The notes beneath the pieces were generated by a model, which had not been told where the DNA came from, did not search any database, and was given only the letters and a program-made list of their open reading frames with translations. From Amphiscolops sp. MND2022 (lineage: Eukaryota), in contig OZ076409.1 of the NCBI GenBank assembly GCA_964187785.1, forward strand, positions 37,946,001 through 38,010,000: a stretch of DNA of 64,000 nucleotides, given 5' to 3'. Shown one piece after another: positions 1 to 64,000 of this stretch; within the stretch, counting starts at the first letter, position 1, and every line of letters starts with the position of its first letter. The translations under genes were made by a program, and so were the position numbers.

Positions 1-2246
1 TCACTCAACCCATATATTGATATGTGAGGTATGATTTTCTGTTGTGTAACGTCCAATGGCAGCTGATTTTTTCAAAATGACCCCAAACCCACAGTGGGCA
101 CTTTTTTCATGTTATTCACATCCCATGTTGTGCAAAACAACATTTTATGTGGCTATTGTGCTTTAAAAACTAATTTCGGGCACTCAAAAACATAATTTTG
201 TTGGAAAAATAACACGGTTCGCCATGTAATATCTAACATAGTGAACTGGAAAAAAACAAATTTTTTCAGAATCATCCTACAGGTAAACTGATGGGTTCTT
301 GGGCGTCACCATAGCTCACAAAACTTTTTTGACCTTATGGTCGGAGACCGTAGAGACCGTTGTTGGCGAGCAAATAAGCTTTTTGTAAGTCCGAGTCGCC
401 TAAAAAAATGGTAAGTAACACATGTAAGCACTTTTATCATTCCCTGTAGCAACTAGTGAAAACTTTTTATCACCATTCGGTAGGCCAGTGGGCCACCTTT
501 ACTTTCCAAAAGATGACCCATGTTGCTATCTGTACTCTGTCAGGAGATATACATACCCGAAAAGTAGTTACGATGTGACAACATAACTCTCTATAACTCT
601 CGGACTCACCTAAAAATTCCAAAATTTTTCAGAAGCACTCTACAAGTGTACTGATGGGTTTTTGGGCGTCACCATAGCACACTGACACTTTTTGACCTTA
701 TGGTTCAAGACCGTACGGACCGTTGGTGGAGCAGAAATGGGACTTTTGTAGGTCCGAGTCGTGCAAAAAAATGCTAAATACCCCATATTGGCATATTGTG
801 CACGCCGTGCAGCAGTGACTGAAAACTTTTTATGACCAATCGATAGACCAGTGGCCCACGTTCTTTTTCGAAAAGGTGACCCATGATGCTATCTGTAGTC
901 TGTAAGGAGATATGCATACCCGAAATGTAGTTACGATGTGACACTATAACTCTCGGACCCACGTAAAATTTCGAAATTTGTTCAGAAGCTTCCTACCACT
1001 GTTCTAATGTGTTTTTGGGCGCCACCATGTCACACTGACAAATTTTGATCTTATTGACCGAGACCGTTCGGACCGTTCCTGAAGAGAAAATCACATTTTT
1101 GTAACTCCGAGTCGACATGAAAAATTGAAAACAACACTTCTGAAAATTTTTTTCTTTCACTATGGCAGCTAAGGTATATTTTTGGCACTCAATCGTTAGA
1201 CCGCTGCCCAACGTTCATTTTGTTAAAGATGACCCACGGTGCTATCTGTACTCGGTTATGAGTAACATGATTATGAAATGTTCATACAACGTAACAGATC
1301 AACTCGGACCGTGACTCAAAAAAATCAAATTTTTCCAGAGGCCTCTTAGAGGTCAACCAATGTCATTTTGGTCGTCACCATAACTCACTGACACTTTTTC
1401 ACCTTATGGTCCGAGACCGTGCGGACCGTTGCTCCTGGTCAAATCATCAATTTTGTAATGGTGATACTGTTGGAATATACATTTTGGCACTTTTGGCCAC
1501 TTTGATTGAGCCCGAGGGGAAAATTTTTTTGGACCGTTCGGTAGACCGTTGGCCGTTGATGATTTTGCAATATGTGCACATTGCCGGTATCTGCGTTGCT
1601 TCATGCTGAATTTGGACTTTGAATATGTGAGTGATAAATCACCTTGAATCAAAAAACCCGAAATATTGCAAATATAGGTTGAAGATGCAATTTTTCGGAA
1701 AAACGTCAGGAGAAAAAAGTTATTAAAATTTGTTCCACTACCTGTGTGCCAAGTTTCAACGCAATCCAAGGACTTTTCAGTTTTTGTCATTTTTCAAACA
1801 AATGTTGGCCAAATGTGTGCAAATTTTCGTATTCGTTAAATTTTCCGCCAATATTATCCGCCATATCTCCACTCCTGTTGCGAATTAAGAAATAATTTTT
1901 GGCATGTGTAAGCATGACATCATTTATGCCTCGCACGCAAAAAATGGGCCAAATGCATAGCGTAAAGTGTGGAGCTACTACGTGAAAAATGCGAAAAATG
2001 GCCAAAAAACACGATCATTTGCACATAACTTTTCAACAAATGTTTCAATCATGATACGTCAGGGGAAAAAAGTTCTTAGAATTTGATTTTATGTATGTGT
2101 GCAAAGTTTCATGGAAATCTAACGGTTAGATTGGAAAATCGCTTGTTTTTCTCCCGGTCTACCATGGATGCATTTTGTATATAGCGCTCGGCTCCGGGAC
2201 CCTCCCCAGGCCTCGCAATGACTATTGTGGGGCAAATTAAGCCCCG
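1..2246 (+). mobile_element. Long unit, family A (3' part only; putative non-autonomous element)
   Basis: Colinear with the 3' ~2.25 kb of 22156-27053 and 27054-31949. Ends ...gcaaattaagccccg|GACCACC. Mobility is inferred. Confidence 0.6.
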
Positions 2247-3279
2247 GACCACCCAGTGGAGGCAGGTACCAACTACCAGTAAGGCCTATTCAGACAATAC
2301 TTTATCGGAATTGAAGTTGGTGCAACTTACCATTGTAAACTTTAATGGTTTTCATTTAAAAAAAACATAGTTCAACAATTTATTTTCTTCATCTTCAATA
2401 TTCTACCAACCTCCTCATTGGAAGCACATGAGTTGCAAAGACCTTTATTTGTTGTCGTCGTTCTTCCTCCGAATCGCTTCGCGTTCCTCCGGAACAACGC
2501 CGGTGTTGCTATTTGTCATAAATTCCAAAAAGTGATTGAAACTTCAAAGACGTCTGTTAAATGCTTCAGTAGTATATTCATTTAAAAAAATGTCTCAAAA
2601 CACTTCAAATAGTCAGCGTAAGTGCTCAGGTACCTCATTTTTGACCTCAAAATGTGAAAAAACATCAAAAAATACGAAAAAACACTTTTTTTGGAAAAAT
2701 TCTAAATTTTTCGAATTTTTGTAGAACTTTTGTAGAACTTTTTTTTCGGCCAAAAAAACCAAAATTTTTTCCTTTTTCGATCAAACATAAAACCATTCAT
2801 TTTTATCCATAGGCACTACCTCTTCCATTGGGCACTTCGGAAGTCATGATAAAAAGTGTCAAAAAATCACCTTTTTTGAAGTATATTTCCTATCATATCT
2901 CCCGTTGTATTAGGGCCTGGCCAAAAATTTTTGGCCATCTTGTAGCCCACTTCATTTGTACCTCACACAAAAAGTTTCGGCCTATTGGCCCCAATGGCTG
3001 AGGAGCTGCGGTTGAAAAGATGCGAAAAATGGGTGATTTCGACATACATTTGCTCATAACTTCCGTCACAGGGTATGGAGCGAAAAGTGCCAGAAGGAAA
3101 AAGTTCTTACATTTTGATTTTATGTCCGCATGCAAAGTTTGAATAAATTCTAACGGTTCATTTCCGAGATCGTCTCCGTAGACCCCCCCCCCCAAGATGT
3201 ATATTTTTAGCAGGCTATTCTTCAAGCTCGTCACGGGACCCTACCCGGCCTCGCACTACTCTGTAAAGGTAAAACACCC
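2247..3279 (+). mobile_element. Short unit, family B (1033 bp)
   Basis: Head caggtaccaactaccagtaagg, tail ...ggtaaaacaccc. Near-identical to 34090-35120. Confidence 0.6.
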
Positions 3280-4321
3280 GACCACCCAGTGGAGGCAAAG
3301 CTACCAATTACCAGGGGGCCGAACGGTACTGTCTGTTCTCAATTCATGTATAACTTGTTCCACTTTGGGGTCTCTGATGTGATTTTTTGCCGATGCACAT
3401 CGCAACGACGTAATCATGTCGAACAAAACTAAACAATGACTGCCTTCGGTCGTAACAAGTATCTACAGCCTTCCTTCCGGGTCACCGTTGTTCCTGCGTG
3501 CTGCTGTGCATCCCTCGGAACACCGGTGACAAATAAAATTACGTTTTAAAATCGTGCTACTTATGCATTTGCCTCAACCCTGAGTATTTTTCAAATACTT
3601 TCTGAAACTGGTATATCAAGCTGGTGAAAGCGGTCAATATTAAAAATAAACCCATTTTGGCGCCGTTGACACGATAAATAATGTGATTTTTGAATTCCTG
3701 GTATAAAAATACAATGGAACCCGAAATTTTTTTTTTTTGAAAAAATTCGCAATTTTTAGAATTTTTGTAGAACTTTTGTAGAACTTTTGTATTTTTAATT
3801 TTTTATCCTGGCCACGTGATGTTGAAAACACATCGACTGTACTGCTACCGCTAAAGGAAACATCATTTGTATAAAAGTTCGGAAATTATGACGCAATGAC
3901 AGGAAAATTCACAATTTTTTTTTACTTCGTTCACTTCTATCTCTCAGCCTAGTATCACCAGCCTAATGATTTTTGGCATGCAAACACCTGACATCATTTA
4001 TGCCTCGCATGCAAAGTATCAGCCAATTGTATCCACATGCTGCAGATATCGCAGCGAAAAAGTACCGAAAATGGGTGAAAAACCCGATCATTTGCTCATA
4101 ACTTCCCGCCAAGTAATAGGATCATGTTTGACCAGCAGAACATCATTCTTACATCGGCAAGATAAGTACACATGCAAAGTTTAAAGAAGTTTTATCGGTT
4201 CAATTCGAAAATCGCCGTTTTTTGACTGGTGTGCTAAAGGATATAGTACGACACGCGAAAATTAAGCTCGGCATCGGGACCCTCCCCGGCCTCGCACTAA
4301 ATAATGTGGGGAACTACCCCG
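3280..4321 (+). mobile_element. Short unit, C-type tail with a head unique in this window (1042 bp)
   Basis: Head caaagctaccaattaccagggggccg is seen once. The tail from ~3740 is shared with C units. Confidence 0.6.
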
Positions 4322-4337
4322 GACCACCCAGTGGAGG
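4266..4337 (+). other. Conserved junction block (representative of 34): GCTCGG..GGGACCCTCCCCGGCCTCGCA..hairpin..GACCACC-CAGTGGAGG; putative recombination or nicking site
   Basis: The best-conserved segment across all families. Family identity switches within GACCACC. Function is inferred. Confidence 0.8.
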
Positions 4338-5381
4338 CAGGTACCAACTACCAGTAAGGCCTATTCAGACAATACTTGATTGAAACTGAAGTTGGTGCAA
4401 CTTAAAATTGTAAACTTTAATCGTTTTCATTTCACAACAAACTACCTCAAGAAAGTTATTTTTTCATCTTGGTAATTCTACCAAGCACCTCATTGGAAGC
4501 ACATAAATTGCACAGACTTTTATCGTTTGTCGCCAATCTTCCTCCGATACGCTTCGCGTTCTCCCGGAACATCGGCGATCTTTCTACATGTCATTTAACG
4601 AAAAACATAGAATTTCAACAACTGAGAAAAGATTGCAGTAATTTGGGATTAAAACTTTAAAAGTGTAATCATTAACCAAAAATAAAAATTAAATGTGTCA
4701 AATTCCCCTAAAAAGTCAGTGTAAGTGCTCGGGTACCTCATTTTTGACCTCAAAATGTGAAAAAACATCAAAAACGACGAAAAAACCTTTTTTTTGGAAA
4801 AATTCTAAATTTTTCGAATTTTTGTAGAACTTTTGTAGAACTTTTTTTTGGCCAAAAAAACCAAAATTTTTTCCTCTTTCGATTAAACATAAAACCATTC
4901 ATTTTTATCCATAGGCACTACCTATTCCATTGGGCACTTCGGAAGTCATGATAAAAAGTGTCAAAAAATCACCTTTTTTGGTGTATATTTTCTATCATAT
5001 CTCCCGTTGTATTAGGACCTGGCCAAAAATTTTTGGCCATCTTGTAGCCCACTTCATTTGTACCTCACACAAAAAGTTTCGGCCTATTGGCTCCAATGGC
5101 TGAGGAGCAGCGACTGAAAAGATGCGAAAAATGGGTGATTTCGACATACATTTGCTCATAACTTCCGTCACAGGGTATGGAGCGAAAAGTGCCAGAAGGA
5201 AAAAGTTCTTACATTTTGATTCTATGTCCGCATGCAAAGTTTGAATAAATTCTAACGGTTCATTTTCGAGATCGTCTCCGTAGACCCCCCCCCCCAAGAT
5301 GTATATTTTTAGCAGGCTATTCTTCAAGCTCGTCACGGGACCCTACCCGGCCTCGCACTACTCTGTAAAGGTAAAACACCC
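4322..5381 (+). mobile_element. Short unit, family B variant (1060 bp)
   Basis: B head and B tail, with a different segment at ~4580-4715. Confidence 0.6.
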
Positions 5382-8300
5382 GACCACCCAGTGGAGGCAA
5401 AGGTACAATCACGAGAAAGGCCGTAATGCCATTGTAGAGGTAAGCAAGGAGGCGAAACTAACAGGATAACGACCATCAATTGTTTTGCATTCTACAAAAC
5501 TTGCTCAAAACTGCTATAAACTTCATCTGCAATAGTTCATGCTATAACGCACGCGCGAACCACTACAGGTGATGTACAGGCCATGTGGTTTGTTATCACC
5601 GTTCTTCCTCCGAACTGCTTCGCGGTCCTCCGGAGAACGGTGATGTTGTTATTTACAATTCAACAAAAATATACAGACACATTCAGTTGCAACAACTGAA
5701 ACAACAGTTCAGTATTGTTTCATTTACCTTTTCTGACCTCTGAAACCCCTTTAATTGTCACCGTAAGTGCAGAGTCACTTCTTTTTTGCGTTCAAAATGT
5801 GAAAAAGCATCGAAAAATGAGAAAATCTTTTTTTTTGGAAAAATTCTAAATTTTTAGAATTTTTGTAGAACTTTTGTAGAACTTTTTTATTTTTTATTTT
5901 TTATCCTGACCACGCGATGTTGAAAACACATCGACTGTACTGCTACCGCTCCATTAAACACCATCTCATACAAAGTTCGGAAATTATGACTCGATGACCG
6001 GAGATTTCACAATTTTCCACTACCTTTTCCCCTTCTACCTCTCAGCCTAGTATCACCAGCCTAATGATTTTTGGCATGCAAACACCTGACATCATTTATG
6101 CCTCGCATGCAAAGTATCAGCCAATTGTATCCACATGCTGCAGATATCGCAGCGAAAAAGTACCGAAACAGGGTGAAAAAACCGATCATTTGCTCATAAC
6201 TTCCCGCCAAGTAATAGGATCGGGTTTGACCAGCAGAACATCATTTGTACATCGGCAAGATAAGTACACATGCAAAGTTTCGTTACAATCCTACGGTTCA
6301 ATTCGAAAATCGCCATTTTTTGACAGGTGATCTATAGGTATATAGTTTGACACGCGTAACTTGAGCTCGGCGACGGGACCCTCCCCGGCCTCGCACTAAA
6401 ATATGTGGGGAACTACCCCTGACCACCCAGTGGTGGCAAAGGTACCTTTTGCAAGCACTGGCCGTTATCCATTCTGTGAAAGTAGAGTTGCGGTAAAACG
6501 AAACCTACATTTGTACAACACTCATTTTAAAAACAAGTTTTTACATACATTTTTTTTCACTATAACTGATTTCATATGTAACTGCAGTCACTTTTGCAGA
6601 AAAAGGGACTACAAGCGTTCGCTGCGGGTCACCTCTGTTCCTGCGTGCAGCTCCGCATCACTCGGAACACAGGTGACACTGTGTTTTTAGAGTCCAAATT
6701 GCGATACGTTTATATTTGTTTCCCAAAAACTGAAACCTGATTACTTCGTGATCCCGGGTAACAAACGAATGATATGATTAATACGATGCAAAATAAAGCT
6801 GTTTTGAACACAGCGACGGTAAAAACAAGGTCATTATTACATTCCTGAGAAAAAATTACGCTGGATTTGACAAAAAAATTTTTTTTTGAAAAAATTCTAA
6901 AATTTTAGAATTTTTGTAGAACTTTTGTAGAACTTTTTTATTTTTTATTTTTTATCCTGGCCACGTGATGTTGAAAACACATCGACTGCACTGCTACCGC
7001 TCAAGTAAACACCATCTCATACAAAGTTCGGAAGTTATGACGCGATGACCGGAGAATTCACAATTTTCCACTACTATTTCTACTTCTATCTCCCAGCCTA
7101 GTATCACCAGCCTAATGATTTTTGACATGCAAACACCTGACATTATTTATGCCTCGCATGCAAAGTATCAGCCAATTGTATCCACATGCTGCAGATATCG
7201 CAGCGAAAAAGTACCGAAACAGGGTGAAAAAACCGATCATTTGCTCATAACTTCCCGCCAAGTAATAGGATCATGTTTGACCAGCAGAACATCAGTCATA
7301 CATCGGCAAGATAAGTACACATGCAAAGTTTCAAGAAGTTTTATCGGTTCAATTCGAAAATCGCCGTTTTTTGACTGGTGTGCTAAAGGATATAGTACGA
7401 CACGCGAAAATTAAGCTCGGCATCGGGACCCTCCCCGGCCTCGCACTAAATAATGTGGGGAACTACCCCGGACCACCCAGTGGAGGCAAAGGTACAATCA
7501 CGAGAAAGGCCGTAATGACATTGTACAGGTACGCAATGAGGCGGAACTCACAGAATAACGACCATCAATTGTTTTGCATTGTACAAAACTTGCACAAAAC
7601 GGCTTTCTTTCATCTGCAATAGTTCATCCTATAACGCACACGCGAACCACCACAAGTGATGTCCAGGCAATGTATTTTGTTATCACCGTTCTTCCTCCGA
7701 ACAGCTTCGCGGTCCTCCGGAGAACGGTGATGTTGTTAGTTACAATTTAACAAAAATATACTGACACATTCAGTTCCAACAACTGAAGCAACAGTTCAGT
7801 ATTGTCTCATTTACCTTTTCTGACCTCTGAAACCCCTTTAATTGTCACCGTAAGTGCAGAGTCACTTCTTTTTTGCGTTCAAAATGTGAAAAAGCATCGA
7901 AAAATGAGAAAATCTTTTTTTTTTGAAAAAATTCTAAATTTTTAGAATTTTTGTAGAACTTTTGTAGAACTTTTTTCTTTTTTATTTTTTATCATGACCA
8001 CGCGATGTTGAAAACACATCGACTGTACTGCTACCGCTCCATTAAACACCATCTCATACAAAGTTCGGAAGTTATGACGCGATGACCGGAGATTTCACAA
8101 TTTTCCACTACCTTTTCCCCTTCTTCCTCTCAGCCTAGTATCACCAGCCTAATGATTTTTGGCATGCAAACACCTGACATCATTTATGCCTCGCATGCAA
8201 AGTATCAGCCAATTGTATCCACATGCTGCAGATATCGCAGCGAAAAAGTACCGAAACAGGGTGAAAAAACCGATCATTTGCTCATAACTTCCCGCCAAGT

Positions 8301-11300
8301 AATAGGATCGTGTTTGACCAGCAGAACATCATTTGTACATCGGCAAGATAAGTACACATGCAAAGTTTCGTTACAATCCTACGGTTCAATTCGAAAATCG
8401 CCATTTTTTGACAGGTGATCTATAGGTATATAGTTTGACACGCATAACTTGAGCTCGGCGACGGGACCCTCCCCGGCCTCGCACTAAAATATGTGGGGAA
8501 ATACCCCTGACCACCCAGTGGAGGCAAAGGTACAATCACGAGAAAGGCCGTAATGACATTGTAGAGGTAAGCAATGAGGCAAAAGTCACAGGATAACAAC
8601 CATCAATTGTTTGCTTTGTACAACAGTTGCTCAAAAGTGTTCTTTCATCAGCAATAATTCATCCTATACCGCACGCGCGAACCACCACAGGTGATGTACA
8701 GGCCATGGTTGTTTGTTATCACCGTTCTTCCTCCGAACTGCTTCGCGGTCCTCCGGAGAACGGTGATGTTGTTATTTACAATTCAACAAAAATATACTGA
8801 CAATTTCAGTTCCAACAACTGAAAGAACAGTTCAGTTTTGTCTGATTTACTTTTTGTGACCTCTGAAACCCCTTTAGTTGTCACCGTAAGTGCAGAGTCA
8901 CTTCTTTTTTGCGTTCAAAATGTGAAAAAGCATCGAAAAACGAGAAAATCTTTTTTTTGAAAAATTCGCAATTTTTAGAATTTTTGTAGAACTTTTGTAG
9001 AACTTTTTTATTTTTTATTTTTTATCCTGGCCAGGTGATGTTGAAAACACATCGCCTGCACTGCTACCGCTCAAGTAAACACCATCTCATCCAAAGATCG
9101 GAAGTTATGACGCGATGACCGGAAAATTCACAATTTTCCACTTCTTTTTCTACTTCTATCTCTCAGCCTAGTATCACCAGCCTAATGATTTTAGGCATGC
9201 ACACACCTGACATCATTTATGCCTCGCATGCAAAGTATCAGCCAATTGTATCCACATGCTGCAGATAGCGCAGCGAAAAAGTACCGAAAATGGGTGAAAA
9301 ACCCGATCATTTGCTCATAACTTCCCGCCAAGTAATAGGATCATGTTTGACCAGCAGAACATCATTCTTACATCGGCAAGATAAGTACACATGCAAAGTT
9401 TAAAGAAGTTTTATCGGTTCAATTCGAAAATCGCCGTTTTTTGACTGGTGTGCTAAAGGATATAGTACGACACGCGAAAATTAAGCTCGGCATCGGGACC
9501 CTCCCCGGCCTCGCACTAAATAATGTGGGGAACTACCCCGGACCACCCAGTGGAGGCAAAGGTACAATCACGAGAAAGGCCGTAATGACATTGTAGAGGT
9601 AAGCAATGAGGCGGAACTCACATGATGACGACCATCAATTGTTATGCATTGTACAAAACTTGCTCAAAACGGCTTTCTTTCATCTGCAATAATTCATCCT
9701 ATAATGCACGCGCGAACCACCACAGGTGCTATACGGGTCATGTTCTTTGTTATCACCGTTCTTCCTCCGAACTGCTTCGCGGTCCTCCGGAGAACGGTGA
9801 TGTTGTTAGTTACAATTCAACAAAATTATACTGACACATTCAGTTCCAACAACTGAAGCAACAGTTCAGTATTGTCTCATTTACCTTTTCTGACCTCTGA
9901 AACCCCTTTAATTGTCACCGTAAGTGCAGAGTCACTTCTTTTTTGCGTTCAAAATGTGAAAAAGCATCGAAAAATGAGAAAATCTTTTTTTTTGAAAAAA
10001 TTCTAAATTTTTAGAATTTTTGTAGAACTTTTGTAGAACTTTTTTATTTTTTATTTTTTATCCTGGCCACGTGATGCTGAAAACACATCGACTGCACTGC
10101 TACCGCTCCATTAAACACCATCTCATACAAAGTTCGGAAGTTATGACGCGATGACCGGAGATTTCACAATTTTCCACTACCTTTTCCCCTTCTACCTCTC
10201 AGCCTAGTATCACCAGCCTAATGATTTTTGGCATGCAAACACCTGACATCATTTATGCCTCGCATGCAAAGTATCAGCCAATTGTATCCACATGCTGCAG
10301 ATATCGCAGCGAAAAAGTACCGAAACAGGGTGAAAAAACCGATCATTTGCTCATAACTTCCCGCCAAGTAATAGGATCGGGTTTGACCAGCAGAACATCA
10401 TTTGTACATCGGCAAGATAAGTACACATGCAAAGTTTCGTTACAATCCTACGGTTCAATTCGAAAATCGCCATTTTTTGACAGGTGATCTATAGGTATAT
10501 AGTTTGACACGCGTAACTTGAGCTCGGCGACGGGACCCTCCCCGGCCTCGCACTAAAATATGTGGGGAAATACCCCTGACCACCCAGTGGTGGCAAAGGT
10601 ACCTTTTGCAAGCACTGGCCGTTATCCATTCTGTGAAAGTAGAGTTGCGGTAAAACGAAACCTACATTTGTACAACACTCATTTTAAAAACATGTTTTTA
10701 CATACATTTTTTTCACTATAACTGATTTCATATGTAACTGCAGTCACTTTTGCAGAAAAAGGGACTACAAGCGTTCGCTGCGGGTCACCTCTGTTCCTGC
10801 GTGCAGCTCCGCATCACTCGGAACACAGGTGACACTGTGTTTTTAGAGTCCAAATTGCGATACGTTTATATTTGTTTCCCAAAAACTGAAACCTGATTAC
10901 TTCGTGATCCCGGGTAACAAACGAATGATATGATTAATACGTGGCAAAATAAAGCTGTTTTGAACACAGGGACGGTAAAAACAATGTCATTATTACATTC
11001 CTGAGAAAAAATTACGCTGGATTTGACAAAAAATTTTTTTTTTGAAAAAATTCTAAATTTTTAGAATTTTGGTAGAACTTTTGTAGAACTTTTTATTTTT
11101 TATTTTTTTATCCTGGCCACGCGATGTTGAAACCACCTCGAGTGTACTGCTACCGCTCCATTAAACACCATCTCATACAAAGTTCGGAAGTTATGACGCG
11201 ATGACCGGAGAATTCACAATTTTCCACTACTTTTTCTACTTCTACCTCCCAGCCTAGTATCACCAGCCTAATGATTTTTGGCATGCGAACACCTGACATC

Positions 11301-13702
11301 ATTTATGCCTCGCATGCAAAGTATCAGCCAATTGTATCCACATGCTGCAGATATCGCAGCGAAAAAGTACCGAAACAGGGTGAAAAAACCGATCATTTGC
11401 TCATAACTTCCCGCCAAGTAATAGGATCATGTTTGACCAGCAGAACATCAGTCATACATCAGCAAGATAAGTGCACATGCAAAGTTTAAAGAAGTTTTAT
11501 CGGTTCAATTCGAAAATCGCCGTTTTTTGACTGGTGTGCTAAAGGATATAGTACGACACGCGAAAATTAAGCTCGGCATCGGGACCCTCCCCGGCCTCGC
11601 ACTAAATAATGTGGGGAACTACCCCGGACCACCCAGTGGAGGCAAAGGTACAATCACGAGAAAGGCCGTAATGACATTGTAGAGGTAAGCAATGAGGCGG
11701 AACTCACATGATGACGACCATCAATTGTTTTGCATTGAACAAAACTTGCTCAAAACGGCTTTCTTTCATCTGCAATAATTCATCCTATAATGCACGCGCG
11801 AACCACCACAGGTGCTATACGGGTCATGTTCTTTGTTATCACCGTTCTTCCTCCGAACTGCTTCGCGGTCCTCCGGAGAACGGTGATGTTGTTATCTACA
11901 ATTCAACAAAATTATACTGACACATTCAGTTCCAACAACTGAAGCAACAGTTCAGTATTGTCTCATTTACCTTTTCTGACCTCTGAAACCCCTTTAATTG
12001 TCACCGTAAGTGCAGAGTCACTTCTTTTTTGCGTTCAAAATGTGAAAAAGCATCAAAAAATGAGAAAATTTTTTTTTTTGAAAAAATTCTAAATTTTTAG
12101 AATTTTAGTAGAACTTTTGTAGAACTTTTTTATTTTTTATTTTTTATCCTGGCCACGTGATGTTGAAAACACATCGACTGCACTGCTACCGCTCCATTGA
12201 ACACCATCTCATTCAAAGTTCGGAAGTTATGACGCGATGACCGGAAAATTCACAATTTTCGACTACTTTCTCTACTTCTATCTCCCAGCCTAGTGTCACC
12301 AGCCTAATGATTTTTGGCATGCAAACACCTGACATCATTTATGCCTCGCATGCAAAGTATCAGCCAATTGTATCCACATGCTGCAGATATCGCAGCGAAA
12401 AAGTACCGAAACAGGGTGAAAAAACCGATCATTTGCTCATAACTTCCCGCCAAGTAATAGGATCGTGTTTGACCAGCAGAACATCATTCGTACATCGGCA
12501 AGATAAGTACACATGCAAAGTTTCGTTACAATCCTACGGTTCAATTCGAAAATCGCCATTTTTTGACAGGTGATCTATAGGTATATAGTTTGACACGCAA
12601 AACTTGAGCTCGGCGACGGGACCCTCCCCGGCCTCGCACTAAAATATGTGGGGAACTACCCCTGACCACCCAGTGGAGGCAAAGGTACAATCACGAGAAA
12701 GGCCGTAATGACATTATAGAGGTAAGCAATGAGGCGGAACTCACATGATGTCGACCGTCAATTGTTTTGCATTGAACAAAACTTGCTCAAAACGGCTTTC
12801 TTTCATCTGCAATAATTCATCCTATAACGCACGCGCGAACCACCACAGGTGATGTACAGGCTATGTTGTTTGTTATCACCGTTCTTCCTCCGAACTGCTT
12901 CGCGGTTCTCCGGAGAACGGTGATGTTGTTATTTACAATTCTACAAAAATATACTAACACATTCAGTTCCAACAACTGAAGCAACTGTTCAGTACTGACT
13001 CATTAACCTATTCTGACCTCTGAAACCGCTTTAATTGTCACCGTAAGTGCAGAGTTACATCTTTTTTGCGTTCAAAATGTGAAAAAGCATCGAAAAATGA
13101 GAAAATCTTTTTTTTTTTGAAAAAATTCTAAATTTTTAGAATTTTTGTAGAACTTTTGTAGAACTTTTTTATTTTTTATTTTTTATCCTGACCACGCGAT
13201 GTTGAAAACACATCGACTGTACTGCTACCGCTCCATTAAACACCATCTCATACAAAGTTCGGAAGTTATGACGCGATGACCGGAGATTTCACAATTTTCC
13301 ACTACCTTTTCCCCTTCTACCTCTCAGCCTAGTATCACCAGCCTAATGATTTTTGGCATGCAAACACCTGACATCATTTATGCCTCGCATGCAAAGTATC
13401 AGCCAATTGTATCCACATGCTGCAGATATCGCAGCGAAAAAGTACCGAAACAGGGTGAAAAAACCGATCATTTGCTCATAACTTCCCGCCAAGTAATAGG
13501 ATCGTGTTTGACCAGCAGAACATCATTTGTACATCGGCAAGATAAGTACACATGCAAAGTTTCGTTACAATCCTACGGTTCAATTCGAAAATCGCCATTT
13601 TTTGACAGGTGATCTATAGGTATATAGTTTGACACGCGTAACTTGAGCTCGGCGACGGGACCCTCCCCGGCCTCGCACTAAAATATGTGGGGAAATACCC
13701 CT
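5382..13702 (+). mobile_element. Eight consecutive short units with C-type tails (starts 5382, 6421, 7471, 8509, 9541, 10578, 11627, 12664; 1032-1050 bp)
   Basis: Six have the head caaaggtacaatcacgag and two (6421, 10578) have the head tggtggcaaaggtaccttttgc. The tails contain gacatcatttatgcctcgcatgcaaagtatcagcc. Confidence 0.6.
5595..5644. other. Conserved internal ~50-nt stem-loop (representative; one per short unit at about +200 to +230)
   Basis: ATCACCGTTC...GAACGGTGAT outer stem with a CGAA-CTGC-TTCG inner stem. Compensatory changes are seen in other families. Confidence 0.8.
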
Positions 13703-14735
13703 GACCACCCAGTGGAGGCAAGGAAACTAATTACCAGAGTGGGCGGGCGGCTTCCGTGGAACTATATTTTAAAACATGTTACTAGTACTGTTTACTTTAG
13801 GTAACATCCATGGAAATGTTTTTCGTCTTTTCAACTGATGAAAAACTCTGTTTTTCATCAGTTATCAGATGATTACATATTACTCAGTACAACCACCCGG
13901 GTACTTGGTTATTTCTATCCGTTGTTCCTGCGAACTGCTTCGCATTTCTCAGGAACAACGGAGAAGTTGTTTCTTGAACTTTTTTTCCACAAACAATGGC
14001 GGGACTTCTAACAAAAGAACATTTAGTTCTGTAAAATGACCACTCATTGACAAAGAGGTATGTTAAAATCCTTCAATTAGTCATCCTAAGTGCTATGTTA
14101 CGTCATTTTTGTGCTCAAATTGTGAAAAATTGTCGAAAAACGAGAAAATCTTTTTTTTTGAAAAATTCGTCAATTTTAGAATTTTTGTAGAACTTTTGAA
14201 GAACTTTTTTGTTTTTTATTTTTTATCCTGACGACGTGATGATGAAAGTACCTCCAAAGTACTGCTACCGCTAAAGGAAACACCATCAATACAAAAGTTC
14301 GGAAGTTATGACGGAATGACCGGACTTTTCACAATTTTCGGTTTATATTTCAGCTTCTATCTCTCAGCCTAGTATCACCAGCCTAATGGTTTTTGACATG
14401 CAAACATTTTCCTTCATTTATGCCTCGCATGCAAAGTTTCAGCCAATTGTATCCACAGGCTGGTTGTACCGAGGCGTAAACATGCCGATAATAGGTGAAA
14501 AAACCGATCATTTGCTCATAACTTCCGACACAGTGTTGCAACCATGTTTTGCCAGGAGAAAAAAGTTCTTATAATTTTGAGATCTACCTACACACAAAGT
14601 TTCATTCAAATCGTATGGCTCAATTCCAAAATCGCTGTTTTTCTGGACCCCTCAGTCTAGATAGAAATCTGACAGCATGGCTCGGACTCGGGGCCCCTCC
14701 CCCACCTCGCAAATATTGTGGTAGAGTATACTCGT
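13703..14735 (+). mobile_element. Short unit, family E (1033 bp)
   Basis: Head caaggaaactaattaccag, tail ...gagtatactcgt. Near-identical to 37200-38231. Confidence 0.6.
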
Positions 14736-17700
14736 GACCACCTAGCGATGGAGCGATTTAGAGCACTGCTAGGTAGAGGCCTAAACAAAACGGTTGAAAG
14801 TTTGTTACTGAAGTATGACACAAACATATATCCCACGCTAAATCTTTTGTGTATGTTGTTCACAATTCAACGATTAAAATATCATCACACTGCCGAAAAA
14901 GGCCAATGGTGACCTCCGTCACGTCACCAAAGAGGTATGTTGGGTTTTGCGTGCGAAACAAGCACCGTTGTTCCCGCGAGATGCTGCGCAACTCACGGAA
15001 CACCGGTGACAAGGAATTTTGCTAGCCGATTTGCAACAACTTAATTAACACTTTGAGGCACTTTTTGGCATACCTTATGCCCAAGGGATATTTTGCTTGT
15101 TACAGGTAGTAAACCCCAGCCCCCTAAGCAGTTTCAAGTTCGCTGCAGCTGCTTCCTGTGCTGCATCATATCCAACTGAAAGTGATACATTTTTTTCTCA
15201 TCTAATCACTCATAATGACATATACACCAAAAAATCAACTTTTTTCTGATGTCTCCTACAGGTGAACGAATTACATTTTTGGAACTCCCAATGGATGCTG
15301 ACAATTTTTGACATTATTGTCCGAGACCGTGCGGACCGTTCTGGCTGCTCAAATCATCAATTTGATCAAAGTGATTCAGTCAAAAAAATAATTTTGGCAC
15401 TTTTCGGCACTTTGGTTGCCCCCGGGGGGAAATTTTTTTGGACCGTTCGAAAGACCGTTGACCGTTGATGATTTTCATAAAAGTGCACTTTGCCGCTACG
15501 GGCTTTCCTTCATGGTAAAAATGGCCTTTGATTCGGTCGTTGATTAATCAAAGATGAAAAAAGATGAAAAAAACCAAAAAAACGCAAAAAAACCCTACAA
15601 AATGAATTTTCCTGGAAAAACGTCAGAATAAAAAAGTTCTTAAATTTTTGAGATAAAGCCACATGCAAAGTTTCAGACAAATCCTACGGGTGAATTTCGA
15701 GATCGGTTAAAATACTTCGCAATCCTGAAGGTAGGAATTGATAGAATGTGCTCGGCTCTCGGGACCCTCCCCGGCCTCGCAATATTTTCTGATGGGCATC
15801 CCCCTTGACCACCTAGCGATGGAGCGATTTAGAGCACTGCTAGTAAAAGGCCTAAACTGAACAGCGCAACCTTTGCTAATGGAGTATGAAAAAGAAATAT
15901 TGAGGCTAGCAATTTTTTGTAAGTTATTCTGGGATTGAACGATAAATATCATCACCCTGACGAGTGAATGTCTATGGTGACTGCCGTCAACTTAACTCAA
16001 GGGATTTTGTGGTTTTTTGCTTTCTAAGCAAGCACCGTTGTTCCTGCGAGATGCTGCGCAACTCTCGGAACACCGGTGACAATAAATTTTGCTAATCGAT
16101 TTGCAATCACCTAATCATCACTTTGAGGCATTTTTTGGCACAACTTATGCCCTAGGGCTGTTTTGCTTGATACAGAGGGTAAACCCCAGCCCCAAAATCA
16201 GTTTCAGGTTTGCTGCAGCTGCTTCCTGTGCTGCATCATATCCAACTGAAAGTGATACATATATTTCTCATCCAATCACTCATAATGACATATACCCCAA
16301 AAAATCAACTTTTTTCTAAGGACCCCTACAGTTGAACAACCTACTTTTTTGGAACCCCCATTGAACGCTGACAATTTTTGCCCTTACAATTTGAGACCGT
16401 GCGGACCGTTCCTGCTGCTCAAATCAACAATTTGATCAAAGTGATTCAGTCAAAAAAATAAATTTGGCACTTTTCGGCACTTTGGTTTCCCCCGGGGGGA
16501 AATTTTTTCGGACCGTTCGAAAGACCGTTGATCGTTGATGATTTTCATAAAAGTGCACTTTGCCGCTACGGGCTTTCCTTCATGGTGAAAATGGCCTTTG
16601 ATTCGGTCATTGATTAATCAAAGATGAAAAAAGATGAAAAAAACCAAAAAAACGCAAAAAACCCTACAAAATGAATTTTCCTGGAAAAACGTCAGAAGAA
16701 AAAAATTCTTAAATTTTTGAGATAAACCCACATGCAAAGTTTCAGACAAATCCTACGGGTGAATTTCGAGATCGGTTAAAATACTTCGCAATCCTGAAGG
16801 TAGGAATTGATAGAATGTGCTCGGCTCTCGGGACCCTCCCCGGCCTCGCAATATTTTCTGATGGGCATCCCCCTTGACCACCTAGCGATGGAGCGATTTA
16901 GAGCACTGCTAGGTAGATGCCTAAACAAAACGGTTGAAAGTTTGTTACTGAAGTATGACACAAACAAATATTCCACGGTAAATCTTTTGTGTACGTTGTT
17001 CATAATTCAACGATAAAAATATCATCACACTGCCGAAAAAGGCCAATGGTGACCTCCGTCACATCACCAAAGAGGTATGTTGGGTTTTGCGTTCGAAACA
17101 AGCACCGTTGTTCCCGCGAGATGCTGCGCAACCCTCGGAACACCGGTGACAATGATTTTTGCTAGCCGATTTGCAAAAACTTAATTAACACTTTGAGGCA
17201 TTTTTTGGCATACCTTATGCCCAAGGGATATTTTGCTTGTTACTTATAGTAAACCCCAGCCCCCTAAGTAGTTTCAAGTTCACTGCAGCTGCTTCGTGTG
17301 CTGCATCTAATGCAACTCAACGTGATGCAATGATTTATCATCCGATCAGTCATAATGCCAAAACTCCAAAAAATCAACTTTTTTCTGATGTCTCCTGCAG
17401 GTAAACGAATTACATTTTTGGAACCCCCATTGGATGCTGACAAATTTTGACCTTATTGTCCGAGACCGTGCGGACCGTTCCGGCTGCTCAAATCATCAAT
17501 TTGATCAAAGTGATTCAGTCAAAAAAATAAATTTGGCACTTTTCGGCACTTTGGTTGCCCCCGGGGGGAAATTTTTTTGGACCGTTCGAAAGACCGTTGA
17601 CCGTTGATGATTTTCATAAAAGTGCGTTTTGCCGCCACGGGCTCTCCTTCATGGTGAAAATGGCCTTTGATTCGGTCATTGATTAATCAAAGATGAAAAA

Positions 17701-20085
17701 AGATGAAAAAAACCAAAAAAACGCAAAAAAACCCTACAAAATGAATTTTCCTGGAAAAACGTCAGCAGAAAAAAGTTCTTAAATTTTTGAGATAAAGCCA
17801 CATGCAAAGTGTCAGACAAATCCTACGGGTGAATTTCGAGATCGGTTAAAATACTTCGCAATCCTGAAGGTAGGAATTGATAGAATGTGCTCGGCTCTCG
17901 GGACCCTCCCCGGCCTCGCAATATTTTCTGATGGGCATCCCCCTTGACCACCTAGCGATGGAGCGATTTAGAGCACTGCTAGGTAGAGGCCTAAACGAAA
18001 CGGTTGAAAGTTTGTTACTGAAGTATGACACAAACAAATATCCCACGCGAAATCTTTTGTGTATGTTGTTCACAACTCAACAATAAAAATATCATCACAC
18101 TGCCGAAAAAGGCCAATGGTGACCTCCGTCACGTCACCAAAGAGGTATGTTGGGTTTTGCGTTCAAAACAAGCACCGTTGTTCCCGCGAGATGCTGCGCA
18201 ACTCACGGAACACCGGTGACAATGAATTTTGCTAGCCGATTTGCAACAACTTAATTAACACTTTCAGGCACTTTTTGGCATACATTTTGCCCAAGGGATA
18301 TTTTGCTTCTTACAGATAGTAAACCCCAACCCCCTAAGCAGTTTCAAGTTCGCTGCAGCTGCTTCGTGTGCTGCATCAAATGCAACTCAACGTGATGCAA
18401 TGATTTATCATCCGATCAGTCATAATGCCAAAACTCAAAAAAATCAACTTTTTTCAAATGTCTCCTACAGGTGAACGAATTACATTTTTGGAACCCCCAT
18501 TGGATGCTGACAATTTTTGACCTTATTGTCCGAGACCGTGCGGACCGTTCCGGCTGCTCAAATCATCAAATTGATCAAAGTGATTCAGTCAAAAAAATTA
18601 ATTTGGCACTTTTCGGCACTTTGGTTGCCCCCCGGGGGAAATTTTTTTGGACCGTTCGAAAGACCGTTGACCGTTGATGATTTTCATAAATGTGCACTTT
18701 GCCGCTACGGGCTTTCCTTCATGGTGAAAATGGCCTTTGATTCGGTCATTGATTAATCAAAGATGAAAAAAGATGAAAAAAAACCAAAAAACGCAAAAAA
18801 ACCCTACAAAATGAATTTTCCTGGAAAAACGTCAGCAGAAAAAAGTTCTTAAATTTTTGTCATAAAGTCACATGCAAAGTTTCAGACAAATCCTACGGGT
18901 GAATTTCGAGATCGGTTAAAATACTTCGCAATCCTGAAGGTAGGAATTGATAGAATGTGCTCGGCTCTCGGAACCCTCCCCGGCCTCGCAATATTTTCTG
19001 ATGGGCATCCCCCTTGACCACCTAGCGATGGAGCGATTTAGAGCACTGCTAGTAAAAGGCCTAAACTTAACAGCGCAACCTTTGCTAATGGAGTATGAAA
19101 AAGAAATATTGAGGCTAGCAATTTTTTGTAAGTTATTCTGGGATTGAACGATAAATATCATCACCCTGACGAGTGAATGTCTATGGTGACTGCCGTCAAC
19201 TTAACTCAAGGGAATTTGTGGTTTTTTGCTTTCTAAGCAAGCACCGTTGTTCCTGCGAGATGCTGCGCAACTCTCGGAACACCGGTGACAATAAATTTTG
19301 CTGATCGATTTGCAATAACCAAATCATCACTTTGAGGCATTTTTTGGCACAACTTATGCCCTAGGGCTATTTTGCTCGATACAGAGGGTAAACCCCAGCC
19401 CCATAATCAGTTTCAAGTTTGCTGCAGCTGCTTCCTGTGCTGCATCATATCCAACTGAAAGTGATACAATTATTTCTCATCCAATCACTCATAATGACAT
19501 ATACCCCAAAAAATCAACTTTTTTCTGATGTCTCCTACAGGTGAACGAATTACATTTTTGGAACCCCCATTGGATGCTGACAATTTTTGACCTTATTGTC
19601 CGAGACCGTGCGGACCGTTCCGGCTGCTCAAATCATCAATTTGATCAAAGTGATTCAGTCAAAAAAATAAATTTGGCACTTTTCGGCACTTTGGTTTCCC
19701 CCGGGGGGAAATTTTTTTGGACCGTTCGAAAGACCGTTGACCGTTGATGATTTTCATAAAAGTGCACTTTGCCGCTACGGGCTTTCCTTCATGGTGAAAA
19801 TGGCCTTTGATTCGGTCATTGATTAATCAAAGATGAAAAAAGATGAAAAAAACCAAAAAAACGCAAAAAAACCCTACAAAATGAATTTTCCTGGAAAAAC
19901 GTCAGAAGAAAAAAGTTCTTAAATTTTTGAGATAAAGCCACATGCAAAGTTTCAGACAAATCCTACGGGTGAATTTCGAGATCGGTTAAAATACTTCGCA
20001 ATCCTGAAGGTAGGAATTGATAGAATGTGCTCGGCTCTCGGGACCCTCCCCGGCCTCGCAATATTTTCTGATGGGCATCCCCCTT
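14736..20085 (+). mobile_element. Five consecutive short units, family D (starts 14736, 15807, 16876, 17946, 19016; 1069-1071 bp)
   Basis: All start GACCACCTAGCGATGGAGCG and end gatgggcatccccctt. There are two head subtypes: ctaggtag (14736, 16876, 17946) and ctagtaaaagg (15807, 19016). Confidence 0.6.
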
Positions 20086-22155
20086 GACCACCCAGTGGAG
20101 GCAAAGGTACAATCACGAGAAAGGCCGTAATGACATTATAGAGGTAAGCAATGAGGCGGAACTCACATGATGTCGACCGTCAATTGTTTTGCATTGAACA
20201 AAACTTGCTCAAAACGGCTTTCTTTCATCTGCAATAATTCATCCTATAACGCACGCGCGAACCAACACAGGTGATGTACAGGCTATGTTGTTTGTTATCA
20301 CCGTTCTTCCTCCGAACTGCTTCGCGGTTCTCCGGAGAACGGTGATGTTGTTATTTACAATTCTACAAATATATACTAACACATTCAGTTCCAACAACTG
20401 AAGCAACTGTTCAGTACTGACTCATTAACCTATTCTGACCTCTGAAACCCCTTTAATTGTCACCGTAAGTGCAGAGTTACATCTTTTTTGCGTTCAAAAT
20501 GTTAAAAAGCATCGAAAAATGAGAAAATCTTTTTTTTGAAAAAATTCTAAATTTTTAGAATTTTTGTAGAACTTTTGTAGAACTTTTTTATTTTTTATTT
20601 TTTATCCTTACCACGCGATGTTGAAAACACATCGACTGTACTGCTACCGCTCCATTAAACACCATCTCATACAAAGTTCGGAAGTTATGACGCGATGACC
20701 GGAGATTTCACAATTTTCCACTACCTTTTCCCCTTCTACCTCTCAGCCTAGTATCACCAGCCTAATGATTTTTGGCATGCAAACACCTGACATCATTTAT
20801 GCCTCGCATGCAAAGTATCAGCCAATTGTATCCACATGCTGCAGATATCGCAGCGAAAAAGTACCGAAACAGGGTGAAAAAACCGATCATTTGCTCATAA
20901 CTTCCCGCCAAGTAATAGGATCGTGTTTGACCAGCAGAACATCATTTGTACATCGGCAAGATAAGTACACATGCAAAGTTTCGTTACAATCCTACGGTTC
21001 AATTCGAAAATCGCCATTTTTTGACAGGTGATCTATAGGTATATAGTTTGACACGCGTAACTTGAGCTCGGCGACGGGACCCTCCCCGGCCTCGCACTAA
21101 AATATGTGGGGAAATACCCCTGACCACCCAGTGGAGGCAAAGGTACAATCACGAGAAAGGCCGTAATGCCATTGTAGAGGTAAGCAATGAGGCAAAAGTC
21201 ACAGGATAACAACCATCAATTGTTTGCTTTGTACAAAAGTTGCTCAAAAGTGTTCTTTCATCAGCAATAATTCATCCTATACCGCACGCGCGAACCACCA
21301 CAGGTGATGTACAGGCCATGGTTGTCTGTTATCACCGTTCTTCCTCCGAACTGCTTCGCGGTCCTCCGGAGAACGGTGATGTTGTTATTTACAATTCAAC
21401 AAAAATATACTGACAATTTCAGTTCCAACAACTGAAAGAACAGTTCAGTTTTGTCTGATTTACTTTTTGTGACCTGTGAAACCCCTTTAGTTGTCACCGT
21501 AAGTGCAGAGTCACTTCTTTTTTGCGTTCAAAATGCGAAAAAGCATCGAAAAACGAGAAAATTTTTTTTTTTGAAAAATTCGCAATTTTTAGAATTTTTG
21601 TAGAACTTTTGTAGAACTTTTTTATTTTTTATTTTTTATCCTGGCCTGGTGATGTTGAAAACACATCGACTGTACTGCTACCGCTCAAGTAAACATCATC
21701 TCATATAAAGTTCGGAAGTTATGACGCGATGACCGGAGAATTCACAATTTTCCACTACTTTTTCCCCTTCTATCTCTCAGCCTAGTATCACCAGCCTAAT
21801 GACTTTTGGCATGCGAACACCTGACATCATTTATGCTTCGCATACAAAGTATCAGCCAATTGTATCCACATGCTGCAGATATCGCAGCGAAAAAGTACCG
21901 AAACAGGGTGAAAAAACCGATCATTTGCTCATAACTTCCCGCCAAGTAATAGGATCGTGTTTGGTCAGCAGAACATCAGTCATACATCGGCAAGATAAGT
22001 GCACATGCAAAGTTTCATCAAAATCCTACGGTTCAATTCGAAAATCGCTGTTTTTTACCGACTGACCGAGAGGTATATAGTTCGACATGCGAAAGTTGAG
22101 CTCGGCATCGGGACCCTCCCCGGCCTCGCACTAAATAATGTGGGGAGGTTCCCCT
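20086..22155 (+). mobile_element. Two short C units (20086-21121, 21122-22155)
   Basis: The first matches 12664-13702. The second shares its head with the unit at 8509 but has a distinct end (ggggaggttcccct). Confidence 0.6.
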
Positions 22156-25100
22156 GACCACCCAGTGGAGGCGAGGTTGTTGCAGTTACACTGCCGAGAA
22201 GCGAGGAAAATGTGTATAGAAAGATAAGAATTTTCAACAATAAAATTTTCGTTTTCCGTTCTGTTGACAAAAGTAGTCTTTAATGTGTTCAACGTATTTC
22301 ATATTTGGCATCTCCACGACACGTGGTGCCTTACAATGCTACTTGTCACTTATTATCCATCAATCTGCAAGCCAACGCGACGTTCCTGCTGAATAAAAGC
22401 GATGTTCTACTTTAACAATTTACAAAGAAAAGTGGAAGAGTATCAACATTAGAAGTAATTGTTCATTACAGTGATTAATGCCTTATAATCTCCAATAACA
22501 CTCCAAATAGTGGACGTAACTGCCTCGTTATGTGGGAATGGGTGGAGAGAATTGTAAAAAAGAAAGCTCTGTTGTGACCGAGCTGAGATGCAAAGATGAC
22601 GGGACTGGCGAATTCCAAATATTGAAATTATTCACAATCGAACAGAAAAATTTTTGTGGAAGGAATTGACTGCTGAAAATTTTTGAAGTATTGTTGTGTG
22701 CCATGTGTTTGCCCAAATAATTGTCAGGTAGGATAGATTTATTCCGTAGTATTGAACCTTTCCTACCACTAGTGGCTGACTTAAATGCATTAGAAATACT
22801 TACATGCCAACTCCATTTCCTTTTTTTGCCCTATGTCACCAATGTGGAAGACATCAACGTATGATATAACGTACTGTCTGGTGGAGGGGTAGAGGATTTC
22901 GTGGAACCAATAGTGGTAGCCACTCATTGGTTAGATAAATGTACGTTCCACATACAATTCATATGTTTAAAGTTAGTTTTTATGGTATTTTTAAGCGTCA
23001 CAAGGAAAGATTTATTTATTGAACACAATGGTGGTCATCGTATAGCGAATAGAAATGCTCATGTCCTGAAATTATCAATTAATGTGAGAAAGGAAAGTTC
23101 AATGAAAGTTTCCCTGCCTATTTTGAGAGTAGAGGAACTCCTGGTTTTTGGTGTTTGTAGTGTTAGCCTTCCAAGTTGGCCGAAGGCCAACTTGGAAGGC
23201 TATCACGAAATTTTGTTATAAACTCTTTATAAAAATGCAAGATTCAGTTATAAAGTCTTTATAAAAATGCAAATGAAATCTATATAGTCTGCGAAATCCA
23301 AGTACTGAAAAACGTATTGAGAATTTGATTACCTGCTGTGAAGTTGATTCGGTCTTTGCTAATGTATCTTTTAATGAACATTCCGTTGTAAAACATATGA
23401 CACTTTTCAGCCCTAACAAAGGAGTTTGGAACAACAGAAAGATTGTGCACTTTGAAAAAGATACACAGTTGATAAACCGTACTAAATTGAACTGCTCATT
23501 GATGTTTACACCATCAAATTTTTGAGTTAGATTGCAAAAAAACCGTGACAAATTCTTAGTACTTTGGTAAACTTTGTGTTACACAATGCTTTATGCGCCA
23601 TATTTTTCCCATACACCCCTGTATGGACCTCATATTCGCAACAATGATACTATATTAATAGTAATTGACGGGAATTAGGTTAGATTGTTATATATTCTGT
23701 TTCAATTGTGAAAATGTGTCTTCGAAATTTTCAGTTGAAAGTTGAATTTTTCTTTGCAAAACGTGTTATCGTGGCTCACATGTCACTAAAGCATTTGATA
23801 CCAGTCATATATCTCTTTTTCAGTATTTTGGAGGCCACAGGTTACGTCAAACACAATAATGTTGTTCAAAACACGAGAAATCAGTTTTCGACCTGACAAA
23901 AATTGGGTTATTGGGGAAAAAATTTTTATTGTTACGAACGAATGGGATAAAAAATGTGTCCAGACCAAGCATGGTTGTATTATAAACACTTTTAATGACT
24001 ATAAACGAGTTGTTTGTTGTCAGTGAGGTCGTTGTTGAGCGTTAATACCATAACCGACAAGCACCGATTAAAAAACGTGGAATGGAATATGACACATACC
24101 ATGATTTTTTGAGAAGTTTCTCTTCTTATCAGTACTTTTGACATGTCGAAAGTCCTTGCATTGATTTTACAAGTCTCATATACATCTTGGTTGAGCCTCG
24201 GGTTTAGTTTTAGACCAAAAACAGTGTTGGTAGGACCGCTGATACCAAAAAAGTGGTGACACAACCGGAAAAATTCCAATGTTTAAGTCATATGTCTATT
24301 CAGTATGATATTTTTATGTACCTCAGATTCTAAAAAAGTAGCATGAAACTACTGTAGACCGTATTTTCCTAAGTAACAGTGCCACTGAGTTGCACTAAAA
24401 GCCTATAGTTGCTGCAGAAGCTCCAATTTGTCATTTCGAGTCCACCAAAAATGTGATGTTGTATCAATTTTCAACAAAATTTGCTATCGATTAGCGAATA
24501 TTGTGGCACATGACTACTCGAAGTAAGGTCCTTGTGCCTTGTCAATGCCCAGTTGTATTTTTCACAAGCCACTGGGCCAAGAGAAGTGGATATTTGATGA
24601 TTGTCGGCTAAAAATGGCGTTCCTATACTTCAAAAAATGATTTGGAATGCAATTTCATCTTGGAATTTTGTTTGTCAACGAGGCTTTTGTACCTCAAAAT
24701 TGCACTATAACCATTGTGGAAGGTCAAAATAGGTTCGACGTCAGCAGTACACTTGGTTGTGAACAAAAAAGAGTCTTGATTGACTGAAAAAGAACTTTAG
24801 CTGTATTTGACTCAACCCATGAATCGATATGTAAGGTACGATTTTCTGTAATGTAACGTCTAATGGCAGCTGATTTTTTCGACATAACTCCAAATCCACA
24901 GTGAGCACTTTTTTCACGTTATTCACACCCCGTGTTATGCAAAAGTACATTTTAGATGGCTACTGGGCTTTAAAAACAGTTTTTGGGCACTCAAAAACAT
25001 GATTTTGGAGAGAAAAAAACACGGTTCCCAATGTAATATGTAACATAGTCTGCACGAAAACACTAAATTTTTACAGAATCATCCCACAAGTAAACTGATG

Positions 25101-27053
25101 GGTTTTTGAGCGTCACCATAGCCCACAAAAAATTTTCGACCCATTGAGTGAAGACCGTAGAGACCGTTGTTGGCGAGCAAATGAGCTTTTTGTAAGTCCG
25201 AGTCGCCTGAAAAAATGCTATGTAACCCATGTAAGCACTTTTATCACTCCCTGTAGCAACTGGTGAAAACTTTTTATCACCATTTGGTAGGCCAGTGGCC
25301 GACGTTCACTTTCCAAGAGATGACCCATGTTGGTATCTGTACTCTGTCAGGAGATATACATTCCCGAAATGTAGTTTCGATGTGACAACATAACTCTCTA
25401 TAACTCTCGGACTCACCTAAAAAATCCAAAATTTTTCGGAAGCACTCTACAAGTGTACTGGTGGGTTTTTGGGCGTCACCATAGCACACTGACACTTTTT
25501 GACCTTATGGTCGAAGACCGTACAAACCGTTGGTGCAGCAGAAATAGGCCTTTTGTAGGTCCGAGTCGTGCAAAAAAATGCTAAATACCCCATATTGGCA
25601 TATTATTCACGCCGTGCAGCAGTGACTGAAAACTTTTTCTAACCAATCGATAGACCAGTGGCCCACGTTCTTTTTCGAAAAGGTGACCCATGATGCTATC
25701 TGTACTCTGTGAGGAGATATGCATACCCGAAATGTAGTTACGATGTGACACTATAACTCTCGGACCCACGTGAAAATTCGAAATTCTTTCAGAGGCTTCC
25801 TACCAGTGTTCTGATGTGTTTTTGGGCGCCACCATGTCACACTGACAAAATTTTATCTTATGGTACCAGACCGTTCGGACCGTTGCTGAAGAGAAAATCA
25901 CATTTTTGTAACTGCGAGTCGACATGAAAAATTGAAAACAACACTTCTGAAAATTTTTTTCTTTCACTATGGCAGCTAAGGTATATTTTTTGCACTCAAT
26001 CGTTAGACCGCTGCCCAACGTTCATTTTGATAAAGATGACCCACGGTGCTATCTGTACTCGGTTATGAGTAACATGATTATGAAATGTTGATACAACGTA
26101 ACAGATCAACTCGCACCGTGACTCAAAAAAATCAAATTTTTCCAGAGGCCTCTTAGAGGTCAACCGATGTCATTTTGGTCGTCACCATAACTCACTGACA
26201 CTTTTTCACCTTTTGGTCCGAGACCGTGCGGACCGTTCCTCCTGGTCAAATCATCAATTTTGTAATGGTGATACTGTTGGAAAAAACCATTTGGCACTTT
26301 TGGCCACTTTGATTGGGCCCGAGGGGAAAATTTTTTTGGACCGTTCGGTAGACCGTTGGCCGTTGATGATTTTGCAAAATGTGCACATTGGCGGTATCTG
26401 CATTGCTTCATGCTGAAAATGGACTCTGAATATGTGAGTCATAAATCACGTTGAATCAAAAAACCCGAAACATTGCAAATATAGGTTGAAGATGCAATTT
26501 TTCGGAAAAACGTCAGAAGAAAAAAGTTCTTAAAATTTGTTTTACTACCTGTGTGCCAAGTTTCAACGCAATCCGCGGACTTTTTGATTTTTGTCATTTT
26601 TGAAACAAATGTTGGCCAAATGTGTGCAAATTTTCGTATTCGTTAAATTTTCCGCCAATATTATCCGCCATATCTCCACTCCTGTTGCGAATTAAGAAAT
26701 AATTTTTGGCATGTGTAAGCATGACATCATTTATGCCTCGCACGCAAAAAATGGGCCAAATGCATAGCGTAAAGTGTGGAGCTACTACGTGAAAAATGCG
26801 AAAAATGGCCAAAAAACACGATCATTTGCACATAACTTTTCAACAAATGTTTCAATCATGATACGTCAGGGGAAAAAAGTTCTTAGAATTTGATTTTATG
26901 TATGTGTGCAAAGTTTCATGGAAATCTAACGGTTAGATTGGAAAATCGCTTGTTTTTCTCCCGGTCTACCATGGATGCATTTTGTATATAGCGCTCGGCT
27001 CCGGGACCCTCCCCAGGCCTCGCAATGACTATTGTGGGGCAAATTAAGCCCCG
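22156..27053 (+). mobile_element. Long unit, family A (4898 bp)
   Basis: Head ggaggcgaggttgttgcag. Has the +1 kb palindrome, four ~355-bp subrepeats and the conserved terminal block. No long ORF. Confidence 0.6.
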
Positions 27054-30000
27054 GACCACCCAGTGGAGGCGAGGTTGTTGCAGTTACACTGCCGAGAAGC
27101 GAGGAAAATGTGTATAGAAAGAAAATAATTCTCAACAATAAAATTTTCGTTTTCCGTTCTGTTGACAAAAGTAGTCTTTGTTGTGTTCAACGTATTTCAT
27201 ATTTGGCATCTCCACGACACGTGGTGCCTTACAATCCTACTTGTCACTTATTCTCCATCAATCTGCAATCCAGCACGACGTTCCTGCTGAATAACAGTGA
27301 TGTTCTACTTTAACAATGTACAAAGAAAAGTGGAAGAGTTTCAACATTAGAAGTAATTGTTCAATATAGTGATTAATGCCTTATAATCTCCAATAACACT
27401 GCAAATTGTGAACGTAACTGCCTCATTATGTGGAAATGGGTGGAGAGAATTGTAAAAAAGAAAGCTCTGTTGTGACCGAGCTGAGATGCAAAGATGACGG
27501 GACTGGCGGGTTCCAAATTTTGAAAATATTCACTATCGGACAGAAAAATTTTTGTGGAAGGATTTGACTGCTGAAAAATTTTGAAGTATTTTCGTGTGCC
27601 ATGTGTTTGCCCAAATAATTTTCAGCTGGGATGGATTTATTTCGTAGTAGTGAACCTTTCCTACCACAAGTGGCTGACTTAAATGCATTAGAAATACATA
27701 CACTCCAACTCCATTTCCTTTTTTTTGCCGTATGTCACCACTGTGGAAGACATCAACGTATATTGTAACGTACTGTCTGGTGGAGGGGTAGAGGATTTCG
27801 TGGAACCAATAGGGGTAGCCACTCATTGGTTAGATGAATGTACGTTCCACAAACAATTCATAAGTTTCAAGTTAGTTTTTACGGTATTTTTAAGCGTCAC
27901 AATGAAAGAGTTCTTTATTGAACACAATGGTGGTTATCGTATAGCGAATAGAAATGCTCATGTCCTGAATTTATCAATTAACGTGAGAAAAGAAAGTTGA
28001 ATGAAGGTTTCCCCGTCTATTTTGAGATTAAGGGAACTCCTGGTTTTTGGTGTTTGTAGTGTTAGCCTTCCAAGTTGGCCGAAGGCCAACTTGGAAGGCT
28101 ATCACGAAATTTTTTTATAAACTCTTTATAAAAATGCAAGATTCAGTTATAAAGTCTTTATAAAAATGCAAATCAGATCTATATAGTCTGCGAAATTCAA
28201 GTACTGAAAGACGTATTGAGAATTTGATTACCTGCTGTGAAGTTGATTCGGTCTTTGCTAATGTATCGTTCGATGAACATTGCGTTGTAAAACATATGAC
28301 ACTTTTCAGCCGTAACGAAGGAGTTTGGAACAACAGAAAGATCGTGCACTTTGAAAAAGATACACAGTTGATGAACCGTACTAAATTGAACTGCTCATTG
28401 ATGTTTACACTATCAAATTTTTGTGTTAGAGTGCAAAAAATACAGTGAAAAATTCTTAGTACTTTGGTAAGCTTTGTGTTACACAATGCTTTATGCGCCA
28501 CATTTTTCCCATACACCCCTGTATAAACCTCATATTCGCAACACTGATACTATATTAATAGTAATTGACGGGAAACAGGTTAGATTGTTATGTATTCTGT
28601 TTTTATTGTGAAAATGTGTGTTCGAAATTTTCAGTTGAAAGTTGAATTTTCCTTTGCGAAACGTGTTATCGTGGCTCACATGTCACTGAAGCATTTGATA
28701 CCAGTCATATATCTGTTTTTCAGTATTTTGTAGGCCAGAGGTTACGTCAGACACAATATTGTTGTTCAAAAGACGGGGAATCAATTTTCGACCTGACAAA
28801 AATGGGGTTTTTGGGAAAAAAAAATTTCTTGTTCAGAACGAATGGGGTGAAAAATCTGTCCAGACCGAGCATGGTTGTATTGTAAATACTTTTTACAACT
28901 GTAAACAAGTTGTTTGTTGTCTGTGAGGTCGTTGTTGAGCGCTAATACCATAACCGACAAGGACCGATTAAAAAAGGCACAATGGAACGTGACAAATAAC
29001 AGGAGTTTTTAAAAAATATCTCCAGTAATCACTACTTTTGACATGTCGAAATTCCTTGCATTGATTTGTCAAGTCTGGTATCCACCTTGGTTGATTCTAA
29101 AGTTTAGTGTTAGACCAAAAATAGTCTTGGTGGGACCGCCGATACCAAAAAAATGATGACACATCGGGAAAAATACTGAAGTTGAAGTCATGCGTCTATT
29201 CAGTATGATATTTTTAGCTACCTCAGACTCTGAAATATAACCTTACAAGTTCGGTAAACATCATTTTCTTATTTTACAGGGCCAGTGAGTTGCGTTAGAA
29301 ACCAATAGTTCCTTATAAAGTTCCATTTTGTTAGTTTGACTCCACCAAAATTGTGATGCTTTATCAGTATTTGACATATTTCACTAGTGATTTGTAAATA
29401 TTGGTTCCCATGACTACTCCAATTATAGTGTATGTGCCTTGTCAAAGCCCCGTTGTATTTTTCACATGCCACTGGACTAAGAGAAATGGATAGTTGATGT
29501 TTGTGGGCAAAAATTTGTGGTTCTATGTGTCAAAAAATGATTTGGAAACAAACTTTATCTCCGAATTTTGTTTGTCAAAGGGGCTTTTGTCACTCAAAAT
29601 CTTAATATAACCATTGCGGAAGGTCAATATGCGTTCCACGTCAACTGGACACGTAGTTGTACACAGAAAAGAGTCGTGATAGACTGAAAAATCATTTAGG
29701 CTAGTTTTCACTCAACCCATATATTGATATATGAGGTACCATTTGCTGATGTGTAACGTCTAATGGCATCTGACTTTTTCAAAATGACTCGAAACCCACA
29801 GTCGGCACTTTTTTCGTGGTATGCACATCCCATGTTATGCAAAACAACTATTTATGTGGTTATTGAGCTTTAAAAAATGATTTTGGGCCGTCAAAAACAT
29901 GATTTCGATAGGGAACGAAAGCAATTCCCAATGTAATATCTAACATAGTCAGCATGAAAACACAAAAATTTTGAAGAATCATCCTACACGTAAACTGATG

Positions 30001-31949
30001 GGTTCTTGGGCGTCAGCATAGCTTACAAAACTTTTTTGACCTTATGGTCGGAGACCGGAGAGACCGTTGTTGGCGAGCAAATGAGCTTTTTGTAAGTGCG
30101 AGTCGCCTGAAAAAATGCTAAGTAACACATGTAAGCACTTTTATCACTCCCTGTAGCAACTGATGAAAACTTTTTATCACCATCCGGTAGTTCAGTGGCT
30201 CACGTTCACTTTCCAAAAGATGACCCATGTTGCTATCTGTACTCTGTCAGGAGATATACATACCCGAAATGTAGTTACGACGTGACAACATAACTCTCTA
30301 TAACTCTCGGACTTAACTAAAAATTCCAAATTTTTTCAGAAGCACTCTACAAGTGTACTGTTGGGTTTTTGGGCGTCACCATAGCACACTGACACTTTTT
30401 GACCTTATGGTTGAAGACCGTACGGACCGTTGGTGGAGCAGAAATGGGCCTTTTGTAGGTCCGAGTCGTGCAAAAAAATGCTAATTACCGCATATAGGCA
30501 TATTATTCACGCCGTGCAGCAGTGACTGAAAACTTTTTATGACCAATCGATAGACTAGTGGCCCACGTTCTTTTTCGAAAAGGTGACCCATGATGCTATC
30601 TGTACTCTGTCAGGAGATATGCATTCCCGAAATGTAGTTACGATGTGACACTATAACTCTCGGACCCACGTGAAAATTCGAAAATCGTTCAGAAGCTTCC
30701 TACCAGTGTTCTGATGTGTTTTTGGGCGCCACCATGTCACACTGACAAATTTTTATCTTATGGTACCAGACCGTTCGGACCGTTGCTGAAGAGAAAATCA
30801 CATTTTTGTAACTGCGAGTCGACATGAAAAATTGAAAACAACACTTCTGAAAATTTTTTTCTTTCACTATGGCAGCTAAGGTATATTTTTTGCACTCAAT
30901 CGTTAGACCGCTGCCCAACGTTCATTTTGATAAGGATGACCCACGGTGCTATCTGTACTCGGTTATGAGTAACATGATTATGAAATGTTGATACAACGTA
31001 ACAGATCAACTCGGACCGTGACTCAAAAAAATCAAATTTTTCCAGAGGCCTCTTAGAGGTCAACCGATGTCATTTTGGTTGTCACCATAACTCACTGACA
31101 CTTTTTTACCTTATGGTCCGAGACCGTGCGGACCGTTCCTCCTGGTCAAATCATCAATTTTGTAATGGTGATACTGTTGGAATGAACCTTTTGGCACTTT
31201 CGGCCACTTTGATTGAGACCGTGGGCAAAATTTTTTTAGACCGTTCGGTAGACCGTTGGCCGTTGATGATTTTGCAATATATGCACATTGCCGGTATCTG
31301 CGTTGCTTCATGCTGAAAATGGACTTTGAATATGTGAGTGATAAATCACGTTGAATCAAAAAATCCGAAATATTGCAAATATAGGTTGAAACTGCAATTT
31401 TTCGGAAAAACGTCAGGAGAAAAAAGTTCTTAAAATTTGTTCTACTACCTGTGTGCCAAGTTTCAACGCAATCCGCGGACGTTTCAATTTTTCTCATTTT
31501 TGAAACAAATGTTGGCCAAATATGTGCAAATTTTCGTATTCGTTAAATTTTCCGCCAATATTATCCGCCATATCTCCACTCCTGTTGCGAATTGAGAAAT
31601 AATTTTTGGCATGTGTAAACATGACATCCTTTATGCCTCGCACGCAAAAAATAGGCCTAATGCATAGCGTAAAGTGTGGAGCTGCTGCGTGAAAAATGCA
31701 AAAAATGGCCAAAAAACACGATCATTTGCACATAACTTTTCAACAAATGTTTCAATCATGATACGTCAGGGGAAAAAAATTCTTAGAATTTGATTTCATG
31801 TATGTGTGCAAAGTTTCATGGAAATCTAACGGTTAGATTGGAAAATCGCTTGTTTTTCTCCCGGTCTACCATGGATGCATTTTGTATATAGCGCTCGGCT
31901 CCGGGACCCTCCCCAGGCCTCGCAATGGTACCTGTGGGGGACCACCCCG
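27054..31949 (+). mobile_element. Long unit, family A (4896 bp)
   Basis: Colinear with the preceding unit, with a variant terminal hairpin (ggtacctgtgggggaccaccccg). Confidence 0.6.
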
Positions 31950-34089
31950 GACCACCTAGCGATGGAGCGATTTAGAGCACTGCTAGTAAAAGGCCTAAAC
32001 TTAACAGCGCAACCTTTGCTAATGGAGTATGAAAAAGAAATATTGAGGCTAGCAATTTTTTGTAAGTTATTCTGGGACTGAACGATAAATATCATCACCC
32101 TGACGAGTGAATGTCTATGGTGACTGCCGTCAACTTAACTCAAGGGATTTTGTGGTTTTTTGCTTTCTAAGCAAGCACCGTTGTTCCTGCGAGATGCTGC
32201 GCAACTCTCGGAACACCGGTTACAATAAATTTTGCTGATCGATTTGCAATAACCAATCATCACTTTGAGGCATTTTTTGGCACAACTTATGCCCTAGGGC
32301 TTCTTTGCTCGATACAGAGGGTAAACCCCAGCCCCATAATCAGTTTCAAGTTTGCTGCAGCTGCTTCCTGTGCTGCATCATATCCAACTGAAAGTGTTAC
32401 AATTATTTCTCATCCAATCACTCATAATGACATATACCCCAAAAAATCAACTTTTTTCTGATGTCTCCTACAGGTGAACGAATTACATTTTTGGAACCCC
32501 CATTGGATGCTGACAATTTTTGACCTTATTGTCCGAGACCGTGCGGACCGTTCCGGCTGCTCAAATCATCAATTTGATCAAAGTGATTCAGTCAAAAAAA
32601 TAATTTTGGCACTTTTCGGCACTTTGGTTTCCCCCGGGGGGAAATTTTTTCGGACCGTTCGAAAGACCGTTGACCATTGATGATTTTCATAAAATTGCAC
32701 TTTGCCGCTACGGGCTTTCCTTCATGGTGAAAATGGCCTTTGATTCGGTCATTGATTAATCAAAGATGAAAAAAGATGAAAAAAACCAAAAAAAACGCAA
32801 AAAAACCCTACAAAATGAATTTTCCTGGAAAAACGTCAGCAGAAAAAAATTCCTAAATTTTTAAGATGAAGCCACATGCAAAGTTTCAGACAAATCCTAC
32901 GGGTGAATTTCGAGATCGGTTAAAATACTTCGCAATCCTGAAGGTAGGAATTGATAGAATGTGCTCGGCTCTCGGGACCCTCCCCGGCCTCGCAATATTT
33001 TCTGATGGGCATCCCCCTTGACCACCTAGCGATGGAGCGATTTAGAGCACTGCTAGTAAAAGGCCTAAACTTAACAGCGCAACCTTTGCTAATGGAGTAT
33101 GAAAAAGAAATATTGAGGCTAGCAATTTTTTGTAAGTTATTCTGGGATTGAACAATAAATATCATCACCCTGACGAGTGAATGTCTATGGTGACTGCCGT
33201 CAACTTAACTCAAGGGATTTTGTGGTTTTTTGCTTTCTAAGCAAGCACCGTTGTTCCTGCGAGATGCTGCGCAACTCTCGGAACACCGGTGACAATAAAT
33301 TTTGCTGATCGAATTGCAATAACCTAATCATCACTTTGAGGCATTTTTTGGCACAACTTATGCCCTAGGGCTGTTTTGCTCGATACAGAGGGTAAACCCC
33401 AGTCCCATAATCAGTTTCAAGTTTGCTGCAGCTGCTTCCTGTGCTGCATCATATCCAACTGAAAGTGATACAATTATTTCTCATCCAATCACTCATAATG
33501 ACATATACCCGAAAAAATCAACTTTTTTCTGATGTCTCCTACAGGTGAACGAATTACATTTTTGGAACCCCCATTGGATGCTGAAAATGTTTGACCTTAT
33601 TGTCCGAGACCGTGCGGACCGTTCCGGCTGCTCAAATCATCAATTTGATCAAAGTGATTCAGTCAAAAAAATAATTTTGGCACTTTTCGGCACTTTGGTT
33701 TCCCCCGGGGGGAAATTTTTTTGGACCGTTCGAAAGACCGTTGACCGTTGATGATTTTCATAAAAGTGCACTTTGCCGCTACGGGCTTTCCTTCATGGTG
33801 AAAATGGCCTTTGATTTGGTCATTGATTAATCAAAGATGAACAAAGATGAAAAAAACCAAAAAAACGCAAAAAAACCCTACAAAATGAATTTTCCTGGAA
33901 AAACGTCAGCAGAAAAAAGTTCTTAAATTTTTAAGATGAAGCCACATGCAAAGTTTCAGACAAATCCTACGGGTGAATTTCGAGATCGGTTAAAATACTT
34001 CGCAATCCTGAAGGTAGGAATTGATAGAATGTGCTCGGCTCTCGGGACCCTCCCCGGCCTCGCAATATTTTCTGATGGGCATCCCCCTT
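31950..34089 (+). mobile_element. Two short D units (31950-33019, 33020-34089; 1070 bp each)
   Basis: Same head and tail as the D units at 15807 and 19016. Confidence 0.6.
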
Positions 34090-36162
34090 GACCACCCAGT
34101 GGAGGCAGGTACCAACTACCAGTAAGGCCTATTCAGACAATACTTTATCGGAATTGAAGTTGGTGCAACTTACTATTGTAAACTTTAATGGTTTCCATTT
34201 AAAAAAACCATAGTTCAACAATTTATTTTCTTCATCTTCAATATTCTACCAACCTCCTCATTGGAAGCACATGAGTTGCAAAGACCTTTATTTGTTGTCG
34301 TCGTTCTTCCTCCGAATCGCTTCGCGTTCCTCCGGAACAACGCCGGTGTTGCTATTTGTCATAAATTCCAAAAAGTGATTGAAACTTCAAAGACGTCTGT
34401 TAAATGCTTCAGTAGTATATTCATTAAAAAAATGTCTCAAAACACTTCAAATAGTCAGCGTAAGTGCTCAGGTACCTCATTTTTGACCTCAAAATGTGAA
34501 AAAACATCAAAAAATACGAAAAAACACTTTTTTTGGAAAAATTCTAAATTTTTCGAATTTTTGTAGAACTTTTGTAGAACTTTTTTTTCGGCCAAAAAAA
34601 CCAAAATTTTTTCCTTTTTCGATCAAACATAAAACCATTCATTTTTATCCATAGGCACTACCTCTTCCATTGGGCACTTCGGAAGTCATGATAAAAAGTG
34701 TCAAAAAATCACCTTTTTTGAAGTATATTTTCTATCATATCTCCCGTTGTATTAGGACCTGGCCAAAAATTTTTGGCCATCTTGTAGCCCACTTCATTTG
34801 TATCTCACACAAAAAGTTTCGGCCTTTGGGCTCCAATGGCTGAGGAGCAGCGACTGAAAAGTTGCGAAAAATGGGTGATTTCGACATACATTTGCTCATA
34901 ACTTCCGTCACAGGGTATGGAGCGAAAAGTGCCAGAAGGAAAAAGTTCTTACATTTTGATTCTATGTCCGCATGCAAAGTTTGAATAAATTCTAACGGTT
35001 CATTTCCGAGATCGTCTCCGTAGACCCCCCCCCCAAGATGTATATTTTTAGCAGGCTATTCTTCAAGCTCGTCACGGGACCCTACCCGGCCTCGCACTAC
35101 TCTATGATGGTAAAACACCCGACCACCCAGTGGAGGCTGGTACCAACTACTAGTGAGGCCTCATCAACTACTACTTCAAATAAGAACGTGATGAAGATAC
35201 GTCTTCACTTTAATTTGCATTTGGATTGGTTAATGATTTGCATTGGATTAACTACTTTCAATTAACCATTTTCATCTTGACTAATTTATCCATTCACTTC
35301 ATTGGGACAACAGTGTGTTGCACAGACCTTTATTTGTTGTCGCCGTTCTTCCTTCGAATCGCTTCGCGTTCCTCCGGAACAACGCCGGTGTTGCTATTTG
35401 TCAAAAATTCCAAAAAGTGATTGAAAATTCAAAGACGTCTGTTAAATGCTTCAGTAGTATATTCATTGAAAAAAAATGTCTCAAAATACTTCAAATAGTC
35501 AGCGTAAGTGCTCAGGTACCTCATTTTTGACCTCAAAATGTGAAAAAACATCAAAAAATACAAAAAAAACTTTTTTTTGGAAAAATTCTAAATTTTTCGA
35601 ATTTTTGTAGAACTTTTGTAGAACTTTTTTTCGGCCAAAAAAACCAAAATTTTTTCCTCTTTCGATCAAACATAAAACCATTCATTTTTATCCATAGGCA
35701 CTACCTCTTCCATTGGGCACTTCGGAAGTCATGATAAAAAGTGTCAAAAAATCACCTTTTTTGAAGTATATTTCCTATCATATCTCCCGTTGTATTAGGG
35801 CCTGGCCAAAAATTTTTGGCCATCTTGTAGCCCACTTCATTTGTACCTCACACAAAAAGTTTCGGCCTATTGGCTCCAATGGCTGAGGAGCAGCGACTGA
35901 AAAGATGCGAAAAATGGGTGATTTCGACATACATTTGCTCATAACTTCCGTCACAGGGTATGGAGCGAAAAGTGCCAGTAGGAAAAAGTTCTTACATTTT
36001 GATTCTATGTCCGCATGCAAAGTTTGAATAAATTCTAACGGTTCATTTTCGAGATCGTCTCCGTAGACCCCCCCCCAACATGTATATTTTTAGCAGGCTA
36101 TTCTTCAAGCTCGTCACGGGACCCTACCCGGCCTCGCACTACTCTGTAAAGGTAAAACACCC
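34090..36162 (+). mobile_element. Two short B units (34090-35120, 35121-36162)
   Basis: Both have B tails. The second has a diverged first ~190 bp (ctggtaccaactactagtgagg). Confidence 0.6.
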
Positions 36163-37199
36163 GACCACCCAGTGGAGGCAAAGGTACAATCACGAGAAAG
36201 GCCGTAATGACATTGTACAGGTACGCAATGAGGCGGAACTCACAGAATAACGACCATCAATTGTTTTGCATTGTACAAAACTTGCACAAAACGGCTTTCT
36301 TTCATCTGCAATAGTTCATCCTATAACGCACGCGCGAACCACCACAAGTGATGTCCAGGCAATGTATTTTGTTATCACCGTTCTTCCTCCGAACAGCTTC
36401 GCGGTCCTCCGGAGAACGGTGATGTTGTTAGTTACAATTTAACAAAAATATACTGACACATTCAGTTCCAACAACTGAAGCAACAGTTCAGTATTGTCTC
36501 ATTTACATTTTCTGACCTTTGAAACCCCTTTAGTTGTCACCGTAAGTGCAGAGTCACTTCTTTTTTGCGTTCAAAATGTGAAAAAGCATCGAAAAATGAG
36601 AAAATCTTTTTTTTTGAAAAAATTCTAAATTTTTAGAATTTTTGTAGAACTTTTGTAGAACTTTTTTATTTTTTATTTTTTATCCTGACCACGCGATGTT
36701 GAAAACACATCGACTGTACTGCTACCGCTCCATTAAACACCATCTCATACAAAGTTCGGAAGTTATGACGCGATGACCGGAGATTTCACAATTTTCCACT
36801 ACCTTTTCCCCTTCTACCTCTCAGCCTAGTATCACCAGCCTAATGATTTTTGGCATGCAAACACCTGACATCATTTATGCCTCGCATGCAAAGTATCAGC
36901 CAATTGTATCCACATGCTGCAGATATCGCAGCGAAAAAGTACCGAAACAGGGTGAAAAAACCGATCATTTGCTCATAACTTCCCGCCAAGTAATAGGATC
37001 GTGTTTGACCAGCAGAACATCATTTGTACATCGGCAAGATAAGTACACATGCAAAGTTTCGTTACAATCCTACGGTTCAATTCGAAAATCGCCATTTTTT
37101 GACAGGTGATCTATAGGTATATAGTTTGACACGCAAAACTTGAGCTCGGCGACGGGACCCTCCCCGGCCTCGCACTAAAATATGTGGGGAACTACCCCT
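36163..37199 (+). mobile_element. Short C unit (1037 bp)
   Basis: Shares diagnostic variants (cattgtacaggtacgc, acagcttcgcgg) with 7471-8508. Confidence 0.6.
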
Positions 37200-38231
37200 G
37201 ACCACCCAGTGGAGGCAAGGAAACTAATTACCAGAATGGGTGGGTGGCTTCCGTGGAACTATATTTTACAACATGTTACTAGTACTGTTTACTTTAGGTA
37301 ACATCCATGGAAACGTTTTTAGTCCTTTTCAACTGATGAAAAACTCTGTTTTTCATCAGTTATCAGATGATTACATATTACTCAGTACAACCACCCGGGT
37401 ACTTAGTTATTTCTATCCGTTGTTCCTGCGAACTGCTTCGCATTTCTCAGGAACAACGGAGAAGTTGTTTCTTGAACTTTTTTTCCACAAACAATGGCGG
37501 GACTTCTAACAAAAAAACATTTAGTTCTGTAAAATGACCACTCATTGACAAAGAGGTATGTTAAAATCCTTCAAGTAGTCATCCTAAGTGCAGGGTTACG
37601 TCATTTTCGTGCTCAAATTGTGAAAAAGCATCGAAAAACAAGAAAATCTTTTTTTTGAAAAATTCGTCAATTTTAGAATTTTTGTAGAACTTTTGAAGAA
37701 CTTTTTTATTTTTTATTTTTTATCCTGACCACGTGATGATGAAAGTACCTCCAAAGTACTGCTACCGCTAAAGGAAACACCATCAATACAAAAGTTCGGA
37801 AGTTATGACGGAATGACCGGACTTTTCACAATTTTCGGTTTATATTTCAGCTTCTATCTCCCAGCCTAGTATCACCAGCCTAATGATTTTTGACATGCAA
37901 ACATTTTCCTTCATTTATGCCTCGCATGCAAAGTTTCAGCCAATTGTATCCACAGGCTGGTTGTACCGAGGCGTAAACATGCCGATAATAGGTGAAAAAA
38001 CCGATCATTTGCTCATAACTTCCGACACAGTGTTGCAACCATGTTTTGCCAGGGGAAAAAAGTTCTTATAATTTTGAGATCTACCTACACACAAAGTTTC
38101 ATTCCAATCGTATGGCTCAATTCCAAAATCGCTGTTTTTCTGGACCCCTCACTCTAGATAGATATCTGACAGGAGGCTCGGACTCGGGGCCCCTCCCCCA
38201 CCTCGCAAATATTTTGGTAGAGTATACTCGT
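37200..38231 (+). mobile_element. Short E unit (1032 bp)
   Basis: Near-identical to 13703-14735. Confidence 0.6.
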
Positions 38232-41200
38232 GACCACCCAGTGGAGGTATTTAGAGCACGACTAGAGGCAGGGGGAGGAGGCCTGAACAAATGGAAGAAG
38301 GACGTTTGTTAGTAAAGTTTGAAATATTTTGTTGTACTTCCTGCTACCTGTTTTGGTTTAAACTGCCATGGAAACAAAGATAAACTTCATCAACACTATG
38401 ATACAGAAATGACAACCCTGAATGCCGTTAAAACAAAAACAGGGTATCCCGAGAATTCCCTTTCAACCAGGCACCGTTCATCTTGATAGATGCTGCGGAA
38501 CTCGAGGCACTGCTGATAGTGTCTTAAGTGACAATAAAATTTTTCTACAAATGAATTTGTCACAATTACTGAAGGATTTGCTGAAATGCTTTGTAATATT
38601 ACGATAGAATGTGTTGGAAATGAGGTTAGTTTTGTTTCAAAAGACTCTGTTCAAATCCAGATGATATGTGAGAAGACGTGAGATGTTGACTAAATTTTTG
38701 AGTTTAGATTGTAATGGAGAAAAAAATTAAAAAACAAAATTTTGCCTTGTAACAATTTTTGAAAACTTTTTGTGCTATACGGAACTAATTTTTTGGTGGA
38801 ACAATTTGCAAACGTACAAAACGTTTACCACGATAATTCACTGCCTGCAAACGATTTTTAATTGACACTCCTTTCCAGTTTTTTTAGCGCTATCATCCCA
38901 CGAAAGAAAGCTTTCAACACAAGATGTAACAAATTGTCATTTGGAGGAGATACGGGGTTTCCTCAAGCTGATAAAGAAGCCAAATGTTAAATTGAGTGGA
39001 CATTCAATGTACAATTAACAAATTTAGACTAAATTGTTTCAGGTCTTTTTTGAAAGACACAAAGAAAAAACGTTGTCTCTGAACTGTATAGTGATAAATA
39101 TATACGAAAAGAACATCTCAGCTAAATACATATTATCAACTACAGAGACCATGGATGGTTAGACAATATTCTTTACAGCTACAACGGAAGACGAGGCAGT
39201 CTTGTTTTTTGTTTTTTGTAGTGATAGCCTTGCCAAGTTGACACAAGGCCAACTTGAAAGGCTATCACAAGATTCATGTATCAGCTGTTTCCTAAAAAAC
39301 ATGGTTCAATCTGAATCTTTAATTACGCAAACGTCATCAATGTGGGAAGGTTGTCAACTCTATGGAGTCTGCAAAGTGCAAGTAGTGAGAGACGTTTCCG
39401 GAATTTGGTTTAGCTACTAAAAAAATGATTCAGTCTTTGCTAATTTATCTTTTAAAGAACATTGCTTGTAAAACATATGGCTCTATTCAGCAGTAACAAA
39501 GGAGTTTGGAACAACGGGAAGAGGGTACACTTTGAAACATGTCCTAAGTTGCATACCCCTCCTGAACTGAACTGCTGATTGATGTTTACAGTGTCAACTT
39601 TTTGATAAAAAGTGCAAAAAATCTAGTGAAAAATTTTTTGTACTATGGTAAGTTTTGTGATACACAATGCTTTATGTACCACGGTTTTCATATAGACCCC
39701 TCTATACACCTCATATTCGCTACACTGATACTATGTTCATCGTAAATGACGAGAAAAAGGTTAGTTTTTCTTGTATTCTGTTTTTATTGTTAAAATGTGT
39801 CTTCGAAATTTTCACTTGAAAGTAGAATTTTTCTTTGCAAAACGTGTTATCGTAGCTCACAAGTCACTGAAGCGTTTGACACCAGTCATATACCTAATTT
39901 TTAGCTTTTTGGAGGCCACCGGTTACGTCAGACACAATAGTGTTGTTCAAAACACGAAAATTCAATTTTCGACCTGACAAAAATTGGGTTTTTCGGAAAT
40001 TTTTTTTTATCTTGAGAACGAATGGGAGAAAAAATCTGTCGGGACCAAGCGTGGTAGTATTAATTATACTTTTTGTAACTGTAAACAAGTTTTCTGCAGC
40101 CCGTGAGCTCGTTGTTGAGCGTTAATACCATAACCAACAAACACCGAATAAAAAAGGTCCAAGGGAATGTGGCAAAAAACGGAACTTTTTGGGAAATATC
40201 TCCTCTAGTGACTACTATTGACATGTCGAACATCTTTGGATTGTTGTTACAAGTCTGGTTTCTACCTTGGTTGATCCTCGGGTATAGTGTTAGACGAAAA
40301 ACAGTCTTAGTGAGACCGCCGACACCAAAAAACTGGTGACACATCGCTAAAAATGCTGAAATTGGAGTCATGCATCTGTAGAGTATGATACTTTTAGGTA
40401 CCCCACACTCTGAAAAATGACCTTTATACTTCTGTAAACATTGTTTTCCTAAATTACAGTGTCAGTGGGTTGGTGTAAAATTCAATAGTTGCTAAAAGAG
40501 CCCATTTTGTCAATTCGACCCCACCAAAAATGTGATGTTGTATCAATTTTTGACGAATTTCATTGTTGAAAAGTAAATATTGTTGCCCATGACTACTCGA
40601 ATTATACTGTATGTGCCTTGTCAAGGCCCAGTTGTATTTTTCAGATGCCAATGAACTAAGAGAAGTGGATAGTTGATGTTTGTGGGCAAAAATTTGCGGT
40701 CCTAAACTCCAAAAAATGATTTGGAAACAAATTTCATCTTGGAATTTAGTTTATCAACGGGGTTTTTGTCACTCAAAATCACAGTATAACCATTGTGAAA
40801 GGTCAATATGTGTTCCAAGTCAGCTGTACACTTTCTTGTGAACAAAACAGACACTAGATTGACTGAAAAAACACTTGAAGCTATTTTTGACTCAACCCAT
40901 ATAACGATATGTAGGTATCATTTTCTGTAATGTAACGTCTAATGGCAGCTGATTTTTTTGAAAACACTCCAAATCCACAGTGAGCACTTTCTTTACGTTA
41001 TTCACGTCCAATGTTATGCAAAAGAACATTTTAGGTGGCTACTGGGCTTTAAAAAGGGTTTTTGGCCACTCGAAATCTTGATTTCGTTGATATAAAAACA
41101 CGGTTCCCAATGTAATATGTAACATAGTGAGCACGAAAAAATTAAATTTTTACAGAATCAACCCACAAGTAAAGTGATACGTTTTTGGGCGTCACCATAG

Positions 41201-43129
41201 CTCACGAATAATTTTCGACCTTATGGATGGAGACCGTACAGACCGTTGTTCGCGAGCAAATAACCTTTTTGTAAGTCCGAGTCGCCTGAAAAAATGATAT
41301 GTAACCCATCTAAGCACTTTTATCACTCCCTGTAGCAACTGGTGAAAACTTTATATCACCATTCAGTGGGTCAGTGGCTCACGTTCACTTTCCAAAAGAT
41401 GACCCATGTTGCTATCTGTACTGTGTCAGGAGATATACATACCCGAAAAGTAGTTACGATGTGACAACATAACTCTCTATAACTCTCGGACTCACCTAAA
41501 AATCCAAATTTTTTCAGATGCACTCTACAAGTGTACTGATGGGTTTTTGGGCGTCACCATAGCACACTGACACTTTTTGAACTTATGGTCGAAGACCGTA
41601 CGGACCGTTGTTGGAGCAGAAATGGGCTTTTTGTAGGTCCGAGTCGTGCAAAAAAATGCTAAATACCACATCTTGGCATATTATTAACGCCATGCACCAC
41701 CTAATAAAAACTTTTTATTACCATTCGAGAGACCAGTGGCCCACGTTCAATTTCGAAAAGATGACCCATTATGCTATCTCTGCTCTGGCAGGAGATATGC
41801 ATACCCGAAATGTTGTTACGATGTGACACCATAACTCTCGGACCCACGTAAAATTTCGAAATTCGTTCAGAAGCTTCCTACAGTTGTTCTGATGGGTTTT
41901 TGGGCGCCATATTGTTACACTGACAATTTTTGATCTTTTCGTTCGAGACCGTTAAGACCGTTCCTGTGGAGCAAATCACCATTTTGTAACTCCGAGTCGA
42001 CTTAAAAAATTGAAAATACCACTTCTTGGAATTTTTTTCTCACACAATGGCAACTAGGCTATGTTTTTTGCTTTCAATCGTTAGACCGCTGCCCAATGTT
42101 CATTTTGATAAAGATGACCCACGCTGCTATCTGTACTCGGTCATGAGAAACATCATCATGAAATGTTCATACAACGTATGAGATCAACTCGGACCGTGAC
42201 TCAAAAAACTTAATTTTTTTCAGAGGCCCCCCAGAGGTTCACCATTGTCATTTTCAATGTCGCTATAGCTCACTGACATTTTTTGACCTTATTGTCGGAG
42301 ACCGTGCGGACCGTTGATGGCGAGGAATTCACATGTTTGTAAAAATGAGCTGATTTGCAAAAACTCATTCCTCACTATAAGGCATTTTTTGGCACCACCA
42401 TTGCCCCAGGCCTACTTTGCGATAGTACCGTGGGTAGACCCCAACCCCCTAATAATTTTCATAAATATGACCTCCGCTGCTACTGGTGCTGCGTGGTGAG
42501 TATTTGAACGAAGTGTACATAATAAAAAATTTCATCTCAGCTCATCATGCCATACACCCCAAAAAATCGACTTTTTTATTATGATCCCCCCAGCTGTAAA
42601 AATTATATTTTTGAATCCCTCAAATAGAGCTGACAATTTTTGACCTTATGGTCCGACACCGTTCAGACCGTTTAACGTGCTCAAAATGGCCTATAAGCCC
42701 GGGTGATACTGGTGATATATCACATTTTGGCATTTTTTGGCACTTTGAGTGCCCTGAGCGGCACTTTTTTGGCACTATCAATTGACGCGCCACATTTCAC
42801 AACTTTTTGTTAGTATGCACCATTGGGCTAGCGTGCACCGTGTAAAAGTTATTAAAGAAAAACGTTATATCCGAACAAAAATTCGTTATATCCGAACTTT
42901 TGTCAAAAAAACCATGAAGATGAATTTTCCGGGAAAAGTGTCAGCAGGAAAAAGTTCTTAGATTTGCTCGAGGATGTTGTGTGCAAATTTTCAGCGAAAT
43001 CTCACGGCTCATTTAAAAGATAGCTTTCCCAGTGGCAAATCCCGGGTTGTTGAAAAAGATATCTTATATACTGAGCTCGCTTACGGGTCCCTCCCCGAGC
43101 TCGCACAATTTTGCAGGGGGACAGCCCGT
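38232..43129 (+). mobile_element. Long unit, family L subtype 1 (4898 bp)
   Basis: Head ggaggtatttagagcacgactagagg. Five GACCGT-doublet subrepeats. Tail ...gcagggggacagcccgt. Confidence 0.6.
41170..42680 (+). repeat. Diverged ~355-bp internal subrepeats of the long units (representative)
   Basis: The motif tttttgggcgtcaccatagc..gaccttatggtc..AGACCGTNNRGACCGTT recurs at 41231, 41593, 41946, 42299 and 42656. Confidence 0.9.
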
Positions 43130-44199
43130 GACCACCTAGCGATGGAGCGATTTAGAGCACTGCTAGTAAAAGGCCTTAACTTAACAGCGCAACCTTTGCT
43201 AATGGAGTATGAAAAAGAAATATTGAGGCTAGCAATTTTTTGTAAGTTATTCTGGGATTGAACGATAAATATCATCACCCTGACGAGTGAATGTCTATGG
43301 TGACTGCCGTCAACTTAACTCAAGGGATTTTGTGGTTTTTTGCTTTCTAAGCAAGCACCGTTGTTCCTGCGAGATGCTGCGCAACTCTCGGAACACCGGT
43401 GACAATAAATTTTGCTGAACGATTTGCAATAACCTAATCATCACTTTGAGGCATTTTTTGGCACAACTTATGCCCTAGGGCTGTTTTGCTCGATACAGAG
43501 GGTAAACCCCAGCCCCATAATCAGTTTCAAGTTTGCTGCAGCTGCTTCCTGTGCTGCATCATATCCAACTGAAAGTGATACAATTATTTCTCATCCAATC
43601 ACTCATAATGACATATACCCCAAAAAATCAACTTTTTTCTGATGTCTCCTACAGGTGAACGAATTACATTTTTGGAACCCCCATTGGATGCTGACAATTT
43701 TTGACCTTATTGTCCGAGACCGTGCGGACCGTTCCGGCTGCTCAAATCATCAATTTGATCAAAGTGATTCAGTCAAAAAAATAATTTTGGCACTCTTCGG
43801 CACTTTGGTTTCCCCCGGGGGGAAATTTTTTCGGACCGTTCGAAAGACCGTTGACCGTTGATGATTTTCATAAAAGTGCACTTTGCCGCTACGGGCTTTC
43901 CTTCATGGTGAAAATGGCCTTTGATTTGGTCATTGATTAATCAAAGATGAAAAAAGATGAAAAAAACCAAAAAAACCCAAAAAAACCCTACAAAATGAAT
44001 TTTCCTGGAAAAACGTCAGCAGAAAAAAATTCTTAAATTTTTGAGATAAAGCCACATGCAAAGTTTCAGACAAATCCTACGGGTGAATTTCGAGATCGGT
44101 TAAAATACTTCGCAATCCTGAAGGTAGGAATTGATAGAATGTGCTCGGCTCTCGGGACCCTCCCCGGCCTCGCAATATTTTCTGATGGGCATCCCCCTT
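43130..44199 (+). mobile_element. Single short D unit between two long units (1070 bp)
   Basis: D head and tail, flanked by GACCACC cores. Confidence 0.6.
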
Positions 44200-47100
44200 G
44201 ACCACCCAGTGGAGGTAATTAGAGCACGACTAGAGGGGCGGGGGAAGCCTAAGCATATGGAAGAAGGAGGTTTGATACTAAAGATTGAAATACTTTGTTG
44301 TACTTCCTGCTACCTGTTTTAGTTTGTCATGGGAACAAAGATAAACTTCATCATCACTATGATACAGAATTGACAACGGTGAAGGCCGTTAAAACAAAAA
44401 TAGGGTATCCCGAGAAGTCCCTTTCAACCAGGCACCGTTCATCCTGAGATATGCTGCAAACCTCGAAGCACCGCTGATAATGACATCAGTGACAATGAAA
44501 TTTTGCTACATATAAATTTGTCGCAATTACTCAACAATGTGTTGAAATCCTTAGTAATATTTGGATAGAAAGTGGCGGTAAATGAGGTGGTTACGATTGG
44601 ATGCAAACTCTTCAGTGAAACTCAGATGACATTCGAGAAGACATAACAATGTTCAATCACCATTTGAAAGTACATTGCAAACGAACAAAAAATTATAAAA
44701 ATGTTGCTTTGTAACAACTTTTGATGACTTTTTGTGTTATGCGGAACAATTATTTTTGGGTAAACAAGTTTTAAAGGAACAAAACGTTTACCACTATGAT
44801 TGCTGACTTTAAAAGATTCTAAATTCTGACACTTTACTCGGGTTTTTGGCTCTATGTTACGAATAAAGGAAGCTTTCAATGGAAAATGTAAGCTATTGTC
44901 AGGTGGAGGAGATAAAGGGGTTCCCGATGCGATTATAAGAAATGGAAATGTCCTTTATCAGGACGTTCCAAGTAAAATTCATTAATTTTCAGTAGTTTGT
45001 TTGCGGTATTTTTCGAAAGACAAAAAAATGTAGTCTTAGTGAAGTTTATGGTGATAATCATATACGGAAAGAACTTGTAACCTAATTAACATTTATCAAC
45101 TGAAGACTGGATTAAAGGCTGAACAATATGGTCTACAGCTAAAGTGAAAGAAGAGAAATTCTTGCTTTTTGTTGTTTGTAGTGATAGCCTTCCCAAGTTG
45201 ACACAAGGCCAACTTGAAAGGCTATCACAAGATTCAGTTATCAGCTGCTTCCAAAAATACATGGTCCAATATCAAGCGTAATATAAGAAAAACGTCATCA
45301 ATGTGAGTAGGTTTTCAAATCTATACAATCTGAGAAATTCAAGTCCTGAGAGTCTTATCGGCAATTTGGTTAGCTATCATATAGATGAATGAGTTTTTGC
45401 TAATACATCTATTAATGAATATTACGTTTTGAAAATAGTCTGACTATATTCAGCTGTAACAAAGGAGTTTGGAACAACGGAAAGATCGAGCTCATTGACA
45501 CATATCCAGACTTGACTAATTTTACTAAATTGAAGTGCTGATTGATGTTTTAAATGTTAACTTTTTGATATAAATGGCAAAAATTTTAGTGAAAATATTT
45601 TAGTAATATGGTAAGTTTTGTGTTACTCAATGCTTTATGCACCACAGTTTTCATATACACCCCTCTATAGACGTCATATTCGCAAGACTGATGCTATATT
45701 AATAGTCGTTGACGGGAAACAAATAAGTTTTTCAATTATTCACTTTTTATTGTAAAAATGAGTCTTCGAAATTTTGACTTCAAAGAAGAATTTTTCTTTG
45801 CGAAACGTGTTATCGCGGCTCACATGTCACTCAAACATTTGATACCAGTCATACTTTGGTTTTTGAGTATTTTGGGGGCCAAAGGTTACGTCAGACAGAA
45901 AAATGTTCAAAAGACAAAAATTTAAATTTCGACCTGTCAAAAATTGGGTGTTAGGGGAAAAATTTTTACATCTTAAGAACGAACACGGTGGAAAATGGGT
46001 CAAGAACGAGGAAACAGGTATTGTAAACACTTTTAATAACGGTAATCAACTTGTTTGCTGTCAGTGAGTTTGTTGTTGGGCGTTAATACCTTAACTGACA
46101 AGCACCGAATAAAAATGGTGGAATGGAATTTGACATATAACAAGAATTTTTGGATAATATCTCCTCTCATCACTACTTTTGACATGTCGAAACTCCTTGT
46201 ATTGTTTTTACAAGTCTGGTATCCACTTTGATTGATCCTCAGGTTTCATGTTTGACCAAAACAAGTGTTAGTAGGACCGCCGATACCGAAAAAGTGGTGA
46301 CACATCCGGAAAAATGACGAGTTTGAAGTAATATGTCTATTCAGTATGATATTTTTAGGTACGTCAGAATCTCAAAAAGTACCTTGAAACTACTGTAAGC
46401 ATCATTTTCCTAAATTAAAATGCCCGTGGGTTGCACTAGTAGCCAATAGGTGCTGCTGAAGCTCCATTTTGTCATTTCGAGTCCACCAAAAATGTGATGT
46501 TGTATCAGTTTTCGACGAAATTTGCTATCGATTAGTAAATATTGTTGCCCATGACTACTCGAATTCAAGTCCATGTGCCTTGTCAACGCCCAGTTGTATT
46601 TTTCACATGCCACTCAACTAAAAGAAATGGGTAGTTGATTTATTTGGGCAAAAATGTGCGGTCCTAGACTCCAAATAATGATTTGGAAACAAATATTATC
46701 TTGGAATTTTGTTACGCAAGAGGGTTTTTGTCACTCAAAATCTCAATATAACCATTGTGAAAGGTCAATATGTGTTCCATGTCAGCTGTACACTTTGTTG
46801 TGAACAAAACAGAGTCTTGATTGACTGAAAAAGCAGTTTAGTTGTTTTTGACTCAATCCATATATCGATATGTAAGGTATCATTTTCTTTAATGTAACGT
46901 CTAATGGAAGCTGATTTTTTTGAAATGACTCCAAACCCACAGTGAGCACTTTCTTTACGTTATTCACATCCTATGTTATGCAAAAGAACATTTTACGTGG
47001 CTACTGGGCTTTAAAAAAGGTTTTTGGGCACTCAAAATCATGATTTCGGTGATACAAATACCCAGTTTCCAATGTAATATGTAACATATTGAGCACTACA

Positions 47101-50100
47101 AAATAAAATTTTTACAGAAGCATCCCACAAGTAAACTGATACATTTTTGGGCGTCACCATAGCTCACGAAAAAATTTTGACCTCATGGAAGGAGACCGTA
47201 CAGACCGTTGTTCGCGAGCAAACGACCTTTTTGTAAGTCCGAGTCGCCTGAAAAAATGCTATGTAACCCATGTAAGCACTTTTATCACTACCTGTAGCAA
47301 CTGGTGAAAATTTTTTATCACCATTCGGTAGGCCAGTGGGCCACGTTTACTTTCCAAAAGATGACCCATGTTGCTATCTGTACTCCTTCAGGAGATATAC
47401 ATACCCGAAATGTAGTTACGATGTGACAACATAACTCTCAGAACCTCTCGGACTCACCTAAAAATACCAAATTTTTTCAGAAGCACTCTACAAGTGTACT
47501 GATGGGTTTTTGGGCGTCACCATAGGACACTGTCACTTTTTGACCTTATGGTCGAAGACCGTACGGACCGTTGGTGGAGCAGAAATGGGCCTTTTGTAGG
47601 TCCGAGTCGTTCAAAAAAATGCTAAAAACCCCATATAGGCATATTATTCACGCCGTGCAGCAGTGACTGAAAACCTTTTTTGACCAATCGATAGACCAGT
47701 GGCCCACGTTCATTTTCAAAAAGGTGACCCATGTTGGTGTCTGTACTCTGGCATGAGATATGCAAACCCAAAATGTTGTTACGATGTGACACCATAACTC
47801 TCTGACCCACATAAAATTTCGAAATTCGTTCAGAACCTACATACACGTGTTCTGATGTGTTTTTGGGCGCCACCATGTCAAATTGACGAAATTTGAACTT
47901 AAGGTCGGAGACCGTGCAGACCGTTTCTGAAGAGAAAATCACCATTTTGTGACTCCGAGTCGACATGAAAATTAGAAAAAACCACTTCTTGGAATTTTTT
48001 TCTTTCACAATGGTAACTAGGCTATGTTTTTTGCACTCAATCGTTAGACCACTGGCCAATGTTCATTTTCATAAAGATGACCCACGGTGCTATGTGTACT
48101 CGGTTATGAGTAACATGATTATGAAATGTTCATACGACGTATACCATCAACTCGGACCGCGACTCAAAAAATTATTTTTTTTTCAGAGGCCCCCCAGAGT
48201 TTATCCAATGTCATTTTTCATGTCACCTTAGCTCACTGACAATTTTTGGTTATATTGTTGGAGACCGTGCGGACCGTTGTTGACGAGGAATTCAAATGTT
48301 TCGGAAAATGAGCTGATTTTCAAAAAATCATTCCTCACTATAAGGCATTTTTTGGCACAATCATTGCTCCAGACATACTTTGCGGTAGTACCATGGAGAC
48401 ACCCCAGCCCCTGATCTTTTTCATATATATGACTTACGCTGCTACTGGTGCTGCGTGTTGAGCAATTGAATGAAAAGTACTGTATAAAAAATTTCATCAT
48501 TGCTCATCATGCCATACACCCCAAAAAATCGACTTTTTTATTACGACCACTACAGGTGTATAAATTATATTTTTGAAACCCTCAATGAATGCTAAAAATT
48601 TTTTACTTTATGGTCCGAGACCGTTCGGACCGTTTAACGTGCTTAAAATGACCTATAAGTACAGGTGATACTGGTGATACTTTACATTTTGGCATTTTTT
48701 GGCACTTTTAGTGCCACCAGCGGCACTTTTTTGGCACTATCATTTGACGCGCCACATTTCACAACTTTTTGTTAGTATGCCCATTTGGGCTAGCGTGCAC
48801 CGTGTAAAAGTTATTAAAGAAAAACGTTATATCCGAACAAAAATTCGTTATATCCGAACTTTTGTCAAAAACACCATGAAGGACAAATTTGCGGGGAAAA
48901 CGTCAGCAGAAAAAAGTTCTTAGAATTGGGAGAAATGGCCGTATGCAAATTTTCAAGGAATTCTCACGGCTCATTTTAAAAATAACCTTCCCACGCGTAG
49001 GTGTCGGGTAGTATATAGAGATCCTTATATAACGCGCTCGGTCCCGGGTCCCTCCCCGGCCTCGCACATTATTGCAGTGGGACAACACGTGACCACCCAG
49101 CGGAGGTAATTAGAGCACGACTAGAGGGGAAAAGGCCTAAACATAAGAAGGGTGAAACGTGTGGTACTGAAGATTGAAATGTTTTGTTGTACTTCCTGCT
49201 TCCTTCTTGGTTCAATTTGTCAGGGAACCATTGATAAACTTGATAGTAACCATGATACAGAATTGACAACGGTGAATGCCGTTGATACTAGATAAGGTAT
49301 CCTGAGATTTACGCGAAGTAATTTCAAGCAGGCACCTTTGAATCTGCAAGATGCTGAGAACCTCGAAGCACCGCTGATAATGACATCAGTGACAATGAAA
49401 TTTTGCTACATATAAATTTGTCGCAATTACTCAACAATGTGTTGAAATCCTTAGTAATATTTGGATAGAAAGTGGCGGTAAATGAGGTGGTTACGATTGG
49501 ATGCAAACTCTTCAGTGAAGCTCAGATGTCATTCGAGAAGACATAACAATGTTCAATGACCATTTGAAAGTACATTGCAAACGAACAAAAAATTATAAAA
49601 ATGTTGCTTTGTAACAACTTTTGATGACTTTTTGTGTTATGCGGAACAATTATTTTGGGTAAACAAGTTTTAATGGAACAAAACGTTCACCACTATGATT
49701 GCTGACTTTAAAAGATTCTACATTCTGACACTTTACTCGGGTTTTTGGCTCTATGTTACGAATAAAGGAAGCTTTCAATGGAAAATGTAAGCTATTGTCA
49801 GGTGGAGGAGATAAAGGGGTTCCCGATGCGACTATAAGGAATGGAAATGTCCTTTATCAGGACGTTCCAAGTAAAATTCATTAATTTTCAGTAGTTTGTT
49901 TGCGGTATTTTTCGAAAGACAAAGAAAAAATGTAGTCTTTGTGAAGTTTATGGTGATAATCATATACGGAAACAACTTGTAACCTAATTAACATTTATCA
50001 ACTGAAGACTGGATTAAAGGCTGAACAATATGGTCTACAGCTAAAGTGAAAAAATAGAAATTCTTGCTTTTTGTTGTTTGTAGTGATAGCCTTCCCAAGT

Positions 50101-53100
50101 TGACACAAGGCCAACTTGAAAGGCTATCACAAGATTCAGTTATCAGCTGCTTCCAAAAATACATGGTCCAATATCAAGCGTAATATAAGAAAAACGTCAT
50201 CAATGTGAGTAGGTTTTAAAATCTATACAATCTGAGAAATTCAAGTCCTGAGAGTCTTATCGGCAATTTGGTTAGCTATCATATAGATGAATGTGTATTT
50301 GCTAATACATCTACTAATGAATATTACGTTTTGAAAATAGTCTGACTATATTCAGCTGTAACAAAGGAGTTTGGAACAACGGAAAGATCGAGCTCATTGA
50401 CACATATCCAGACTTGACTAATTTTACTAAATTGAAGTGCTGATTGATGTTTTATATGTTAACTTTTTGATATAAATGGCAAAAATTTTAGTGAAAATAT
50501 TTTAGTAATATGGTAAGTTTTGTGTTACTCAATGCTTTATGCACCACAGTTTTCATATACACCCCTCTATGGACGTCATATTCGCAAGACTGATGCTATA
50601 TTAATAGTCGTTGACTGGAAACAAATAAGTTTTTCAATTATTCACTTTTTATTGTGAAAATGAGTCTTCGAAATTTTGACTTCGAAGAAGAATTTTTCTT
50701 TGCGAAACGTGTTATCGCGGCTCACATGTCACTCAAACATTTGATACCAGTCATACTTTGGTTTTTGAGTATTTTGGGGGCCACAGGTTACGTCAGACAC
50801 AAAAATGTTGTTCAAAAGACAAAAATTCGAATTTCGACCTGTCAAAAATTGGGTGTTAGGGGAAAAATTTTTACATGTTAAGAACGAACACGGTGGAAAA
50901 TGTGTCAAGAACGAGGAAACAGGTATTGTAAACACTTTTAATAACGGTAATCAACTTGTTTGCTGTCAGTGAGGTTGTTGTTGGGCGTTAATACCTTAAC
51001 TGACAAGCACCGAATAAAAATGGTGGAATGGAATATGACATATAACAAGAATTTTTGGATAATATCTCCTCTCATCACTACTTTTGACATGTCGAAAGTC
51101 CTTGCATTGTTTTTACAAGTCTGGTATGTACCTTGGGCGATCCTCAGGCTTAGTGCTAGACCAAAAACAGTGTTAGTAAAACCGCCGATACCGAAAAAGT
51201 GGTGACACATCCGGAAAAATGACGAGTTTGAAGTAATATGTCTATTCAGTATGATATTTTTAGGTACGTCAGAATCTCAAAAAGTACCTTGAAACTACTG
51301 TAAGCATCATTTTCCTAAATTAAAATGCCCGTGGGTTGCACTAGTAGCCAATAGGTGCTGCTGAAGCTCCATTTTGTCAATTCGAGTCCACCAAAAATGT
51401 GATGTTGTATCAGTTTTCGATGAAATTTGCTATCGATTAGTAAATATTGTTGCCCATGACTACTCGAATTCAAGTCCATGTGCCTTGTCAACGCCCAGTT
51501 GTATTTTTCACATGCCACTTAACTAAAAGAAATGGGTAGTTGATTTATTTGGGCAAAAATGTGCGGTCCTATACTCCAAATAATGATTTGGAAACAAATA
51601 TTATCTTGGAATTTTGTTACGCAAGGGGGTTTTTGTCACTCAAAATCTCAATATAACCATTGTGAAAGGTCAATATGTGTTCCATGTCAGCTGTACACTT
51701 TGTTGTGAACAAAACAGAGTCTTGATTGACTGAAAAAGCAGTTTAGCTATTTTTGACTCAATCCATATATCGATATGTAAGGTATCATTTTCTGTAATGT
51801 AACGTCTAATGGAGGCTGATTTTTTTGAAATGACTCCAAACCCACAGTGAGCACTTTCTTTACGTTATTCACATCCTATGTTATGCAGAAGAACATTTTA
51901 CGTGGCTACTGGGCTTTAAAAACGGTTTTTGGGCACTCAAAATCATGATTTCGGTGATACAAATACCCAGTTTCCAATGTAATATGTAACATATTGAGCA
52001 GTACAAAATAAAATTTTTACAGAATCATCCCACAAGTAAACTGATACATTTTTGGGCATCACCATAGCTCACGAAAAATTTTTGACCTCATGTAAGGAGA
52101 CCGTTCAGACCGTTGTTCGCGAGCAAACGACCTTTTTGTAAGTCCGAGTCGCCGGAAAAAATGCTATGTAACCCATGTAAGCACTTTTATCACTACCTGT
52201 AGCAACTGGTGAAAACTTTTCATCACCATTCGGTAGGCCAGTGGGCCACGTTTACTTTCCAAAAGATGACCCATGTTGCTATCTGTACTCTTTCAGGAGA
52301 TATACATACCCGAAATGTAGTTACGATGTGACAACATAACTCTCAAAACCTCTCGGACTCACCTAAAAATACCAAATTTTTTCAGAAGCACTCTACAAGT
52401 GTACTGATGGGTTTTTCGGCGTCACCATAGGACACTGTCACTTTTTGACCTTATGGTCGAAGACCGTACGGACCGTTGGTGGAGCAGAAATGGGCCTTTT
52501 GTAGGTGCGAGTCGTGCAAAAAAATGCTAAAAACCCATATAGGCATATTATTCACGCCGTGCAGCAGTGACTGAAAATTTTTTATGACCAATCGATAGAC
52601 CAGTGGCCCACGTTCATTTTCAAAAAGGTGACCCATGATGGTGTCTGTACTCTGGCATGAGATATGCATACCCGAAATGTTGTTACGATGTGACACCATA
52701 ACTCTCTGACCCACGAAAAATTTCGAAATTCGTTCAGAACCTACATACACGTGTTCTGATGTGTTTTTGGGCGCCACCATGTCACATTGACGAAATTTGA
52801 ACTTATGGTCCGAGACCGTGCAGACCGTTTCTGAAGAGAAAATCACCGTTTTGTGACTCCGAGTCGACATGAAAATTTGAAAATACCACTTCTTGGAATA
52901 TTTTTCTTTCACAATGGCAACTAGGCTATGTTTTTTGCACTCAATCGTTAGACCACTGGCCAATGTTCATTTTCATAAAAATGACCCACGGTGCTATGTG
53001 TACTCGGTTATGAGTAACATGATTATGAAATGTTCATACGACGTATACCATCAACTCGGACCGCGACTCAAAAAATTAATTTTTTGTCAGAGGCCCTCCA

Positions 53101-53995
53101 GAGTTTATCCAATGTCATTTTTCATGTCACCTTAGCTCACTGACAATTTTTGGTTATATTGTCGGAGACCGTGCGGACCGTTGTTGACGAGGAATTCACA
53201 TGTTTCGAAATATGAGCTGATTTTCAAAAAATCATTCCTCACTATAAGGCATTTTTTGGCACAATCATTGCTCCAGACATACTTTGCGGTAGTACCGTGG
53301 AGAGACCCCAGCCCCCTGATCTTTTTCATAATAATGACTTACGCTGCTACTGGTGCTGCGTGTTGAGCAATTGAATGAAAAGTACTGTATAAAAAATTTC
53401 ATCATTGCTCATCATGCCATACACCCCAAAAAATCGACTTTTTTATTACGACCCCTACAGGTGTACAAATTATGTTTTTGAAACCCTCATTGAATGCTGA
53501 CAATTTGTGGTCTTATGGTCCGAGACCGTTCGGACCGTTTAACATGCTTAAAATGACCTATAAGTACAGGTGATATTGGTGATACTTCACATTTCGGCAT
53601 TTTTTGGCACTTTAAGTGCCTCCAGTGGCACTTTTCTGGCACCATCAATCGCATCGTTGCATTTCACAACTTTTTGTTAGTATGCATCATTGGGCTAGCG
53701 TGCACCGTGTAAAAGTTATTAAAGAAAAACGTTATATCCGAACAAAAATTCGTTATATCCGAACTTTTGTCAAAAACACCATGAAGGACAAGTTTGCGGG
53801 AAAAACGTCAGCAGAAAAAAGTTCTTAGAATTGGGAGAAATGGCCATATGCAAATTTTCAAGAAATTCTCACGGCTCATTTAAGAAATAACCTTCCCACA
53901 CGTAGGTGTCGGGTAGTATATAGAGATCCTTATATAACGCGCTCGGTCCCGGGTCCCTCCCCGGCCTCGCACATTATTGCAGTGGGACAACACGT
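44200..53995 (+). mobile_element. Two long units, family L subtype 2 (44200-49090, 4891 bp; 49091-53995, 4905 bp)
   Basis: Highly similar to each other after the first ~260 bp. Tail ...gcagtgggacaacacgt. Confidence 0.6.
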
Positions 53996-56900
53996 GACCA
54001 CCCAGCGGAGGTAATTAGAGCACTACTAGAGGGCGGCCTAAAGCAAAGGATGAGACGTTTGTTTATAAAGATTGCAAATCTTTCTTGTACATTCCGCTAC
54101 CTGTTTTGGTTCAATTTTTCATGGAATCAACTATAAAATTCATCACCAGCATGCCACAGAATTGACAACAATGAAGGCAGTTGAAACAAAGACAAGGTAT
54201 TTTGAGCTTTTCCTTGAAGCAGACTCCGTTGATCATGCAAGATGATGCAAACCTCGAAACACCATTGCTATAACATCAGTGACAATGAAACTTTTCTACA
54301 AATGAAATTGTCACTAATGCAGAGCGATTTCTTCAAATCCTTGGTAATGTTAGGATACAAAGTAATGGCCATTGAGGTGGTTAGTATTGGATCAAAACAC
54401 CGCATTCCACCCCCATTCGAATGCGATGACATAGGAGAAGAGGTGAAACTTTGACTCACCCTTCAGAAATTAAACAACAAACGAGAAGAATTTTTAAAAA
54501 AGTAGCAATGAATAACTTATTGAAAGACTTTTTGTGTTATGTATGCCGCAGAACTTTCTTTCATTTGTTTTCGGTAAGTTTTTTTACACTATGAATACCA
54601 TGATTATTCCCATCCTTTAAACAAATTTTAAATGCTGACACTCAATTAGAGTTTGTTGGCACTTTGACACTACTAATGAAAGCTTTTAACAGAAGATGTA
54701 ACGTATTGTCAGGTGGAGGGGATGCGGGGTTCCTGAAGCCAATAACGGAGGACATAGTAAAACGACGGGACATACCACGGATTCATAGAATCTGAATGTT
54801 TTGATTTGTTTAGGTATTTTTGACAGACACCAAGAAAAAGTGTTGTGTTTGAATTCAGTGATGATAAGCATTAACGAAATGAAAGTGTCAGCTTATTACA
54901 TGTTATCAAATACAGACACAGTGGAAGGCTCAAAAATACTGTCCACAAGTGAACAGGATGAAGAGGGGTTCTTGTTTTTTGTTGGTTGTAGTGATAGCCT
55001 TCCAAGTTGGCCGAAGGCCAACTTGGAAGGCTATCACAAGATTCATTTATTAGTTATAAGCTCGTTCCAAAAATGCATGGTTCAATGTGAATCGTATAAT
55101 AAGCAAACGTAATCAATGTGAGTAGGTTGTCAAGTCAATAGAGTGTGCAAAGTGAAAGTAGTGAGAATGGAATTTTATTTAGTTACTATAAAGTTGCTTC
55201 AGTCTTTGCTAATTCAACATTTAAGGAACATTGCTTGTAAAACAAATGACTCTTTTCAGCAGTAACAGAGGAGTTTGGAACAACGGGAAGATCAAAGACT
55301 TTGAAACAGATCCACAGTTGTATAACCCTACTAATTCAACTGCTGATTAATGTTTACATTATCAAGTTTTAGAGGGAAACTGCTAAAATTCTGATGATAA
55401 TATTTTAGTACTATGGTAAGTTTTGTGTTACACAATGCTTTATGCACCACAGTTTGCATATTCAACCCTCTGGAGACCCCATATTCGCAACACTGATGCT
55501 ATATTATTAGTCATTGACGGGAAGTACGTAAGTTTTTATTTTATTCTGTTTTTATTGTGAAAATGTGTCATCGAAATTTTTACTTGAAAGTTGAATTTTT
55601 CTTTGCGAAACGTGTTTTTGTGGCTCACATGTCACTGAAGCCTTTGATACCAGTAATACATCTGTTTTTCAGTATTTTGGAGGCCACAGGTTACGTCAGA
55701 CACAATAATGTTGTTCAAAACACCGGAAATCAATTTTTGACCTGACAAAAATTGGGTTTTTGTGGAAAAAATTTTTCTTGTTAAGAACGAATGGGATGAA
55801 AAATCTGTCCAGACCGAGCATGGTTGTATTATAAAAACTATTTATAACACTAAACAAGTTGTTTGGTGTCTGTGAGGTCGTTGTTGAGCGTTAATACCAT
55901 AACCGACAAGGACCGATGAAAAAAAGCATAATGGAACGTGACAATTAACAGAAATTTTTGGGAAATATCTCCTCTCATCACTACTTTTGACATGTCGAAA
56001 TTCCTTCCATTGATTTGTGAAGTCTGGTATCTACCTTGGTTGATCCTCCGGTTTAGTGTTAGACCAAAAACAGCCCTAGTAAGGCAGCCGATACCAAAAA
56101 AAGTGGTAACACATCCGGAAAAAAGCTGAAGTTGTAAACATGCGTCTACTCAGTTTGATATTTTTAGGCACCTCAGATTCTGAAAAACTACCTTGAAAGT
56201 TCTGTAAACATCATTTTCATAAATTAGAGTGCTCGTGGGTTGTATTAGAAGCCAATAGTTGGTGATAAAGCTGCATTTTGTCAATTCGACTCCGCCAAAA
56301 ATGTGATATTGTATGAATTTTCGACAAATTATCCTATCGATTAGTAAATATTGTTGCCCATGACTACTCGAATGATAGTGTCAGTGTCATGTCAATGCCC
56401 AGTTGCGTTCTTTCTATGCCACTGGACGAAGAAAACAGGTTAGTTGATGTTTGTGGGCAAAAATTGGCGGTCCTATACTTCAAAAACTGAATTGGAAACA
56501 AACTTTTGGTTGGATTTTTGTTTGTCAACGGGGCTTTTGGCAATAAAAATCACAATATAACCTCTCTGGAAGGTCAATATGTGTTTCACGTCAGCTGTAC
56601 ACTTGGTTGTGAACAAAAAAGAGTCTTGATTCACTGAAAAAGCACTTTAGCTATTTTCCAATCAACCAAAGTATCGATATGTACAGTATCATTATCTCTT
56701 GTGTAACGTCTAATGGCAGTTGATTTTTTAAAAATGACTCCAAAATCACAGTGGCCACTTTGCTTATGCTATCCACGTGCCATGTTATGCAAAACAACAT
56801 TTTATGTGGCTATTGTAATTTAAAAATTGATTTTGGGCACTGAAAAACATGTTTTTTGGGTGAAAAATTGTTTTTCGAAACCCAAAATCTCACTTTGTTA

Positions 56901-59900
56901 GCACGAAAAATCCAAATTTTTACAGAAGCATGCTACAGTTAAACTGATGGGTTTTTGGGCGTCACCATAGCTCAAGAAAAATTTTCTACCTTATGGACGG
57001 AGACCGTACAGACCGTTGTTCGCGAGCAAATGACCTTTTTGTAAGTCCGAGTCGCCTGAAAAAATGCTATGTAAAGCATGTAAGCACATTTATTACTCCC
57101 TGTAGCATTTGGTGAAAACTTTTTATCACCATTCGGTGGACCAGTGGCCCACGTTCACTTTCCAAAAGATGACCCATGTTGCTATCTGTACTGTGTCAGG
57201 AGATATACATACCCGAAATGTAGTTACGATGTGACAACATGACTCTCTATAACTCTCGGACTCACCTAAAAATTCTAAATTTTTTCAGAAGCACTCTACA
57301 AGTGTACTAATAAGTTTTTGAGCGTCACCATAGCACACTGACACTTTTTGAACTTATGGTCGAAGACCGTACGGACCGTTGTTTGAGCAGAAATGGGCTT
57401 TTTGTAGGTCCGAGTCGTGCAAAAAAATGCTAAATACCTCATCTTGGCCTTTTATTCACGCCATGTAGCACTTATTGAAAACTTTTTATTACCATTCGGT
57501 AGACCAGTGGCCCACGTTCATTTTTGAAAAGATGACCCATAATGCTATCTGTACTCTGGCAGGAGATATGCATATCCGAAATGTTATTACGAAGTGACAC
57601 CATAACTCTCTATCCCATGTAAAAATTCGAAATTCGTTCAGGAGCTACCTACACTTGTTCTGATGTGTTTTTGGGCGCTACCATGTTACACTGACAAATT
57701 TTGATCTTATGGTACGAGACCGTTCGGACCGTTCCTGAAGAGAAAATCACCATTTTGTGACTCCGAGTCGACATGAAAAATTGAAAAAAACACTTCTGAG
57801 AGTTTTTTTCTTTGACAATGGCAACTAGGCTGTGTTTTTTACACTCAATCGTTAGACCAGTGGCCAATGTTCATTTTCATAAAGATGACCCACAGTGCTA
57901 ACTGTACTCGGTTATGAGTAACATGATTATGAAATGTTCATACGACGTATTACATCAACTCGGACCGTGACTCAAAAAAATTAAATTTTTTCAGAGGCCC
58001 CCCAGAGGTTAACCAATGTCATTTTCGGTAACGCCAAAGCTCACTGACATTGTTTGACCTGGTTGTCGGACACCGTGCGGACCGTTGCTGGCGAGGAATT
58101 CACATGTTTGTAAAAATGAGCTGATTTGCAAAAACTCATTCCTCACTATAAGGCATTTTTTGGCACAATCATTGCCCCAGGCCTACTTTGCGATAGTACC
58201 GTGGGTAGACCCCAGCCCCCTGATACTTTTCATAAATATGACTTCCCCTGCTACTGGTGCTGCGTGGTGAGTAATTGAATGAAAAGTACTGTATAAAAAA
58301 TTTCATCATTGCTCATCATGCCATACACCCCAAAAAATCGACTTTTTTATTACGACCACTACAGGTGTCTAAATTATATTTTTGAAACCCTCAATGAATG
58401 CTAAAAATTTTTGACTTTATGGTCCGAGACCGTTCGGACCGTTTAACGTGCTTAAAATGACCTATAAGTACAGGTGATACTGGTGATACTTTACATTTTG
58501 GCATTTTTTGGCACTTTTAGTGCCACCAGCGGCACTTTTTTGGCACTATCATTTGACGCGCCACATTTCACAATTTTTTGTTAGTATGCCCATTTGGGCT
58601 ACCGTGCACCGTGTAAAAGTTATTAAAGAAAAACGTTATATCCGAACAAAAATTCGTTATATCCGAACTTTTGTCAAAAACACCATGAAGGACAAGTTTC
58701 TGGGAAAAACGTCAGCAGAAAAAAGTTCTTAGAATTGGGAGAAATGGCCGTATGCAAATTTTCAAGGAATTCTCACGGCTCATTTCGAAAATAACCTTCC
58801 CACGCGTAGGTGTCGGGTAGTATATAGAGATCCTTATATAACGCGCTCGGTCCCGGGTCCCTCCCCGGCCTCGCACATTATTGCAGTGGGACAACACGTG
58901 ACCACCCAGCGGAGGTAATTAGAGCACGACTAGAGGGCGGCCTAAAGCAAAGGATGAGACGTTTGTTTATAAAGATTGCAAATCTTTCTTGTACATTTCG
59001 CTACCTGTTTTGGTTCAATTTGTCATGGAAGCAACTATAAAATTCATCACCAGCATGCCACAGAATTGACAACAATGAAGGCAGTTGAAACAAAGACAAG
59101 GTATTTTGAGCTTTTCCTTGAAGAAGACTCCGTTGATCATGCAAGATGATGCAAACCTCGAAACACCATTGCTATAACATCAGTGACAATGAAACTTTTC
59201 TACAAATGAAATTGTCACTAATGCAGAGCGATTTCTTCAAATCCTTGGTACTGTTAGGATACAAATTAATGGCCATTGAGGTGGTTAGTATTGGATCAAA
59301 ACACCCCATTCCACCCCATTCGAATGCGATGACATAGGGGAAGAGGTGAAACTTTGACTCACCCTTCAGAAATTAAACAACAAACGAGAAGATTTTTTAA
59401 AAAAGTAGCAATGAATAACTTATTGAAAGACTTTTTGTGTTATGTATGCCGCAGAACTTTCTTTCATTTGTTTTCGGTAAGTTTTTTTACACTATGATTA
59501 CCATGATTATTCCCGTCCTTTAAACAAATTTTAAATGCTGACACTCAATTAGAGTTTGTTGGCACTTTGACACTACTCATGAAAGCTTTTAACAGAAGAT
59601 CTAACGTATTGTCAGGTGGAGGGGATGCGGGGTTCCTGAAGCCAATAACGGAGGACATAGTAAAACGACAAGACATACCACGGATTCATAGAATCTGAAT
59701 GTTTTGATTTGTTTAGGTATTTTTGACAGACACCAAGAAAAAATGTTGTGTTTGAATTCAGTGATGATAAGCATTAACGAAATGAAAGTGTCAGCTTATT
59801 ACATGTTATCAAATACAGACACAGTGGAAGGCTCAAAAATACTGTCCACAAGTGAACAGGATGAAGAGGGGTTCTTGTTTTTTGTTGGTTGTAGTGATAG

Positions 59901-62900
59901 CCTTCCAAGTTGGCCGAAGGCCAACTTGGAAGGCTATCACAAGATTCACTTATAAGTTATAAGCTCGTTCCAAAAATGCATGGTTCAATGTGAATCGTGT
60001 ATTAAGCAAACGTCATCAATGTGAGTAGGTTGTCAAGTCTATAGAGTCTGCAAAGTGCAAGTAGTGAGAGTGGAATTTTATTTAGGTACTATAAAGTTGC
60101 TTCAGTCTTTGCTAATTTAACATTTAAGGAACATTGCTTGTAAAACAAATGACTCTTTTCAGCAGTAACAGAGGAGTTTGGAACAACGGGAAGATCAAAG
60201 ACTTTGAAACAGATCCACAGTTGTATAACCCTACTAATTCAACTGCTGATTAATGTTTACACTATCAAGTTTTAGAGGGAAACTGCTAAAATTCTGATGA
60301 TAATATTTTAGTACTATGGTATGTTTTGTGTTACACAATGCTTTATGCACCACAGTTTGCATATTCAACCCTCTGGAGACCCCATATTCGCAACACTGAT
60401 GCTATATTATTAGTCATTGACGGGAACTACGTAAGTTTTTATTTTATTCTGTTTTTATTGTGAAAATGTGTCATCGAAATTTTTACTTGAAAGTTGAATT
60501 TTTCTTTGCGAAACGTGTTTTTGTGGCTCACATGTCACTGAAGCCTTTGATACCAGTAATACATCTGTTTTTCAGTATTTTGGAGGCCACAGGTTACGTC
60601 AGACACAATAATGTTATTCAAAACACCGGAAATCAATTTTTTACCTGACAAAAATAGGGTTTTTGTGGAAAAAATTTTTCTTGTTAAGAACGAATGGGAT
60701 GAAAAATCTGTCCAGACCGAGCATGGTTGTATTATAAAAACTATTTATAACACTAAACAAGTTGTTTGTTGTCTGTGAGGTCGTTGTTGAGCGTTGATAC
60801 CATAACCGACAAGGACCGATGAAAAAAAGAATAATGGAACGTGACAATTAACAGAAATTTTTGGGAAATATCTCCTCTCATCACTACTTTTGACATGTCG
60901 AAATTCCTTCCATTGATTTGTGAAGTCTGGTATCTACCTTGGTTGATCTTCTGGTTTAGTGTTAGACCAAAAACAGCCCTAGTAAGGCAGCCGATACCAA
61001 AAAAAGTGGTAACACATCCGGAAAAAAGCTGAAGTTGCAAATATGCGTCTACTCAGTTTGATATTTTTAGGCACCTCAGATTCTGAAAAATTACCTTGAA
61101 AGTTCTGTAAACATCATTTTCCTAAATTATAGTGCTCGTGGATTGTATTAGAAGCCAATAGTTGGTGATAAAGCTGCATTTTGTCAATTCGACTCCGCCA
61201 AAAATGTGATATTGTATGAATTTTCGACGAATTGTCCTATCGATTAGTAAATATTGTTGCCCATGACTACTCGAATGATAGTGTCAGTGTCATGTCAATG
61301 CCCAGTTGCGTTTTTTTAATACCACTAGACCAAGAAAATAGGTTAGTTAATGTTTGTGGGCAAAAATTGGCGGTCCTATACTTCAAAAATTGAATTAGAA
61401 ACAAATTTTAGGCTGGATTTTTGTTTGTCAACGGGGATTTTGTCACTCAAAATCGCAATATAACCATTGTGGAAGGTCAATATGTGTTCCACGTCAGCTG
61501 TACACTTGGTTGTGAACAAAAAAGAGTCTTGATTGACTGAAAAAGCAATTTAGCTATTTTCCAATCAACCAAAGTATCGATATGTACAGTATCATTATCT
61601 CTTGTGTAACGTCTAATGGCAGTTGATTTTTTAAAAATGACTCCAAAATCACAGTGGCCACTTTGCTTATGCTATCCACGTGCCATGTTATGCAAAACAA
61701 CATTTTATGTGGCTATTGTAATTTAAAAATTGATTTTGGGCACTGGAAAACATGTTTTTTGGGTGAAAAATTGTTTTTCGAAACTCAAAATCTCACTTTG
61801 TGAGCACGAAAATTCCAAATTTTTACAGAAGCATGCTACAGTTAAACTGATGGGTTTTTGGGCGTCACCATAGCTAAAGAAAAATTTTCTACCTTATGGA
61901 CGGAGACCATACAGACCGTTGTTCGCGAGCAAATGACCTTTTTGTAAGTCCGAGTCGCCTGAAAAAATGCTATGTAACGCATGTAAGCACATTTATTACT
62001 CCCTGTAGCATTTGGTGAAAACTTTATATCACCATTCGGTGGACCAGTGGCCCACGTTCACTTTCCAAAAGATGACCCATGTTGCTATCTGTACTGTGTC
62101 AGGAGATATACATACCCGAAATGTAGTTACGATGTGACAACATGACTCTCTATAACTCTCGGACTCACCTAAAAATTCTAAATTTTTTCAGAAGCACTCT
62201 ACAAGTGTACTAATAAGTTTTTGAGCGTCACCATAGCACACTGACACTTTTTGAACTTATGGTCGAAGACCGTACGGACCGTTGTTGGAGCAGAAATGGG
62301 CTTTTTGTAGGTCCGAGTCGTGCAAAAAAATGCTAAATACCTCATCTTGGCCTTTTATTCACGCCATGCAGCACTTATTGAAAACTTTTTATTACCATTC
62401 GGTAGACCAGTGGCCCACGTTCATTTTTGAAAAGATGACCCATAATGCTATCTGTACTCTGGCAGGAGATATGCATATCCGAAATGTTATTACGAAGTGA
62501 CACCATAACTCTCTATCCCACGTAAAAATTCGAAATTCGTTCAAGAGCTACCTACACTTGTTCTGATGTGTTTTTGGGCGCCACCATGTTACACTGACAA
62601 ATTTTGATCTTATGGTACGAGACCGTTCGGACCGTTCCTGAAGAGAAAATCACCATTTTGTGACTCCGAGTCGACATGAAAAATTGAAAAAAACACTTCT
62701 GAGAGTTTTTTCTTTGGCAATGGCAACTAGGCTGTGTTTTTTGCATTCAATCGTTAGACCAGTGGCCAATGTTCATTTTCATAAAGATGATCCACAGTGC
62801 TAACTGTACTCGGTTATGAGTAACATGATTATGAAATGTTCATACGACGTATTACATCAACTCGGACCGTGACTCAAAAAAATTAAATTTTTTCAGAGGC

Positions 62901-63801
62901 CCCCCAGAGGTTAACCAATGTCATTTTCGGTAACGCCAAAGCTCACTGACATTGTTTGACCTGGTTGTCGGAGACCGTGCGGACCGTTGCTGGCGAGGAA
63001 TTCATATGTTTGTAAAAATGAGCTGATTTGCAAAAACTCATTCCTCACTATAAGGCATTTTTTGGCACAATCATTGCCCCAGGCCTACTTTGCGATAGTA
63101 CCGTGGGTAGACCCCAGCCCCCTGATATTTTTCATAAATATGACTTCCGCTGCTACTGGTGCTGCGTGGTGAGTAATTGAATGAAAAGTACTGTATAAAA
63201 AATTTCATCATTGCTCATCATGCCATACACCCCAAAAAATCGACTTTTTTATTACGACCACTACAGGTGTCTAAACTATATTTTTGAAACCCTCAATGAA
63301 TGCTAAACATTTTTGACATTATGGTCCGAGACCGTTCGGACCGTTTAACGTACTTAAAATGACCTATAAGTACAGGTGATACTGGTGATACTTTACATTT
63401 TGGCATTTTTTGGCACTTTCAGTGCCACCAGCGGCACTTTTTTGGCACTATCATTTGACGCGCCACATTTCACAACTTTTTGTTAGTATGCATTATTGGG
63501 CTAGCATGCACCGTGTAAAAGTTATTAAAGAAAAACGTTATATCCGAACAAAAATTCGTTATATCCGAACTTTTGTCAAAAACACCATGAAGGACAAGTT
63601 TCTGGGAAAAACGTCAGCAGAAAAAAGTTCTTAGAATTGGGAGAAATGGCCGTATGCAAATTTTCAAGGAATTCTCACGGCTCATTTAAAAAATAACCTT
63701 CCCACGCGTAGGTGTCGGGTAGTATATAGAGATCCTTATATAACGCGCTCGGTCCCGGGTCCCTCCCCGGCCTCGCACATTATTGCAGTGGGACAACACG
63801 T
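53996..63801 (+). mobile_element. Two long units, family L subtype 3 (53996-58899, 4904 bp; 58900-63801, 4902 bp)
   Basis: Highly similar pair with a perfect 22-bp-arm palindrome and the same tail as subtype 2. Confidence 0.6.
54991..55037. repeat. Perfect inverted repeat, 22-bp arms with a GAA loop (representative; one per complete long unit)
   Basis: GTGATAGCCTTCCAAGTTGGCC-GAA-GGCCAACTTGGAAGGCTATCAC. Confidence 0.95.
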
Positions 63802-64000
63802 GACCACCCAGTGGAGGCGAGGTTGTTGCAGTTACACTGCCGAGAAGCGAGGAAAATGTGTATAGAAAGAAAAGAATTTTCAACAATAAAATTTTCGTTT
63901 TACGTTCTGTTGACAAAAGTAGTCTTTGTTGTGTTCAACGTATTTCATATTTGGCATCTCCACGACACGTGGTGCCTTACAATGCTACTTGTCACTTATC
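63802..64000 (+). mobile_element. Start of another long A unit (truncated by the window)
   Basis: Matches the heads at 22156 and 27054. Confidence 0.6.

Follow-up and report, generated by a model that had tools for sequence, protein, structure and literature searches.

The 64,000-nucleotide stretch of DNA analysed here, hereafter the window, is part of an array of head-to-tail, non-autonomous Helitron-like elements that covers it from end to end (1..64000, minus strand) and extends from about G000:C1:37,907,600 to beyond 38,091,000. The window holds 33 complete units, 25 of 1,031-1,071 bp and eight of 4,891-4,905 bp, and all 33 point the same way, as a preliminary description of this DNA had claimed. 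In plus-strand numbering, with every unit lying on the minus strand, it begins inside a 4.9-kb A-type unit, whose 5' part (1..2252) contains 363-bp internal repeats and is 94% identical to its counterpart at 22162-27059. This is followed by a 1.03-kb P-type unit (2253..3285), both ends of which (748 bp at 92% and 138 bp at 88%) match an autonomous element that lies at G000:C2:103.634-103.648 Mb, a 1.04-kb Q-type unit (3286..4327), whose ends match an autonomous element at G000:C1:3.614-3.630 Mb (5' 740 bp at 84.5%, last 35 bp identical), a 1.06-kb P-type unit (4328..5387) and eight Q-type units of 1.03-1.05 kb (5388..13708), which are 88-90% identical to the C1:3.6-Mb autonomous elements over their 5' ~590 bp. 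An E unit of 1.03 kb (13709..14741) precedes five D units of 1.07 kb (14742..20091), adjacent copies of which are 87-96% identical, each being more similar to some other copy in the genome than to its neighbours. Then come two Q-type units (20092..22161), two 4.9-kb A units (22162..31955; 90.5% identical to each other), two D units (31956..34095), two P-type units (34096..36168), a Q-type unit (36169..37205) 99% identical to the unit at 7477-8514, an E unit (37206..38237), a 4.9-kb L-type unit (38238..43135), a D unit (43136..44205) that has a 99.3% identical counterpart at G000:C1:23.96 Mb, four L-type units of 4.9 kb drawn from two subfamilies (44206..63807) and, from the A-type unit that follows, the 3' end (63808..64000). 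An Rfam scan of the window gave no matches, tblastn with six RepHel proteins found no coding remnants in it, and the 15 frames scanned from its 33 of at least 100 aa had nothing at Pfam cut-offs.

The preliminary description had reported 34 junctions, at each of which different element families were joined through an invariant 7-bp core, GACCACC. A word count across the window confirms the number, since the word occurs 35 times on the plus strand and once on the minus strand, against 1.9 per strand predicted from base composition, and 34 of the 35 plus-strand copies are junctions between units. The 35th (31940) is set 10 bp in from the end of an A-type unit; the same extra copy recurs at L013:4992, which assigns it to that unit. 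The quoted examples were also correct: the E tail is followed by TAGCG at 14736 and by CAGTG at 38232, D tails are followed by CAGTG at 20086, 34090 and 44200, and D heads follow E, D, A (31950) and L (43130) tails. The core is invariant within the window, but elsewhere it reads GCCCACC, GGCCACC, CCCCACC, AACCACC or GCACC, its variable letters at these outside junctions tracking the left-hand family, and the YAG to its right belongs to the conserved seam. Likewise, the families are distinct types but mutually related, with terminal and internal blocks in common at 65-90%.

GACCACC is in fact two abutting element ends read on the wrong strand. On the minus strand each unit reads 5'-GTG[G/C]...CTRG-3', so GACCAC is the reverse complement of a unit's 5' end and the final C pairs with the G of its neighbour's 3' CTRG. 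At the junction at 14736..14745, for example, CTAG (the D 3' end, 14745-14742) is followed by GTGGTC (the E 5' end, 14741-14736), with the cut between 14742 and 14741. The cut falls at GACCAC^C, as read from ends that border host DNA, from one empty site and from a solo copy. The exchange point had been mapped to within 7 bp; the joins are indeed precise, but they fall at this one bond, and some units are mosaic inside, built from two subfamilies, so that exchange is not confined to junctions. One junction is deleted. A cut at GG^T, which would retain a 5' T as in other Helitrons, is ruled out by the host-flanked 3' ends and the solo copy, and a hAT-like reading of the CAGTGG/TAGCG ends was rejected for want of a matching inverted end and of a duplication. 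By eye only, an imperfect inverted repeat was seen, short asymmetric inverted repeats being a trait of the Helitron2 group (HLE2).

The preferred insertion target is CTNG^RT, without duplication. Among 28 host-flanked 3' ends of 2-kb families, the G of CTAG is kept in 27, the next base is A in 13, G in 12, T in two and C in one, and the second base is T in 25. Targets read at insertion sites were CTCG^GT, CTAG^AT and CC^TT, the last being the non-consensus target of a solo copy (L042), in which GTGG terminates the 5' end; neither L042 nor a further solo copy (L045) has a target-site duplication. A dispersed host repeat, present as 40 empty copies and one filled copy, located both ends of an array and again revealed no duplication, in agreement with the preliminary description. 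Eight host-flanked loci were followed, of which two gave both ends, one opened an array and five matched over only 49-128 bases; a second empty site was sought at C1:23.96 Mb, where the flank is single-copy, and none was found. The 3' ends at 113 junctions selected by pattern were CTAG in 64 and CTGG in 49 cases. A 3' hairpin, a trait of canonical Helitrons (HLE1), folds with z < -1 in 11 of 30 end types and is weak in the window's own families, and a 5' stem of at least 4 bp from base 6-10, the 5' hairpin being another HLE2 trait, occurs in 20 of 33 end types versus 6.2 in shuffles, with a mean folding z of only -0.3.

The termini of the P and Q types are those of autonomous elements, and although the preliminary description did not recognise the system, the window units appear on this basis to be non-autonomous, internal-deletion derivatives of OTU-Rep-PIF1-GIY-YIG elements. 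For the D, E, A and L families the search gave no autonomous counterpart. Arrays elsewhere in the genome carry intact transposases of 2,300-2,850 aa with an OTU domain, an HUH Rep with two tyrosines, a PIF1 helicase and a C-terminal GIY-YIG domain, and 22 of the 46 full-length copies listed sit co-oriented in C1:71.0-76.5 Mb. One intact transposase lies at G000:C1:3,602,340-3,610,790. A 2,816-aa frame inside an array matched PIF1 (E 2.5e-10), GIY-YIG (E 1.8e-9) and Helitron_like_N (E 1.2e-6) in Pfam, and OTU weakly (E 0.008); the Pfam scan of autonomous-element frames gave no AP endonuclease domain. HUH and Y-x-x-x-Y are invariant or nearly so (24 and 54 homologues), and dN/dS between two transposase copies is 0.14 over 1,322 codons. 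The structure model of the Rep (pLDDT 85) found its best match in Helraiser 7lcc (Foldseek E 7.5e-7; Z 15.8, rmsd 4.6, 330 residues aligned, next-best Z 5.6). HUH rolling-circle chemistry, which had been raised as a second option, is thus borne out by elements with the same ends. An accessory frame of 326 aa has five unnamed homologues, a model of pLDDT 32 and no Pfam or Atlas match.

The protein clade comprises 280 clusters at 50% identity, with hagfish among the hosts (UniRef UPI00358E8AEA and kin), and GIY-YIG is present in 84 of 88 members. It scores barely at Pfam's Helitron cut-off and has therefore probably been overlooked in many genomes. In a quick IQ-TREE run it forms a branch apart from the genome's other Helitrons (five Reps of RGS/RGM/RGT type), the seven references coming from the same genome and being labelled by motif rather than curated as HLE1 or HLE2, with a warning of long branches. 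Searches for the relatives' termini in other organisms gave one 2.2-kb contig in metagenomes and one of 2.5 kb in prokaryote genomes, neither of which reaches a terminus, and no locus in viral contigs.

Insertion by these elements is junction-seeking, with near-exclusive use of element seams. The coding strand of the window has 63 CTNG^RT sites, 34 of which are the junctions and 29 of which are internal and unused (17 of them CTNG^GT); none of the 53 found on the opposite strand is used. A search for D ends departing from the seam at the tested A gave no matches, against 151 D 5' ends. One D 3' end lies outside a seam, as does one genuine Q/L-type 3' end out of two matches, and three D 5' ends meet apparent host DNA among the 100 listed. 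Few cases (three D 5' ends versus one D 3' end) underlie the idea that the resident 5' end is the feature recognised. Nor is targeting absolute, as the 28 host-flanked 3' ends of 2-kb families and the non-consensus site of L042 illustrate.

Could such arrays arise from ordinary Helitron behaviour, i.e. terminator read-through, insertion of concatemers and unequal crossing-over, without targeting of junctions? Tandem Helitron arrays have been reported and accounted for along these lines (PMC4067079, PMC5876387), and the internal mosaics fit recombination among units. Same-family neighbours are also over-represented in the window (13/32 versus 4.5 in shuffles), 45 of the 100 D rows listed are D-D (hand count) and 8 of the 33 units lie next to their closest in-window relative; some runs may thus owe something to local duplication or read-through. 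However, concatemers and duplications predict near-identical neighbours, and for none of 23 D copies is the closest relative adjacent, identity being 91.4% for adjacent pairs and 93.2% for all pairs; D has 16 left contexts and 14 right ones, and near-identical pairs in the window mostly have different neighbours. As the whole explanation we consider this unlikely. Slightly less likely still is that insertion occurs at any CTNG^RT and that arrays reflect survival in gene-poor heterochromatin rather than recognition of resident ends: host-flanked insertions with a short consensus do exist and the seam fits that consensus, but within the array, where insertions should survive equally well at any site, the 29 internal sites are empty and every one of the 34 joins is a seam; the other-strand sites are likewise unused, and all units are co-oriented.

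The preliminary description had favoured circles entering through a 7-bp tyrosine-recombinase overlap, a cassette model that the precise joins, single orientation and lack of duplication would suit. We now regard it as very improbable, being contradicted by the single-bond cut, by a 7-mer that changes with the family, by host targets that share as little as the cut position, by the HUH RepHel encoded in elements with the same ends and by the lack of any recombinase domain in 20 scanned frames (15 from the window, five from autonomous elements). Equally improbable is an assembly artefact joining similar repeats at a common word, since, repetitive as the region is throughout, the seam logic is repeated on several chromosomes, copies diverge by 1-13% in a unit-specific manner, the filled site agrees with the 40 empty ones to the base and intact reading frames cross arrays. 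Among sequencing runs, two were listed as containing a small share of this DNA, with no RNA run in the list.

We therefore think it likely that the units are non-autonomous rolling-circle transposons of RepHel-GIY-YIG elements that stack by targeting resident seams. The seam CTRG^GTGG would have two roles, as the point where a transposon circle is sealed and as a fully matching target, adjoining the conserved 5' stem and a subterminal motif, so that the transposase would nick a resident 5' end as it does a donor end and join the incoming strand there. This step and the circular intermediate are modelled on the biochemistry of Helraiser, which cuts its own end junction reversibly (PMC5876387). 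Nicking at that position would place the incoming element directly upstream of the resident and leave two usable seams, and repeated rounds would produce mixed, co-oriented arrays up to megabase scale. During insertion the displaced strand would leave a flap or branch, which the SLX1-like GIY-YIG domain would probably trim. Growth by precise, one-by-one addition at the junction of earlier units without target duplication, as first proposed, is thus supported.

Judged by rules for ends, target and motifs, the transposase lineage appears to match neither described Helitron group. With canonical Helitrons (HLE1, Helraiser) it shares a two-tyrosine RepHel with PIF1, 3' CTRR, no target duplication and non-autonomous partners carrying the same ends (here P and Q types), but it differs in a 5' GTG instead of TC, a target of CTNG^RT instead of A^T, the C-terminal GIY-YIG and the near-exclusive use of junctions. 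Rep motif 2, given as ExQxRGL(P/L)HxH for HLE1 (PMC4067079), is EFQDQTSAFPHIH in our query and EFQxxxGNLPHxH in the clade consensus, the overall form E[FY]Q-x3-4-GNL[PS]HxH lacking RG. As in Helitron2, Helentron and proto-Helentron (HLE2), there is an upstream OTU and an endonuclease after the helicase; of two further HLE2 traits, aromatic-x-R before motif 2 (F/Y-w-R in HLE2) is found as WFR and S between G and P is not (RGS is absent). Unlike HLE2, the endonuclease is GIY-YIG rather than the AP endonuclease of Helentron, the ends are CTRG, there is no T^T target and the branch is apart from the genome's RGS/RGM/RGT-type Reps. The HELIANO study (PMC11417382) describes a single capture of GIY-YIG; it concerns an HLE2 family of Sphagnum that has terminal inverted repeats and uses TT sites. 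The third Helitron clade of Paramecium (PMC13085455), compared by description only, likewise lies outside HLE1 and HLE2 and has very long transposases, strict orientation, targeted insertion and satellites inside elements, but it uses telomeric C4A2 repeats and a CCAA end instead of CTRG; no telomeric repeats occur at the junctions here, and the main text of that paper does not contain 'GIY'.

More distant systems share single features. Integron cassette arrays and Cryptons also stack unrelated-looking units in order at a regenerated site, but by a tyrosine recombinase and double-strand exchange, and the identical overlap core at both ends and target that marks Crypton, DIRS and integron is lacking here. 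The target of IS91-type insertion sequences resembles the element's own end. These sequences have a Y2 HUH enzyme and oriented insertion at a short target, a tetranucleotide in one account (10.1101/2022.12.15.520654), but are bacterial, without fused helicase or GIY-YIG and without mixed megabase arrays. Replitrons have a Y1 Rep without helicase and short terminal direct repeats, in contrast to the Y2 Rep, PIF1 and differing ends here, and unlike in satellite DNA the monomers are not homogenised and neighbours are not the most alike. A literature search outside most subscription journals, Repbase and Dfam found neither the clade nor junction-seeking arrays described; further members may be present in the supplementary data of PMC11417382 (unclassified clusters, Fig. 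S8) and of PMC13085455.

With more than 30 end types stacked at one bond and dozens of intact copies under purifying selection, the clade forms arrays that repeat-finders would class as satellite; it offers a direct path from transposon to megabase tandem domain and points to a scarless integrase that works iteratively. The defined substrate makes target choice and opening by Helitron transposases testable. To our knowledge, eukaryotic Helitrons choose only a dinucleotide, the telomere-targeted Paramecium clade excepted. It is quite possible, though we propose it tentatively, that RepHel proteins with an SLX1-like GIY-YIG form a third major, undescribed eukaryotic rolling-circle lineage, present in many eukaryotes and normally homing into junctions of its own kind. 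If so, the lineage would build its own safe harbour, in arrays of up to megabases that are ordered like those of integrons and mix several families. Such arrays would record insertion history and may act as chromosomal domains, and the transposase would serve as a natural single-strand integrase that is addressed by sequence, leaves no scar and has its landing site regenerated with each use.

GACCACC occurs 35 times on the plus strand and once on the minus strand of the window (expectation 1.9 per strand), and 34 of these occurrences are unit junctions, as the preliminary description had claimed; every junction example quoted there was correct on checking. Clustering at 85% identity divides the 33 complete units (25 of 1.03-1.07 kb and 8 of 4.9 kb) into ten groups, but these groups are related through shared blocks. 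The window contained no Rfam match, no Pfam family at cut-off in the 15 frames scanned (out of 33 of at least 100 aa) and no transposase remnants. The 4.9-kb units contain a 363-bp repeat in about three diverged copies each (257-1253, 41153-42026, 47106-47802, 56906-57770 and 61809-62673), and part of this repeat occurs once in D units. An 11-bp tandem, TTTGTAGAACT, repeated about three times, occupies the middle of P, Q and E units (e.g. 3753-3791 and 5851-5886) and is also present in the 5' arm of autonomous elements; it could be a binding site.

The window corresponds to C1:37,946,001-38,010,000 of a 1.07-Gb eukaryotic assembly, which has further arrays of this kind. The pattern GACCACCYAGYGRWGG gave 487 genome-wide matches, in arrays, versus 5 for a control; this tally, like those of families and junction spellings in the fetched loci, was selected by pattern and is partly circular (the tests of ends, target and arrival are independent). 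The fetched loci contained many further families joined in the same way, with units of about 1.07, 1.28, 1.4, 2.0 and 4.8-4.9 kb. Sampled stretches at C1:70.6-72.3 Mb are mostly unbroken arrays, and further large arrays lie at C2:102.05-102.39 Mb, C2:103.6-103.9 Mb and C3:2.6-3.8 Mb; intact transposases have one orientation in the first C2 array and the opposite one in the second. The 7-bp core described as invariant is so in the window, but elsewhere the junction reads GCCCACC, GGCCACC, CCCCACC, AACCACC or GCACC, then YAG, with the variable letters tracking the left-hand family; GACCACC is thus not a universal core. Unit lengths form tight classes (1.03-1.07, 1.27-1.29, 1.40, 1.97-1.99 and 4.9 kb; window, L013, L017, L026, L027, L029, L030) that hold across families just 55-82% alike. 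Two array ends have LTR-retrotransposon frames within 1 kb (L011:3268-8368 and L024:3-6383), which we take to be BEL/Pao-like.

On the coding strand, the junction consists of CTRG abutting GTGG. A dispersed host repeat, with 40 empty copies and one filled by a 3.76-kb two-unit insertion whose ends were both found, shows no target duplication, in agreement with the preliminary description, and the comparison narrows the cut to three bases. At 28 3' ends of 2-kb families without a preceding seam, the G of CTAG was kept in 27, the next base was A in 13, G in 12, T in 2 and C in 1, and T followed in 25. Three of the eight host-flanked loci examined were interpretable; the solo copy L042 ends on its 5' side at GTGG in a CC^TT target, and the L045 insertion used CTAG^AT. 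From the 28 host-flanked 3' ends, L042, L045 and the filled repeat, the element is 5'-GTG[G/C]...CTRG-3', the preferred target is CTNG^RT and the window core is cut at GACCAC^C, so that the exchange, previously placed anywhere within 7 bp, maps to one bond. Host DNA at L045:161-229 has received two insertions only 15 bases from each other, one an E unit and one a 2-kb unit, at separate targets. Of the 33 5' end types, 20 have a stem of at least 4 bp starting at base 6-10, versus 6.2 after shuffling, and 28 have a purine-rich motif 38-49 bases from the 5' end, a similar motif having been used in choosing these junctions; a distinct 3' hairpin is confined to certain families (z < -1 in 11 of 30 types).

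An array at C1:3.59-3.63 Mb contains two long units with minus-strand frames of 2,816 and 2,853 aa. Pfam identified PIF1 (E 2.5e-10), GIY-YIG (E 1.8e-9), a weak OTU (E 0.008) and Helitron_like_N (E 1.2e-6; 29.3 bits, cut-off 28.9). An alignment of 54 homologues shows no variation at the HUH histidines of the Rep and hardly any at its two tyrosines. The predicted structure of the Rep (pLDDT 85) has just one strong match, Helraiser (Foldseek E 7.5e-7; Z 15.8, 330 residues aligned; next-best structure Z 5.6). The solved structure nearest to the GIY-YIG domain is SLX1 (E 3.8e-10), and Y, Y, G, R, H and E, presumably the catalytic residues, are kept in 78-93% of 85 aligned domains. The two transposase copies have a dN/dS of 0.14 (1,322 codons). 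Q-type units share with these elements about 590-740 bp at 82-90% at the 5' end and 35 identical bases at the 3' end, and P-type units match a third autonomous element, at C2:103.63 Mb, over 748 bp (92%) and 138 bp (88%); no autonomous counterpart of the D, E, A or L families came to light. Searching the genome with the Rep-helicase core gave at least 46 full-length stop-free matches, 33-100% identical (47 of 711 candidates scored, 46 listed), and 22 of the 46 listed fall within C1:71.0-76.5 Mb, where they share a single orientation. Transposase frames open, ahead of OTU, with GIESNPGP, which we take to be a 2A-like motif (L020:340-8790, minus; L022; L035:3565-4500, plus). Downstream of the transposase, three autonomous elements have two accessory frames (L019:2255-3262 and 5465-6202, minus; L021; L036:1092-3989, plus), one a cysteine-bearing frame of 326 aa without Pfam or Atlas matches, the other of 200-245 aa and, by eye alone, SGNH-hydrolase-like. 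Within its 3' arm, the 18.8-kb autonomous element at L019 also contains a detached fragment of 283 aa (7319-8170, minus) that has the 2A-like motif and the start of an OTU domain; it may have been captured from the 5' part of a different element.

The Rep-helicase core matches 280 clusters (50% identity) at E 1e-30 or better. Among the 150 listed, 88 have a complete helicase followed by enough sequence for a further domain, and GIY-YIG was present in 84 of these. Among 30 proteins looked up, one cluster carried a eukaryote name (Myxine glutinosa); the others were unnamed or "predicted GIY-YIG endonuclease". Rep motif 2 of the clade is E[FY]Q-x3-4-GNL[PS]HxH, without the RG found in both canonical Helitrons (HLE1) and Helitron2/Helentrons (HLE2). 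In a quick, non-curated tree, a branch with SH-aLRT 99 separates 41 members from seven other Helitron Reps of the same genome, used as references. The genome also has conventional Helitron-like Reps of KRGL and RGS/RGM/RGT types (e.g. C8:51,740,782 and C5:69,436,906). A 53%-identical relative on a 2.5-kb contig (L034), assigned to a bacterial metagenome-assembled genome, is most likely eukaryotic contamination. Neither this contig nor a 2.2-kb one from metagenomes extends to an element end, and viral contigs yielded none.

Of 63 CTNG^RT sites on the window coding strand, 34 are seams and 29 are unused internal sites. A genome-wide pattern search, sampling about three quarters of D copies since the patterns fix one outer base, found 151 D 5' ends on CTNG. 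At neither terminus did any D copy lack the tested base, and a single D 3' end lay outside a seam. The closest relative was adjacent in none of the 23 complete D copies, adjacent pairs averaged 91.4% identity versus 93.2% for all pairs, and D had 16 left and 14 right neighbour contexts. D copies thus arrive one at a time, and units arrive independently at seams, which fits the stepwise growth at junctions left by earlier units proposed previously. Against pure junction-seeking, however, count the 13 of 32 same-family neighbour pairs in the window (4.5 by chance), the 8 of 33 window units whose closest in-window relative is adjacent, the internal mosaics in several units and one deleted junction (L018:8509), where loss of the seam has fused two D units. 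Family-specific recognition of the resident 5' end would explain the same-family excess. Three array ends where the 5'-most unit is a D also fit this, although numbers are small.

According to the available text of PMC5876387, Helraiser forms circles with joined ends, and junction cleavage is reversible. The ends, target, lack of duplication, partner enzyme and independent arrival at seams are established here; if, by analogy, a circle is formed, circle junction, chromosomal seam and target consensus would be one sequence. This shared sequence could allow a transposase sitting on the 5' end of a resident element to open the seam, which would take up the incoming strand, leaving two seams. SLX1 prefers flaps and branches, and a role for GIY-YIG drawn from this preference would be a guess.

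The elements show the testable features of the Helitron superfamily and work like Helitrons, but follow neither the HLE1 rules (5' TC, A^T insertion) nor those of HLE2 (T^T insertion, AP endonuclease), as defined in the accessible parts of PMC11417382 and PMC4067079. Tandem Helitron arrays and distantly related Helitrons lying next to each other are reported for bats and maize, where the published explanation, in the portions available, is terminator bypass (PMC4067079; PMC5148889). The accessible text of PMC11417382 reports one GIY-YIG capture, by an HLE2 family of Sphagnum that inserts at TT sites, and that of PMC13085455 a third Helitron clade in Paramecium that targets telomere repeats; Replitrons, from the available part of 10.1101/2022.12.15.520654, lack a helicase, in contrast to the PIF1-bearing partner transposase. 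The accessible portions of PMC13565253, PMC6431247, PMC8788227 and 10.64898/2026.09.17.752431 contain nothing on such a clade, and outside Repbase, Dfam and the supplements of PMC11417382 and PMC13085455 we found no published account of the clade or of junction-seeking arrays. The phenomenon is real: a Helitron-like lineage, equipped with GIY-YIG, whose insertions are targeted to the junctions of its own elements, a new form within the known Helitrons.
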